DNA from: Candidatus Latescibacterota bacterium
GTDB taxonomy: Bacteria; Latescibacterota; UBA2968; SICM01
Direction of reading: 5' to 3'
Assembly (NCBI GenBank): GCA_965217865.1
Contig: CBDCJO010000002.1
Location: 1,728,001-1,792,000, forward strand
DNA length: 64,000 nt
Part shown: one piece after another, positions 1 through 64,000 of the stretch
How the letters are laid out: each line of letters begins with the position of its first letter
Numbering within the stretch: position 1 is the first letter of the stretch
Notes under the pieces: model-generated
Database searches by the model: none
The model's input: the letters and a program-made list of their open reading frames with translations, nothing else
Told to the model about the DNA's origin: nothing
Made by a program: the position numbers and the translations under genes

Positions 1-933
1 GCGTCGTTCTCCCGCCTGGACGAATGTGAGCTTGTCGCCCTTGCGGCTCGGAATCCTCAAACCGGTCCTCCCCTCGCCCAGCGCTACGAGGTCTCCCTGC
101 ACACAGATTGGCGAGATCTGGTCGCGCGGAAGGATCTGGATGCAGTGCTCGTCCTCACCCACAATGAGAGCCACGGTCCGATCGCTCTCGGGGCCATGGA
201 GACAGGTAAACACGTGTTTATGGAATATCCGCTTGCCCGCCGGCTGGAGGAAGGTGAGCGTCTGGTGGATCGGGCGGAATCCACGGGGTGCGTCCTACGT
301 TTAACGCACAACGAGCCCCTCTCTGCGGCGCACCGCATGCTCAAACAGGAGGTCAGTACGCTCGGGCAACTGTTGACCGCGATCTTTGTGCGCCTGACAC
401 CGGGTCGCGGGGGACGGCCGGAGATCTTGTTCAACCTGAACATTTCAGGTCCTCCGGTCCTGTTTTTCATCTACCATATCTATCCCCTCGTGGATCTGTT
501 CGGCCCAGCGGAGTGGGTGGAGGGCCACGCGGAGTATGTGGGAATGAAATCATCCGGCCAGTATGAACGGTTTGTCAATACGGTGAGCGTGGGATTCACG
601 CAAGGTGGCCTGGGGAATTGGACGTGGGCGGGTGGGATTGCCATCCAGGCCGCCGAAGAGTTCCAACGAGGGTTCTTGCTCGTTGAGGGAACACTGATCC
701 GGCAGGGTGGACGCTGGTGCCGGTCCAATTCCGAAGGGTTGGAGGAGTTGGAGGTCCCTGATGAGGAAACGGGGCGTTCCCTCGAGAAATTATTTCTCAA
801 TGAGGTCAATGGCAAAGAGACGCTCTGGCGGGAGGATATGGGACGGGCGCTAGATGCGATTCGAATCAGCCTGGCCGCTGAAACGTCCGTCCGGGAAGGT
901 CGGAGGGTCCAAGTAAGGGAAAATGAAAAATGA
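1..933 (+). CDS. Gfo/Idh/MocA-family oxidoreductase, 5' end outside the window
   Basis: Frame is open from base 1 (ASFSRLDECELVALAARN...DWRDLVARKDLDAVLVLTHNESH...GKHVFMEYPLA). Stop overlaps the next ATG. Confidence 0.85.
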   Translation, partial: ASFSRLDECELVALAARNPQTGPPLAQRYEVSLHTDWRDLVARKDLDAVLVLTHNESHGPIALGAMETGKHVFMEYPLARRLEEGERLVDRAESTGCVLRLTHNEPLSAAHRMLKQEVSTLGQLLTAIFVRLTPGRGGRPEILFNLNISGPPVLFFIYHIYPLVDLFGPAEWVEGHAEYVGMKSSGQYERFVNTVSVGFTQGGLGNWTWAGGIAIQAAEEFQRGFLLVEGTLIRQGGRWCRSNSEGLEELEVPDEETGRSLEKLFLNEVNGKETLWREDMGRALDAIRISLAAETSVREGRRVQVRENEK

Positions 934-3053
934 AAAATGAAAATTGGAGCCGAACCTTGGTAAGATCCTTTTTTTCGATGATCGTGTTGATCGCGACGAT
1001 CATCACGGATATTCAAGCTGCAGAGGAATCGGAGGAGGGGAGCGAAATCCCCGTCTATACGGTCGAAGGTTTGGTGGTCACGGGGGAAAAAATTCCGGAG
1101 GCCAACACCATCGCAACAAAGGTTCCGACTCCGATTCGTCTGACGCCCGCGAGTGTGAGTGTGGTTAAGCGGTCCCTGTTCGAAAGGCAAGAGGCCGCGA
1201 TTCTTGGAGATGCCCTCAAAAACATTAGTGGCGTCAACGTCCAGACCGGATTCGGAGTGCATGACTTCTTTGTCATTCGCGGTTTTGATTCTCTGGACAA
1301 CGGGCTTGTGCTTACGGATGGGGCCGCGGAACCGGAAGCCACCTTTTATCACCTGTACAACGTCGACCGGGTTGAGGTTTTGAAAGGGCCGGCAGCCTTT
1401 TTGTATGGGGGGAATCCGCTTTCCGGAGCAGTCAATCTGACCCGGAAGCAACCCGTTTTCAAAAACTTTTCACGCATCGCGGGTTCCTTCGGCCGGTTCC
1501 AATCCTACCGGGGAAGCATGGATCTTGGAATGGCGAACCCGAAGGCCGGAACGGCTTTTCGTCTGAACGCCTTTTTTCAGGATTCAGATCATTACCGGGA
1601 TGAGAAGAAGAACTCCAGCGTCGGAATCAATCCGGGTTTTACGTGGCGGATCGGACACCATAGTTCCCTCGGTTTCAATTTTGAGTTTGCAAGAAATGAA
1701 TTCCGATCCGACTCCGGGTTGCCTCTCATTGACAATAAAATACCCGATGTTCCCAGGACCCGTTCTTACCAAACCCCGTTTGATATATCCAACCAGAAGA
1801 TATACCGGTTCCGGATCGATTTCAGATCGCGGATCCACGAATCCCTTTCCATTCGCAACAAGCTCTATTGCACCGATTTCGACTGGGTGTCCCGGGGTAC
1901 GCTTTTTAACGGATCCATCCCAAAGGGAGGGGGGTCGGTTGATCTCATTCGTTCGCTGTTGATTTTGGACGACCATCAGAAGCTCACCGGGAATCAGCTC
2001 GAAGTCCTCTTATCGTTCCAATCGGGCACCTTCGAGCATCGGCTCCTGACCGGTTTCGAGTTCAACCGATGGGCCGACCGATTCACCCTGGATGTCGCCG
2101 CTCTTCCGACCATCGACTTGCTCGATCCGGTGGAGACAGCCCGCAAACCATTTGCAATCATCCCGAGTCAATCGTCTTCGGCGGATGCGCGCAGCATGGT
2201 TTTCGCCCCCTATATTGTCGAGCAGGTCGTATTTCCGGGTCGAAATCGGCTGTTTCTGGGAGGGCGCCTCGATGGGATCGATTACAAAGACCCGGTCACA
2301 GACACCCATCGAACATATCGCAAGCTCAGCCCGATGCTTGGATTTGTCAGCGAACCGATCAAAAACCTCTCGCTTTATGCCAATGGCGGCCGTGCCTTTG
2401 CGCCCCCTTCCAGCCGGGTCGTGGGCGACCGTGAGGCCGAAGAGAGCACACAGTTCGAGGTCGGTCTCAAAAACGGACTCCTGGACGAGAGGCTGAACGC
2501 CACGCTGGCTTTCTATCGTTTGAAGAAGGACAATATCGCGATTGCGGACGAGAGCGGCATTTTAAGCCAAACCGGCGACCAGCGATCCAGCGGAATGGAG
2601 CTTGAAATTGCGGCACGCCCGGGGCCGAACTGGCATGCCTTTTTGACGTATGCTTACATCGACGCGGAGTTGACCCGTTTTAAACAGAGTGTGGTTGTTC
2701 CCACCCCCGGCGGAATGGTTTTTCAGGTCTTGGACCGTTCGGGGAATAGACCCGCTTTCTCCCCCAGACACCTTCTAAATATTTGGACGGATGTGGAATT
2801 CGGGAATGACGTGGGAATCGGTGGGGGGATGCGTTACGTGGGCCCTCAGTTCGTCTCCGAGGAAAACCTTTCAAAAGTTAACGGTGTTGTGACGTTCGAT
2901 GCCATGTTCACGTATAACCCCGTACATTGGGGATGGCGTTTGAGTTTTAAAAATCTTACGAACCAGAAGTACGAGACAAGGGGATTCGGATCGTTTTCAG
3001 TCATTCCGGCGACCCCTTTTGCAGTTTACGGGTCGATCGCCTTGAGGTTGTGA
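930..3053 (+). CDS. TonB-dependent receptor (siderophore-receptor-like)
   Basis: Signal peptide, plug (TPASVSVV, IRGF, VDRVEVLKGPAAFLYG), C-terminal NLTNQKY strand. Confidence 0.93.
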   Translation: MKNENWSRTLVRSFFSMIVLIATIITDIQAAEESEEGSEIPVYTVEGLVVTGEKIPEANTIATKVPTPIRLTPASVSVVKRSLFERQEAAILGDALKNISGVNVQTGFGVHDFFVIRGFDSLDNGLVLTDGAAEPEATFYHLYNVDRVEVLKGPAAFLYGGNPLSGAVNLTRKQPVFKNFSRIAGSFGRFQSYRGSMDLGMANPKAGTAFRLNAFFQDSDHYRDEKKNSSVGINPGFTWRIGHHSSLGFNFEFARNEFRSDSGLPLIDNKIPDVPRTRSYQTPFDISNQKIYRFRIDFRSRIHESLSIRNKLYCTDFDWVSRGTLFNGSIPKGGGSVDLIRSLLILDDHQKLTGNQLEVLLSFQSGTFEHRLLTGFEFNRWADRFTLDVAALPTIDLLDPVETARKPFAIIPSQSSSADARSMVFAPYIVEQVVFPGRNRLFLGGRLDGIDYKDPVTDTHRTYRKLSPMLGFVSEPIKNLSLYANGGRAFAPPSSRVVGDREAEESTQFEVGLKNGLLDERLNATLAFYRLKKDNIAIADESGILSQTGDQRSSGMELEIAARPGPNWHAFLTYAYIDAELTRFKQSVVVPTPGGMVFQVLDRSGNRPAFSPRHLLNIWTDVEFGNDVGIGGGMRYVGPQFVSEENLSKVNGVVTFDAMFTYNPVHWGWRLSFKNLTNQKYETRGFGSFSVIPATPFAVYGSIALRL

Positions 3054-3646
3054 ATTTGAATCACCAAGACCTTGCCGCCAATAATCTGAACAGTCTCTTC
3101 GTCGCCCAATCGAGAAAACCGGCTCAACTCAGGGAGATCCAGCTGGATAGGCTTTCCCCGTTTCAAAGGGCCCTGTTAGTCGTTGATAGCGTAACCCAGT
3201 TCATCGAAGCGTATGCGATGGAGCCGGTCGAGATCCTCCTGGTTACACAGAGGACCTTTCAGCTTCCCACGGATCATGAATTGCTCGAGGCAGCGGGGGG
3301 GACGGATGTTGTTTCTCGAACTGTTCTGTTAAGAGGAAAAGCCAGCTCAACGCCATTCGCTTACGCGGAGTCGCTCCTCGTTCAGGACCGGCTTCCGGAT
3401 CCCATCAGAAAGGGTCTTGAAACCGAAGGGAAAGGTCTCGGCCTCCTGCTGCGCCGCAACCGGATTGAGACCCATCGGGAAATGCTATGGTACGGTATGG
3501 AAAAGGGGAGGGAACTGCCAGCTCCGATCCGCCACCTGGAGGGCGAACCGATCATCGATCGCACGTACCGGATCATTGCAGGGGGACGGCCCATGATGCA
3601 GATCAGCGAAAAATTCCCTGCGGTCGAAATTCAAACTCAATTATAA
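3050..3646 (+). CDS. Chorismate pyruvate-lyase-like protein (UbiC/DUF98 type, 4-hydroxybenzoate synthase)
   Basis: LSPFQRALLV-D-SVTQFIE, RTVLLRG, FAYAESL, LGLLL...IETHRE, RTYRII..GRPMMQISEKFP. Confidence 0.8.
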   Translation: MNLNHQDLAANNLNSLFVAQSRKPAQLREIQLDRLSPFQRALLVVDSVTQFIEAYAMEPVEILLVTQRTFQLPTDHELLEAAGGTDVVSRTVLLRGKASSTPFAYAESLLVQDRLPDPIRKGLETEGKGLGLLLRRNRIETHREMLWYGMEKGRELPAPIRHLEGEPIIDRTYRIIAGGRPMMQISEKFPAVEIQTQL

Positions 3647-4944
3647 TGGGAACAAATATATCCGACCCTTTCTCCGAGACGCTTGATCCTGACCGATTGG
3701 TTCAACACCAGCTCGATCGGTTCCAGGTGATGCTCCCGGAAATTTTGAAATCCAATGGGTTCTATCGAAAAAAACTCAGAGCCGCGGGGGTCAATAACCC
3801 GGGGGAGATTCAGGGGTTTGACGATTTTCGCGGTTTGCCTTTCACGACTAAGGACGAGCTTTCGTCCGATCAACGGGATCATCCGCCTTACGGAACGAAT
3901 CTCACCTTTCCCGTGGATCGTTATATCCGCATCCATCAAACTTCGGGTACGAGGGGCGATCCTTTGCGATGGTTGGACACCGAGGAGAGTTGGGGATGGT
4001 GGGGGCGTTGCTGGGAAGCTGTCTACCACGCTGCGGGGGTGCGCTCGGAGGACCGGATTTTTTTCGCTTTTTCATTCGGCCCTTTCATCGGATTCTGGAG
4101 CGGTTACGAAGGGGCCCGTACTCTCGGTATGATGTCTATTGCGGGAGGAGGAATGTCCTCCGAGCAGCGATTGAAGGCCATCTTTGAAAACGAAGCGTCC
4201 GTTCTGATTTCTACGCCGACATATGCCTTACACCTGGCGGAGGTCGCTAGAAGAGAGGGTCGAAATCCCCGGGATTCTAAGATTCGGATCACGATTCAAG
4301 CCGGGGAAGCGGGCGCCAGCCTTCCGGCGACCAGAAAGCGGATCGAAAAGGCCTGGGGTGCCCGATGCTACGACCATGCAGGGGCCACTGAGGTGGGTGC
4401 CTGGGGATTCGGGTGCAAGATCCAGTCCGGGCTCCACCTGAATGAAGGGGAATTCATCGGCGAGGTGATCGACCCATCGACAGGGGACCCGGTGAATGAT
4501 GGAGAACTCGTCATCACAAACCTGGGGCGGGTCGGATCCCCCGTTATCCGTTTTCGGACAGGCGACAGAGTGCAATTGGAAGACTCTTCCTGCCCCTGCG
4601 GGCGGACCTTCAGGCGTTTTGCCCGAGGGGTCACCGGACGGATCGACGATGCGCTGACCGTGCGAGGGAATACGATTTTCCCAAGCGCTCTGGAGGATAT
4701 CGTTCGTGGATACCCTGACGTCGAAGAGTTTTCAGTGAACATCTATCGGAGAAAAGAACTGGATGAAATGGATATCCGGATCGAGCTCCACGACGATCGG
4801 TCCGGAACCATCGTCTCTGATGTTGCCAGATCAATTAGGAATGCATTTGGATTTCGTGCCCGCGTGATACCCGTCCCACAAGGCACATTGCCGCGATTCG
4901 AACACAAGGCAAATCGTTTCAAAGACGACCGCAAGCCAGGTTGA
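3646..4944 (+). CDS. Phenylacetate-CoA ligase (PaaK)-family aryl-CoA ligase
   Basis: LPFTTKDEL, HQTSGTRG, STPTYALHLAE, DHAGATE, GELVITNLGR, RFRTGD, LPRFEHKA. ATG overlaps the upstream TAA. Confidence 0.9.
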   Translation: MGTNISDPFSETLDPDRLVQHQLDRFQVMLPEILKSNGFYRKKLRAAGVNNPGEIQGFDDFRGLPFTTKDELSSDQRDHPPYGTNLTFPVDRYIRIHQTSGTRGDPLRWLDTEESWGWWGRCWEAVYHAAGVRSEDRIFFAFSFGPFIGFWSGYEGARTLGMMSIAGGGMSSEQRLKAIFENEASVLISTPTYALHLAEVARREGRNPRDSKIRITIQAGEAGASLPATRKRIEKAWGARCYDHAGATEVGAWGFGCKIQSGLHLNEGEFIGEVIDPSTGDPVNDGELVITNLGRVGSPVIRFRTGDRVQLEDSSCPCGRTFRRFARGVTGRIDDALTVRGNTIFPSALEDIVRGYPDVEEFSVNIYRRKELDEMDIRIELHDDRSGTIVSDVARSIRNAFGFRARVIPVPQGTLPRFEHKANRFKDDRKPG

Positions 4945-4976
4945 AGGTTGCGGGATCCTGGAAAGACCGGATAAAG

Positions 4977-6245
4977 ATGCCTATGGGAACTGCCAATCGT
5001 GATTCCTACGATGTCATCGTCATCGGAGGAGGACCGGCCGGAAGCACTACCGCAGCCCTGGTCGCGGAGAAGGGGCATTCGGTTCTCCTTCTGGAGCGAG
5101 ATCCCCTTCCCCGTTTCAAAATCGGCGAGTCCCTGATGCCTGCCACTTATTGGACATTCAAACGGCTGGGTGTCCTGGACGGGTTGAAGGCGAGTCTCTA
5201 TCCAAAAAAATACAGTGTCCAATTTTTTTCGGGATCCGGGATGGGTTCTGCGCCTTTCTATTTTTTTGAGGATGATCCCCACGAGTGCTCCGTTACGTGG
5301 CAGGTTCTACGGAGCGAGTTCGATGAGATGTTGCTCGAAAACGCACGGGAAAAGGGTGCTGAGATCCGCCGTGGGGTAAGCGCTCGCGATGTTTTGTTTC
5401 ACGGAGAACAGGCGGTTGGGGTCCGGGCCATAATCCCGGAAGGGAAAGAGGTGAATTTCGCAGCAAGCGTTGTTGTGGATGCGAGCGGTCAAGGCGCTCT
5501 GGTCTCTCGAAAATTGAAGAGCAAAACCGCTGACCCAAACCTGAAAAAGGCTTCCGTATTCACCCATTTCAAAGGGAGCCACCGAGACAAGGGGATCGAT
5601 GAGGGCGCGACATTGATTCTCCATACCGAGAATAAAGATTCGTGGTTCTGGTATATTCCCCTGTCCGAGAACCGGGCAAGCGTGGGCGTTGTGGGGGAGC
5701 TTGACTACCTGCTTCGGGATCGGCAGGATTCGCCTCAAATGATTTTCGAGGATGAACTCGAGAGATGTCAGGCCCTCAAGCGACGGTTGGCCGGCGCAGA
5801 GCAGGTATTTCCGGCCAAAGTCACGCAGGATTTCTCCTATCGTTCCAGCCGCATCGCGGGACATGGCTGGGTCCTGGTTGGGGATGCATTCGGCTTTTTG
5901 GATCCCATCTATTCCTCCGGGGTTTTTTTGGCGCTCAAGTCCGGAGAACTCGCCGCAGACGCCATAAATCTCGCACTTGAGGATGACTGCTTCACGGAAG
6001 ATCGGTTGGGAGGGTTCGCACCGGAACTTATCGGCGGAATGGAGAATATCCGAAGGTTGATCTATGCGTTTTACACGAAGGACTTCAGTTTTTCAGAGTT
6101 TCTTATGGAATTTCCGGAGTGCAGGCAAGGGATCGTCGACATCCTCAGCGGTAATATTTTTAAAGAGGGGATCGGGGAAATCTTTCCGAAAATGGATAAG
6201 ATGTGCAGTGACAGTAGCAGTGGCAGTAGCAGGGAAAACCAGTAA
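4977..6245 (+). CDS. Flavin-dependent halogenase-like FAD oxidoreductase
   Basis: GGGPAG FAD motif, PRFKIGES, PKKYSVQF (candidate catalytic Lys), WFWYIP (WxWxIP), GDAFGFLDPIYSSGV. Confidence 0.8.
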   Translation: MPMGTANRDSYDVIVIGGGPAGSTTAALVAEKGHSVLLLERDPLPRFKIGESLMPATYWTFKRLGVLDGLKASLYPKKYSVQFFSGSGMGSAPFYFFEDDPHECSVTWQVLRSEFDEMLLENAREKGAEIRRGVSARDVLFHGEQAVGVRAIIPEGKEVNFAASVVVDASGQGALVSRKLKSKTADPNLKKASVFTHFKGSHRDKGIDEGATLILHTENKDSWFWYIPLSENRASVGVVGELDYLLRDRQDSPQMIFEDELERCQALKRRLAGAEQVFPAKVTQDFSYRSSRIAGHGWVLVGDAFGFLDPIYSSGVFLALKSGELAADAINLALEDDCFTEDRLGGFAPELIGGMENIRRLIYAFYTKDFSFSEFLMEFPECRQGIVDILSGNIFKEGIGEIFPKMDKMCSDSSSGSSRENQ

Positions 6246-6682
6246 GCAGTTAGCAATAGCAACGGCAGGACAAAGGAGATAAGGATGTCGGGGAGTTTTA
6301 AAGATTTAAAAGTTTACCAAATGGCATATGAGTTGGCTATGGAAATTTTTGAACTTACCAAAAGCTTTCCGAAAGATGAAGCTTACTCCTTAACTAATCA
6401 GATTAGACGTTCTTCTCGTTCAGTATGTTCAAATATTGCAGAAGGGTATAGAAAACGCCGCTATCAAAAAATTTTGCTTTAAAAATGTCCGACGCAGATT
6501 CCGAATCCAGTGAAACCCTGGTCTGGTTAGATTTTTCAAAAGACTACGGGTACATTAATGATGATGTATATCAGTCGCTGTTAGTTAAGTACGAAGAGGT
6601 GGGAAGAATGTTAGGGGGAATGGCCGACCATCCTGGTCGCTTTACGCCCAAAGATGATTTTCCTGCTTCTGCCACTGCTACT
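6213..6682. repeat. Inverted repeat arms (6213-6238 / 6658-6682) built from GCAGTR hexamers, flanking the four-helix-bundle gene
   Basis: agtagcagtggcagtagcagggaaaa versus ttttcctgcttctgccactgctact: reverse complements apart from 1 mismatch and 1 gap. Confidence 0.85.
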
Positions 6683-6703
6683 TATTTCGAAGAGAATGAG
6701 TAA
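6285..6703 (+). pseudogene. Four-helix-bundle protein (23S rRNA intervening-sequence protein family), frameshifted
   Basis: FKDLKVYQ...FPKDEAYSLTNQIRRSSRSVCSNIAEG, then SDADSESSETLVWLDFSKDYGYI. One extra A in the A6 run at about 6465-6471 restores a single ORF, so this may be a sequencing error. Confidence 0.85.
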
Positions 6704-6712
6704 AAACGGTGT

Positions 6713-6958
6713 ATGAAATCCCGAAAGGACGAGATGAAAAAAAATATTCCGAGAGGACTGCTCTATCTGGCGTTTTTCGTGCTCTATCTGCTTCACAACG
6801 ATCTCTGGTTTTGGCATGATCCAAGCCTGGTGTTGGGGATACCGATCGGGTTGATCTATCACATCGGGTTCTGCGTGGCGGCCTCGATATTGATGATTCT
6901 GCTGGTCAACTTTGCGTGGCCCCGGAATCTGCATGCCAACGGGGAAAGGGGAAAATGA
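6713..6958 (+). CDS. DUF3311-like small membrane protein (symporter partner)
   Basis: LLHNDLWFW...LVLGIPIGLIYH, two TM helices; overlaps the symporter start. Confidence 0.75.
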   Translation: MKSRKDEMKKNIPRGLLYLAFFVLYLLHNDLWFWHDPSLVLGIPIGLIYHIGFCVAASILMILLVNFAWPRNLHANGERGK

Positions 6959-8412
6959 CACTTTCGATAATTATCGCATATCTGGTTCTGGTGCTTCTCA
7001 TCGGCGCCCTGAGCCATCGATTTTTTCGGGGTACGGGTGAGGATTATTTCGTGGCCAGCCGGACGATCGGCCCCTTTCTCCTGTTGATGTCGTTATTCGG
7101 GACCAACATGACGGCATTTGCGATTCTTGGTGCTTCAGGAGAGGCTTATCACGAAGGAATCGGAGTATTCGGACTTATGGCTTCCGCTTCCGCGTTGATT
7201 ATTCCGAGTGTCTTTTTTTTCGTCGGTACCCGGTTATGGTCTCTGGGTAAACGCCATGGATACATCACGCAGGTTCAATATTTCCGGGAACGTTGGGATT
7301 CGGACGGCCTCGGTCTGTTTCTGTTCATCGTTTTGATTGCGCTGGTTGTTCCTTATTTGTTGATCGGTGTGATGGGAGGGGGGATAACGCTTCATCAAAT
7401 CACCGATGGACAGGTGCCGGAGTGGATCGGTGGTCTCCTGGTTTGTGCTGTGGTTTTGACTTATGTCTGCTATGGCGGTATTCGGGGAACGGCCTGGGCA
7501 AATGCCTTCCAAACCCTTGTGTTTATGATCCTGGGGGGGGTGACGTTCTTTGTAATTGTCCATCAAATGGGGGGCCTTTCCCAGGTCGTGTCAGCCGTCG
7601 CAGAACGACATCCCGAATTGCTGATCCGAGGAGATCAGATCACGCCCGTCAAGTTGCTCACCTATACATGCATCCCCCTGTCTGTGGGGATGTTCCCGCA
7701 TATGTTTATGCATTGTCTGACCGCGAGGAGCGCAGAGACATTTCGGTATCCCCTGATGTTCTACCCGATTTGTATTGCGATCGTGTGGATCCCCAGCGTG
7801 CTCCTCGGCATCTTCGGGAACCTGGACTTTCCGGGCCTAAAAGGCCCTGTGGCTAATTCGATTCTGGTGAAGATGATCGATCTTCATGCACCGGGCCTCC
7901 TTGCAGGGCTTTTGGCCGCGGGTGTATTCGCCGCAATCATGTCTTCACTCGATTCACAGGCCTTATCCATTGGAAGTATGTTCACACACGATATCGTCCG
8001 CCACTACGGATTCCGCGATCAGATGAGGGAAGGGCAACAGGTCCTGGTCGGCCGTCTTTTCGTTGTTCTTGTTCTGGCTGTGACCTATTTCCTCTCGCTG
8101 GTCTCCGCGAGAAGTATCTTCAAGCTTGCCATATGGTCATTTACGGGATTTGCAGCCCTATTTCCGGTAGTCGTCGCTGCCCTCTTCTGGAGGCGAAGTA
8201 CTAAATATGGGGCTGTGGCTTCTATAGCGAGCGTCGTCCTCTTATGGACATACTTTTTCATTCAGGGGTGGCAGACCCCCGGCTACACGGTGGGTGGGAC
8301 CGGCGTGATGCCGGTAGCCGTGATTCTGGCCGTATCCAGTGCGGCTATGATTATCGTTTCCATGGCGACCCAGCCCCCGGAGGAATCAATCGTAAGAAAA
8401 TATTTTCCATGA
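6955..8412 (+). CDS. Sodium:solute symporter family protein
   Basis: EDYFVASR, YGGIRGTAWANAFQ, AAIMSSLDSQ; many TM segments. Confidence 0.92.
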   Translation: MTLSIIIAYLVLVLLIGALSHRFFRGTGEDYFVASRTIGPFLLLMSLFGTNMTAFAILGASGEAYHEGIGVFGLMASASALIIPSVFFFVGTRLWSLGKRHGYITQVQYFRERWDSDGLGLFLFIVLIALVVPYLLIGVMGGGITLHQITDGQVPEWIGGLLVCAVVLTYVCYGGIRGTAWANAFQTLVFMILGGVTFFVIVHQMGGLSQVVSAVAERHPELLIRGDQITPVKLLTYTCIPLSVGMFPHMFMHCLTARSAETFRYPLMFYPICIAIVWIPSVLLGIFGNLDFPGLKGPVANSILVKMIDLHAPGLLAGLLAAGVFAAIMSSLDSQALSIGSMFTHDIVRHYGFRDQMREGQQVLVGRLFVVLVLAVTYFLSLVSARSIFKLAIWSFTGFAALFPVVVAALFWRRSTKYGAVASIASVVLLWTYFFIQGWQTPGYTVGGTGVMPVAVILAVSSAAMIIVSMATQPPEESIVRKYFP

Positions 8413-9716
8413 GGATCGCTTTCGTCAGCGCCGGTGCCGGAGGGATGTACTGCGGGAGCTGCATCCACGATAATACCCTCGCTGCGGCTTTGCAGAGGAA
8501 GGGTTGTGATGTCGCCCTTATCCCAACTTATACGCCCCTTCGCACCGATGAAGCCAATGTCAGCATCGATCGGATTTTTTACGGGGGAATGCACGTCTAT
8601 CTCCAGCAGAAGCTTGCCCTCTTCCGACATACCCCCTGGATTCTTGACCGCTTGATGGATCCCCTGGTAAAGGGGTTATCCCGCCTGAACAGCTCTACGG
8701 ACCCCAAAAAACTGGGGGCGCTCACGGTCTCGGTGCTTCAGGGTGAAGAAGGAAGGCAACATAAGGAACTCGAAAAGCTGATCAGCTGGCTGAAGTCATC
8801 TTTCAGGCCGGATATCGTCCACCTCACCAATTCGTTATTCTCGGGGCTTACCAGGAGGATTAAGGAGGAGCTCGGGGTTCCTGTATTGTGCGCGGTTCAG
8901 GGGGAAGATCTATTTCTCGATGGGTTGGCAGAGCCGCACCGGTCTCAGGCGCTAAATCTTGTGCGAGAAAGGGCGATCGATGTCGATGGTTTTATCGCGC
9001 CATGCCGGTTCTATGCGGAATTCATCAAGACATATCTGAAAATCCCCGAGGGAAAGGTTCACGAGGCCAGACTCGGTTTAAACCTTCAGGGCCACGGGAC
9101 AGGCCGTGGACCCGAACCCTCTCCTTTTTCGATCGGATATTTAGCCCGAATATGTCCTGAAAAGGGTCTCCATCTCCTGGTCGAAGCGTTTTATCTTTTG
9201 ACAGAGCGGATCGGGCGGGACAATATTCGCCTGAAAGTTGCAGGCTACCTCGGAGAAAAGGACCGGGCTTACTTCGATGAGTTGAGAAGGCAAATCGATT
9301 TACGGGGATTGGCCGAGTGTTTCGAATATGCTGGGGAGATCGATCGGATTCAGAAGATCGAATTTCTAAACCGGCTGCACGTGCTATCGGTGCCGACCCT
9401 GTTTCAGGATCCGAAGGGACTTTTCATCCTGGAGGCGCTTGCGAATGGCATTCCGGTCGTGCAGCCCCGTCACGGCGCCTTCCCCGAGCTGGTCGAAGCG
9501 ACCGGAGGTGGGATCCTCGTGGAACCAGGGTCACCGGATGCTATTGCAGAGGGGATTCTTCAGCTCCTGGAAGACCCGGAGTACCGGTCCCGACTGGGTC
9601 AAGCAGGGAAGGAGGCCGTGGAGAGGAAGTTCAACGATGCGGTGATGGCGGATGAGACAATAGAGATATATCGAAAATACACGGTTCCATGTCCCAAGGT
9701 TCAGGTTCCGTGTTAA
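8409..9716 (+). CDS. Glycosyltransferase family 4
   Basis: GYLARICPEKGL, PKGLFILEALANGIPVV, GAFPELV; ATGA coupling to the symporter. Confidence 0.9.
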   Translation: MRIAFVSAGAGGMYCGSCIHDNTLAAALQRKGCDVALIPTYTPLRTDEANVSIDRIFYGGMHVYLQQKLALFRHTPWILDRLMDPLVKGLSRLNSSTDPKKLGALTVSVLQGEEGRQHKELEKLISWLKSSFRPDIVHLTNSLFSGLTRRIKEELGVPVLCAVQGEDLFLDGLAEPHRSQALNLVRERAIDVDGFIAPCRFYAEFIKTYLKIPEGKVHEARLGLNLQGHGTGRGPEPSPFSIGYLARICPEKGLHLLVEAFYLLTERIGRDNIRLKVAGYLGEKDRAYFDELRRQIDLRGLAECFEYAGEIDRIQKIEFLNRLHVLSVPTLFQDPKGLFILEALANGIPVVQPRHGAFPELVEATGGGILVEPGSPDAIAEGILQLLEDPEYRSRLGQAGKEAVERKFNDAVMADETIEIYRKYTVPCPKVQVPC

Positions 9717-9885
9717 ATCAAAAGTTCAAAACCCAGATTCTGAGTTCCAAAAACCAAGAGGGAATGGGAGATCGCTTGGACCACGAAACTGGGTGGGGAT
9801 GAGGTATGGAGGGGAGGCCGAAAATTTTTGGATAACGGGAAGAAGAGAAGACGTGAATTTTGAAATATAAGGAAAGGGGGATCTC

Positions 9886-10356
9886 GTGCCCTGGCTGATC
9901 TTCGCGATGATGACCGTTTGCTCTTGGGGGCTTTACGGTGTCTTTTTGCATACCGGTCAGATTTCCATGGCTGATCCGATCAACGGACGTTACAAGGCAT
10001 TCTTGTTTGTCGGGATCGCTTATCTCATGACCGCGGTGCTGGGATCACTGATCGTACTGCTCGTGAATGGTGCTTCGTGGGATTTTCCTGCGAAGGGCAT
10101 GACCTGGTCGATTCTCGCGGGGGTCGTGGGTGCGCTGGGTGCATTCGGCGTTCTGCTGGCCTTCGGAGCAAAGGGGACTCCCAGCGTGGTCATGGCGATC
10201 GTTTTCGCAGGCGCACCGATTGTCAATGCGATCGTTGCGATGTCCCTTCATCCCCCAGAAGGGGGATTTTCAAGTCTGAGCTGGCCGTTCCTCCTGGGTA
10301 TCCTCATGGCGGCTATGGGGGGGTGCTTAGTATCCCTGTACAGGCCGGGGACATGA
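9886..10356 (+). CDS. Small EamA/DMT-like membrane protein
   Basis: Five hydrophobic helices, WGLYG and VFAGAPIVN motifs. Confidence 0.6.
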   Translation: MPWLIFAMMTVCSWGLYGVFLHTGQISMADPINGRYKAFLFVGIAYLMTAVLGSLIVLLVNGASWDFPAKGMTWSILAGVVGALGAFGVLLAFGAKGTPSVVMAIVFAGAPIVNAIVAMSLHPPEGGFSSLSWPFLLGILMAAMGGCLVSLYRPGT

Positions 10357-10502
10357 GTCGGGGGTCAGGGGTCGGAGGTCAGAGGTCAGAGGTCAGGGAT
10401 CAGGGTCGGGGGAAAGTGAAGATTGAATATTGAAAAGATCCACAGGACCACAAGAAAGTCCTGAGTGGTTCAAATGTTCAATTTTCCGATATTCAATATT
10501 CA
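10355..10502. repeat. Heptamer tandem tract (RGGTCRG) followed by a nested palindrome
   Basis: gagtcgg gggtcag gggtcgg aggtcag aggtcag aggtcag ggatcag; then tgaagattgaatattgaaaa ... ttttccgatattcaatattca enclosing ccacaggac/gtcctgagtgg. Confidence 0.8.
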
Positions 10503-10513
10503 TTGAGTTTAAG

Positions 10514-10933
10514 ATGGCATCTGAATTCCATACAAAACGGCGAATAGAATTCTCCGACACGGACATGGCCGGGATCGTTCATTTTGCCCGGTTTTTTGTT
10601 TTCATGGAAGCCGCCGAGCACGAATTCCTTCGTTCCCTCGACATGAGTGTCTCGATGGAGCACGATGGAAACGTGATCAGCTGGCCCAGGCTGTCCACTT
10701 CGTGCGAATACCTGCATCCTGTCAGGTTCGAGGACGAGCTGGGTATCCATCTGAAGGTTGAAAGGATTGGCACCAAATCCATCACATACCAATTTGAATT
10801 TTCAAACGGAGATGCGATCGTTGCCCGGGGAAAGCTGAAGGCTGTTTGTTGCATCTGCAATCCGGGGGAAGATATGAAGGCGACTCCGATACCCAATTTT
10901 ATCACGGAACGGATGAAGGGAGAATCCGCGTAA
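10514..10933 (+). CDS. Acyl-CoA thioesterase (4-hydroxybenzoyl-CoA thioesterase/YbgC hotdog fold)
   Basis: RRIEFSDTDMAGIVHFARFFVFMEAAE motif. Confidence 0.9.
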   Translation: MASEFHTKRRIEFSDTDMAGIVHFARFFVFMEAAEHEFLRSLDMSVSMEHDGNVISWPRLSTSCEYLHPVRFEDELGIHLKVERIGTKSITYQFEFSNGDAIVARGKLKAVCCICNPGEDMKATPIPNFITERMKGESA

Positions 10934-10982
10934 GGGAAGGAGAAAACGGATCTCTCAGGTTTAAACCTGATCGAAGCCGACC

Positions 10983-11666
10983 ATGTCCAGCTCGCCATCA
11001 CTTAAAGTTTCCGATATCACCAAAAGCTTCGAGAGAGAAGCGGGTCCCATCGAGGTGCTCAAGGGAATTTCGTTTGAGATGACCGAGGGTCAATCGCTTG
11101 CGATTACCGGTCCCTCGGGTTCCGGAAAGAGCACCCTTTTGCATTTGATCGGTTCTTTGGACAGGCCGTCGGCCGGATTGGTCGAGATCAATGGGATCGA
11201 TCCAGCCGGTCTTCGAGAACCGGAATTAGCCCGATTTCGGAACCGTGTCGTGGGTTTCGTCTTTCAGGACCACCATCTTTTGCAGCAGTATTCCGTTCTT
11301 GAAAATGTGCTCATTCCCACCCTGGCGCACGGCAAACCTGATTCCGAATCCGAAAATCGTGCAAGAGAAATCCTCGAACGGGTCGGGCTTTCCGAACGCC
11401 TGGATCATCTCCCTTCGGCGTTATCCGGGGGAGAATGCCAGCGGGTTGCGGTCGCACGAGCGCTAATTAATCGTCCCGCACTTTTGCTCTGCGATGAGCC
11501 CACGGGCAATCTCGACCGAAATACCGCCCATTCTGTCGCCTCGGTTTTATTCGAACTCCACCGCGCAGAAAAGAATATCCTGATCGTTGTGACCCACAGC
11601 CTCGACCACCTCCCCCTTTTTGATCGGTGTTTGGAATTGAAGGAGGGAACTTGCGTCGAAGTTTAA
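10983..11666 (+). CDS. ABC transporter ATP-binding protein (LolD/MacB type)
   Basis: GPSGSGKST, GFVFQ, LSGGECQRVAVARAL, DEPTGNLD, VVTH. Confidence 0.95.
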   Translation: MSSSPSLKVSDITKSFEREAGPIEVLKGISFEMTEGQSLAITGPSGSGKSTLLHLIGSLDRPSAGLVEINGIDPAGLREPELARFRNRVVGFVFQDHHLLQQYSVLENVLIPTLAHGKPDSESENRAREILERVGLSERLDHLPSALSGGECQRVAVARALINRPALLLCDEPTGNLDRNTAHSVASVLFELHRAEKNILIVVTHSLDHLPLFDRCLELKEGTCVEV

Positions 11667-14600
11667 TCTATTTCTGGCGCGTCAACACGGCGGTGATCGT
11701 TGCCGCCGCGATTGCCACTTCGGTACTCACGGGTGCGTTTCTTGTGGGTGATTCCGTCCGGGGGAGCCTGAGAGACCTCACCCTGGATCGGCTGGGTCGA
11801 ATCGATTATGCGTTGACCTCAGACCGGTTTTTCCGCGAAGGTTTAGCACGCGAACTGTCCAACGAGAGGTCCTTTTCATCCCGGTTTGATGATGCTGTTC
11901 CTGCGATTTTGTTGAACGGGTCCGCACTGGACGTCAAGGTGGGATCGAGGGCTTCCGGCATCCAAATCCAAGGCATCGATGAACGCTTCCTGGCCCTGAT
12001 GGCCGACCAGCCGGGGTTTCCCGACGGATTCTTCCTGAAGAGACCGGATCAAAACTTCCCTTCGATCGTCATCAACGAATCCCTTCAGAGGGAGCTGGGT
12101 TCCGAAATCGGCGATCCCATCCTGATCTCTTTTGAAAGACAGAGCGAGGTTCACCGTGAATCCCTGCTTGGCCGCCGAAACTCCGCGGACGTCGTTCGAT
12201 CCCTCCGACTCACCCTTACTCATGTCATCCCGGACCGGGGTACCGGAAGGTTCGGTCTTCGACCCCGTCAGGGCACCCCGCTGAATGCCTTCGTCTCTCT
12301 ACCTGTGTTGGCCCAAGCCCTTGGACAGGAGGGCCGGGTCAACACCCTTTTAACGGGTCAAAAGGGGTCATCCCCGCCCGGCTTCTCCGAGCGGAATGGG
12401 ACGCAAACGCTGCAGGCCCTACTCGGGGGCGTTTTGAAGCTGGACGACCTGGGCTTAATTCTGCGGCGGGACATGGACCGTGTTTCTCTCGAAAGCAAAC
12501 GGTACTTGCTTTCCCCTCACACGGTCGAGGTTGCAAGATCGCTTTCGATTGAGCTCAGGACGCCGCATTTGCCCCTTTTCACTTATCTGGCAAATTCCAT
12601 CAGGGGGAACAAACGAACCATTCCTTATTCGACGATCACCGCCATTGATTTCGATTGGATCGGAAGACCTGAAGAGCAGGGGGTATTCGGGCAGATACGA
12701 TGGGCCAGTGGAACACCCGGAGGCCAACTGGCGGATGACGAGATCCTGTTGAATGAATGGACAGCCCAGGATCTGGGCGTGAAAGTCGGTGATCCCGTGA
12801 AGGTCGCTTACTATGTTGTGGGTCCGGGGGAAGAGCTTCATACCCGAGAAACGAAATTCCGGTTGAAGGGCGTTCTGGAGCTCAGCGGGTTTGCCGCAGA
12901 TCCCGGGTTGGCACCGAAATTTCCCGGAATCCTGGACGCGGATGATATTTCGGCCTGGGAGGCCCCCTTTCCGATGGACATGAAACAAATTCGTCCGAAA
13001 GATGAGGCCTACTGGGATGAGTTTGGCGCCGCTCCCAAGGCCTTTATATCAGGAAGGACGGGAAAACGCTTATGGGGAAACCGATTCGGGAGTCTTACCG
13101 GGATCTGGATCGGTTCGCCACCCGGAGGTGATCTGGAGGGGACGCTGGTCGACTTTCGTAAAGGGTTGTTGGACAGGATTAGGCCAGAGGAAGTCGGTCT
13201 TGCCTTCATCCCTGTCAAAGCGGAAGGATTAGGGGCGGCTACGGGGGCCACGGATTTCAGCGGTCTGTTCATTGGATTCAGCCTGTTTCTGATCGTGTCT
13301 GCGGCCCTTCTGGTCGGATTGCTTTTCAGGCTGGGCGTGGAGGAGCGGGTTAAGGAGGTGGGAACGTTGCTGTCGCTGGGTTATCCGATGCCCGCAATCC
13401 GTCGGCGTTTTATGGGGGAGGGGATTATCCTGGCCGGGATCGGTGGGATGCTTGGGGTTGGAGGTGCGGTCGTGTATGCCTGGCTGCTTACCTTGGGTTT
13501 GCGAACCTGGTGGTTGGCGGCAGTAGGGAGCCCTTTTATCTTCCTCCACATCGACCCACTCAGTCTGGCCGGTGGTTACCTCATCTCTCTCCTGGTGGCG
13601 CTGATTTCCATCCGGTTCTCGTTTCGATTGTTCGGCCGAATGCCTGTCCGGGCTTTATTGTCCGGTGTCGTGGACATGATTCGGGGCGGATCGGCCAGGA
13701 TGGCCAGGAGGTTGGGTTATTTTGGTCTGAGCCTGGGTGTTTTTTTGATCGTCGCTGCCCTTATCCGGGGGACGGGATCATCCGTGGAGCTTTTTTTTGG
13801 GAGCGGTGCGGCCTTTCTGACCGGGGGTCTGGCCTTTTTCTCCGTGTGGATCCAATCGCGGAGGCATCGAGGAAAGTATCGGCTGGGTTTTGGAACAATT
13901 TTAAGAATGGGAGCTAGTAACTGTGCGCGTCGTCCCGGGCGCAGCCTTCTCTGTACAGGTCTGGTGGGTTGTGCGTGCTTTGTCATCGTATCGGTGGGGT
14001 CGAGTCGTCGGGAGGAGATGCCATCTGGAACGGCGACAGGGACCGGGGGGTTCGATCTAGTTGCGGAATCGGACATCCCGCTACATCACGATCTTAACAC
14101 TGAAGCGGGCAGGTTTGAGATGGGATTTCCGAAGGAAGGGGGGTGGCTTAAGGATTCCGTAGTCTTTCCTTTTCGAACCCTCCCGGGAGAGGATGTGAGC
14201 TGTCTCAATCTTTATCGACCGGAAAGACCGAGAATTCTCGGAGTTTCCCGTGGCATGATAAGTCGGGGGGGATTTCAATTTCAGGAGGTCCTAAGCCGGA
14301 CTCTTGAGGAGGCGGAAAACCCGTGGCTCATCTTAGAGAAAGAAATCGAGCCGGGGGTGATTCCGGCGATCGGGGATTACAACTCGGTCCGATGGATTTT
14401 ACATCTGGGGCTGGGCCAGGATCTGAACATCCGGGACGAATCGGGCAGGGAGACACGGCTTCGCCTGGTCGGACTTTTGCACAACAGCCTGTTTCAGGGG
14501 GAGCTGTTGATTTCGGAAGCTTCGTTTACAAGGCTTTTTCCCAACAGGAGCGGTTACGGATATTTCCTCGTCGAGACGCCTCCCGCAAAGGACCGCGAGG

Positions 14601-15079
14601 TCGCGTTTGAACTGGAGCAAAATCTCGGCACCTATGGCTTCGACGTTTCTCGAACGGGCGAAAAGTTGGCCCGATACCAGTCCGTTGAAAACACGTACCT
14701 ATCGACGTTTCAAACGCTGGGCGGTCTCGGGCTGATTCTGGGAACTTTCGGCCTGGGGATTGTCCTGATTAGAAATGCAATCGAAAGACGTGGCGAACTG
14801 GCCACCCTGCGCGCGTTCGGTTTCCGCCGATCGACACTGATGACAATGCTTCTGGCTGAGAACGGTTTTACTCTCGTCCTCGGTCTTCTGATCGGGAGTG
14901 TCTCGGCACTCATCGCCGTGGCGCCCCATTTGATCAGCCAGGGAGGGAATATTCCCTGGTTTTCCCTTATTATCACTTTGATCCTGGTCGGCCTTTTTGG
15001 TTTGGCGGCCAGCGCCGCAGCGGCCTTCTATGCGGTCAAAGCTCCCCTTATGCCTTCCCTCAAATCGGAGAGGGGTTGA
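11651..15079 (+). CDS. ABC transporter permease with two FtsX/MacB modules
   Basis: Two repeats of the ER..E..TL..LG motif with large periplasmic loops; AGGAGG precedes TTG at 11651. Confidence 0.9.
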   Translation: MRRSLIYFWRVNTAVIVAAAIATSVLTGAFLVGDSVRGSLRDLTLDRLGRIDYALTSDRFFREGLARELSNERSFSSRFDDAVPAILLNGSALDVKVGSRASGIQIQGIDERFLALMADQPGFPDGFFLKRPDQNFPSIVINESLQRELGSEIGDPILISFERQSEVHRESLLGRRNSADVVRSLRLTLTHVIPDRGTGRFGLRPRQGTPLNAFVSLPVLAQALGQEGRVNTLLTGQKGSSPPGFSERNGTQTLQALLGGVLKLDDLGLILRRDMDRVSLESKRYLLSPHTVEVARSLSIELRTPHLPLFTYLANSIRGNKRTIPYSTITAIDFDWIGRPEEQGVFGQIRWASGTPGGQLADDEILLNEWTAQDLGVKVGDPVKVAYYVVGPGEELHTRETKFRLKGVLELSGFAADPGLAPKFPGILDADDISAWEAPFPMDMKQIRPKDEAYWDEFGAAPKAFISGRTGKRLWGNRFGSLTGIWIGSPPGGDLEGTLVDFRKGLLDRIRPEEVGLAFIPVKAEGLGAATGATDFSGLFIGFSLFLIVSAALLVGLLFRLGVEERVKEVGTLLSLGYPMPAIRRRFMGEGIILAGIGGMLGVGGAVVYAWLLTLGLRTWWLAAVGSPFIFLHIDPLSLAGGYLISLLVALISIRFSFRLFGRMPVRALLSGVVDMIRGGSARMARRLGYFGLSLGVFLIVAALIRGTGSSVELFFGSGAAFLTGGLAFFSVWIQSRRHRGKYRLGFGTILRMGASNCARRPGRSLLCTGLVGCACFVIVSVGSSRREEMPSGTATGTGGFDLVAESDIPLHHDLNTEAGRFEMGFPKEGGWLKDSVVFPFRTLPGEDVSCLNLYRPERPRILGVSRGMISRGGFQFQEVLSRTLEEAENPWLILEKEIEPGVIPAIGDYNSVRWILHLGLGQDLNIRDESGRETRLRLVGLLHNSLFQGELLISEASFTRLFPNRSGYGYFLVETPPAKDREVAFELEQNLGTYGFDVSRTGEKLARYQSVENTYLSTFQTLGGLGLILGTFGLGIVLIRNAIERRGELATLRAFGFRRSTLMTMLLAENGFTLVLGLLIGSVSALIAVAPHLISQGGNIPWFSLIITLILVGLFGLAASAAAAFYAVKAPLMPSLKSERG

Positions 15080-15101
15080 TCTCCAAGAAGCAGGAGATAT
15101 A

Positions 15102-16733
15102 TCAGGAGTCGGGGGCCGGATCCAATGGCAACTCGTAACACGCAGCCTCCCGGTCGTTCCTGACGAGTAGATAAGATCCGGCCAGCGCCGGATTGTTCCA
15201 TGTCTTGCCCCTGAGTGCCGGAAAGCTGCTGAGCTCTTTGAATCGGTTCGGGTCTGCTTCGACCAGTGCAATCTCGCCTGATTCGGCCAGTACGATCAAG
15301 ATGTCTCCAACCAGGATCATCTGTCCGTGTCCGTAGCGCCCCCGCTTCCACGCGCGTTGACCGTCGGTGAGATTCAAACAGACCAGGACACCGTCATCCA
15401 GCCCATATAGATATCCCCCGCGGTGAACGACGTTCGTGAACTTGGCCTTAAGGCGTGTTGTCTCCCAAACGAGCGTTGCTTCCAAATTTCCTTTCTCATT
15501 CCGAAAAATCTGAAACAGCTTGCAGCCGATACCATAGCCGCTTGAAACGAATACGCGATCCCCGGGCAAGGGGACGGGTTGAGCGACGCATTCCACGCCT
15601 TCAGGCCATGGATGCTCCCAGAGGAGACTCCCGGTGACCGGATCGTGTGATGCCACATTTGCCCGGTTGAAGATGAGGATTTGAGGGACCCCCGCCAGCC
15701 TGGTGATCAGGGGAGAGCTATAGCCCGCGGGATCCTCTCCCCCGCCCCACACGAGCCGGCCGGACTCCTGGTGGTAAGCGATCAGGGACCTTCCCCCATG
15801 CCCTCCAGCACTGACTACGACGAGACTGTCGATGATCAGCGGAGAACCGCTCATCCCCCAGTGGTTCATGTTTGCGTTGTTCGATTCGATGATATCGTGA
15901 GACCAGATCCGCCTTCCCGTTCGAAGATCGAGACAGTTGAGGATTCCGGTGGCGCCCAGGGTGTAGACACGATTCTTTTCGATCGTCGGTGTGGCTCGAG
16001 GCCCGATCCCTGCAAGGGTCGTCTCATACCTGGTTTTATCGCTGTGCCGCCACCTTTCCTGACCGGTTTTCAGGTCGTAACAGACGACCATCTCCAGTTC
16101 CCCGCTCTGCTCCTGAGTGACCGCATCATTACCGACAACCGCGAATGCGGACCAACCCTCCCCGATTTCCCTTCTCCATATCAATCGCGGCGGACGCTTC
16201 GACCAATCCCGTGATATGGGGATCCCCGGGAGGACCGCATTACGATCCGGTCCCAGAAACTGCGGGTAGTCCTCAACTGAAGACGAGGGTGCACTATCGA
16301 TATCGTGTAAGAAAGTGTCAGGAACGATCGTGTTCATTCCTGAACGCTCAACCCATCGCCAAGTTAGAATGGGAACCATGTCTCCACTCACGCCACCGAC
16401 CCGGAGCAGACCCACGGACGAAGCAAACACGAGGAGGAAGACAGCGAACACAAGCAGACGAATTTTCAGGGATGTACGGGAAAAGAACAGCCACCAGATC
16501 AGGAGCGCTAGGACCGTCACGATCGACACGGATATCGTCTTAAAGGCCTGCGATTGTCGGCTCGGGGCGTCGGATGACCATATGAAGACGATCAACAATA
16601 GGGACAACAGAACCACAACGGGAAGGGGCCACCAGCGGATGGGATTCCCGGATGAACGTTCCCCTTCCGGTTTCCGAGAAGCGCCTGATCCGCGGGACCG
16701 GATCGATTTCAGGATTGATATGATGCCACCCAT
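15102..16733 (-). CDS. Membrane-anchored PQQ-like/BamB-like beta-propeller protein
   Basis: N-terminal TM helices, YPQFLGPDRN, repeated CxDLxTG..W blades, GPRATP, TWNNPAL. Confidence 0.85.
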   Translation of the reverse strand: MGGIISILKSIRSRGSGASRKPEGERSSGNPIRWWPLPVVVLLSLLLIVFIWSSDAPSRQSQAFKTISVSIVTVLALLIWWLFFSRTSLKIRLLVFAVFLLVFASSVGLLRVGGVSGDMVPILTWRWVERSGMNTIVPDTFLHDIDSAPSSSVEDYPQFLGPDRNAVLPGIPISRDWSKRPPRLIWRREIGEGWSAFAVVGNDAVTQEQSGELEMVVCYDLKTGQERWRHSDKTRYETTLAGIGPRATPTIEKNRVYTLGATGILNCLDLRTGRRIWSHDIIESNNANMNHWGMSGSPLIIDSLVVVSAGGHGGRSLIAYHQESGRLVWGGGEDPAGYSSPLITRLAGVPQILIFNRANVASHDPVTGSLLWEHPWPEGVECVAQPVPLPGDRVFVSSGYGIGCKLFQIFRNEKGNLEATLVWETTRLKAKFTNVVHRGGYLYGLDDGVLVCLNLTDGQRAWKRGRYGHGQMILVGDILIVLAESGEIALVEADPNRFKELSSFPALRGKTWNNPALAGSYLLVRNDREAACYELPLDPAPDS

Positions 16734-16859
16734 TCGACAAGGAGGGATATATGAAACGGATATCGATGACTCTTACAACACTTCGGGTGTAAAATATAAC
16801 GAGAATCTGGAGAGAAGCCGGGGAGTTTATTTAGGATGAAATGGATGCTGACATTGGTG

Positions 16860-16887
16860 TTGACATCTTATGGATCCCGTATATACT
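16860..16887 (+). promoter_or_regulatory. Sigma70-like promoter
   Basis: TTGACA-N16-TATACT about 85 bp upstream of the ATG at 16971. Confidence 0.6.
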
Positions 16888-16970
16888 TATCACCGTTACC
16901 GACGATCCAGGTTTCGTGGGATTGTCGGGAAACGACGGATGAGAGTGTCTAACGATCACTGGAGGATGCG

Positions 16971-17828
16971 ATGAATAAAAAAACCGAACGGCCCAAAATT
17001 CGTCACATGGCCCATTTGGTGTCCCTGCTGGAGTCTGGTAAGCGTAAATTGACCATAGAGCAGGGGCTGAAGCTTGTCAAAGAGGCCGGCTTCGACGGGT
17101 TTACGGGGCGGGTGCCGATGATCACTCGGGAACACGTAGAGAAATCAGGTCTTCTTTTCGCCGCAACGGTGGATATCGGGGGAATTCCGGAGATCAAGTC
17201 CAAACTCCGAGCCATCAAGGCGGTCGGGACTCGGTGCGTGAACGTTCAGATGCTCGACCACGATACGCCGACCAAACGCGCTATCGAGGTGGGCCGTCGG
17301 GTGATGGCTGCCTCTGAAGAGCTAGAAATGGATGTTTCCATAGAGGTCCATCGGGACACTTGCACGGAAACGCCGGAAAAGGCCTACGCCCTGGCGAAAG
17401 GATATGAAAAGGCCGAGGGACGGCCTTTGAAAATGACGTGGGATTTTTCGCATCCCGCGGTGATTAAACATCTCAGGCCGCCATACTGGGACCGGCTTGC
17501 CGAACGACCTGACCTGATTCAGCTTGCCAACCAATTTCACTTCAGACCGTTTAACGGGCACCACGCCCAGATTCCCGCGCTGGGCAAAGGTGGAAAATTC
17601 ACGCCAGAATTCGTGGATTGGTTGGAATTTTCCGAAAAGGTCATCCAATGCTGGCTTCAAACCGCTACCGCCGGAAGGGAGATGATCGTCTGCCCGGAAC
17701 AGATCGCAGGCGGTTATTTTCTTTCCGTTTTCGGGGATCGCTGGAAGGATGTGAAGGCGATTCGGAAAGCGGTGGACCGGGTCTGGAAGAAAAACGTCAA
17801 ACGGTGGAAACCACCGAGAAGAAGGTGA
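16971..17828 (+). CDS. Xylose isomerase-like TIM-barrel protein
   Basis: KEAGFDG, IEVHRDT, TWDFSHP, FHFRPFNGHH, VCPE. Confidence 0.75.
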   Translation: MNKKTERPKIRHMAHLVSLLESGKRKLTIEQGLKLVKEAGFDGFTGRVPMITREHVEKSGLLFAATVDIGGIPEIKSKLRAIKAVGTRCVNVQMLDHDTPTKRAIEVGRRVMAASEELEMDVSIEVHRDTCTETPEKAYALAKGYEKAEGRPLKMTWDFSHPAVIKHLRPPYWDRLAERPDLIQLANQFHFRPFNGHHAQIPALGKGGKFTPEFVDWLEFSEKVIQCWLQTATAGREMIVCPEQIAGGYFLSVFGDRWKDVKAIRKAVDRVWKKNVKRWKPPRRR

Positions 17829-17841
17829 AACGGGAAAAACT

Positions 17842-17965
17842 AGTAGCAGTGGCAGTAGCAGGAAAGGTAAAGGCGGGGGTCGGATGTCGGATGTCGGATG
17901 TCGGAAGTCAGGGGTCAGGGAGAGAAAAAACCGTGAGACGTGAGAAATCGTGAAACGAGAAAAGA
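17842..17965. repeat. Stacked short tandem repeats (GCAGTR, GTCGGAT, CGTGAGA)
   Basis: agtagcagtggcagtagcagg is identical to the 6213 arm; gtcggat x3 plus variants; cgtgaga x2 plus variants. Confidence 0.85.
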
Positions 17966-18100
17966 TGAATCGCTATGGGTAAAACTTAGATACCCGCAGC
18001 AGGAGTCATTCCGGGAGGATTCGTATACCCCTTGAATGTTGGCTAAAATTATGTTAAATTTGGATATTGGAATAAGCCATGACGTATATCTAACTTCATA

Positions 18101-19018
18101 GTGGAGGCACACGTGTCTGTCCAGGTGGAAAAGGGTTATCCTCTCTGTCCTGAAAAATTGGAAGAAAAGCAGATTCAACAGTTTCGGGAGAACGGTTTTC
18201 TCGCATATGAAGGCATCATTTCATCCGAGGAGGTGGAGGCCGCCCGGTCGGCTTTAACGGAAATTACCGTTAAGGGGATCGAAGAAGCCCAGCGGGGAGA
18301 GGCGGAAGTCATACAACCGGATAAAAATGCGACGAAGAATTATTCCGGTGTGCGCATCCAAAGGTCCAATGAAAGGGCTGGGATTCATTTCGAGCCCGGT
18401 TTCGATCCTTTGGCGATGAGCCCTGAAGAGGCGGAACTGAAAATCCGGAAGCTTCACGGGTACAATCAAGATCATCCGGACCTTCAATCCCTGGTGATAC
18501 ATCCAAAAATAAAGGGAAATGTTGAGGCTCTGATGGGATATGAGGCGATTCTAAGGGGCGACATGGCGCTGTCGAAACCACCGTTTATCGGATCGGAAAA
18601 GCCCTGGCATCAGGACAACGCGTATTTCGTGCATATTCCCTTGGACTCGGTCATCACGGCATGGATCACGCTGGACGATGCAACTGTCGAAAATGGGTGT
18701 ATGCACGTGATACCCGGTGGACATAAGCTCGGGGCCTTCAAACATGAGCACAGGATCGACTGCCAGATCGTTGAAGGACGGCTTGATGTAAGCAAGGCCG
18801 TGCCGATCGAGTTGAAGGCCGGTGGAGGTATGTTCTTCTCGGGTATGTTGCCCCATGAAACCCCACCGAATCACACCGAAAAACGACGTCGGGCACTCCA
18901 ATTCCAGTACCGTGGATCGAATACGCTAACCTTGACACGTGAGGAATTCGCCAAGGTTTTCGTTGAAGCGGACGGAACCCCGGCTTCGTGTGCGGTCGCG
19001 GAGCGGATCATCGGGTAA
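18101..19018 (+). CDS. Phytanoyl-CoA dioxygenase (PhyH)-family Fe(II)/2OG enzyme
   Basis: KPWHQD, AWITLDDATVENGCMHVIPG, LPHETPPN...RRALQ. Confidence 0.9.
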   Translation: MEAHVSVQVEKGYPLCPEKLEEKQIQQFRENGFLAYEGIISSEEVEAARSALTEITVKGIEEAQRGEAEVIQPDKNATKNYSGVRIQRSNERAGIHFEPGFDPLAMSPEEAELKIRKLHGYNQDHPDLQSLVIHPKIKGNVEALMGYEAILRGDMALSKPPFIGSEKPWHQDNAYFVHIPLDSVITAWITLDDATVENGCMHVIPGGHKLGAFKHEHRIDCQIVEGRLDVSKAVPIELKAGGGMFFSGMLPHETPPNHTEKRRRALQFQYRGSNTLTLTREEFAKVFVEADGTPASCAVAERIIG

Positions 19019-19210
19019 AAAGAAAAGATGTCAAAGACCAGGGTTCCAAATTGATGACTCAAGAGTCTGAGAAAGTGCTGGAAGGGATTTGAGCCTTTCG
19101 GACTTCCCCTTGGCAGTGTTCGGTGACCACAGGCCAAGGCTGGAACTTGAGCCTCAGCGATAAAACCGGTGTCCCTCTGAAAAACGGGTTTAAGACATCA
19201 CGGATGCGAC

Positions 19211-19942
19211 ATGTCCCTTCCTAGAATTCTGATCGCGGATGACGAACCCACGGTTCGGAATTTTTTAAAACAGTGGCTGGTGTCGAAACCTCTGTCCATC
19301 GAAATCGTAGACGGTGGGCGGAAGGCCCTGGAACTCCTGGGTGAAACTTCCTTCGATGTCGCTGTTCTCGATCTCTACATGCCGGACATGGACGGCCTCG
19401 AGGTCCTGCAGGCGGTCCGAAAAAAGGGAATTCAAACCGATGTTGTCTTTATGACGGCTTACAGCACTAAAGACGGAACCCTTGAAAAAGCCGTCGAAGC
19501 GATGAAGGTTGGCGCTGTCGATTTCCTGTCAAAACCTTTCGAGTTGAATGAATTTTTAAACCTCATCTACAGACTGATCGAACGACGTCAACCGTCTCCT
19601 CATATTCTTGCGGAACGTTTGGACGGATTCCTGGAGAAGAATGCTTTTAGTCCTTCGCTGAGGTTGGATGATCTATGCCAGCGATTTAGGATCTCACCAA
19701 GCTATGCAACCAAGTTGTTTCGGGAAAATATCGGGATTTCATTCAGGAAGCGTCTGGCTTATCATCGCCTTCAAAAGGCAAAACGTCTGCTTGAATCGAC
19801 CCACGATCCACTGTCGAGTATTGCCGAGGAGTGCGGCTTCAAGAATTACCATCGGCTCACGGAGGCCTTTCGAAGGCAAGAGGGAATGCCTCCTGGTAAG
19901 TTCCGCAAGATATCCGCCGATGAGGTTTTCACAAATCGATGA
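19211..19942 (+). CDS. Response regulator with AraC-type HTH output
   Basis: LIADDE, LDLYMP, MTAY, KPF receiver motifs; IAEECGF...FRRQEGMPPGKFR. Confidence 0.9.
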   Translation: MSLPRILIADDEPTVRNFLKQWLVSKPLSIEIVDGGRKALELLGETSFDVAVLDLYMPDMDGLEVLQAVRKKGIQTDVVFMTAYSTKDGTLEKAVEAMKVGAVDFLSKPFELNEFLNLIYRLIERRQPSPHILAERLDGFLEKNAFSPSLRLDDLCQRFRISPSYATKLFRENIGISFRKRLAYHRLQKAKRLLESTHDPLSSIAEECGFKNYHRLTEAFRRQEGMPPGKFRKISADEVFTNR

Positions 19943-20390
19943 ATTAGACACACCTCCCAAAGCCTTCCAACCCGATCGATTCCCATCCGAATCCTCCCGG
20001 TTTCCCCTCCGCACAGATTCAAACGCGTATTCCTTTCCCGAATTATCAATGTTAGGATCAACGCTTATCCATCCAGTCGTCAGTAAAGTCTGGATGACGA
20101 AATAGGTCGATTTCCCCTTTTCAGGAGCTTGACGATGAAAATTGGTGCTGTATGACGTATAAATTATTTATAAACGTATAAGCAAACGCTTGCATCCAAA
20201 CTGATTCGCACTATCTTCTTTAATAGAGATCAGCCCATTTCACCCCCCCCCTTGCGATCGGTCCTTCCCTCCGTCTAAGCGAGATAAATACCCTCCATAA
20301 ACTTCATATTTTTTTACTGGCATCCATATCAAATCACCCAGACAACCCCTGATTCATCAAGCCGCATTTCCATCTTCAAGTCGGGAGAAT

Positions 20391-22671
20391 GTGAAGGTCA
20401 CACCGATGAGAGACGAAGAGAAGACCAGAGAACAACTCACGGCCGAACTGGTAGCCATGCGCAGGAAGGCTGCCGAACTGGAAAGATGGGGGAAAGAGCT
20501 CAAACAGACGGAAAAGGGATTGCAGGAATACGCCACGAACATCGTCGACAGCTCCATTGATATGATTATCGCGGTTGATCTTGATCGAAACATCACCGAA
20601 TTCAACAGGGCGGCACAGGATAATTTCGGGTATCAACGAGATGAAATTCTGGGAAAACACGTATCCGTTCTCTACGTAAATTCACGGGAAGGTTCGGAAA
20701 TTCATCAAACGACAATAACCCAAGGTCGATGCGTCCAGGAAACCCTGAACAAACGAAAGAACGGTGAGGTGTTTCCTTGCCTGGTTTCTGCCTCCGTCTT
20801 GCAGGGGGCTACCGGAGAGGCGATTGGGGTCATGGGTGTATCTCGGGACATCACCCAGGGAAGAAAGTGGGAAGAGCGATTGCGATTCCAGGCCCAGCTA
20901 TTGGACAGTGTCCGCGAGGCGGTTGTCGCTACGGATCTGGAGGGGAAGATCATTTACTGGGGAAAAGGGGCCCAAAACCTGTATGGCTATTATGCCGATG
21001 AGATCATAGGGAAGCCCGCCCATTCCATCGTTCACCCGAATGGTAGGACGGAGGATAAGGAACGGGTGCGTCAAGTCTATGAAAAGGGCGAGTGGAATGG
21101 TCGCTATGTCCAAGAGAGGAAGGACGGTATCGTCTTCTGGGTTGAAGCCAACTTATCTCTGGTAACGGATAAAAGTGGAGCTCCCTGTGGGATGATCGGC
21201 ATTTTCCGGGACATCACCGTGCGCAAGCGGGTGGAGGAGGAGCAAGCACGGTTGAGCCTTGCGGTTGAACAAGCAACGGAGACGATCATGATTACGGAGA
21301 CCGATGGTACGATCGTGTACGTCAACCCGGCTTTCGAAAAAGTCTCCGGATACAGCCGGTCGGAGGTCATAGGACAAGATCCCAGCATCCTAAAAAGCGG
21401 AAAACATGACCCTGCGCACTACCAGGAGATGTGGTCAACGCTGAATCGAGGGAAGGTCTGGGCGGGCCATTTTATTAACAAACGAAAGGATGAAAGTCTG
21501 TACGAAGAGGACGCGATTATCTCGCCAATGTTTGACGATGACGGCCGTGTGATCCATTATGTCGCCGTCAAGAGGGACGTCACCCAGGAGGTCACGCTTG
21601 AAGGGCAACTCCGGCAAGCCCAGAAAATGGAAGCGATCGGCACACTTGCGGGAGGCGTCGCTCACGACTTCAACAACCTTCTTACCACCATCATCGGATT
21701 CTCGGAACTCGCCCTGTATGAGGATATGAGCGACCGGGCGAAGGAATACATCTCCAGGATCCCGAAGCAGGGGAAACGAGCTGCAGAATTGATTTCTCAA
21801 CTTCTCACGTTTAGCCGCCGGGCGGTCACCAGACGCCGAGAATTACAACTGGTTCCTCTTATCAAGGAGACGGTAAAGCTCCTGGAACGGACCGTTCGGG
21901 AGACCATCACGATCCGGTGGAACTCCCCTGATGAGGTCTGGCTCGTAAACGCCGACCCGACCCAGGTGCAGCAAGTGATCATGAACCTGTCCGTGAATGC
22001 GAACCATGCGATGCCGCAGGGGGGTGAACTGACCATCAATATCGAAAACATCAGCCTGGATGAGGCCTATTGCAAACGATATCCATATCTTCGAGCCGTT
22101 TTTTACGACCAAGGAGACAGGTGAGGGTACCGGGCTCGGATTGGCGATGGTTTATGGGATCGTCAAGTCACACGAGGGACATATCAATGTCGAGAGCAGC
22201 CTGGGCGAGGGGACGGCGTTCAAAGTATTCCTCCCGGCCCTAAGAGGTGTTCAAGCAGCGGCCGAAAAGGCTGAAGAGGGGCTTGTAGGAGGGGCGGAAA
22301 CAGTGTTGCTGGTTGAAGATGAAGAGACGGTGTTGTTCGCCGGACAGTCGATGCTGAAAGCCCTGGGTTACAACGTTTTGACGTCGTATAGCGGAGAGGA
22401 CGCGATCGAAATCTATCGATCTCAAAAGGATGAGATTTCACTCGTGATCACGGATATGGTGATGCCCAGGATGAGCGGGCAGGAACTCTTCGCTTCATTG
22501 AAAATGATTCATCCGGCCGTCAACGTGTTGCTTGTGAGCGGGTATAGTTTGGCCGAAGATGTGGCCGATCTGAGCAAGACGGGGTTGAGGGGGTTTGTAC
22601 AGAAACCGTTCAATATCCATACGTTAGACAAAGCCGTGCGAGAGGCCCTCGCTATTGAAGTTGAGAAGTGA
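20391..22671 (+). pseudogene. Hybrid PAS-domain histidine kinase/receiver, broken by an internal deletion and frameshift near 22085
   Basis: Three PAS domains, AHDFNNLL H-box, N-box NLSVNA; G1 box absent; resumes in another frame at HIFEPFFTTK..GTGLGL followed by a receiver domain. Confidence 0.85.
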
Positions 22672-22785
22672 GGATTGACACGGGCCGGAACCGTAGTTTT
22701 CCCCGCTATATTCCTTTCCTTGAAATTCCAGGTCGATCCCCTTATCTTAACGCGTAAATAATAAATTTATCATCGGAGCACTTCG

Positions 22786-23400
22786 TTGCAGGAGATTCTT
22801 CCCGATATCTTCCACTGGACGGCCCTCCACGAGGACGTTCATGAGGACGTCCATTCCACCTATATCGCGGCTACGGACCCGGCCGTCCTGATCGACCCCA
22901 TGTTGCCCAAAGAAGGGATCGACTGGTTCAAAGCGCATAACCCCCCCGCCCACATCTTCCTGACAAACCGGCTCCATTACCGGCACAGCGGAGAATATGC
23001 GGCGTCTTTTGGAGCCAGTGTCTGGTGCCATAAGGACGGACTCCACGAATTTTCTGAGGGCGAGGGGGTGTTGCCCTTTCAACATGGAGATGTACTGCCC
23101 GGAGGAATTCTCGCCCTGAAGATTGGTGTGCTGTGCCCGGAGGAGACTGCGCTTTATATCCCTCACTCCGGGGGGATCCTGGCCGTCGCGGACGCAATCG
23201 TCCGGTACGACGGGGATCTCGGATTTGTACCGGACTACCTGCTGGGTGAGAACCCGGAGGCCATAAAGCGGGGCCTTCGAGATGTGTTCCTCGGGCATCT
23301 GGATCGGGACTTCGACCACATGCTCTTCGCCCACGGCGATCCGTGGGTCGGAGGGGCTAAGGCGGGATTGCGCAATTTTCTAGATGGGTTACGGTTCTAA
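22786..23400 (+). CDS. Metallo-beta-lactamase-fold protein
   Basis: VLIDP, LTNRLHYRH, LAVAD, LFAHG; degenerate metal motif. Confidence 0.7.
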   Translation: MQEILPDIFHWTALHEDVHEDVHSTYIAATDPAVLIDPMLPKEGIDWFKAHNPPAHIFLTNRLHYRHSGEYAASFGASVWCHKDGLHEFSEGEGVLPFQHGDVLPGGILALKIGVLCPEETALYIPHSGGILAVADAIVRYDGDLGFVPDYLLGENPEAIKRGLRDVFLGHLDRDFDHMLFAHGDPWVGGAKAGLRNFLDGLRF

Positions 23401-23582
23401 AACGAAATCCGTGGGAATAAGCGAAAGCCTGCTTTCCGCATTGAAGATAGGTCGGATAGATTCACCATTTCTTTAAGTGAGACAAGGACATGGACCGGCC
23501 CGGCGGGGTCGTCCGCTTCGAATGGATCAGCCAAATCTGAGGCTCTACGAGATCGATGCACTAAAGTAAAAAGAGATTCGCT

Positions 23583-24984
23583 ATGGCTCCCGGTAGGAAT
23601 GATCCTTGTCCCTGCGGCAGCGGAAAGAAATACAAGAGGTGCTGTTTTATCAAAGAAAAGGTCTCATTAACAACCATTACTCCTCATCTATTGCGAAAGA
23701 CCAGCGATGAGGTTGTGAGCATGCTTTTGGAATATGCGGAGAAGACCTATGGCAACGAAAGTTTGCTGGAAGCCTGGGATGTTCATTGGTCTGATGTGGC
23801 CGGAGAGACGTTTGACTCTGACAACCCTTACCTTCAGGTTTTTATCCCGTGGTATATCTTCCAATGGTATCCGGAGGAATATCATTCCAATCTCAGATTT
23901 CCTTTGAAGCATACGGTCGTTGACCGTTTTCTCAAAGAGAACGGCCGGAAGTTGGGTAATTTTACACGGCGGTTTCTGGAATCTGCGCAAAGGGAACCTT
24001 TGAGTTTCTGGCAGGTTGAGGCTATTGAATACGGTAAAGGAATGTTAATCAAGGATTTTGTCCTAGAGCGCGAGTGTTTCGTATACGAGGATTCCGGGAC
24101 AAAGACCATTAAAAAGTGGGATATTTTGTTCGGGCAGGTCGTCGGTCTGGATGAGGAGTACATTCTGGCCGCAACGGGGCCTTATCCGTTGCAGCCTTCG
24201 ATGTTTCGAGAATACATCAAGGGTTTTACGGACCGAATCAAGGAATCAAATTCTCATTGCGTTAATCCGGTTAATTTTCTGGAATTCGACGTTGATTTTG
24301 TTGCGTGTTACAAACAATGTGTCGAAGATCTGTTAAATCCGCCAATTCCGAAACTCCATAACACAGACGGGCAGAAACTGGTTTTCACAATAACCAGATA
24401 TGCTTTCCCCCGGGAAAAAAGAGAAGAGATCCTCCAAAAGCTGAATTCCATGCGGAACATCGAGTGTGTTGGAGACGATGGCGAAGAATCGGAATTTTTA
24501 TGGATTGTCGAGAGTCGACAGAAAACGCTTTGAGCGTACCACCAAGGGAAACATCAGGATCGGGGAGGGCTACATTCAAATTGAATGCAACAGCCGGTCA
24601 CGAGATAGGCAGGTCAGGACACGGTTTGAAAAAAATGTTGGACGCCTGATCGAATATGAGGGAACAGACTATAAGCCGTTCGAACTAGATGAACTTAAAG
24701 AGACAACTGAGGATCCCGAACACAAAGACCTGGATAACCCCCCGGAGGAAGTGAGCCAGGAGTTTGTCGAGATGATGGAAGGCCTGTATATGAGGTGGGC
24801 GGATGATAAGGTTCCCGCACTGGACAACCAGACTCCAAAGGAAGTCGTTAAGGATCCAGGGGGCAGGGATAAGGTCGTTGCCATGATTAATGATTGGGAA
24901 AATATGGACCTCAGAGATCCTGAACGGCCGTTCCGGTTTGATTTTAACAAGCTGAGAAATGTATTGGGGTTGGAAGTAGAATAA
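23583..24984 (+). pseudogene. SEC-C motif protein with C-terminal MbcA/DUF2384-like domain, split by a frameshift near 24520
   Basis: GRNDPCPCGSGKKYKRCC; overlapping second ORF ends in WADDKVPALDNQTPKE. Confidence 0.7.
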
Positions 24985-25085
24985 CGGTCAAATGAAAAAA
25001 CTTTGCGTCTTTTTTTTCCTCCTTCCGTCTATTGTGAGTGAGAGACGTCCTGAGTGTCAAGAAACTCACAAAGAGGAGGCAGGTG

Positions 25086-25185
25086 ATGAAGACTTTGAGA
25101 AATGAAGAGATTCGGAAGGTCGTTCGGGAGACCTACGGAGGGATCGCAAAAGGGGAGTCCGCGGGTTGTGGATGCGGCTGCGTAT
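25086..25185 (+). pseudogene. N-terminal remnant resembling arsenite methyltransferase
   Basis: EEIRKVVRETYGGIAK...GCGCG with an RBS; no methyltransferase core follows. Confidence 0.5.
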
Positions 25186-25669
25186 CGGAAAATCATTCGG
25201 GACCAATTGATTGGTTTCTTGCTGTCAGCACTCATTCCCCAATTATGGTTCAGTAACCCGATTTGGAGTAGAAAAAAACCGCATCCCTCCAAGATGCGGC
25301 TTGTCACGGTTCCCCCGTATAATTGATACGATTGTCCATCGCCTCCCTTCCGATGGGGAAGCCTAAATCTATTCAACCTAAAAATGTAAGGAGGGATATT
25401 TTGGATGTCAAGGGAATTAGCGAGGAAGATCGGAAGGAACTTAACTTGGTCTTTCCAGGAATCTGCAACTGGCATTTCTCTAGAAACTGGTCTGGACGCG
25501 AATCCCGTCACGAGCGAAGTGCCGCCGGATCCGGTTCATGACGTCCGCCAAGAGAGCGGGCTTGTGGGGATGTCCGTGGGCGAATACCGTGGGTTCGGCC
25601 GAGTTCAGCTACGCACCAGCCGAAGCGTTGTGCCCGAAAACGTGCCCGTTGTGCGAAAACGAAGGCTAC

Positions 25670-25759
25670 CCACCAGGGTATGATCTGGATGAAGATGACA
25701 CGATTGGGTTTGGAGATTTTCTGATCTTTGCCGGCGACTTCGGCAAGGAAGGGTCATAA
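25670..25759 (+). pseudogene. Dockerin/EF-hand-like C-terminal remnant
   Basis: YDLDEDDTIGFGDFLIFAGDFGK followed by a stop. Confidence 0.55.
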
Positions 25760-25859
25760 CTTGCGCTTCCCGGTTGAAGGGCTGCTGTCCCGAGATATGA
25801 TTCGGGATGCGTAATTACGGTCCGTTCCTCGGATCCTGCCTCTCAGATAAAGCACGGGA

Positions 25860-26185
25860 CGCCTCGTCGAAACCTGAAAGCAGAGCGAATCGACCATCGG
25901 CTGAACGATAGGCAGATGGCCGGGTGGTTTCTAGGGAGATTCTCTTCAGGCGCCTGCTCTCGCTCGACTACGTGATCGAGCATACGAGTTTGCCATGGCT
26001 GCCGACCGAGGCGGAGAAGGTCCGGGTCTTCGAGGCACTCGGCATCGAACGACGCCACTTGCCCTTGCGGGTGTATCGTGGAGCGGTGGGGGAGACCTGG
26101 CACTACTTCCCGCTGAAGCTGCCGATTGCATTGGAGCCTAGCCGAGCGGTCTTCGTCTTCATCGATCCTGGATACGACACTCGAC
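25860..26185 (+). pseudogene. Fragment of a plasmid/ICE-type hypothetical protein
   Basis: LFRRLLSLDYVIEH..WLPTEAEKV..YFPLKLPIAL; no clear start and an abrupt end. Confidence 0.4.
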
Positions 26186-26290
26186 CGTCATTCAATCAGT
26201 CGCGGTTCTTCGACGGACAACCGATGGTGACGGTATATGAGAACCAGGAGGGACTGAGCTGACACCCCTGAGCACTATTGGTGATTTCGC

Positions 26291-26719
26291 ATGACGGACA
26301 TCATGGCGCCCGCTGAGCGTAGTGCTCTCATGAGCCGTATTCGCGGTGCTGACACGAAACCCGAGTTGTTTGTCCGTCGGACGTTGCATGCAATGGGCTA
26401 TCGCTTTCGTACGCACGTCCGCGAGCTTCCCGGCCGTCCCGATTTGGTGTTTTCGAGGCGACATGCCGTGATCTTCGTCCACGGATGCTTCTGGCACAGA
26501 CACGGTTGCAGGAAGACTTATGTCCCCAAGACGCGCGAGACGTTCTGGCGAGAAAAGTTCGCGGGTAACGTCAGCCGGGACAAGCGATACCAAAGTCTGC
26601 TTACCGAGGCGGGTTGGCGGGTACTCGTCGTGTGGGAATGTGAAGTTGAAAGCGATGACTCGCTTCTGGATCGGACCGTCGCATTTCTCGGGCTCCCCCG
26701 CGTGGCGTGCGAAGCATGA
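26291..26719 (+). CDS. vsr: Very short patch repair endonuclease
   Basis: RSALMSRIRGADTKPE, LPGRPDLVF, FVHGCFWH, GWRVLVVWECE. Confidence 0.95.
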   Translation: MTDIMAPAERSALMSRIRGADTKPELFVRRTLHAMGYRFRTHVRELPGRPDLVFSRRHAVIFVHGCFWHRHGCRKTYVPKTRETFWREKFAGNVSRDKRYQSLLTEAGWRVLVVWECEVESDDSLLDRTVAFLGLPRVACEA

Positions 26720-26858
26720 CCTTTTACAAACCTCCTGTTCGCTCCAACGGGAAGTCCATGATCCGGACCTTCGACATGTTCTGTGGCGGTGGCGGCAGCA
26801 GCTACGGCGCGGAGATGGCCGGTGCCGAGATTGTCGGTGGCATCGATTCGTGGATCTG
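26716..26858 (+). pseudogene. dcm: DNA cytosine methyltransferase, only motif I left
   Basis: ATGA-coupled to vsr; IRTFDMFCGGGGSSYGAEMAGAEIVGGID, then cut by IS630 sequence. Confidence 0.75.
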
Positions 26859-26952
26859 AAAACGTGCTGGGTGATTCCGCCCAAGGAAAACGCCGCATTC
26901 GTAGCTTGCATGGAGAATCTTCTGGATCTGTATCACCCGGCCCTATGATCCG
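26853..26952 (+). mobile_element. Internal IS630 fragment of about 100 bp
   Basis: Near-identical to 46144-46241. Confidence 0.85.
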
Positions 26953-28104
26953 CTTCCGTCCTCTCCGGCGAGGCGATGCCGTCGCCCACGTCGCGGTAGC
27001 GCGTGAGGAACCATTGCAGGGTGCGGGCCGGGATGTCGACTTCGCCTTCGAGCACGCGCGCCGCGGCCGATGGCGGCGTCAAGGACATCAAGCGAGTGCC
27101 GCCCGTCCCCGTGGGCCAGCGCCCAGGCCCGCAGGTTGTTGGCAGGCAGCACGGTGCGCCTCTCCTCCAGGTGCTCCACCGCCTGCCGCACCACCGCCAG
27201 AGCGGACGGTTGTGCCCGCAGCTCACTCCGAGGGGAGGCCCGCCGCGCGGGCGCCGTTGCGGCCCCGCGCCCCGTCCCGGTCCCTTGCCGGGCCGAGCTC
27301 CTGCGCCAGCGCAGGCGTGTTCTCCCAGCCCCGCTCCTGCATGTAGTCGAGAAGCTCCCGCCGGCGGGTCGAGAACGCCTCCAGCATGGGACGGCGGTAG
27401 CCCGCGATCTCAAACCCCGGCATCCGGCCCACAAGGGTCGGCACCGTGGCGTAGCCGATCTCCTCCAGCCGGGTTCGCAGCTCGTTGCGGTAGTAGGCCC
27501 CGATCAGCAGCTTCGAGCGTTCCACCGAGGTGAACTCGGCGTTGCGCCAGCCCCGTCCCGGCCGCGCGTCATGTTGGCGACCACGGCATGCGTGTGCAGC
27601 TGCGGATCCAGGTTGCGGCTCGCTAGGTGGCGGAAGGTCGCCGCCGCCATGCCATCGGCCTGCACACGCGGGCGACGTCCGGTCGCCTGATTGTAGCTCC
27701 GAGTCTGAAGCAGCTCCGTCTCGATGAAACCCAGTGTGGCGCGCACCGCCTTCGTCGTGCGCACGCACTACTCGCGCTCCGGTGCGGCCGGGCGGTGTAG
27801 ACCAGCGCCTCCAGCGATACCGACTTGGGAGCCGAGAAGGTCACGTCCACGCTCGGCCGGTGCTGGTGCTCGCCGTCGCGCAGCCGTCCGAGACGCAGGT
27901 CGGTGCCGGGAACGTAGCCAGCAAGAACGGCCTCGAAGCGTTTCGGCTTGACCGGCCCGTGCAGGCCGAACAAGGCCACCGCCTCGCCGTGCCAACCGCT
28001 CGCCTTGCGGTGCTAGGGGTCATTGCGCGGGCGTAGTACCCATCCGCCTCGAAGTAGTGCACCGTCATGGCGGCGGCCTTCAGGCGCGTGACGGTCGCGA
28101 CCAT
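26953..28104 (-). pseudogene. MOBF (TrwC-like) relaxase, multiply frameshifted and truncated
   Basis: HYFEADGYY, WHG, DVTFSAPKSVS, HLASRNLDPQLHTH, FEIAG, FSTRR. Confidence 0.9.
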
Positions 28105-29189
28105 GGTACTCTACCGTTCCGCTGTGGGATCGGAGCGCTGTTCGGACGGCGCGTCGTTCAGTCTCACCTCGGGGTAGAAGGGGATCGTCACCTCCCGGGT
28201 CGGATAGATGTTCAGTGTGCACCCGACGGACTCGTCGTTCAGCCGCGCCTTCGACGCGCAGGCGGCGAGCAGCGGCGCAAAGTGCTCGACGACGTGGTCG
28301 TTCCACTCGCGGCGGGGATCGCCGAAGGACACGACGCCGGCCTCCCGCTACAACAACGCGCAGACTGCTTTCCAGCGCCCTCGCTGTCCGATTCATCTCC
28401 GCAACGCCTTGGGCGGCTATCTCCGCCTGCCAGCCGTTTTCCTTGGTCTGCCGGGCGGTCGCTTTCAGCCAGCACCCGGCCTGCCTCCGCCGCTGCGTCC
28501 TGGAGTGCGTCGATGCGGGCCGCCGTCGCCCTCACCGTCTCAAGGATCTCCCGGATGGCATCGTCGTGCGCACCGGGCTGCGGAGATGTTGACGCCGGGA
28601 CGCCGCGCCTCTCCTCCTCCGGCGCCATGGTCGCCTCCCGCCCCAGACCCAATGGTCGTGGTTTGTCAAAGAATGGATATCGGTGCCGGTAGGCCGAATC
28701 GCAAGGCTCGTCGGTGATTCCACTCGGAGGCCCTGAAGGTAGGCGAGCACCGCAACGACGCCGGGCGGGGGACGTTGAACGGCGTGAGCTACGGGTTCAA
28801 GCTGAGGCGCTCCCGACGCAGGTACCCCTCCGACCAGTCGCGTCTCTCGCCATCTGATCGAATAAGCGCTGCGCTTCGTGGAACTGACCTCGCGGGCACA
28901 AGATGGTGCGTTCGATCTATGTGTGGCGTTCCACGAGGCGGTGTGTCTCTCGGCCTGCTTCTCTGTCTCTGTCATGCCTGTTCAACGCGTGGCAGGCAGC
29001 AGACCTCCGCGCGCGATCACCCAGAGCGAACAATCAATAGCCAGCTACATCTCCAGGCAGAACTGTGACAGACCTCCATGGGGTGGTCCAGCTAGAACGC
29101 TAGGTGAACGGTGTAAGAGGGACGCACTCGACGCGGCTTTCGGCGCTTTAGCCCGAGACGCTCAGGCGGCCATGGGTGGCTGCTTGATC

Positions 29190-29519
29190 CGTACATTGTC
29201 GCCTACGCTGCACCGGTTAGGCCTTGGACCTCCAACTCCAACATGCGTTCGGCCGAGAAGCCGATCATCTCGCGCAAGGGGTCAGTGTCTGAAGTCTTTT
29301 CCAGCAGCGTGCGTAGGGTAATTGTGTCGTCAGTTTTCTTGGCTCTCCTTAGGGTCAGGGTGGTGTTGGAATCGTCCAACCCTAATCTGGAACCGCGATG
29401 GCCCCCGCCGTGGATAACCGGCTTTCCTCCGCCAGATACTTGGCGACCGCCCGGGCAAGCCGATTTCCACAGCGCCAGAGGCTCCAACATCTCCTACGCC
29501 GTGCTCGGGACACGACCCT
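29190..29519 (-). mobile_element. IS256-family left end and transposase N-terminal remnant
   Basis: End sequence ggtcgtgtccc; TDDTITLRTLLEKTSDTDPLREMIGFSAERMLELEVQGLTGA. Confidence 0.75.
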
Positions 29520-29527
29520 CTTGACGG

Positions 29528-30400
29528 TCAGGATGTGATTGGAAGCGTCGAGGTGTATCCGTTTGACTGCAACTTACCCAGTATCTCAACGGCCTTGGAT
29601 GACTGCTTGTCAGTCGGTGTCTGCGCGGGCACGCGGGACGCAACCCGCAGAACTCCGGTTTCGGCCGCCGTGAGAAGCTTTCGCCCCTGTCCCCAAGCCA
29701 ATGCATCCGCCCAGAACTGTCCGCCCGCTTGCACCACGGCGATCTGAGCTTCGATGCCGTTGAGCTCGCGTTGGTCGCGCCGTGCGGTTCGGGCCGTGTC
29801 ACGTTGTTCATCAGCGGATATCAGCTCGGTAACAAAACCTTGGGGCCACTTGATCGAAAGCTTTCGGACTCGTTCCCAGCAGGCCTGCTTCTTTGCCCAT
29901 TCAGTCACGTTGCTGATCCCAGCGGGCGGATGAATCAGGACTTTATGAGCTTGCTCTGCTGCCGTCGAAACGGCCTCGTCCATTGCGGCCCCCATCGACT
30001 GGAGCTGCCAGATGGAGTCGAAATTCACGGCGCGCTCCTGATCTGCCACGTCATGCGCGATCTTCGCGATGGTGTAGGCGACAATGTTGGCGCGATAACC
30101 GCCTTGGTACCAAGCCTGCGCAGACACGATGCGTTCGGCGGATTTGAAGACGATCGCCTTTGCGACGGCAACGCGATACCAGGCTTCGTTGAAGTCGTCG
30201 GGGGACTTTCTCCAGGCCTGACCGATACGCCGCGCAAAGGCCGCGAAGTTCTTCTGTGCACCTAGACTCACCTCGTGCGGCCGTCCCTCCCAGACATTCA
30301 GGAACTTGGCCAGATCCGTCTTGGTGAAGAGCTGGCTTCTCGGATTCTCCAGATCGAATTTCCTCTCTTCTTCTTTGACAAAGGGGACTTCTGCACGCAT
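29528..30400 (-). pseudogene. AIPR-family protein, C-terminal part only
   Basis: NPRSQLFTKTDLAKF, VSLGAQKNF, GYRANIVAY, NVTEWAKKQACW. Confidence 0.75.
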
Positions 30401-30799
30401 TGTGTAAGATGTGCTGCTGTTACCCGGCCGCATCTACGGTCCGGGTCTCCGGTTTGGTAATCGCGCCGTCGAGGGCGTGCCACTTCCAGTCGATACCAAC
30501 AGCTTGCCTCCGGCAACCGGGTGCCGACGCAGGTCAGCCACCCTCGGTGGATGTTCTTGACATTTCCCCATGTCTGTCGTAGCATTCGTTCCGATGGGAG
30601 TAACTATGACGAGCCAAGACGACATCCTCATCATCTCCGAGGACGAGTTGGTTAACTGTTTTATGAGCATACCGTTATCGCGATAAAGGAGTCTACTAAA
30701 TGGCTACAGGGACGAGTGCCGTAGTCTATCGCGCCCTCAGCTTGGGGGCTGGGGCGCAGAGTTCAGTCTTGGCGCTTCTGTTATCCCGATCCGATGGAC

Positions 30800-31375
30800 G
30801 TCTTGGTAAAAGCGGCCTGAGAGAAAGCCTCGGCCGTTTCGGATTGGGCACCATGTCGCGCACCGGCGCAATCTGCCCAAGCTGCGGCACAATCATGACC
30901 ATGGAGGATATCCGCTTCGAAGGAACGCGCCGACGGCTGGCTGCAATCATGACCACTGTAGTGGTAGATGGATCAAAGGGAAAGGAATACCAGGCTACCT
31001 ACGGATCATGAACGCGCGGTAGCGGAGGTGACCGAAGAACAACTTCGGGCGCTCTATGCAGAGATCCCGTTCGGGTTGCCGGACGAGCCTTTGCCGAGCA
31101 AGGAGGTGCTTGGATTTCGTGTTCCACTTTACGGCTTCGACACGTGGCGGAAGCTGTTTACGAACCGGCAGCTATTGACGCTTGGAGAGTTCGTTCTCAC
31201 ACTGCGCAACATGCCGAAGCAACTTGCCGACCACCCACCTGAATGGACAGAATCACTGTTCGCCATGTGCATTTCCATCATCAACCGCATGGCTGACCGA
31301 GGTACGTTTGGCGACATGGACCAACAATCCGGAACAAATTAGGAGCACGTTTGCGCGATTCGAATTGCCGATCAC
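30800..31375 (+). pseudogene. DUF1156-family adenine methyltransferase fragment
   Basis: GTMSRTGAICPSC, GKEY, PFGLPDEPLP, FRVPLYG..W..LFTNRQLL; frameshifted. Confidence 0.75.
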
Positions 31376-31378
31376 AGG

Positions 31379-31750
31379 AGCGCTGAAAACCTTGCGAAGG
31401 TGTTTCAAAACGTGATTGTTGAAGCCGTTGCGGCCGATACGCGCGGATGTGCAATTGGATTCCAAACGGCACAATCGCTTTAAAAACAAACGACGAGAAC
31501 ATGCAAGCTCAGTTTACAGACCAGCGAGCCGACTACGGAAAGAAGATTGCTGAAATCAAGTCGGATATGGTTGAACTCAAGCGGATCGCGATCAAAAACG
31601 GGAGTCGATCTATACGAAGCATCCCTTGAAGAATGGACCAAACACGTTTGGTCCATTATCACTTTGTCAAGTATATAATTACCGCGAAAAAAAGGAGAAG
31701 TGACATGGCCAGTCACGATTTGAACGGAAGCGCTGTAAACCTTGCGAAGG
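31379..31750 (+). repeat. Remnant tandem unit (350 bp period) of a small coiled-coil gene
   Basis: agcgctgWaaaccttgcgaagg at 31379-31400 and 31729-31750 (21/22 identical); reads SAENLAK / SAVNLAK. Confidence 0.65.
31541..31683 (+). repeat. 143-bp repeat, inverted copy at 40642-40784; contains a 12-bp-arm palindrome and TATAAT
   Basis: 5 mismatches counted between copies; aatggaccaaac-ac-gtttggtccatt at 31632-31657; tataat at 31674. Confidence 0.9.
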
Positions 31751-34638
31751 CTCTACGCGCGTTGACTTGTCTCTCCCCAGTGACCCGATCCACTTACCAG
31801 TGCGAACGAACGCAGGTCGAGGCTGCGAGATCGCCCGCGCCCTCCCGTCCTAGTGGGTCACGCGAGGGGCGCGTCACGCACCATACCACCTTGACACTGC
31901 TCCTGTGGATGGCTGTCCTGTCGGTTTCGCCTGCCTGGGCGCAGATGGGTACGATTCAGGGTACCGTCACGGATAGCGAATCTTCCAGTCCCCTCCCGAA
32001 CACAAATCTGATTCTGGTCGGTACGGCACGAGGCACAATAACGGGTCTGGACGGGACCTTTGAGATGCGGATGGCTCCTGGCGCCTATACGCTGCAGGCA
32101 AGCTTTATCGGCTACCAATCCGCGAAACAATCCGTGGTGGTAACCACCGGGGACACGGTCACGGTCGAATTCGAGATGACAGAAAGCGCGGTGCCGGGGG
32201 ATGAGTTTGTGGTCGTGGGGTCCAGGACAGTGCGCACCGCTCTGGAAACGCCAGCTCCTGTCGACATCATCTCTGAACGCGAGATCCATGGCTCCGGCGA
32301 AACCGAGATCAACCAGACGTTGCGCCATCTGGTCCCCTCCTTCAACGTCTCCCACCAGACCATCTCAGACGGCACCGACCATATCAACCCCGCCAGCCTG
32401 AGGGGCCTGGGTCCCGACCAAGTGCTGGTCCTGATCAACGGCAAGCGCCGTCACGCCAGTGCCCTGGTGCACGTCAACGGCACCTTCGGTCGGGGCACGG
32501 TCGGTGTGGACCTGAACGCGATTCCCAAAGCCGCCATCGCCCGCGTCGAGATCCTGCGGGACGGGGCTGCATCCCAGTACGGCTCGGACGCCATCGCCGG
32601 AGTGGTCAACATCGTTTTGAAGTCGAGCGCCGAGGGGATCCGGGTCAACAGCCTGCTGGGCACGACGGGCGAGGGGGACGGTGACCAAGTCAAGGTCGAT
32701 GTGAACACCGGCTTCTCCTTTGGAGAAGGCGGCTATGTCAACGTCACCAGTGAGTTCCTCGACCGTGGTCGCACCACCCGCGGCGGCCTGTATACGGGGA
32801 AGATCTACGCCGACGGCATCGAAGACGAGACCATGCTGAACGCCCGTGGACAGACGCGCGAGGACTTCTCCATGAAGATCGGCCAGAGCAAGGCCACGGT
32901 GGGCGCGGCCTTCTACAACGCGGTCTACCCGTTGACCGACGGCGCCCAATTCTACAGCTTTGGTGGACTGTCGCACCGCCGGGGAAAGGCCGCCGGCTTC
33001 TACCGCCTGCCACGCCAGGAGGAGCGGGTGGTGTTTGCGCTCTATCCCGACGGCTTCCTGCCCGAGATCAATCCGGAGATCGAGGACCGCTCGTTCAGCG
33101 CAGGTCTACGCGGGCCCAAGGGGGCATGGGACATCGACTTCAGCATGACCCGGGGCGGCAACAGCTTCCAGTTCAACATCGAGAACACCAACAACGCCTC
33201 AATGGGGACCGCCAGCCCCATCTCCTTCGACGCCGGTCGCCTCAGCTTCGACCAGATCTCGGGCAATCTGGATCTGGTACGGCCCTTGGAAACGGGGGCT
33301 GTCGAGAGAGCGACCCTCGTGCTGGGGAGCGAGTTCCGCGTCGAGAACTACCGGATCGAGGCCGGCCAGTTCGAGTCCTATTCCTTGGGCAACGGCGACC
33401 CCGGCGACATCGCCAAACTGACTGCCGGGGTCGATTACGACACGACGGCCAGCGGCAGTCTCAAGGCGGCTGGGTCGCAGGTCTTCGGCGGATTCCGGCC
33501 GGCCAGTGAGGTGGATCGCTTTCGCCACAGCATCAGTGCCTACGCCGGCCTGGAAAACCAGGTGTCGAAGCGCCTGACGGTTGATCTGGGGGGCCGGTTT
33601 GAGCAGTACAGCGATTTCGGCAATACGGCCACCGGCAAGGCGGCCCTGCGTTACGAAGTGAGCGATGAGGTGGCCCTGCGTGGCACCGTCAGCAACGGCT
33701 TCCGCGCCCCCTCCCTGCACCAGGTCTGGTTCAACAACGTGAGCACGCAGTTCTTGGTGGACGAGGAGACCGGCGAGCTGGTGCCCCAGGAGGTGCTCAC
33801 CGCCCACAACAAGAGCGCGGTCACCAAGGCCTTCGGCATTCCGGCGCTAACGGCAGAGACGTCGGTCAATCTGAGCGGGGGAATCACCGCTCGACCCGGT
33901 GACAGTTTTTCGATCACCGCGGATTACTACCAGATCGCCATCAACGACCGGATCGTGCTGACCAGCCGCTTCTCGGCCAGCAATGCGATGTACGGCGCGA
34001 TTCTGGAGCCTTTCCGGGGTGCGGGGGTGACCCAGGCCCAATTCTTTGCCAATGCGGTGAACACCTCAACCCGCGGCGTGGACCTGGTGGCCTCGTACGC
34101 CACTGGCCTGAACGCGGGTATGCTCGAACTGTCTGGGGCGGCCAACTTCACGAGAACGACAGTCGACGGGATCAATATCTCCGAGGTGTTCATCGCGGCC
34201 TTCCGGGAGGCCAATGGCCGGGATCCCGACGCGGACGAGCACGATGTCATCAAGAATACCCTGTTCAATCGGGAAGAGAAAAACCGGTTCGAGGATGCCT
34301 TGCCGAAGGCCAAGCTCAGTCTCTCCGCACGCTACACCCAGGGTCGCTTGAGCGTACTGGGTCGAGCCACGCGCTACGGCCCGGTCGCGTACAAGCCGAT
34401 CAACGCGGACAACGACGAGATCTTCTCGGCCAAGACGCTGGTCGATATGGACCTGTCCTGCGACCTGCTGCCGGGTGTGCGCCTGTCGGTAGGGGCCAAC
34501 AATCTGTTGAACACCTTCCCGGACCCACACCGAAAGAGCGCGAACATCGGCTCGCGTGGTTTCGTGTACAGCCGTCGCGTCACCCAGTTCGGCGTCAACG
34601 GCGGCTTTTATTATGTGCGTTTGCGGTTCGGTCTTTAG
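31705..34638 (+). CDS. TonB-dependent receptor with N-terminal carboxypeptidase-regulatory-like domain
   Basis: GTIQGTVTD, LRGLGPDQVLVLINGKRRH, EILRDGAASQYGSDAIAGVVN, GFYYVRLRF; start position uncertain. Confidence 0.92.
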   Translation: MASHDLNGSAVNLAKALRALTCLSPVTRSTYQCERTQVEAARSPAPSRPSGSREGRVTHHTTLTLLLWMAVLSVSPAWAQMGTIQGTVTDSESSSPLPNTNLILVGTARGTITGLDGTFEMRMAPGAYTLQASFIGYQSAKQSVVVTTGDTVTVEFEMTESAVPGDEFVVVGSRTVRTALETPAPVDIISEREIHGSGETEINQTLRHLVPSFNVSHQTISDGTDHINPASLRGLGPDQVLVLINGKRRHASALVHVNGTFGRGTVGVDLNAIPKAAIARVEILRDGAASQYGSDAIAGVVNIVLKSSAEGIRVNSLLGTTGEGDGDQVKVDVNTGFSFGEGGYVNVTSEFLDRGRTTRGGLYTGKIYADGIEDETMLNARGQTREDFSMKIGQSKATVGAAFYNAVYPLTDGAQFYSFGGLSHRRGKAAGFYRLPRQEERVVFALYPDGFLPEINPEIEDRSFSAGLRGPKGAWDIDFSMTRGGNSFQFNIENTNNASMGTASPISFDAGRLSFDQISGNLDLVRPLETGAVERATLVLGSEFRVENYRIEAGQFESYSLGNGDPGDIAKLTAGVDYDTTASGSLKAAGSQVFGGFRPASEVDRFRHSISAYAGLENQVSKRLTVDLGGRFEQYSDFGNTATGKAALRYEVSDEVALRGTVSNGFRAPSLHQVWFNNVSTQFLVDEETGELVPQEVLTAHNKSAVTKAFGIPALTAETSVNLSGGITARPGDSFSITADYYQIAINDRIVLTSRFSASNAMYGAILEPFRGAGVTQAQFFANAVNTSTRGVDLVASYATGLNAGMLELSGAANFTRTTVDGINISEVFIAAFREANGRDPDADEHDVIKNTLFNREEKNRFEDALPKAKLSLSARYTQGRLSVLGRATRYGPVAYKPINADNDEIFSAKTLVDMDLSCDLLPGVRLSVGANNLLNTFPDPHRKSANIGSRGFVYSRRVTQFGVNGGFYYVRLRFGL

Positions 34639-34640
34639 CG

Positions 34641-34762
34641 GTCACGCTGTGGGATGTTGCGACGCGAACAAATACCGCCACCCTAAGGCATACGGATGCA
34701 GTCGAATCCGTGTCGTTTTCCCCCGATGGGACGCTGCTCGCTTCCGGGTCAAAAGATGGCAT
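34641..34762 (+). pseudogene. WD40-repeat remnant
   Basis: VTLWDVATRTNTATLRHTDAVESVSFSPDGTLLASGSKDG. Confidence 0.75.
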
Positions 34763-34779
34763 TCAGTCCACATCTCTTC

Positions 34780-34926
34780 TTAACTCCTTCCCCCACCGGT
34801 AGCAGTCTGCTCCGTCACCCCGGTCCGCTTGCACATCTGCCTCACCCTAGGCTCCTGGGCCAGACCCACCTCCGGCTCACGCAGATCGATGATGATCCGT
34901 TCCAACGCAAACAGCTTCCTCGCCAT
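34780..34926 (-). mobile_element. Degenerate IS3-family orfA remnant
   Basis: MARKLFALERIIIDLREPEVGLAQ...QMCKRTGVTEQT with an RBS. Confidence 0.55.
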
Positions 34927-35039
34927 CTCTTCCCTCCTTCCTCAAACAGGAAGATCTGAAACGGCGTAAGTGACTCGGAGCCGGAGGATAAAGTCTCAGC
35001 CGTGAACGTCAACCGCTCGAGTCGAGGGGGGGGGTAAAA

Positions 35040-36140
35040 GTGTTCAGGGATCGACTTTGTGAAACCGTGCGCTACTACGGAAAGTGGATGCGTAACGAGG
35101 CCGAAAAGCGGATCGGCCACCTGTATCCGAAGATCGCCGTCACGAAGGAAATGGTGGCAGAGCGGCCGGACTTGGAACGGTACAAAGGCCGCAAGCTGAG
35201 AGTGATCGCGTGGCTGTGGGCGAGGACGGTGAAGAGCCCGAACCCGGCCTTTGGTGATGTGGACGTGCCGCTGGCCGCTACTTTCATGCTGTCGACGAAA
35301 AAAGGCAAAGAGGCGTATGTCGAACCGGTAATAGAGGACCGCGGGTATCGGTTTGCGGTGAAGGCGGGAGCGCTCCCGGATACGGCGGCGGCGGAGGCTG
35401 GGACGAAGCTGTCGCGGGGGGCGAATTTCGGTGCGTGATGTCGGGAACGCCGATTGCAGGTGACTACATCAAGGCCGAGAGCAAGGCTAGCCGGATGGGC
35501 GTGCGGTTGATGGCAATCGTGGCCGAGGGCGACCGAGGCCGGGTGTATCTGTCGCCGACGCAGGTGCACGAGATGACCGCGCACACGACGAAATCGGAGC
35601 GGAAGCCAGAAAGCGAGCTTGTTGGCAAATGCCGAGACCAGCTGCTGCTCTACGGCATGAGTACCTTTGCAGAACTCTTCACCCCGCGCCAGTTGGTGGC
35701 GCTGATGACGTTTTCGGATCTGGTGGCCGAGGCACGGGCCGAGATCGAGCGAGACGCGCTGGCCGCAGGCAGCTCGGAAGACACCCGACCCCCGCTGCGC
35801 GACGGGAGCGCCGGCGCAACAGCGGAGGCGGTGGGCGCCTTCCTAGGTCTAGCGGTTGGTCGAAGTGCGAACTATTGGTCATCGTTGACTCCATGGGGAG
35901 GAGATTTCATCGTCCAGACGTTCGGACGCCAAGCGATTCCCATGGTTTGGGACTATGCAGAAGGGAATCCGCTGTCATCTTCCACAGGCAACTGGACAGG
36001 AGCACTGGAGTGGATTGAGGAGGTCATTTCAAGGGCCTTGCCCGCACTACAAGAAGGCCAAGCAATTCAGTGTTGACGCCCAGATACATTCGATAAGTAA
36101 GGACAAGCTCGTTTCCACCGACCCACCGTACTACGACAAC
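35040..36140 (+). pseudogene. Second DUF1156-family methyltransferase fragment
   Basis: [49 protein letters not shown]; two frameshifts. Confidence 0.85.
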
Positions 36141-36169
36141 AAGTGGCATCCAAGGGATTAATACCTGCT

Positions 36170-36700
36170 GATATGACCAGGGAAAAGTGGACAGTGGTTT
36201 AAGCCGCTTTCTTCAGCGATAGCCGTTCAAAAAGGGCCGGGGACACGTAGTCCAGGTAAGCGTGCAGCCGCTGATTGTTGTAAAACATTTCGATGTACTC
36301 GAAGAGTTCGCGCTCTGCATGATCGAGGTCGATCAAGTCGACGTGATACAGCCATTCGGTCTTCAAGGTTTTGAAGAATGACTCGGAGACGGCGTTGTCC
36401 CAGCAATCGGCCTTCTTGCTCATGCTTTGAACAAACTGATGCGCGCCGACGGCCTTTCGGAAGCCATCGCAGCAATACTGAATACCTCGATCGGAATGAA
36501 TCATCAGATTCGGCTGCGGTCTGCGTTGCCATACTGCGCGTGACAGGGCCGTGAGTACCGTTTCGTGCGCCAGCGAGGTGCTGACGCACCAGCCAACCAC
36601 GCGACGTGAAAACAGGTCAATGAATACAACCAGATACAGCCATCCCGATCGACTGGACAAATACGTGATATCGCTGACCCACACTTCGTTGGGACGACCC
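36170..36700 (-). mobile_element. IS3-family orfB 3' fragment with right end
   Basis: WVSDITY, HSDRGIQY, CWDNAVSESFF, YNNQRLH. Confidence 0.85.
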
Positions 36701-36709
36701 GCGTCAAAG

Positions 36710-37280
36710 TGGAGTTACCCCGGTTTAGCGGACGGTTTATCAGTTGCGATTCAGTCGGCTGCAAGGGCGACATCGCTGGAGGTCTTCTCGAAGTTCATTG
36801 GAGAGAGATATCCGAGTGCTGAGTGTCGCCGATGGAGGTTGTACCAGCCCTCGATGTATTGAAATACGGACTCCGGGCTTCGGCCTGTGTGCGGTAGTTT
36901 CGGCGATCCAGGCGTTCGCATTCAAGCGTGGCGAAGAAGCTCTCGCATAATGCGTTGTCGTAGCAATCACCGGTGGAACCCATAGAGGGCCGGACACCGG
37001 CCTTGCGGCACCGTAGACCGAAGGCAATGGAGGTGTACTGACATCCTTGGTCGGAGTGATGGATGACGGCTTCCGGCTGTCGTTGCCAGAGCGCCATATT
37101 CAACGCCTCGAGCACCAGCTCGGCGCGCAGATGGGTCGCCATCGCCCAGCCAACGACGCGGCGGCTCCAGGCGTCCACAACGACCGCGAGATACAGGAAG
37201 CCGGCCCACTTACTGATGTAAGTGATGTCGGCTACCCAGAGCTGATCAGGCCCGTTAGCCGTGAAATCTCGATTGACCAG
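36710..37280 (-). mobile_element. Partial IS3 copy of the 56901-58166 element
   Basis: IR tggagttaccccggtttagcgga; near-identical to 56901-57467. Confidence 0.9.
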
Positions 37281-37401
37281 AAAAGCATCCGGGAAAGAGG
37301 CTATTCCACGAGCCGAAGCTGTTCTCTTGGGTGGCTAGCGAGCTATGTAATTCAATATCTTTTCAATCTGTAACGAAGTTATCGGGGGACTGACATTTTG
37401 A

Positions 37402-40275
37402 ATGGAGGATCCAATGCGATGTAGGTTGATCGCCGTGTTGTGGGTGCTGTATGTTGGTATGTGGCCGGTGGAAGCCGAGGGGAAAGGCGTGTTGAGGGGG
37501 AAGGTCGTGGACGATCGGGGAAAGGTTTTGCCCGGGGCGACTGTTGTGGTGCAAGGGCCTGCGCTTTCCCGGCCGACGGGCGCGATCGTGAGTTCTCAAG
37601 GCGCGTATCGCATTGAATTGCCGGCAGGCACCTACACCATCGGGGTTTCGTTTGTGGGTTACGGTAAGGTTGAAGGCACCAATGTGGTGATCGATTCGGG
37701 GGCCACCGTGACGCTGGATTTCACCCTTGTTGCCGAGGCTCTGATGGGACAACAAATCGTGGTATCGATCTCGCGAAGAAAGGAGAAGGCGCTGGATGCG
37801 CCGGCTTCTGTGGCGGTGGTCGATGCGGCTGACATCAGGGACCGGCAGGCCCTTTCGATCGGCGACTATGTGAAAGCGATGCCGGGCGTGGACCACTCCA
37901 AGACGGGGTTGGCGCAGAACAATACGGTGATCCGGGGGTTTAACAATGTTTTTTCGGGGACGGTCTTGATGCTGGTGGACAACCGGATCGCCCGGGTGCC
38001 TTCGTTGCGAGTCAATGCCAACCATTTTATTCCTACCACGGGAGAGGATATCGAGCGCATCGAACTGGTGTTGGGGCCGGGGTCTGCGCTTTATGGGCCC
38101 AACAGTGCCAACGGGGTGATGCATATCATCACCCGGTCTCCTTTCGGGTCGGAAGGCAACTCGATTTCGGTTTCAGGTGGGGAGCGAAGCTTGCGAAAGG
38201 TATCTCTAAGGCATGCCAGCAGCTTTGACAACAAGATCGGGATTAAGATATCCGGTGAGTACTATGCTGGAAATGATTGGAAGTATGTCGATCCGGTGGA
38301 AGTCCAGGCCCGGGGATCCAACCCGCGAAACTACGATATGGAACGCCAATCCGGTGAGGTGCGACTGGATTTTCGGCCCAGAGATGAGTTGATGTTGATT
38401 GCAACGGGGGGATATACCAGAACAACCAACATTGCGTTGACCGGACAGGGCGCCGGACAGGCCGACGATTGGATCTACTCTTTTGCGCAAGGCCGGCTGC
38501 TTTACAAGGGCTTTTTTGCCCAGGTTTTTTACAACAAAAGCGACGCGGGCGAAACGCGATTGCTCAGGACGAACAGTCCGATCGTGGACAAATCGTCGCT
38601 GACGGTGTTTCAGCTCCAGCACAGTGCCGGTCCGGGAACGCGGCAGCAGTTTACTTATGGAGTCGATGCGTTGTGGACCCGGCCGAAGACCGGCGGAACG
38701 ATCCACGGGCAAAATGAAACGAACGACGATGTTAACGAATACGGCGTTTACCTTCAGAGTGAGACGAGCCTGAATGATCGGGTGGACGTGGTTTTAGCCG
38801 GACGGGTGGACGAGCACAATCACGTTGAGGATCCGGTCTTTTCGCCCCGGGCGGCTCTGGTTTTCAAGCCCGGTCCGGCGCACACCTTGCGGTTTACGTA
38901 CAACCGGGCCTTTGGTACCCCTTCGAGCCTGAATCTGTTTCTGGATCTGGTGGCCAGCCCGGATGCGTTTTCACTGGGACGGAACTTCAGTCCGTCGCTG
39001 GGGTTCAATCCGGCGGTTGATGTGCGGACCCAGGGGTCTACGGAGGGGTTCACGTTTCGGCGGGATGGAAACGGGTTACCGATGTTCCGGTCGTCGTTTG
39101 CGCCGGTTGCAGGGTTGTCCAAATCTCACTATTTCCCGTTGCACGATCCCCAGTTCACCAATGTGATGTGGAGCGTTGGCCGTGCGGCTGTACTGGCTCA
39201 ATTGGTGCCACAGCTGACCCAGGTGGCCACCGGCACAATGACACAGCAGATGGTTGCCGCCGGTTTGCCGCCCGATCAGGCACGAGCTCAAGCTGCGCAG
39301 CAAGCCGCAGGGCTGGCGGCTGTTTTTTCAGGCATTGTGCCGACGGTGTTGACGGGGCTCCAAAATGCGGTGGCAAAATTGAATCTGCAAACTACGGAAT
39401 TTGATCCGGTAGCGAGTCTGCCCAATGCCGTCATGGATCTCAAAAGAATTGATCCGACGATCACCGAGACGTTTGAAGTAGGTTACAAGGGGGTGGTGCA
39501 GAACAAGCTGATTCTGGCTGCCGATTTCTACCGGACCCGAATCCGGGACTTCATAGGGCCGTTGCGGATTGAAACCCCCAATGTGTTTTTGGAACCGGCG
39601 TCCTTGCGCGCAGCATTGTCAACAGCATTTGGTCAAGCGCTGCAGGACCCGGCAAACGCTCGACTGGCAGAGGCTCTGGCGGCGCTGGATGCGCCCGCAC
39701 TGGGTGGAAATGGCAATGGGTCGGTGGCAGACGAACTGACCACAACGTTTACGACCAATACGGCGAGAATCCCGTATGGGACCATCACCGCCGAGCAGGC
39801 AACCGATCCGGTGGCCGTGATGCTGACCTATAGAAATTTTGGTCAGGTGACGATCTACGGTGCGGATCTGGCCTTTGCCTATTATCCCGACGATGCCTGG
39901 ACGGTTACGGGAAATTTTTCGTATGTTAGCGAAGATCTGTTTCCAAATCTGGACAACCTTGGGGATGTTGCGTTGAATGCGCCCACTCGGAAATTCAACC
40001 TTGGCATCGAATACAAAGTGCCCAATACCCGTTTGAGCCTGGGTGGGGAAGTGCGTTATCGAGGGAAATTCCCGATGAGTTCGGGCGTGTTTGTCGGACC
40101 TGTGGATTCTTATGCGGTGGTGGATGGGAACGCCACCTACGAAATTCCTATGGGGCAGGCGCGTGTGACGTTGAGTTTGGATGCCAGCAACCTTCTGAAC
40201 CGAAAATATCGGTCTTTTGTGGGGGCGCCGGAAATTGGACGGCTGGTGTCGGCAGGATTGGCGGTTCGTTTCTGA
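37402..40275 (+). CDS. TonB-dependent receptor
   Basis: Signal peptide, LRGKVVD domain, IERIELVLGPGSALYG, C-terminal AGLAVRF. Confidence 0.93.
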   Translation: MEDPMRCRLIAVLWVLYVGMWPVEAEGKGVLRGKVVDDRGKVLPGATVVVQGPALSRPTGAIVSSQGAYRIELPAGTYTIGVSFVGYGKVEGTNVVIDSGATVTLDFTLVAEALMGQQIVVSISRRKEKALDAPASVAVVDAADIRDRQALSIGDYVKAMPGVDHSKTGLAQNNTVIRGFNNVFSGTVLMLVDNRIARVPSLRVNANHFIPTTGEDIERIELVLGPGSALYGPNSANGVMHIITRSPFGSEGNSISVSGGERSLRKVSLRHASSFDNKIGIKISGEYYAGNDWKYVDPVEVQARGSNPRNYDMERQSGEVRLDFRPRDELMLIATGGYTRTTNIALTGQGAGQADDWIYSFAQGRLLYKGFFAQVFYNKSDAGETRLLRTNSPIVDKSSLTVFQLQHSAGPGTRQQFTYGVDALWTRPKTGGTIHGQNETNDDVNEYGVYLQSETSLNDRVDVVLAGRVDEHNHVEDPVFSPRAALVFKPGPAHTLRFTYNRAFGTPSSLNLFLDLVASPDAFSLGRNFSPSLGFNPAVDVRTQGSTEGFTFRRDGNGLPMFRSSFAPVAGLSKSHYFPLHDPQFTNVMWSVGRAAVLAQLVPQLTQVATGTMTQQMVAAGLPPDQARAQAAQQAAGLAAVFSGIVPTVLTGLQNAVAKLNLQTTEFDPVASLPNAVMDLKRIDPTITETFEVGYKGVVQNKLILAADFYRTRIRDFIGPLRIETPNVFLEPASLRAALSTAFGQALQDPANARLAEALAALDAPALGGNGNGSVADELTTTFTTNTARIPYGTITAEQATDPVAVMLTYRNFGQVTIYGADLAFAYYPDDAWTVTGNFSYVSEDLFPNLDNLGDVALNAPTRKFNLGIEYKVPNTRLSLGGEVRYRGKFPMSSGVFVGPVDSYAVVDGNATYEIPMGQARVTLSLDASNLLNRKYRSFVGAPEIGRLVSAGLAVRF

Positions 40276-40641
40276 ATCGCAGAGGGCCGACGATCTCCTC
40301 GGCCCGACCCCGGGAGGTTATGCTTGATGCAGCCAACGGGCTGGGAAATTGAATGGTAATTATCACTGCTGTCCAAGATAAATCAGAATGGGCCTTTTTT
40401 GGACAAGTAAGTGACTGTTTTTACACAATGCCCTCTGGCAGACTGAAATCCAGGTTGCACTGGCCAAAGATGCTGTCCAAAAGCTGGATGGTCCGAAAGA
40501 TCGGGCCTTTCATTGCACAACACATCCCGAAAAGCTGGGATTCAGGCGATTCGAAGAGGACCTAGCGGTTCGGGCACGGTCTTTGATCGCCTATCTGATC
40601 CAAATGCTGTCCAAAGAAAAAACCGATTTTGGACAGGTATG

Positions 40642-40784
40642 GGTAATTATATACTTGACAAAGTGATAATGAACCAAACGTGTTTGGTCCATTCCTCAAG
40701 GGATGCTTCGTATAGATCAACTCCCGTTTTTGATCACGATCCGCTTGAATTCAACCATATCCGACTTGATTTCAGCAATCTTCT
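40642..40784 (-). repeat. Inverted copy of the 143-bp repeat at 31541-31683
   Basis: Reverse-complement match. Confidence 0.9.
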
Positions 40785-40900
40785 GCAGCACCAGAAGAGA
40801 TAGTGGCTCAAAACAATATTATCAGAATACAGATCCTCGATTTCCTGCGAATCGCTTATGAAGAAGAGGAAGATGGTTACACAGATCTAAACCGGGAGAT

Positions 40901-43627
<2,727 letters not shown>

Positions 43628-43800
43628 TGTGAAAATTTCAAGCTGGATCCTGAGCTGCCCTGCAGCGAATTCGTCGTCCAGGGAACCGGGCTGCGACTGT
43701 TCTTCTACCCCGGCGGCCACCCTGGGTTCCCTGCGCAACGACCGCTTCTGGCGCAATGCGTGCACCTTCACGCTGCAAGACCCATGCCTGGATTCTACAC

Positions 43801-43965
43801 TAGTGAACCGTCAAGTTAGAGACGCGGGATAAAGATCTGTATTTTTGAGCAGTTTTGTCGTATGCTCTCCGTATCTCCCCCCAAAAGGAACAAGGAGAGC
43901 GAAGTGCCGAAGAAGAGATACATCGTGACGCTGACGGCTGAGGAGCGGTCATATCTGCGTGGTCT
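43801..43965 (+). mobile_element. IS630-like left end and N-terminal remnant
   Basis: tagtgaaccgtcaagtta end; RBS plus (M)PKKRYIVTLTAEERSYLR. Confidence 0.6.
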
Positions 43966-44224
43966 GGATGGGCCGGCAAGGGGAAAGGGCTACCTGTGGG
44001 AAGCGTTCTTCTCTGCATGGGATAGCTACCTGGAGGACGACTCGGACGATGTTTCCAAGCCGAACGCGCACATATCTCCCCCTTCAAAGCGTGACACCGT
44101 GACATATGTTGAAAAACAAGGAGTTGTGAGTGTTTCAAAGCGTGACATGGATGGTACGATGTCACGCTTTGATCCCCCCAACACTGCGGCGACATCTACG
44201 GAGGATGACATCGAGGCGTTCGAT

Positions 44225-44688
44225 GAACGCGCGGGGATCATGGAGCATGAGGGTGGAATGACTCGCGAGGAAGCCGAAGCTCGGGCTCTCGAGATGCTCG
44301 ACCCCGATCACGAGTGAGGTCCCGGGCCGCAAATCCACGGGACCGGGACCTTCTCACTTCGCCCACGTGCCGTCTGTACCGTGCCGCCCGTTTTGTGGAG
44401 GTCGCGCCCCCCCCCTTTCCCGGATTCAGAAAGAAAGTCGCACACGGGCCGGATCTGTGCCCTCAACGCTGCCTCGAGGTCGAGCCACTGTCTCGCCACT
44501 GGACCCACGCCAGAAATCTCCCAACGGAATCAAATTCCACAAGTTGTCATCCCTCAATCGCCATGAGCCACCCTGCGCCCTCAAAACCTGGCGATCTGTT
44601 TCCCGGAGAAGGACATGAAAGGTCGGAGGCGGTCGCCACTGTCGCACACGGACAGACGGCAAATTGGGGGCGACAGCCGAGCCCCCAC
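44225..44688 (+). repeat. Direct repeat of about 465 bp, copy 1
   Basis: Matches 45094-45570; begins in ERAGIMEHEGGMTREEAEARA. Confidence 0.9.
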
Positions 44689-44904
44689 TGGGGTTCGGGG
44701 TTCCATGCCCAGGTCTGGCAGAACACCGCCCGGATCAAACCCCTCGTAAAGCACCTGAGCCGCATCGTATTCAAAGCGCACAGACCATAATTCCCAATTC
44801 TAATTTGGAGGGATTGGAGATATGCGCCGATACACCCGTTTTCTCGTCGCTCATCTGCTTTTTGTGCTGTTCCTGTCGTGCGTCTTTCCCATCTCCCTCC
44901 TTTC

Positions 44905-45100
44905 ACAGAAGGACGCCCGGGAGACCGGGACCGGCAGATAGAACGGGACCTGGGATTATACCAGGGGGCGATCCGGCGCTGGCGTGATGAGCTGGAGGCA
45001 GACCCGATCGATGCGTTCCCAGGTACAGGTCACCAGAAGCCTTTGGAGGAGGAGAGCCGCTGTTTACGTCGAGAGCTTGACATCGCGCGGGAAGAACGCG
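44905..45100 (+). mobile_element. IS3-family orfA remnant
   Basis: QIERDLGL...RRWR...AFPGTGH...LRRELDIAREER. Confidence 0.7.
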
Positions 45101-45570
45101 CGGGGATCATGGAGCATGAGGGTGGAATGACTCTCGAGGAAGCCGAAGCTCGGGCTCTTGAGATGCTCGACCCCGATCACGAGTGAGGTCCCGGGCCGCA
45201 AATCCACGGGACCGGGACCTTCTCACTTCGCCCACGTGCCGTCTGTGCCGTGCCGCCCGTTTTGTGGAGGTCGCGTCCCCCCCTTTTCCCGGATTCAGAA
45301 AGAAAGTCGCACACGGGCCGGATCTGTGCCCTCAACGCTGTCTCGAGCTCGCCACTGACCCACGCCAGAAATCTCCCAACGGAATCAAATTCCACAAGTT
45401 GTCATCCCTCAATCGCCATGAGCCACCCTGCGCCCTCAAAACCTGGCGATCTGTTTCCCGGAGAAGGACTTGAAAGGTCGGAGGCGGTCGCCACTGTCTC
45501 ACGCCATAGTCCCACACGGACAGACGGCAAATTGGGGGCGACAGCCGAGCCACGACAATCCAGCCCCCAC
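45094..45570 (+). repeat. Direct repeat of about 475 bp, copy 2
   Basis: Matches 44225-44688 with three short indels. Confidence 0.9.
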
Positions 45571-45690
45571 AAAACGGCTTTATAACAGCCAAGAAGTAGA
45601 TGAATGTTCCTACTACCTATTGACATTTAAAACGAGCGTGCCGAATGTTTGTTATCTCCCCGGTCCGTTCGCTGTGGGAGGAGGATCGGC

Positions 45691-46332
45691 ATGCCCAACA
45701 GGAAGCACATCGTCCGTCCAAGTTGCGATGAGCGGAAGCACTTGCAGGATCTAGTAAGCAAAGGCCGGACACAGGCCTACCGGATCCGACACGCACACAT
45801 TCTGATGAAGGCCGACGCGGATGGCCCTTGCTGGGGAGACGAAGCCATCGCCCAAGCGTTTTCGTGCCACAGACGCACCGCGGAAGGCATTCGCAAGCGC
45901 TTTGTGGTCCAAGGGCTCGACGCAGCCCTTGAGCGGAAGAAGCGGGAACGACCGCCCATCGAACCGATTCTGGACGGCGAAAAGGAAGCTCGCTTGATCG
46001 CCCTGGCCTGCAGCCAGCCGCCGAAAGGTCGTAGCCGCTGGACGCTGGAGTTGCTCGCTGACAAGCTGGTTGAACTCAACATCGTCGAGAGCATCTCCTA
46101 TCGGACCGTGCAACGGGCGCTCAAAAAATCGAGCCCAAGCCCCATCTGAAAACGTGCTGGGTGATTCCGCCCAGGGAAAACGCCGCATTCGTAGCTTGCA
46201 TGGAGAATCTTCTGGATCTGTATCACCGGCCCTATGATCCGAAAAGGCCGCGTTTGGCCATGGACGAACACCCCGTGCAGTTGATCGGAGAGACTCGCAT
46301 CCCGGTCCCGGAAAAACCGGGGCATCCCCGAC
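45691..46332 (+). mobile_element. IS630-family transposase (two frames), truncated by an IS3
   Basis: EARLIALACSQPPKGRSRWTLELLA, A-run frameshift, WVIPP..AAFVACME, MDE. Confidence 0.9.
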
Positions 46333-47813
46333 TGTATCTATTCTGAGATAACAAGAGAAAAGTAGATAAAGGTCCAAGCAAGATTCAGGCAGCCTTGTGG
46401 ATGGTCTGGGATGTTCTTTGCCGATTGATTTCTATGCGGCGCTGCCGAGCCTCCTCCTTTCGACCTTGTCGGTGGTGAAGAATCTTTTGATGCTGGCCTT
46501 TATGCCTCTGAAGAGGCGTGACATACTGTATTGCCCCGTGATAGCGTTCGGCGTTGTAGCTGTGAATGAAGGAATCAATCAGGCCTTCCAGTTGATGGAA
46601 TGTGAAGATGTCCTGGAAGCGCAGCCAGTCGTATTTGAATGTCCGGAAAAAGGCTTCGATCCAGGCGTTGTCCGTGGGTGTTTGATATCGGGCAAACAGC
46701 TGCGAGATGCCCAGGTCCTTGAAGAATTGGGCCATCGATTTGGCCTTCATCTGAGATCCGTGATCCTGCTCCACGGTCGCGTTGAAGGAGAGCTTCCATC
46801 CTACGATCTTCCTGGAATACACGTCGAGAATGGCGGTAAAATACAGGAACAAACCGAAAAATGGGATGTAGGTCAGGTCCCAGCTCCAGACCTGATTAGG
46901 ACCTTCAGGTTTGACCTGGGGCTTGCTCTGCTTGACCGGCGTCCTCACCTGTTTCCTGCGTGCCAGACGTTCTTTCCTGGCCTGTCGGTAGAAGCTGGAG
47001 GCCGAGGCCTGCACTACCCCCTTCTCTGAGGCTACCACCGCCAGCTGATGGGGAGGCAGATCGGCATAGGTCTCATCCCTTAAGAGGGCCGGGATTTGCT
47101 CTTTCTCCTCTCTCAGCAATCCGTGTGGGGCCTCATCAGGGGCGGGCCCGGGCTTCCCATCCAAAAGCGGGTCCGACACCCCATCCAGCTTCTCTTCTCG
47201 ATCTCGCCGGCTCCAGGCACAATACCGCTGGAGGGGAAGCTGTAGGATCTCGCAAGAACGGGTGAGTTTCACCCCTTTCTCCTTGGCCCGATGGACCATT
47301 AAGAGGATCTCGCGTTTGACCTCAGCTTGCACCCGGTGGCCCTTGATCGGGCCTGTCAGATCCCATTCACACTTTTTTTTAGCAGGGAAAGTTCCACAGA
47401 TTGCTCAATGATCGTTTGCTCCAGGCGTGCCCGCTCTTTGCGCAGCTGCTCCACCTCCTCAGCCGATACCATCGGCTTGCGGCTCCGGCGACCCTTGAAC
47501 TCCTTGAGGGCCCCGGACTTGACCGACTCACGAATACGCTTTAGATCCGAGGAATGAATGCCCCATTTCCGCAGCACCTGTGCAATGGGAACATCTCCCC
47601 GGCTGGCTTCAAGGAAAATCTCATACTTCTGTTCCGGGGACAAGCTCCTGCGCTTCTTGACCGGGTCACTGTTTGAGGACAGTTGCTCCATCTTTACTCC
47701 TCCTGTGAGGTCAGGGATATCCCAAAATATGTATCCCTTCTCAACCCTACAGGCAACCAGGATCTTGCTTCGACCTTGCCCCCGTTTTTTCGGGCGATCT
47801 CAGACAAAAGATA
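46333..47813 (-). mobile_element. IS3-family element (orfA 47356-47691, orfB 46385-47332), internally deleted
   Basis: WSWDLTY, DHGSQ, DNAWIEAFF; imperfect IRs containing ctgagat; second copy at 55464-56900. Confidence 0.9.
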
Positions 47814-49596
47814 AATCTACCAGTAACCTATCCTTCGTGAGAACAATGATCTGCCATCCAGTTGATTCGCGAAAATTCATTAACATCATGACCGCACGCG
47901 CTAATCGCCTCTCGTCAAACCCTTGAAATGGCTCGTCAAGAACTAGAACGCTCTCTTCCTCCACTCCCCGTTGCGCCATAGTTAGCCTCGCAGCAAGCAT
48001 GAACGCATCCCTTGTACCGCCTGACACACTTTCCAGTGGCCTTTCCTTACCGCCTGCGTCCGTCAGGGTAATCGCGCTTTTATCCAAGCTTGACAGACGG
48101 GCGTGACGGTTAGAACCGACAACCATCTGATACCTATCTGCTATTTCTTTACTCAGTTCTTCGAGAATCACATCTGTTTCTTCAAAAATGCCAGCGAATA
48201 TCTCCCCAGCCAGTCCTGCAGCCTCTCGTTCTAAAAGATTTGCTCCAATTGATGACTTCAGCCGCTGAATGGTTCGATCCAACCGAGTGATATTCTCAGG
48301 AATTCCTCCTAAGGATCCCTGCACTTCCCCCTCCAACCTGTTGAGCTCCAACTGTTTTTTTCTTAGAGCCTCCTTCTTCTCTTCGACGCTCCGGGTGGCC
48401 TGATCATGTTGCTGTCTAAAAATGTTAACTTCGAGCTCAGTACCTCCCGTTCGAGACACTCCATCTTCATCCAATGCACGCAGTTTCCTCTCGCATTCTC
48501 TCAGGAGCTCCTCAGTGGATTCGCACTCGTGCTCCGTCAATCGTGGCCCAAGCTGCCGATTGATTTGGGTCAATTCCCGTTCCAAGGCCTCACGCCTACT
48601 GGCCTTGCGAACAAAATCGTCCCGATCAACCAGGTCTCTTTCGGTGAACCAAACACGCAGCTCAGTCTCTGCGTCATTCAGATCAAGACTCATTTCCTCG
48701 ATGTTCTGCCGATGATTCAATCTTTCTGAAGTAAGTGATTGGATTCTATCTTTTTGCTGCTCTACCTGGCGCTGAAGAGCTTCTTTATCCCCGATAACCG
48801 TGGCCAACTCTTCCTCGATCGCATCTAAAGAATCGCGGTGAATTTGCTCCCTAGTTTCTTCACTCCAAGTGTCGCGCAGCTGATGAAGGAAAGATTCTTC
48901 CTGTTTGCCATCTATTGACATGGTCTTGTCTTTTGCTAAGATGATCCATAAAACGGACCACGCAGCGCCAATCACCAAAACGAAAGCAATGGCATCTTGT
49001 ATAATCAACCCTAGACCAATCGAGACCAATAAGCCTATTCCCCCAACCGTCAGCCTGCTTCCGCGCCAGACCACATTGCTCGAACGGGGTGGATTGGTAC
49101 GGAACGCCGAAATCCTTTCCCGCAACACCCGGGCAGTTTCAGCACGCAAGAGTGCTTGTTCCATTCGTGCATCAAAATCATCCATGGACTCTCTGGCCTC
49201 ACCGAGATACTGCTCTGCCCGTAGTTCTGCATCCTCCTCGCTTCGAAGATCTGCACGAATTCTCTCTACTCTATTTTCCAAGGCATCCAAGTCTTCAATT
49301 TCTTTACCATGGGTAGGTCGAAGGTTTTCCGCGTGCAGATTTTCAAAGGCATCCGTCTCAATGACCCAAGCGTCCCCATCGAATTCCGCATACACATGCC
49401 TGTCCTTGCCATATCGGGCGAGTAGCCGCTTACCCTGTCGCGAATTTCCCAAGGGCTTGCACAGTGCATCCATTAATGCGTCGTGGAGGGTAGTTTTTCC
49501 AGCTTCGTTTTCACCCCAGAAAAGGGACACCGGGCCCATTTCGAAGCTGTTATCAGAGAACTTGCCAAAGTTTCTTAGAACGAGAAGACGTATCAT
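47814..49596 (-). pseudogene. SbcC/YhaN-like AAA coiled-coil ATPase, C-terminus clipped by the IS, likely internal deletion
   Basis: GENEAGKTT, VSGGTRD, LVLDEPF. Confidence 0.75.
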
Positions 49597-50240
49597 CTTC
49601 GGGCCTCGACTGCCTGTCGAATCTGTTCCAATCCTAGCTCTCTGGCCTTGAGCCAAACACTTCGATTTTGAGGTTCCGAAGCGGGCGGTTCTTTTGCCCC
49701 CCAATTACGTAGAAAGGACCGAACCAGAGGCTGATCCAGAATGCCCGATACGCATTGGATCGTATCCAGGTTCAAGTCAAACTTTCGCACCTTCGGCCCC
49801 CACTCAGATTCAAGTTGATATCGGAGATCTTCGATTGCGGCTTCATTTTCTACCAATCCCTTTAATGTAAATTCGATCCAGTCCGAAGACTGCCAGGCTG
49901 ACGAAAGGGATTCCACTCTTTCTATGTTTCCATCAACGGAGACCGGGATTTCATATTGACGATATTGCCCTGCCGCGTGGATCTCCTCAAACCGAACTTC
50001 CATGGAATCCGCAACTGTAACAATGTTCACACCGCGTGGCCCACTCTCACCTTTCCGCCATACGCGAGCTGAGCCGGGATAGGACAGCGTGGTTTCACCG
50101 ATTCGCTCCAAATGACGGGAATGGATGTGCCCGAGAGCCGCATAGTCAACCTCGTGCCGCACAAAGAGATCTGGATCAATCACCCCTGGTGACTCATCAA
50201 CTCCTGTTCCACCTTCCTTCGGAAAACGGACTGATGGCAT
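49593..50240 (-). pseudogene. SbcD/YhaO-like metallophosphoesterase, N-terminal half missing
   Basis: DYAALGHIH, YPGS, GESGPRG; no DxH or GNHD motifs. Confidence 0.8.
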
Positions 50241-50359
50241 CGGTCACACTTGATCCAGAGATTTTCCGGAATTCCCCTGCTGACCAGGGACTTCAACCCG
50301 GTTTTTACCTTTTTGAGTAAGTTCATGGTTTCAGTGTTGAAATAACGCTAACCAAAACA

Positions 50360-50433
50360 TGTCATCCTGAGTCCCCTTCGACTACACTTCGTTCCGCTCA
50401 GGGCCGGGGCTTCGACTCCACTTCATTCCGCTC
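50360..50433. repeat. REP-like repeat remnant
   Basis: gtcatcctgag...ctcagg; direct repeat cttcgactMcacttcRttccgctc at 50376 and 50410. Confidence 0.6.
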
Positions 50434-50454
50434 GTCAAACAACCGATTTCGGAT

Positions 50455-50751
50455 CATAAAGGTTGGACACAGCAGGAATTGGCTGATCGGGCAAGCTTAG
50501 ACTGGAAGTATCTTGGAGCTGTCGAACGAGGAGAACGAAATCCAACTCTAGACAACATCGCAAAGATTGCTGCTGGTTTTAAAATGGAATTACATCAACT
50601 GTTTTTATTTTCAACTGCTGCTGAGCTAGATTCGGAAGAATCTCTAACGAAAGCAAAAATCCTGGATCTCCTGGAGCATAGTGATATTGGAAGGAAAAAA
50701 TTGATGTGGAAGCTGTTGCGGGATGTAGCTACTTGGGAACCGGATGGATAA
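50455..50751 (+). pseudogene. XRE-family HTH regulator, start missing
   Basis: KGWTQQELADRASL..KYLGAVERGERNPTLDNIAKIA. Confidence 0.75.
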
Positions 50752-51057
50752 TCTCAAACGTTCTAGATTTCCCTGTGCCTGTGCGGGATCAGGAATTTCA
50801 AAGTTTAACTTCAGATTGTATCTGAAGTCTTAAGAATCAGGAGAGGAAGCGGCGGGACTTACTGGCTGGAATTTGGTGGGTTTTATTGTAAGGTCAAAGG
50901 ACTTAAGGAGTTGATCCAGACGGTGTGAGTTGGACCGACGTTCTATGTGGCTACAATGAAGAAACCGGTAGGTATATTGAGGGCTATGGCTACATAAATT
51001 CATGCACGTGTTAAATGTAGTACAGGTTTAGTATTTACATTATCTTACGGCGCAAAG

Positions 51058-52296
51058 TCATTGACTCTGCGGTTTGAAGAAAAGAAACTGCCCTTCCTTC
51101 GGTAGTCCGATCGTATACAGAAACCTCGAGTACGCAAGAAGATAAGGGGTCATAGCTGGGAGACGTTGTGCGATTTCGTCAAGGCGATGAGCATGGCCAT
51201 CAAGCCTTTCCCAGTGCTTCACGTCATCATTCCAAGAGATGCCGAGGAAGATTCGATCAATCAAGGGGGCTTTAAACGGGCTCGCACGTTCCAGTTGGTT
51301 TGTCCGTGGCGCGCCGGCGGCCTTGTTGGCAATGTCTTGCCAAAGATCCCAAAAGCAATCATCCGTGCCGCCGACTGCGGCCATAATGAGTTCGTGAAGG
51401 AAGTCCGCAGCGCCTCGCGGGTTACCAACAACCGCATCGACTAGCGGGGCGCTGATTCGTCGAGCCTCTTCGATGGAGAGATTAAGGACGAAGCGCGCAA
51501 TGGCGCGCAGCACCTCTTGCTCAAGCTTGTAGTTTCGCGTCTTGTTACCGGTAGAGCTTTGCCGGGTGCGGTTCCAGACCTCAGCTTGCCAACACGCGAT
51601 TCGTGAACAGAAATGGCGGGATTCCTCCCACTTCGGGTGGTGACACAACATCTTGAGGATTATCGATGTGGCTACGCCACTCGTCCGGCTGTCGAAGTCG
51701 AATGACGCAAGTTCAACCGAGGCTTCGATGCCTCCATCCTCAATTGCTTGCCGCACCGCAGGCGTTGCCCGGTCAAACAGTTCTCTGATGGGCGTCCTTT
51801 TAAGATATGGCAACTTCGCCTCTTCGTCCCGAAATGCCGCGATCAACCTCGCTCGATACGCTGCCGCTGCCGCGCACCGAAGGATGAGTTCCCTGTGCTC
51901 GTCTCCGAGGAATGCACCCACTCCGGTGTTGGCATAGTCCGCCACCTCATCGACCGGGTGTGTGAGTACCCGCGAAAGAAGATCTAATGCATCGAGAGCC
52001 TTCGCACTTCGGTCATGGACTGCGAGCAGGCAAACGACACTGGCACCTGCTCGATCTGGTTTGAGCCCATCTTTAGCATGACGGACGATGTCGTCGGGAC
52101 AATCGGAGTTGCGGCGAACCTCGAATTCAATCCGCCGCGCGCACCACTGGAAGTCGCTCTCATCGAGTTCGTCCAGATGGTCGCGAATGCAAACTGCCGC
52201 GACTAAACCTGGACCACCGCGCCAGATCTCATCCGGCTCGTCTAGCTCTTGCTCGACGGCCCGCGCCTCGGCCAGGAGCATTTTTCTCCAATCCAC
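51058..52296 (-). pseudogene. Fragment of a large helical protein, possibly the C-terminus of a STAND/NTPase-type defence protein
   Basis: Long helical ORF with no clear start, in a defence-island context; family not established. Confidence 0.35.
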
Positions 52297-52460
52297 GGCA
52301 GCGTTGGAGTTCCTGTCTTTCCAGGCACTGCTTGCCCCTGCTGAAATTAACGACGAACGATCGACTTTGACGTTTCCGTCCGATACCCGTCGGAACGAAA
52401 CAGAAAAAGACGGAAACCTCGCTATAGGTTTGTCGATCCACTTGTCATGAATGGACTTCC

Positions 52461-52808
52461 TCAGCTACCGATGAGCCGAGTCAGCATGTGTCGGACGTGA
52501 TCCTGTCGACCGAAAAACACGGCCAGGATACGTATGCTTTTCTTTTCTTCATTAACGTCAAACCAGTAGATCGCACGATTGATCGTCAGATGCCGCAGGC
52601 CCGGCAGAATATCGTCGTGACGTTCGCCTCGGTGCGGAGCAGTTAAAATGCGATCAGCGGTCGCACGAATTTCCAGAACGCGTGCTTCGGCATGTTCGAC
52701 CGCACTCTCCACATTTTCGCCAAAGCTGATGTAGCTTTCGAGAAGATGGTCGAAAATCAGCCCGAAATCGCGTACGGCCTCCGCCGAAAACTCAAGACGA
52801 AATGCCAT
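52461..52808 (-). CDS. ParE/RelE-family toxin
   Basis: FSAEAVRDF..IFDHL, PHRG..DDILPGLR, IRILAVFFGRQD. Confidence 0.9.
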   Translation of the reverse strand: MAFRLEFSAEAVRDFGLIFDHLLESYISFGENVESAVEHAEARVLEIRATADRILTAPHRGERHDDILPGLRHLTINRAIYWFDVNEEKKSIRILAVFFGRQDHVRHMLTRLIGS

Positions 52809-53067
52809 GGGCACGGCGCTTGACGGCGATCATCTTGCTCAGCCGATCATCCATTTCTTCCGCTTCGACAAACTCGCCTGCCCGGCGCCGGGACAGGACT
52901 TCGTAAAGCGCCTGGCGCTCCAGGTCTTCGACATCCAAACGCTGTCGCAGTAGATTAATGCCCTGCTGAATAACCGCGCTGACACTGGCATAACGCCCAG
53001 TATCGACCAGCGCTTTGGCAAAGGCGTGGTGCTCATCTGTAAGAGAAACCGAGGATTTGACGGTCAA
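52792..53067 (-). CDS. ParD-like ribbon-helix-helix antitoxin
   Basis: SVSLTD...LVDTGRYASVSAVIQQG; AGGAGA plus TTG; overlaps the toxin gene. Confidence 0.88.
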   Translation of the reverse strand: MTVKSSVSLTDEHHAFAKALVDTGRYASVSAVIQQGINLLRQRLDVEDLERQALYEVLSRRRAGEFVEAEEMDDRLSKMIAVKRRAHGISS

Positions 53068-53547
53068 GAGGCACTCTCCTGGCAACCGGGTAGCACTCGG
53101 TAGTACTGACGTCAAGCCGCCCCAATGGCTGCCACGGCGGCGCCCACCAGAATCTTCGTCGAGGGCTTCCTCATCGGCCAGTCCCAATGGTCGGTGTCTC
53201 TCGAAGTCTTGGGGTCACGAGCGGAGCGCGGCGTCCTGGCCGGGTTCGGCACTGAGGTACGCAGCACACCCGCATGGGCTGATTACGAAGCTCCCGGTGG
53301 GGCCGAGGTTGCTGCGATCCGGAACGACACACTGCACGAGGCGCTGTTCATGGACGCCCCGCTTGGCTTTGCGGTGCACAAAGAAGGCGGCAACCAGAAC
53401 CTTACGCTTGAGATGAGTGCGCTTGTCTGCCGATTGTTGGTGGCGTTGATCGGCGGACACGACGCGGCCTACGTACGATCTCCTGTGAATACTCGAGCGA
53501 TACACGGCCTCGATCTGAGTGCTTCCAAAGAAGGGAATTTCCGCTAG

Positions 53548-55073
53548 CAGCCTGTTGAAAAAGTGCGTTTATGCCAAGATGACTGTTGTCTTTCCTTGTG
53601 GTTTGGTCCTATGATATATCAGGTTCAAACTGAGAAGGGAGGACGAGCAAATGGCAATGGGAAAACGAGGACGACAGAGACAGGAAAACCTGTTCATCGC
53701 ATCGAACACTTTGGTGAAATCTCCGGGTCATCCGTTCTACGAGAAGCTGAATCAGGTATTGGGGGCGAACGGCTTCGACGAGTTCGTCGAGGGGCTTTGC
53801 CAGCGGTATTACGCTCCTCATATGGGTCGCAAGGGCATTCCGCCCGGGGTTTATTTTCGGATGCTTTTGATTGGGTATTTCGAGGGACTTGATTCGGAAC
53901 GTGGGATCGAATGGCGTGTATCTGACTCGCTGACGTTGCGCCGGTTTTTGGGGTATGCCCTTGACGAACAGACCCCGGATCATTCCAGCCTGTCTCGCAT
54001 CCGGCATCGGCTTCCCTTGGAAGTTCACGAAGCGGTTTTCAAGTGGATCCTGAGGGTCTTGTGCAAAGCGGGTCTGGTGAAGGGGAAGACGTTGGGCGTG
54101 GATGCTACGACACTGGAGGCCAACGCCGCGATGCGCAGCATTGTACGCCGTGACACGGGTGAAGGCTACCAGGCATTCCTTGAGAATCTGGCCAAGGCCT
54201 CGGGCATTGAAACGCCTACCCGCGAGGACTTGTCCAAGATCGATAAGAAGCGACCGAAGAAGGGATCGAACCAGGACTGGGAGCACCCGCACGACCCGGA
54301 TGCCAAGATCGCTAAGATGAAGGACGGTCGCACGCACATGGCGCACAAGGTGGAGCACGCGGTGGATCTGGACACCAATGCCATTGTGGCAGTGGCGTTG
54401 TCGGGAGCAGATGAAGGAGATACCGAGTCGTTGCCCTGGACGCTGCTCGAGGCGCCGCTCAATCTCAAGCAGGTCGCGAAGGACGAAAAAGCTGCCAAAC
54501 GTTTGCACAGACAGCGTATACGGGAGGTGGTTGCGGACAAAGGATATCATAGCAACGATGTATTGACCAGTCTGAAGCAAGGCGGCATCCGGAGTTACAT
54601 TTCAGAACCGGATCGGGGACGCCGCAAGTGGAACGGCCGACGAGATGAGCAGGCCGCGGTATATGCGAATCGACGCCGGATCAAGGGAGATCGCGGCAAG
54701 GCCTTGCGCCGAAGTCGTGCAGAACGGGTGGAAAGAACCATCGCTCACACATATGATACCGGTGGCATGCGCAGGTTGCACTTGAGAGACCGCGGCAATA
54801 TCCTCAAGCGTTTGCTGATCCACATCGGGGGCTGCAACCTGGCTCTGCTCATGCGCAAAGTGATGGGCGTAGGTACTCCGAAGGCCCTCCAGGACCTGGC
54901 CAAGGCCTTGCAGCGTCTACTGCTCGTCCTACAATCACGTTTGCTGCCCTCGGTCACCTTTTTAACCTCTTATCAGCGTCTCCTGCTCAATCTCCTTACC
55001 TTGATTTATCTGACCCGCACTCCAGGCGTCTTTTCCGTTTATGTGCGTTGAAAGGTAGTTCTTCAACGGGCTG
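53548..55073 (+). mobile_element. IS1182/IS5-like element with intact transposase 53651-55051
   Basis: IRs cagcctgttgaa / ttcaacgggctg, CTAG on both flanks; TPDHSSLSR, VDAT, ADKGY. Confidence 0.92.
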
Positions 55074-55463
55074 CTAGCCGTATTCCGGAGGCTCGAACAT
55101 TACGCAACTGTGGAGAAACAGAGACGGGATAAGCGCAAATGTGTCCCCAAACCAATCGCCCTCGCGACGAAGGCAAGTCATTGGGCCGAACGGAATATTC
55201 TCAGGGAATCGAGCTGCCGGCCCAGCGCGCGGTGAGGCAGGTCAGTCCTGACGACGCGAGCTAGCCTCAAGTCGCTCAAACAAACGACCTATGGCCTGCT
55301 CGGCTAGGACGTCGGAACTCAGTAGCGTGCCATTCGACTTCCAGCACCAGCCAAGTGCTTGAGACCGCTCGGGCTTGTAACGCACCTCGCTGATCACAGG
55401 AGGGTCCACAAGGTAGCGGCGATTCTCACCTGGGAGAATGATGTTGCCCTCCATCTGCTTGAC

Positions 55464-56900
55464 TATCTTTTGTCTGAGATCGCCCGAAAAAACGGGGGCA
55501 AGGTCGAAGCAAGATCCTGGTTGCCTGTAGGGTTGAGAAGGGATACATATTTTGGGATATCCCTGACCTCACAGGAGGAGTAAAGATGGAGCAACTGTCC
55601 TCAAACAGTGACCCGGTCAAGAAGCGCAGGAGCTTGTCCCCGGAACAGAAGTATGAGATTTTCCTTGAAGCCAGCCGGGGAGATGTTCCCATTGCACAGG
55701 TGCTGCGGAAATGGGGCATTCATTCCTCGGATCTAAAGCGTATTCGTGAGTCGGTCAAGTCCGGGGCCCTCAAGGAGTTCAAGGGTCGCCGGAGCCGCAA
55801 GCCGATGGTATCGGCTGAGGAGGTGGAGCAGCTGCGCAAAGAGCGGGCACGCCTGGAGCAAACGATCATTGAGCAATCTGTGGAACTTTCCCTGCTAAAA
55901 AAAAGTGTGAATGGGATCTGACAGGCCCGATCAAGGGCCACCGGGTGCAAGCTGAGGTCAAACGCGAGATCCTCTTAATGGTCCATCGGGCCAAGGAGAA
56001 AGGGGTGAAACTCACCCGTTCTTGCGAGATCCTACAGCTTCCCCTCCAGCGGTATTGTGCCTGGAGCCGGCGAGATCGAGAAGAGAAGCTGGATGGGGTG
56101 TCGGACCCGCTTTTGGATGGGAAGCCCGGGCCCGCCCCTGATGAGGCCCCACACGGATGAGACCTATGCCGATCTGCCTCCCCATCAGCTGGCGGTGGTA
56201 GCCTCAGAGAAGGGGGTAGTGCAGGCCTCGGCCTCCAGCTTCTACCGACAGGCCAGGAAAGAACGTCTGGCACGCAGGAAACAGGTGAGGACGCCGGTCA
56301 AGCAGAGCAAGCCCCAGGTCAAACCTGAAGGTCCTAATCAGGTCTGGAGCTGGGACCTGACCTACATCCCATTTTTCGGTTTGTTCCTGTATTTTACCGC
56401 CATTCTCGACGTGTATTCCAGGAAGATCGTAGGATGAAAGCTCTCCTTCAACGCGACCGTGGAGCAGGATCACGGATCTCAGATGAAGGCCAAATCGATG
56501 GCCCAATTCTTCAAGGACCTGGGCATCTCGCAGCTGTTTGCCCGATATCAAACACCCACGGACAACGCCTGGATCGAAGCCTTTTTCCGGACATTCAAAT
56601 ACGACTGGCTGCGCTTCCAGGACATCTTCACATTCCATCAACTGGAAGGCCTGATTGATTCCTTCATTCACAGCTACAACGCCGAACGCTATCACGGGGC
56701 AATACAGTATGTCACGCCTCTTCAGAGGCATAAAGGCCAGCATCAAAAGATTCTTCACCACCGACAAGGTCGAAAGGAGGAGGCTCGGCAGCGCCGCATA
56801 GAAATCAATCGGCAAAGAACATCCCAGACCATCCACAAGGCTGCCTGAATCTTGCTTGGACCTTTATCTACTTTTCTCTTGTTATCTCAGAATAGATACA
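55464..56900 (+). mobile_element. IS3-family element, inverted second copy of 46333-47813, orfB inactivated
   Basis: Identical orfA; extra 44-bp deletion near 56157 and TGG>TGA at 56435. Confidence 0.92.
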
Positions 56901-58166
56901 TTACCCCGGTTTAGCGGACGGTTTATCAGTTGCGATTCATTCGGCTTCATGGGCAACAGCGCTGGAGGTCTGCTCAAAGTTCATGGGAGAGAGATATCCG
57001 AGTGCTGAGTGTCGCCGATGGGAGTTGTACCAGCCCTCGATGTATTGAAATACGGACATCCGGGCTTCGGCCTGTGTGCGGTAGTTTCGGCGATCCAGGC
57101 GTTCGCATTCGAGCGTGGCGAAGAAGCTCTCGCATAACGCGTTGTCGTAGCAGTCACCGGTGGAGCCCATAGAGGGCCGGACACCGGCCTTGCGGCACCG
57201 TAGACCGAAGGCAATGGAGGTGTACTGACATCCCTGGTCGGAGTGATGGATGACGGCTTCCGGCTGTCGTTGCCAGAGCGCCATATTCAACGCCTCGAGC
57301 ACCAGCTCGGCGCGCAGATGGGTCGCCATCGCCCAGCCAACGACGCGGCGGCTCCAGGCGTCCACAACGACCGCGAGATACAGGAAGCCGGCCCACGTAC
57401 TGATGTAAGTGATGTCGGCTACCCAGAGCTGGTCTGGCCCGTTAGCCGTGAAATCTCGATTGACCAGGTCAGCAGCGACGCGCCCATCGCGATCACGGTA
57501 GGTGGTTCGATGCCGTTTGCGACGACTTACGCCCTCCAGGCCTGCAAGCACGCATCAACCGCGCAACGCGCTTGCGACCGATCCGCTCCCCCTCGGCTAC
57601 AAGCTCCTCGTATATGCGCGGGACACCACAGGTGCCATCAGAACACTTGTGAATCTTCACGATCCGTTCCGTCAGAGCCACATCGGCCTGCGCTCGTGCC
57701 GACAGCGGCCGCTTGAGCCACGCGTAGTACCCACTGGTGGAGACTTCCAGGACCCGGCACATCGTGGCTACTTTATAGAAGGCCTGATTGGCTTTCACGA
57801 ACTCGTAGACTCCCCTGGCACCGAGTTGGTCTCCCGAGCGAACCAGGCCGCGGCTTTTGCAAGGATCTCCCGCTCCTGTCGCAACTGCCTATTCTCGCGG
57901 CGCAGTCGTCTGATCTCCTCCCGCTCCTCGGTGATCAGACCGTCACTGCGGAGGCCCTCATCCAGATCGGCCTGCCGCATCCAGATCCGGATCGCCTGGG
58001 CCGACGGCTCGAACTCACGGGACAACTCATGGGGCGTGCGACCCGCTCGCACCAGTTCTACAATCTGCCGCTTGAACTCCGGTGGATACGGCGAATGTGA
58101 CCTCGGCATCGTAGCATCCTCCTTTCTGCCAAGTAATAAGGTATCCACGAAACCGGGTCAAGTCCA
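56901..58166 (-). mobile_element. IS3-family element (orfA about 57795-58109; orfB frameshifted)
   Basis: IRs tggacttgacccggtttcgtgga and ttaccccggtttagcgga (clipped); YPPEFK, WVADITY, HSDQG, CYDNA. Confidence 0.92.
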
Positions 58167-60496
58167 TCCTCCAATGTCTCGATTCTGCGTACAATTCCCT
58201 GATTGCGGCCTGGGCCTCCGGGCTTTCCGTCAATAACAGTTCCCGGCTCCAGCTCTACGGTAGGGTCGGTTCCAGTCTGTGCCTCCGCCTCTGAACCCTT
58301 CTGGGGGGGAGGTTTTCCCAAGAAATCTGGCGCGTCGAGGCGGTCAAAACACTCATATTCCAAACGCCTGCGCTGCCACAACCTCCTTCCCGTTTTGATG
58401 TTACCCGTTGCGACAATGACTTTCAGATCCTCCACCGTGTAGTAGCCCACGTCCTCAAGGCTATCAACGAGGCCAGCCCGCTGCAGGAACTTCTGCATCT
58501 CACGGAAGAGCAGCGATATTCTCCTTCCGGCTACCGTCGTCCAGGCTCGGTTGTTGAGAGCAGGACCCCAGAAGAGGGCCCAGTCATGGAGTCGCTCAAA
58601 GCGTTCCAGTTCCTCGGGCTGCTCGGCAAGTGTTTTACCCACCTCGGCTGCGACTGCCTCCCGTCGTCTTGTTGCCTCCTCGTTCGCCTCCACGATTCGT
58701 TGACCGCCCTTCAAAGCGCTTCTGATGAGCCTCAGAAAGAGCACCGTTTCCCACCCCTCATCGTAAGGGTCGATCTCGATGAACTGGCTTGGTTTCCACA
58801 ATCCGCGTCGTACGCAATGCTCATCGAGACCTGTGATGAACGATGATGGTGCGTCTCCTGCCCTGAGTGCCCTGATCCAACCGGACAAACTCAAGCCATC
58901 AAATCGCTCCCGCTCTGGCTCCAAGAGCTGGGCCATATTCTCAGCGTCCGTTACCAATACCTGGGGAAAGTAGGGTTCCAATGCAGCGTGATGACCCAGC
59001 ATCAGGTCGTTGACATCGACGTCCGGGAGATGCGTATCTACAAACTCTCGTAGCAGATTAAGGCACGTACCGAACATCCCTTGCGAAGGCCCTCCCGTGA
59101 TGGCGTACATCTCCCACATCTCTTCGCGTGCCCATAGTAGAGCGTCGATTGCATCGGCCAGTGTGTTCACTCCGGCCGCCAGTTGGATGGCTCTTTTCTC
59201 GGAGGCAGGGAACCTCGCGTAAATATCGTGGAGGTAGTCGGCTCTCATCTGCGGCTCGTACTCGATGAGATATTGCTCCCGCTGCGTTGCTGATACTCTC
59301 GGCCAGCGTTCGTCTTGGATGACGTAGCGATGCCCGTGGAAGTCCATTTCGGCTCCGGACCTCCGGTGCGTAGGCAGCTCAATCGTACCCAGTTGAAGGT
59401 AGCGGTTGAATTTTTCAGCTATCAGCGTGTCTCGGTAGAGGGGCGGCATCACCTTGCCTTTAATGGCGGAGAAAGGGAAATGCCAATGTGGGGCGGGGAG
59501 CCAGGTTCGGTCCGCCAGATGGGGCGGTAGGTGATGCGGAAAGAATGACGGCACGGCCGTGACCGGCCGCACTTGCACGATGTGGATGTCATCTCCCTCG
59601 ACAACCCATTCGATGTCAACTCGGGCACCGAAAGCACGATCAATTTGCAGGCCGACTTGCGCGATCCGTATCGCTATGCCGTCTCTAAGCGAGGGCTCCG
59701 CACGCCCTTCTGAAGGCACTTCGACGTTGTCAAGGCCTCCACTACCTGAAGGAACCAGAATTGTCTCTTTCTCGGCGATTTTTCGATCCACGATCTCACC
59801 CGTATCCCATTCGAACAGGTAACGATCCGCAGGCGATACGCCGGTTGAAGCGAACAGATCGCGAGCCAGACCTAACGATGATTCTAGCACGAATTGCCAA
59901 GGGTTACCTGTGAGAGGGTCCACAGTGAATAGGACGCCCGCACTATCCGCATTCACAAGCGTTTGCAGCAATACGGCCATCCCATCCACATCAATTGTGA
60001 CACCCATTTTGTGTGCGTAATCCACGGCCCGCGGCGACCAGCATCCACACCAGCAGCGTCGGATCGCTCTCCAGAGATCCTCCTCAGACCGAACCCCGAG
60101 AAAACTGTCGTACACGCCAGCAAAGCTCGCCGTTGCTGAATCCTCATGCACACCTGACGAGCGGACGGCCAAGCCGTAGGAAGCCTTGGCGAGTAGGTCT
60201 TCAGAGACCGCCGATACTGCATTCTCCACACTGGACGGGATGGGTGAGGTAAGCACTTGCTCGCATAGCGTCTTGTAGGCGCCAGTTCGCTGCTCACCTT
60301 CGCCGCCGTGGGTATCGATCACGCGTTGCGCGGTCTTGAGTAGGCCGCTTTCCTCAAGAAACAGACGCAAGGCTGTTCTTGTGATGATTGCCCCGGGGGG
60401 GACGGAGAGTCCTAGGTCTATGATTCTGCCAAGATTGGCAGATTTCGCCCCGGCGAGATCGGGGTCGACTTCCTTTTGAAGCTCAACCACAAGCAT
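58167..60496 (-). pseudogene. PEP-utilising enzyme (PPDK_N ATP-grasp plus central domain), His-swivel domain cut off by IS3
   Basis: GAKSANL, VPPG, AVRSSG..EDS..ASFAG, DIEW, VQVRPVT; ends at GRNQGIVRRI. Confidence 0.85.
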
Positions 60497-60551
60497 GCGA
60501 AGCCTCTATATCCTGGACAGCCGCCCTTGCCAATCCTAGGCGCGTGCTTTC

Positions 60552-60653
60552 TGCTAACGGTCGGCATCTGTGAACCCGCCCGGCTTTTTGGGCGGGTTGG
60601 GCGAAGCCCCAAGCGGAACGAAGTGGAGCGCAGCACAGATGCTCGTGTTAGGC
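60552..60653 (-). other. Integron attC recombination site
   Basis: Minus strand: GCCTAAC-acga-gcatctgtg ... cacagatgc-cgacc-GTTAGCA with internal hairpin aacccgccc/gggcgggtt; lies between co-oriented genes. Confidence 0.75.
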
Positions 60654-60737
60654 ATTGCTGGCGCGGCTACACTCAGGCGAAGCTTTCTCAGGGCCTACAT
60701 AAAGCGCACGCCATCACTGGTTTTTCTGCTTTCTTTT

Positions 60738-61328
60738 CTAACGAGTGCTCAGGAAAAATTGCAAGATCATGTCTATTCCATATTCTTCGATGTGCTGTGT
60801 CGATTCTTCATAGTGACCATTCGTATATTCTGAAATAATTTTACGCCAGAAGGCCTGGGCTGGTTTATGGCCCAACATTTGACGCACTTCCCATTTGCCA
60901 GAGAAGCGGTCGAAAAGATTGTAGGCCACCGTTTTCCCAACCCCTTTTCCTCGATATTTTCGAACGACGAAAAACTCTCCAACATCATAATCGACGTTGT
61001 GATCTTCATCGAATTGTTTGATCATCGCGAACCCCGCTACCTTACCATCTACTCGGATCATGAATGGATGACCCTGACAATTTCCCGGCCACCGCTTGAA
61101 GTGCAAATTGAATGGAATGATGATATTCTGTCGATTGCTAATCTCTTCCAATTTATCGGGCGTGCTTCCTGTCCACCAATATTCTGGAAGATCATCACAG
61201 CCTCCGAACAAGCCACTTTCAGGGCACTCCCAACCCATGATTTCAGACATGTCGTAGACATAGAAGTGGACGAGATTTTGCACGACAGGAAAATCATCTT
61301 CAGTTGCCTGTATCATTTCAATCTTCAT
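60738..61328 (-). CDS. GNAT-family N-acetyltransferase
   Basis: EFFVVRKYRGKGVG, GKWEV, AQAFWRKII. Confidence 0.9.
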   Translation of the reverse strand: MKIEMIQATEDDFPVVQNLVHFYVYDMSEIMGWECPESGLFGGCDDLPEYWWTGSTPDKLEEISNRQNIIIPFNLHFKRWPGNCQGHPFMIRVDGKVAGFAMIKQFDEDHNVDYDVGEFFVVRKYRGKGVGKTVAYNLFDRFSGKWEVRQMLGHKPAQAFWRKIISEYTNGHYEESTQHIEEYGIDMILQFFLSTR

Positions 61329-61632
61329 GATCGGTTTTGTCTTCGCCCCAAGTGAAAAATTCGGAAGTTGGGTTCGGTTTTCGTGCGCGATTTTGGTTTT
61401 CGGGGTTGTGGGTTCGCCTTTGCGCCAGTTTTGCTTAACTTACGGAATCCCCGAACCATTACGCAGATTCCACCATTGCGGCACATCTCCCGCACTTCGC
61501 AGATACCTACCCACGAAGAAGTAACCCGTATATGTTCGTAGATTCCTTGCTATAGGAGAAATCATTTTTTGGATGAACTCACCTTTGAGGGTCACATCAA
61601 GCTATCCAGGGGACTCTGAATCTTTGTCAAAT

Positions 61633-61665
61633 AAAAAAGACGCATACCTACCCCTTTCGGTATGC
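61633..61665 (-). terminator. Intrinsic terminator-like hairpin
   Basis: Minus strand gcatacc-loop-ggtatgc followed by gtc and T6. Confidence 0.5.
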
Positions 61666-61924
61666 CCCGATAGGGTAAGCAGGCGCCTGGGTAGACTGGT
61701 GAAGCGTTCTGCTGTTGTAGCTTATTGTTTTTTCTCAGGCCAGTCGATAAAAAATATATCTATTTCGTCATAATATCACAAGAAATAAATCTCACGGATG
61801 CCACGTTAGAATGTGACTAAGAGTTCTATTCACGGCTTATGGATTCGAGGGTTTAACATGGCTTCCTTGAGTGACGCATTGTCGGATTACCGATCTGACA
61901 GCAGGGCCAGGAGGGGACATGGGC

Positions 61925-63322
61925 TCATTCCGAAATACCGCATGCAACGTCCGTTAGACTATCGTAGTAGTGCACAAAAGTCATTCCGTCGATCACAATT
62001 CGATCGTTGAACGGTAGGTCCTCTGCCCACGTGAGTTCGGTGCCCCAGTTGTGCGGTGGGCGGTCTGATTTTGCCCACCTGTTCCCATTGTAGCGACGAA
62101 ACAACACAGTCCGACCAGCTTCGGTGACATATGCCTCGACCAAGACGTCACGTTCGGTGGTCTCCTTCTCAATGTTGAGTAGTCGGAAACAATCGAACCT
62201 TTTCTGGCCAATCGTCACCGCGAACCGGCCAGCTCCAAACAGATCTGGCACATTGTCGGCTCTTTCGAACGCTCCGCTCCCGAGCTCCCTCACATATCCG
62301 CGATCTTCGATACGGCGTGGTGCGCTGTCCCAGTCGTCGTTGAATCCCTCGTCAAGAAAGGTGGTGAGTTCGCGTGTCCCGTCGGCACGGATGGATTCTA
62401 CTGCGAGCCATTCGACCACGTCATCTGTGAGCCGACCCCACATTCTGGTTAGACAAGTCTTGTCCTTATTCGGGTTTCTGTCGTACGGGACGTCCGCATT
62501 GAGGAAACGCTGCTCGACTTCGATCTCCACCCCCTCCTGACCGTGAATGACGGCCTTGCGCCGGGCGCTCATCTCGACGGTCCCAGAAAGCTTCCACGGA
62601 GGCTGGCCACTCCCCGGAGGTTCGTATGACGCCCATCTCACCTCGTCGCCTACCTCGGGCAGGACGAACCACCAAGACATCTCTCGAAAATCCAGGTCAA
62701 AGGGATCCTCTCCAATCCGTTGGAACTTGACCTCGGGCATTTGCTCCGGAAACGGTTTTCTCGCATCCATGATAGCACTCCTTCGTTTTCTCTTGATGCC
62801 CAATACGGCTCTCACTCGGTCCCGACCGTGGGATAGGCGGCGCTTCACGGTGCCGGTGGGACACTGATGTCGCGCTGCGATTTCAGCGATGGTCAACCCG
62901 TCGAGGTAGAACGATTTCAGCGCCTTCCTCTCATGCTTTGAGACTTCCTCAAAAGCGTCTACCACCTCTTCAGCGGCCTCCCGCAGGTGCGTAGATGCCA
63001 ACCCGAACCTGTTGACCATGGGTTCGAGCAGCCTTGTTTCCACGAGGACCTCTCGCCGCTGCTTCGAACGGAGGTAGTCCCGACAACGGTTGCGGGCCAC
63101 TTGCAGAATCCAGGGACGGATTTTTCTCGGCGTTTCTCCGTGACGCAACCCGGTCCAGACATGCAGCAGCGTGACCTGCAACACGTCCTGAACGTACTCG
63201 CCAGACCCGATTCGGCCGTGAATCAATGCTGCCAGCGAGCGCTCGTGGCGTCTGATCAAGGCCAGGAAAGCTTCTTCGTCTCCGTCCCGTATTCGGCGGG
63301 CCAAAACTTCATCGGAATCCAA
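61925..63322 (-). CDS. ECF-type sigma-70 factor with a C-terminal extension of about 280 aa
   Basis: GDEEAF, DVLQ, WILQVARNRCRDYLR, GLTIAEIA..GTVKRRLSHGR. Confidence 0.9.
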   Translation of the reverse strand: MDSDEVLARRIRDGDEEAFLALIRRHERSLAALIHGRIGSGEYVQDVLQVTLLHVWTGLRHGETPRKIRPWILQVARNRCRDYLRSKQRREVLVETRLLEPMVNRFGLASTHLREAAEEVVDAFEEVSKHERKALKSFYLDGLTIAEIAARHQCPTGTVKRRLSHGRDRVRAVLGIKRKRRSAIMDARKPFPEQMPEVKFQRIGEDPFDLDFREMSWWFVLPEVGDEVRWASYEPPGSGQPPWKLSGTVEMSARRKAVIHGQEGVEIEVEQRFLNADVPYDRNPNKDKTCLTRMWGRLTDDVVEWLAVESIRADGTRELTTFLDEGFNDDWDSAPRRIEDRGYVRELGSGAFERADNVPDLFGAGRFAVTIGQKRFDCFRLLNIEKETTERDVLVEAYVTEAGRTVLFRRYNGNRWAKSDRPPHNWGTELTWAEDLPFNDRIVIDGMTFVHYYDSLTDVACGISE

Positions 63323-63372
63323 CTCTACGCCCCCCCTCTACCAATACAAGGCGGAGAATGAAACCAAAAGGT

Positions 63373-63499
63373 TCACAACGCCCGAATGAATGGCGGCATC
63401 TTTTTAAAGTAAAAGATCACACGGCAGAGGCCAAAACCTATCTTGAAATACAAGGTATGGGCAATTTGGTGAGGAATCAATGCCGTCGGATTGTTCGGA
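63373..63499 (-). other. Degenerate attC site
   Basis: Plus strand tcacaac-gcccgaatgaatggcggca ... tgccgtc-ggatt-gttcgga; about 10 nt of one arm appear to be missing. Confidence 0.45.
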
Positions 63500-63574
63500 C
63501 CATCTGGTTCGCAATCGCGATCACTTCCTTTTCCTACAGACTTCTCTGCTGCCTGTCGAAGGACCGAATACCCA

Positions 63575-64000
63575 TTATTCCTTCTCGGCTAAAAACTGCG
63601 CTCTGTCTATGGTGTACACATTCCTGTCTGTTTCGGGATAGTACCCCTCAAAAATCATACCGGCCTTTTCCATAATTCGAATAGACGCCTTGTTTTCGGG
63701 CATGGCACAGGCATGGATAGATTTTACTTCCAGCTTTTCGAAACCGAAATCAAGCGCGCCTTGTACAAACTCGCTCCCAATGCCCTTGCCCCAATACGCC
63801 TTGGCAAGCTGATATCCCAATTCCAAGGACTCGGGCTCTTCCTTGTCGTAGCGCCCCAACCCACCATAGCCGATAATCTCCATCTTCTCCTTGAAAACCA
63901 CCGTGCCGTGGGCTGCGCCGAACTTGCGAAAATGGTTGATATCCCCGCGTAGCCTTGCACTTACCCCATCGACGGGAATGGGCTTCCCGTCCCCCACGAA
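63575..64000 (-). CDS. RimJ/RimL-type GNAT acetyltransferase, 5' end outside the window
   Basis: IIGYGG, ELGY, YWGKGIG, NKASIRIMEKAG. Confidence 0.9.
   Translation of the reverse strand, partial: FVGDGKPIPVDGVSARLRGDINHFRKFGAAHGTVVFKEKMEIIGYGGLGRYDKEEPESLELGYQLAKAYWGKGIGSEFVQGALDFGFEKLEVKSIHACAMPENKASIRIMEKAGMIFEGYYPETDRNVYTIDRAQFLAEKE

Follow-up and report, generated by a model that had tools for sequence, protein, structure and literature searches.

Gene content and extent of the locus

We analyzed a stretch of 64 kb of DNA (the window), in which the following features were found:

1..933, plus strand: 3′ part of a Gfo/Idh/MocA oxidoreductase gene (Pfam PF01408), which begins 86 nt upstream of the window
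930..3053, plus strand: TonB-dependent receptor of the siderophore-receptor type (TIGR01783, 239 bits; cut-off 223.5)
3050..3646, plus strand: Rv2949c/DUF98-like chorismate pyruvate-lyase (PF01947, 50.4 bits; cut-off 22)
3646..4944, plus strand: PaaK-like adenylate-forming ligase (TIGR02155, 206.9 bits; cut-off 646.3; PDB matches)
4977..6245, plus strand: flavin-dependent halogenase-like enzyme (start at 4977 or 4983; top PDB matches are halogenases)
6285..6664, plus strand: frameshifted gene in two reading frames with short flanking repeats, presumably of a four-helix-bundle family
6713..6958, plus strand: DUF3311 small membrane protein (PF11755)
6955..8412, plus strand: sodium:solute symporter (SSS; PF00474)
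8409..9716, plus strand: GT4 glycosyltransferase (PF00534)
9886..10356, plus strand: five-helix DMT/EamA-like membrane protein (no Pfam match; five hydrophobic segments)
10514..10933, plus strand: hotdog-fold thioesterase of the 4HBT/YbgC type (PF13279, PF03061)
10983..11666, plus strand: LolD/MacB-type ABC ATPase (TIGR02211, 250 bits; cut-off 308)
11654..15079, plus strand: double-FtsX permease of 1141 aa (PF02687 twice; ten hydrophobic segments)
15102..16733, minus strand: membrane-anchored PQQ-like beta-propeller (PF13360; three N-terminal hydrophobic segments), convergent on the permease

All twelve genes that a preliminary description had predicted between 930 and 16733 were verified with respect to their coordinates and families. 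Eleven of them lie on the plus strand with ten junctions among them, and the propeller gene is convergent. Overlapping start and stop codons, which had been claimed as well, were observed at five of the ten junctions (TonB receptor/lyase, lyase/ligase, DUF3311/symporter, symporter/GT4 and ATPase/permease). The absence of a carrier protein also held: a motif scan from −17 to +17 kb revealed none, its sole match lying inside the permease. The extent of 930..16733 was drawn too narrowly; the genes are present, but the upstream half of the cluster and the frameshifted four-helix-bundle gene had been overlooked. The cluster starts about 16 kb upstream of the window, and the window genes make up its downstream half. 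Its upstream half encodes an EhpF/GriC-like adenylase, a reductase with aldehyde-dehydrogenase (ALDH) fold, an Fe-ADH and a HemN-like radical SAM enzyme, together with four further propellers, so that the whole cluster comprises about 20 genes, including five propellers. Scans for promoters and terminators gave a signal no higher than in shuffled sequence.

Two of the listed genes stand apart. The four-helix-bundle gene between the flavoprotein and DUF3311 genes is a passenger insertion; it is absent from the clusters of relatives, and the repeat motif flanking it occurs 91 times in the genome. The Gfo/Idh/MocA oxidoreductase is an accessory gene, whose stop overlaps the start of the TonB receptor and which is found directly 5′ of the receptor in only some relatives (G007 and G023).

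Distribution of the cluster

In all 8 of the 8 relatives examined, gene order is conserved among the orthologues (42–79% identity) apart from single missing genes, and therefore the gene arrangement is not due to chance. The co-occurrence check across genomes that the preliminary description had proposed showed the gene set to be widespread: it recurs in five phyla, namely Latescibacterota, Poribacteria, KSB1, Acidobacteriota and Verrucomicrobiota. We compared 151 Acidobacteriota genomes, of which 40 carry the adenylase (carriers) and 111 do not, and 40 genomes of same-class relatives, 27 with and 13 without the cluster. The pathway thus occurs in roughly one in four of the Acidobacteriota and two out of three of the same-class relatives that were sampled. 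It occurs as one copy per genome with 55–79% identity across phyla.

Since related genomes are not independent, the following co-occurrence counts overstate significance. A flavoprotein orthologue (E<1e-100) was observed in 35 of the 40 acidobacterial carriers, being absent from five at this threshold, and in none of the 111 other genomes, even when it is unlinked. Among the same-class relatives, the lyase was found in 20 of 27 cluster-bearing genomes and the symporter in 23 of 27, each compared with 0 of 13 without the cluster. Gene presence was also counted across 80 cluster loci, where orthologues were found for the ligase in 64, the TonB receptor in 44, the thioesterase in 39, DUF3311 and the symporter in 26 each and the window propeller in 16. 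The constant core consists of the adenylase–reductase pair, the radical SAM enzyme, the flavoprotein, GT4, the exporter and propellers, whereas lyase and ligase are optional; part of this core lay outside the view of the preliminary description. In rearranged acidobacterial clusters the adenylase, reductase, ATPase and permease genes remain together, mostly with GT4, and where clusters have split, the radical SAM gene is not separated from that of the flavoprotein.

Adenylase-like sequences form at least 8000 sequence clusters. Atlas searches gave matches only to the same Pfam families. In Planctomycetota just two of the genes were seen. In the literature we found no published characterization of the cluster, the nearest work being the preprint on Halo_AMP discussed below.

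Probable activation and reduction of an aryl acid

The ligase at 3646..4944 is a putative aryl-CoA ligase and not a true PaaK: its TIGR02155 score lies below the cut-off, and no paa genes were found among the annotated neighbours. Its only Pfam match is AMP-binding_C_2. The upstream adenylase (359 aa) matches EhpF over residues 19–359 (E 1e-41) and is also about 35% identical to plasmid proteins annotated as arylcarboxylate reductase. It is followed by the ALDH-fold reductase, in which the Cys and the HGPG motif are kept in 42 of 42 orthologues. The arrangement of GriC/GriD and EhpF/EhpG, a short adenylase and then an ALDH-fold protein with catalytic Cys, is thereby found in the cluster, and the pair is a putative two-component aryl-carboxylate reductase. 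GriC/GriD reduce 3-amino-4-hydroxybenzoate, according to the available part of the source (PMC10179220). A distant adenylase–ALDH pair lies behind an SSS gene on a haloarchaeal plasmid. The radical SAM enzyme is of the HemN/NocN type, class C; PDB searches with it, with GT4 and with the permease gave generic relatives or none, the double-FtsX permease having no solved relative by sequence search.

Halogenase motifs of the flavoprotein

The flavoprotein had been called halogenase-like, and the motifs bear this out: GxGxxG, the catalytic Lys, WxWxIP and FxDPxxS are all retained, and Lys78 aligns with the lysine of halogenases in the PDB. Among 101 orthologues the Lys motif is present in 100, and WxWxIP and FxDPxxS in 101 each. 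The Trp_halogenase score is 86.2 bits. NCBIfam matches to QhpG (E 3.8e-38), LodB and GoxB all remained below cut-off, and halogenases score higher. An analogy to the marine bmp pathway, which had also been drawn, appears weak: among solved structures the best matches are halogenases of the PltA/CmlS/ChlB4 type, which we take to be a class distinct from the Bmp5 type, a contrast that refers to PDB relatives. No flavin reductase or carrier-protein partner is encoded among the cluster genes, and such a partner could act in trans. A hydroxylase or reductase activity is a possible alternative to halogenation.

Chorismate lyase and probable supply of 4-hydroxybenzoate

The lyase exceeds the PF01947 cut-off and has the UbiC/UTRA fold; its structure model matched 2NWI with E 7e-12 and the chorismate lyase 1FW9 with E 1e-5, GntR effector domains ranking between the two. 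The window lyase is one residue short in the DG[TS]VT signature (DGTVT motif), which is intact in 116 of 120 homologues, with the Gly kept in 117. This glycine-short form occurs in other strains as well. That the lyase is a pseudogene is unsupported, given 19 synonymous versus 14 non-synonymous changes among the strain variants and the position of the one-base gap of one run within a G run.

In the three Acidobacteriota cases, all 3 of 3 have the lyase directly 5′ of the ligase, and in two a DAHP synthase gene follows, which points to 4-hydroxybenzoate. Chorismate synthase is encoded in the genome, and the lyase is predicted to be the source of 4-hydroxybenzoate from chorismate. The previously suggested route from chorismate via 4-hydroxybenzoate to an aryl-CoA thus stands in part. 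Up to the activated aryl acid it is a good prediction, because the distribution of the lyase follows that of the cluster and its gene is paired with those of ligase and DAHP synthase; but only 2 of the 40 acidobacterial carriers possess the lyase and 15 of the 40 the ligase. In one genome (G320), moreover, lyase, ligase and DAHP synthase occur although the core is missing; given this and the low counts, the feeder may serve another end. For the pathway, the chorismate lyase is an optional feeder. The window nevertheless adds a clue to the substrate, chorismate to 4-hydroxybenzoate, which points to the first enzyme assays.

We also considered other roles. All 5 of 5 genomes that we checked, one of them free of the cluster, contain futalosine-pathway genes, and UbiA-family genes, counted at the family level, were likewise found in 5 of 5. 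As futalosine genes occur irrespective of the cluster, the lyase is not accounted for by respiration, and a function in quinone synthesis is unlikely. A pattern in which the symporter replaces a missing lyase was not seen; most carriers have both.

Putative transport and glycosylation genes

The TonB receptor is a putative importer of product or precursor, and the symporter a further putative importer, with DUF3311 as its partner (same locus count, 26 of 80). The LolD-like ATPase and the double-FtsX permease probably form an exporter. The five-helix membrane protein is highly conserved (68–78% identity in relatives), and one homologue carries the UniRef name EamA-domain. GT4 is unusual in carrying an N-terminal CxxC, and a third Cys is conserved as well: among 64 orthologues, 61 have YCGxC and three have ICG[ST]C or VCGSC, and 60 have the third Cys.

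The propeller family follows the cluster

The propeller family was observed in 40 of 40 acidobacterial carriers and 2 of 111 other Acidobacteriota, and in 27 of 27 cluster-bearing and 1 of 13 other same-class relatives. Four carriers contain 7–18 propeller matches each, mostly far from the cluster, as would be expected of client proteins. This near one-to-one link gives the multi-copy, unannotated secreted propellers a testable function. It also lends support to the earlier suggestion that the product is a cofactor that can be salvaged, or a modification of the envelope, and not a toxin.

The propellers are eight-bladed and match BamB better than quinoproteins; the scores for TIGR03075 and TIGR04528 were far below cut-off. 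In an alignment of 45 propellers we found no shared catalytic motif, no invariant polar site, no invariant Ser, Cys, Lys or Asn, and no conserved Trp/Cys pair beyond the structural Trp docking motif. The shared residues are mostly structural Gly, Trp and Pro, and the non-structural candidates Tyr218 and Trp392 are present in 35 of 45. A vicinal Cys-Cys was observed in 3 of 176 cluster propellers and in none of the five of this genome. Without an invariant polar site and with Cys-Cys so rare, a shared redox site in the propellers is therefore unsupported. The acido-empty-quinoprotein family (TIGR04528) was rejected as a client family, 6 of 8 genomes with a match over cut-off having no cluster. 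The PqqC profile had no match in the genome, but none in the control genomes either.

A proposed pathway and its alternatives

Gene content, gene order, co-occurrence and sequence motifs are established, while the reaction route, step order and identity of the product given here are a proposal. Our leading reading, to which we assign somewhat less than an even chance, is that these roughly 20 conserved genes make and deliver a small aromatic molecule that serves the secreted PQQ-like propellers as ligand or cofactor. The lyase would convert chorismate to 4-hydroxybenzoate, an acid that lyase-free lineages would import or supply otherwise. The aryl thioester would come from the PaaK-like ligase, with the flavoprotein as the putative halogenase of the ring and the thioesterase freeing the acid. 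We tentatively assign reduction of the carboxyl group to an aldehyde to the EhpF/GriC-like adenylase together with its ALDH-fold partner, which carries the Cys, and the Fe-ADH would take the aldehyde on to the alcohol. Ring methylation or coupling would fall to the HemN-like radical SAM enzyme and attachment of a sugar to GT4. Export of the product would be the task of the DMT-like protein and the LolD/FtsX transporter, and uptake through the TonB receptor and symporter would bring back product or precursor. The fully specified version is doubtful, though worth stating: biosynthesis, export and salvage of a halogenated cofactor derived from 4-hydroxybenzoate, which activates a large orphan family of secreted propellers. 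Members of this family in Acidobacteriota, Latescibacterota, Poribacteria and probably Planctomycetota currently bear BamB-like annotations; if this version is true, they would be enzymes with a new prosthetic group. Some organohalogens of sponge and soil communities may likewise originate from this pathway.

An unlikely alternative to a diffusible cofactor is a covalent envelope tag, in which a glycosylated aryl unit would be placed on a lipid or on the propellers and handled by LolD/FtsX, as in mycobacterial phenolic glycolipids. An Rv2949c-family lyase, an aryl ligase and a glycosyltransferase follow the mycobacterial logic, the exporter is of the LolD/FtsX type, and its genes keep company with adenylase, reductase and mostly GT4 in rearranged clusters. 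The propeller alignment cuts both ways: the missing invariant polar site suits a tag, but an invariant Ser, Cys, Lys or Asn that could serve as attachment point is missing too. Moreover, no PKS, acyl carrier or lipid-handling enzyme is found among the cluster genes, and the TonB receptor, present in 44 of the 80 loci, suits a soluble molecule better.

Natural product clusters are typically patchy and fast-evolving. The single conserved copy per genome, the scattered propeller paralogues that depend on the cluster and the dedicated import genes thus speak against a stand-alone halogenated phenolic product for defence or signalling, similar to those of bmp, baa and Halo_AMP, with the propellers in tailoring or resistance. 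This reading is decidedly unlikely, even though the halogenase motifs are intact, sponge Halo_AMP clusters share gene types according to the part of the preprint available (10.64898/2026.08.03.742642), and a planctomycete lyase and halogenase are assigned to dibromo-anisic acid by genome inference in the accessible part of that report (10.1101/723874).

We consider it improbable that the cluster takes up aromatic acids by receptor and symporter and then activates, reduces and glycosylates them for use or detoxification. The two importers, the CoA-ligase/thioesterase pair, the reductase and the haloarchaeal pair behind an SSS gene would fit such a system, but a chorismate lyase together with DAHP synthase stands for synthesis of the acid and not for its removal, halogenase-like and class C radical SAM enzymes are biosynthetic types, and the clusters read contain no ring-cleavage genes. 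Very improbable, finally, is a protein-derived cofactor formed by flavoprotein and radical SAM enzyme on propeller residues, with secondary aryl-acid genes: the matches to QhpG, LodB and GoxB and the cohesion of the two genes in split clusters favour it, but the flavoprotein scores higher to halogenases, the HemN/NocN-type enzyme is not a peptide cross-linker, and the propellers conserve no Trp/Cys pair beyond the docking motif.

Comparison with known systems

The bmp (marine bromophenols) and baa (3,5-dibromo-p-anisic acid) loci resemble the cluster in a chorismate lyase-like gene near a flavin halogenase, as far as the available part of the source describes them (10.1101/723874). Here, in contrast, the ligase lies between lyase and halogenase, the lyase is optional and the halogenase resembles PltA/CmlS/ChlB4 types. 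For the reductase, radical SAM, GT4 and transport genes the two-gene baa locus has no counterpart in that account (10.1101/723874).

Halo_AMP, as presented in the available part of the preprint, is a pseudoclass from sponge microbiomes with a halogenase and an adenylating enzyme, often accompanied by PQQ-like, TonB, rSAM, GT and TE genes, and its hosts include Acidobacteriota, Latescibacterota and Poribacteria (10.64898/2026.08.03.742642). Its rule demands Trp_halogenase of at least 10 bits and an AMP-binding domain within 5 kb (10.64898/2026.08.03.742642); the flavoprotein lies above this threshold, and the adjacent ligase matches AMP-binding_C_2 alone. Halo_AMP differs in being a search rule without an assigned product; the paper follows a P450-bearing family, and neither chorismate nor EhpF is mentioned in the accessible main text (10.64898/2026.08.03.742642).

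GriC/GriD (grixazone) and EhpF/EhpG (D-alanylgriseoluteic acid) share the adenylase and the ALDH-fold protein with invariant Cys, and GriC/GriD act on a 4-hydroxybenzoate derivative in the part of the source available (PMC10179220). Identity is only about 35%, however, and our pair is set among halogenase, radical SAM, GT4, transporter and propeller genes, in a cluster without genes for phenazine or 3,4-AHBA synthesis.

The mycobacterial route to p-HBAD and phenolic glycolipids, with Rv2949c, an aryl ligase and glycosyltransferases, is alike in the lyase family, the aryl-activating ligase and the glycosyltransferase. It differs in that the cluster lacks a PKS or carrier domain and adds reduction, halogenation and radical chemistry.

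The PQQ system consists of pqq genes, the PqqU receptor and quinoprotein propellers. The cluster contains no pqq-type gene, its chemistry starts from an aryl acid and not from a peptide, and its propellers are BamB-like, without the Cys-Cys pair. In outline, however, the two systems are alike: each couples genes for biosynthesis with a TonB receptor and with a family of eight-bladed propellers that shares its distribution.

Extent and gene content of the cluster

All twelve genes that the preliminary description had placed at 930..16733 of the window (TonB receptor, chorismate lyase, PaaK-like ligase, flavoprotein, DUF3311 protein, SSS symporter, GT4, DMT-like protein, thioesterase, LolD-like ATPase, double-FtsX permease and a convergent propeller) were confirmed in coordinates and family; the overlapping start and stop codons reported for them occur at 5 of the 10 junctions between plus-strand genes and are absent from the other 5. 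The cluster exceeds this span and extends upstream of the window. The earlier reading named a plausible entry substrate, 4-hydroxybenzoate (4-HB), but had seen half of the cluster, and the lyase is better regarded as a feeder than as core.

Cluster genes upstream of the twelve (window coordinates; negative values lie before the window start)
-16521, propeller
-14075, propeller
-12620, 359-aa protein (adenylase)
-11382, ALDH-fold protein (reductase)
-9728, Fe-ADH
-8504, propeller
-7555, HemN-like radical SAM enzyme
-5803, propeller
between the propeller at -5803 and the receptor, glucose/sorbosone dehydrogenase
between the propeller at -5803 and the receptor, three aldo-keto-reductase-like ORFs (label from motifs alone)
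after these ORFs and before the receptor, Gfo gene

The cluster encodes five of the genome's seven PF13360 proteins. Between flavoprotein and DUF3311 (window 6200-6700) lies a frameshifted passenger gene, presumably of a four-helix-bundle family, flanked by GCAGT-type repeats (motif found 91 times in the genome) and without read cover in two of four runs; another spacer repeat, of the kind seen at 10356-10400, occurs 31 times. After the cluster, at 16971-19942, come genes for a 285-aa protein that has no Pfam match but a 66% paralogue, for a PhyH dioxygenase and for an AraC response regulator, none of them conserved along with the cluster. On the opposite strand, at L001:1-1400 and L002 (about -32000 to -24700), we observed an alternative complex III-like operon with genes labelled from motifs alone as multiheme cytochrome, molybdopterin/Fe-S fusion and NrfD-like subunits.

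Conservation across genomes

The expectation that the genes co-occur elsewhere was borne out: the same order, with single genes absent, was seen in eight of eight regions read. In the best 80 of 457 GTDB loci, read with 10-kb flanks or less on short contigs and counting orthologues from 40% identity upwards, we saw the ligase in 64, GT4 in 51, radical SAM enzyme in 49, receptor in 44, DMT-like protein in 40, thioesterase, ATPase and permease in 39 each, SSS in 26, convergent propeller in 16 and lyase in 2, the taxa including Latescibacterota, Poribacteria, KSB1, Thermoanaerobaculia, Terriglobia and Verrucomicrobia; for Planctomycetota the evidence consists of homologues of two genes only. The adenylase is present in 27 of 40 genomes of the same class (relatives), in 40 of 151 Acidobacteriota (one 35% match set aside) and in 3 of 151 Verrucomicrobiota, and was not found in the two same-family genomes. 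Flavoprotein orthologues of 61-69% identity occur in 25 of the 40 relatives, with one further match (47%) in a different context; in Acidobacteriota (E<1e-100, two weaker matches set aside) 35 of 40 adenylase carriers have one, compared to 0 of 111 others. Where clusters are rearranged, the radical SAM and flavoprotein genes remain paired, and adenylase, reductase and exporter (ATPase plus permease) remain grouped, mostly with GT4. The cluster is a real, widespread and uncharacterised pathway.

Local variants were also observed. A glucose/sorbosone-type dehydrogenase gene, present once just upstream of the window in the genome studied, lies between ligase and flavoprotein in Poribacteria loci L034, L038, L039, L042, L044-L046, L048 and L049. 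In genome G007 (L013:6576-9342) three genes, which we take to resemble a lactate-utilisation (LutABC-like) unit, replace DUF3311-SSS between flavoprotein and GT4.

Core and proposed feeder enzymes

The adenylase matches EhpF (E 1e-41) and plasmid proteins annotated as arylcarboxylate reductase, and the ALDH-fold protein next to it retains, in 42 of 42 orthologues, a Cys together with an HGPG motif in place of the ExGG of ordinary ALDHs. GriC/GriD, a characterised pair of the same type, is reported to adenylate and reduce 3-amino-4-hydroxybenzoate (PMC10179220). A Halalkalicoccus plasmid (L184:4508-9332) carries SSS, EhpF-like, ALDH-like (25% identical to the cluster's protein) and SDR genes, forming a minimal archaeal counterpart to the reductase module. 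Around L146:2660-6957 and L107:1673-2419, other genes are inserted: two loci have a creatininase-family gene between reductase and Fe-ADH, and one has a gene for a thiamine-diphosphate enzyme between adenylase and reductase.

For the flavoprotein, 13 of 14 PDB matches at E≤1e-10 are named halogenases, and of 101 orthologues 100 keep Lys78 and all keep WxWxIP and FxDPxxS. Since neither a carrier protein nor a flavin reductase was found in the cluster, its substrate would be a CoA ester or an enzyme-bound acyl group. The GT4 has a near-invariant N-terminal CxxC (window 8409-8470; 61 of 64 orthologues) and a third conserved Cys (60 of 64); these cysteines, unusual for the family, are possibly a metal or redox site.

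Family and fold of the lyase are as expected for chorismate lyase. Among the relatives, 20 of 27 with the cluster have it, compared to 0 of 13 without, or by genus 7 of 9 compared to 0 of 8, kin not being independent; in the 14 of those 20 genomes whose context was read, it adjoins cluster-type genes in 5 and lies in unrelated places in 9. The window's copy, a putative enzyme, lacks a glycine that 117 of 120 homologues retain, a form also found on contigs from other studies, and its strain variation (19 synonymous, 14 non-synonymous) looks purifying. A lyase was found in 3 of 151 Acidobacteriota, always directly before a ligase of 60-63% identity, and in two of them a DAHP synthase completes a three-gene unit (L163:8910-11931, L164:9713-12656). 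In one of the two, G320, the unit occurs without the remainder of the pathway: adenylase, flavoprotein, GT4 and propellers were not found. In a ligase tree covering 32 of 77 sequences, with no clade test, the window's ligase groups with those of the three lyase-bearing Acidobacteriota (95/90), so that the four pairings may represent one event; locus L100, with the order receptor-lyase-ligase-flavoprotein, falls on a different branch. In five of five genomes checked, menaquinone synthesis follows the futalosine route, and 4-HB is therefore unneeded for respiration. As only 2 of 40 acidobacterial carriers have the lyase and 15 of 40 the ligase, the pair is best interpreted as an optional feeder of 4-HB.

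Propellers and proposed route

Using one cluster propeller as query, we found the family among relatives in 27 of 27 carriers compared to 1 of 13 non-carriers (E≤1e-25) and in 40 of 40 compared to 2 of 111 in Acidobacteriota (E≤1e-45), part of which is trivial because the cluster itself encodes propellers. Many distant paralogues nevertheless lie elsewhere in carriers (7-18 matches in four genomes) and almost never in non-carriers. One propeller has a BamB-like eight-bladed fold, with conserved His/Asp/Glu loops particular to it. A redox site common to the family is disfavoured by the absence of the quinoprotein Cys-Cys from the propellers, by the almost purely structural residues common to 45 paralogues, and by the distribution of TIGR04528, which does not track the cluster.

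From gene content, order, motifs and co-distribution, which were observed directly, we infer a route in which chorismate would be converted to 4-HB and this to a thioester; ring halogenation and release would be followed by reduction to the aldehyde and on to the alcohol, by methylation or coupling through radical chemistry, and by glycosylation by the GT4 with its unusual CxxC, with export and with recovery through receptor and symporter. We tentatively favour a product that serves as ligand or cofactor for the propellers. A covalent envelope tag seems unlikely, and a free natural product slightly more so; an uptake and transformation system is improbable, and protein-cofactor maturation slightly more so.

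Comparison with known systems

Literature listings, with most subscription journals outside reach, yielded no description of the cluster. The Halo_AMP pseudoclass of sponge-microbiome clusters (bioRxiv 10.64898/2026.08.03.742642), which may include this cluster and to which the main text of the preprint assigns no product, resembles it in both gene types and hosts.
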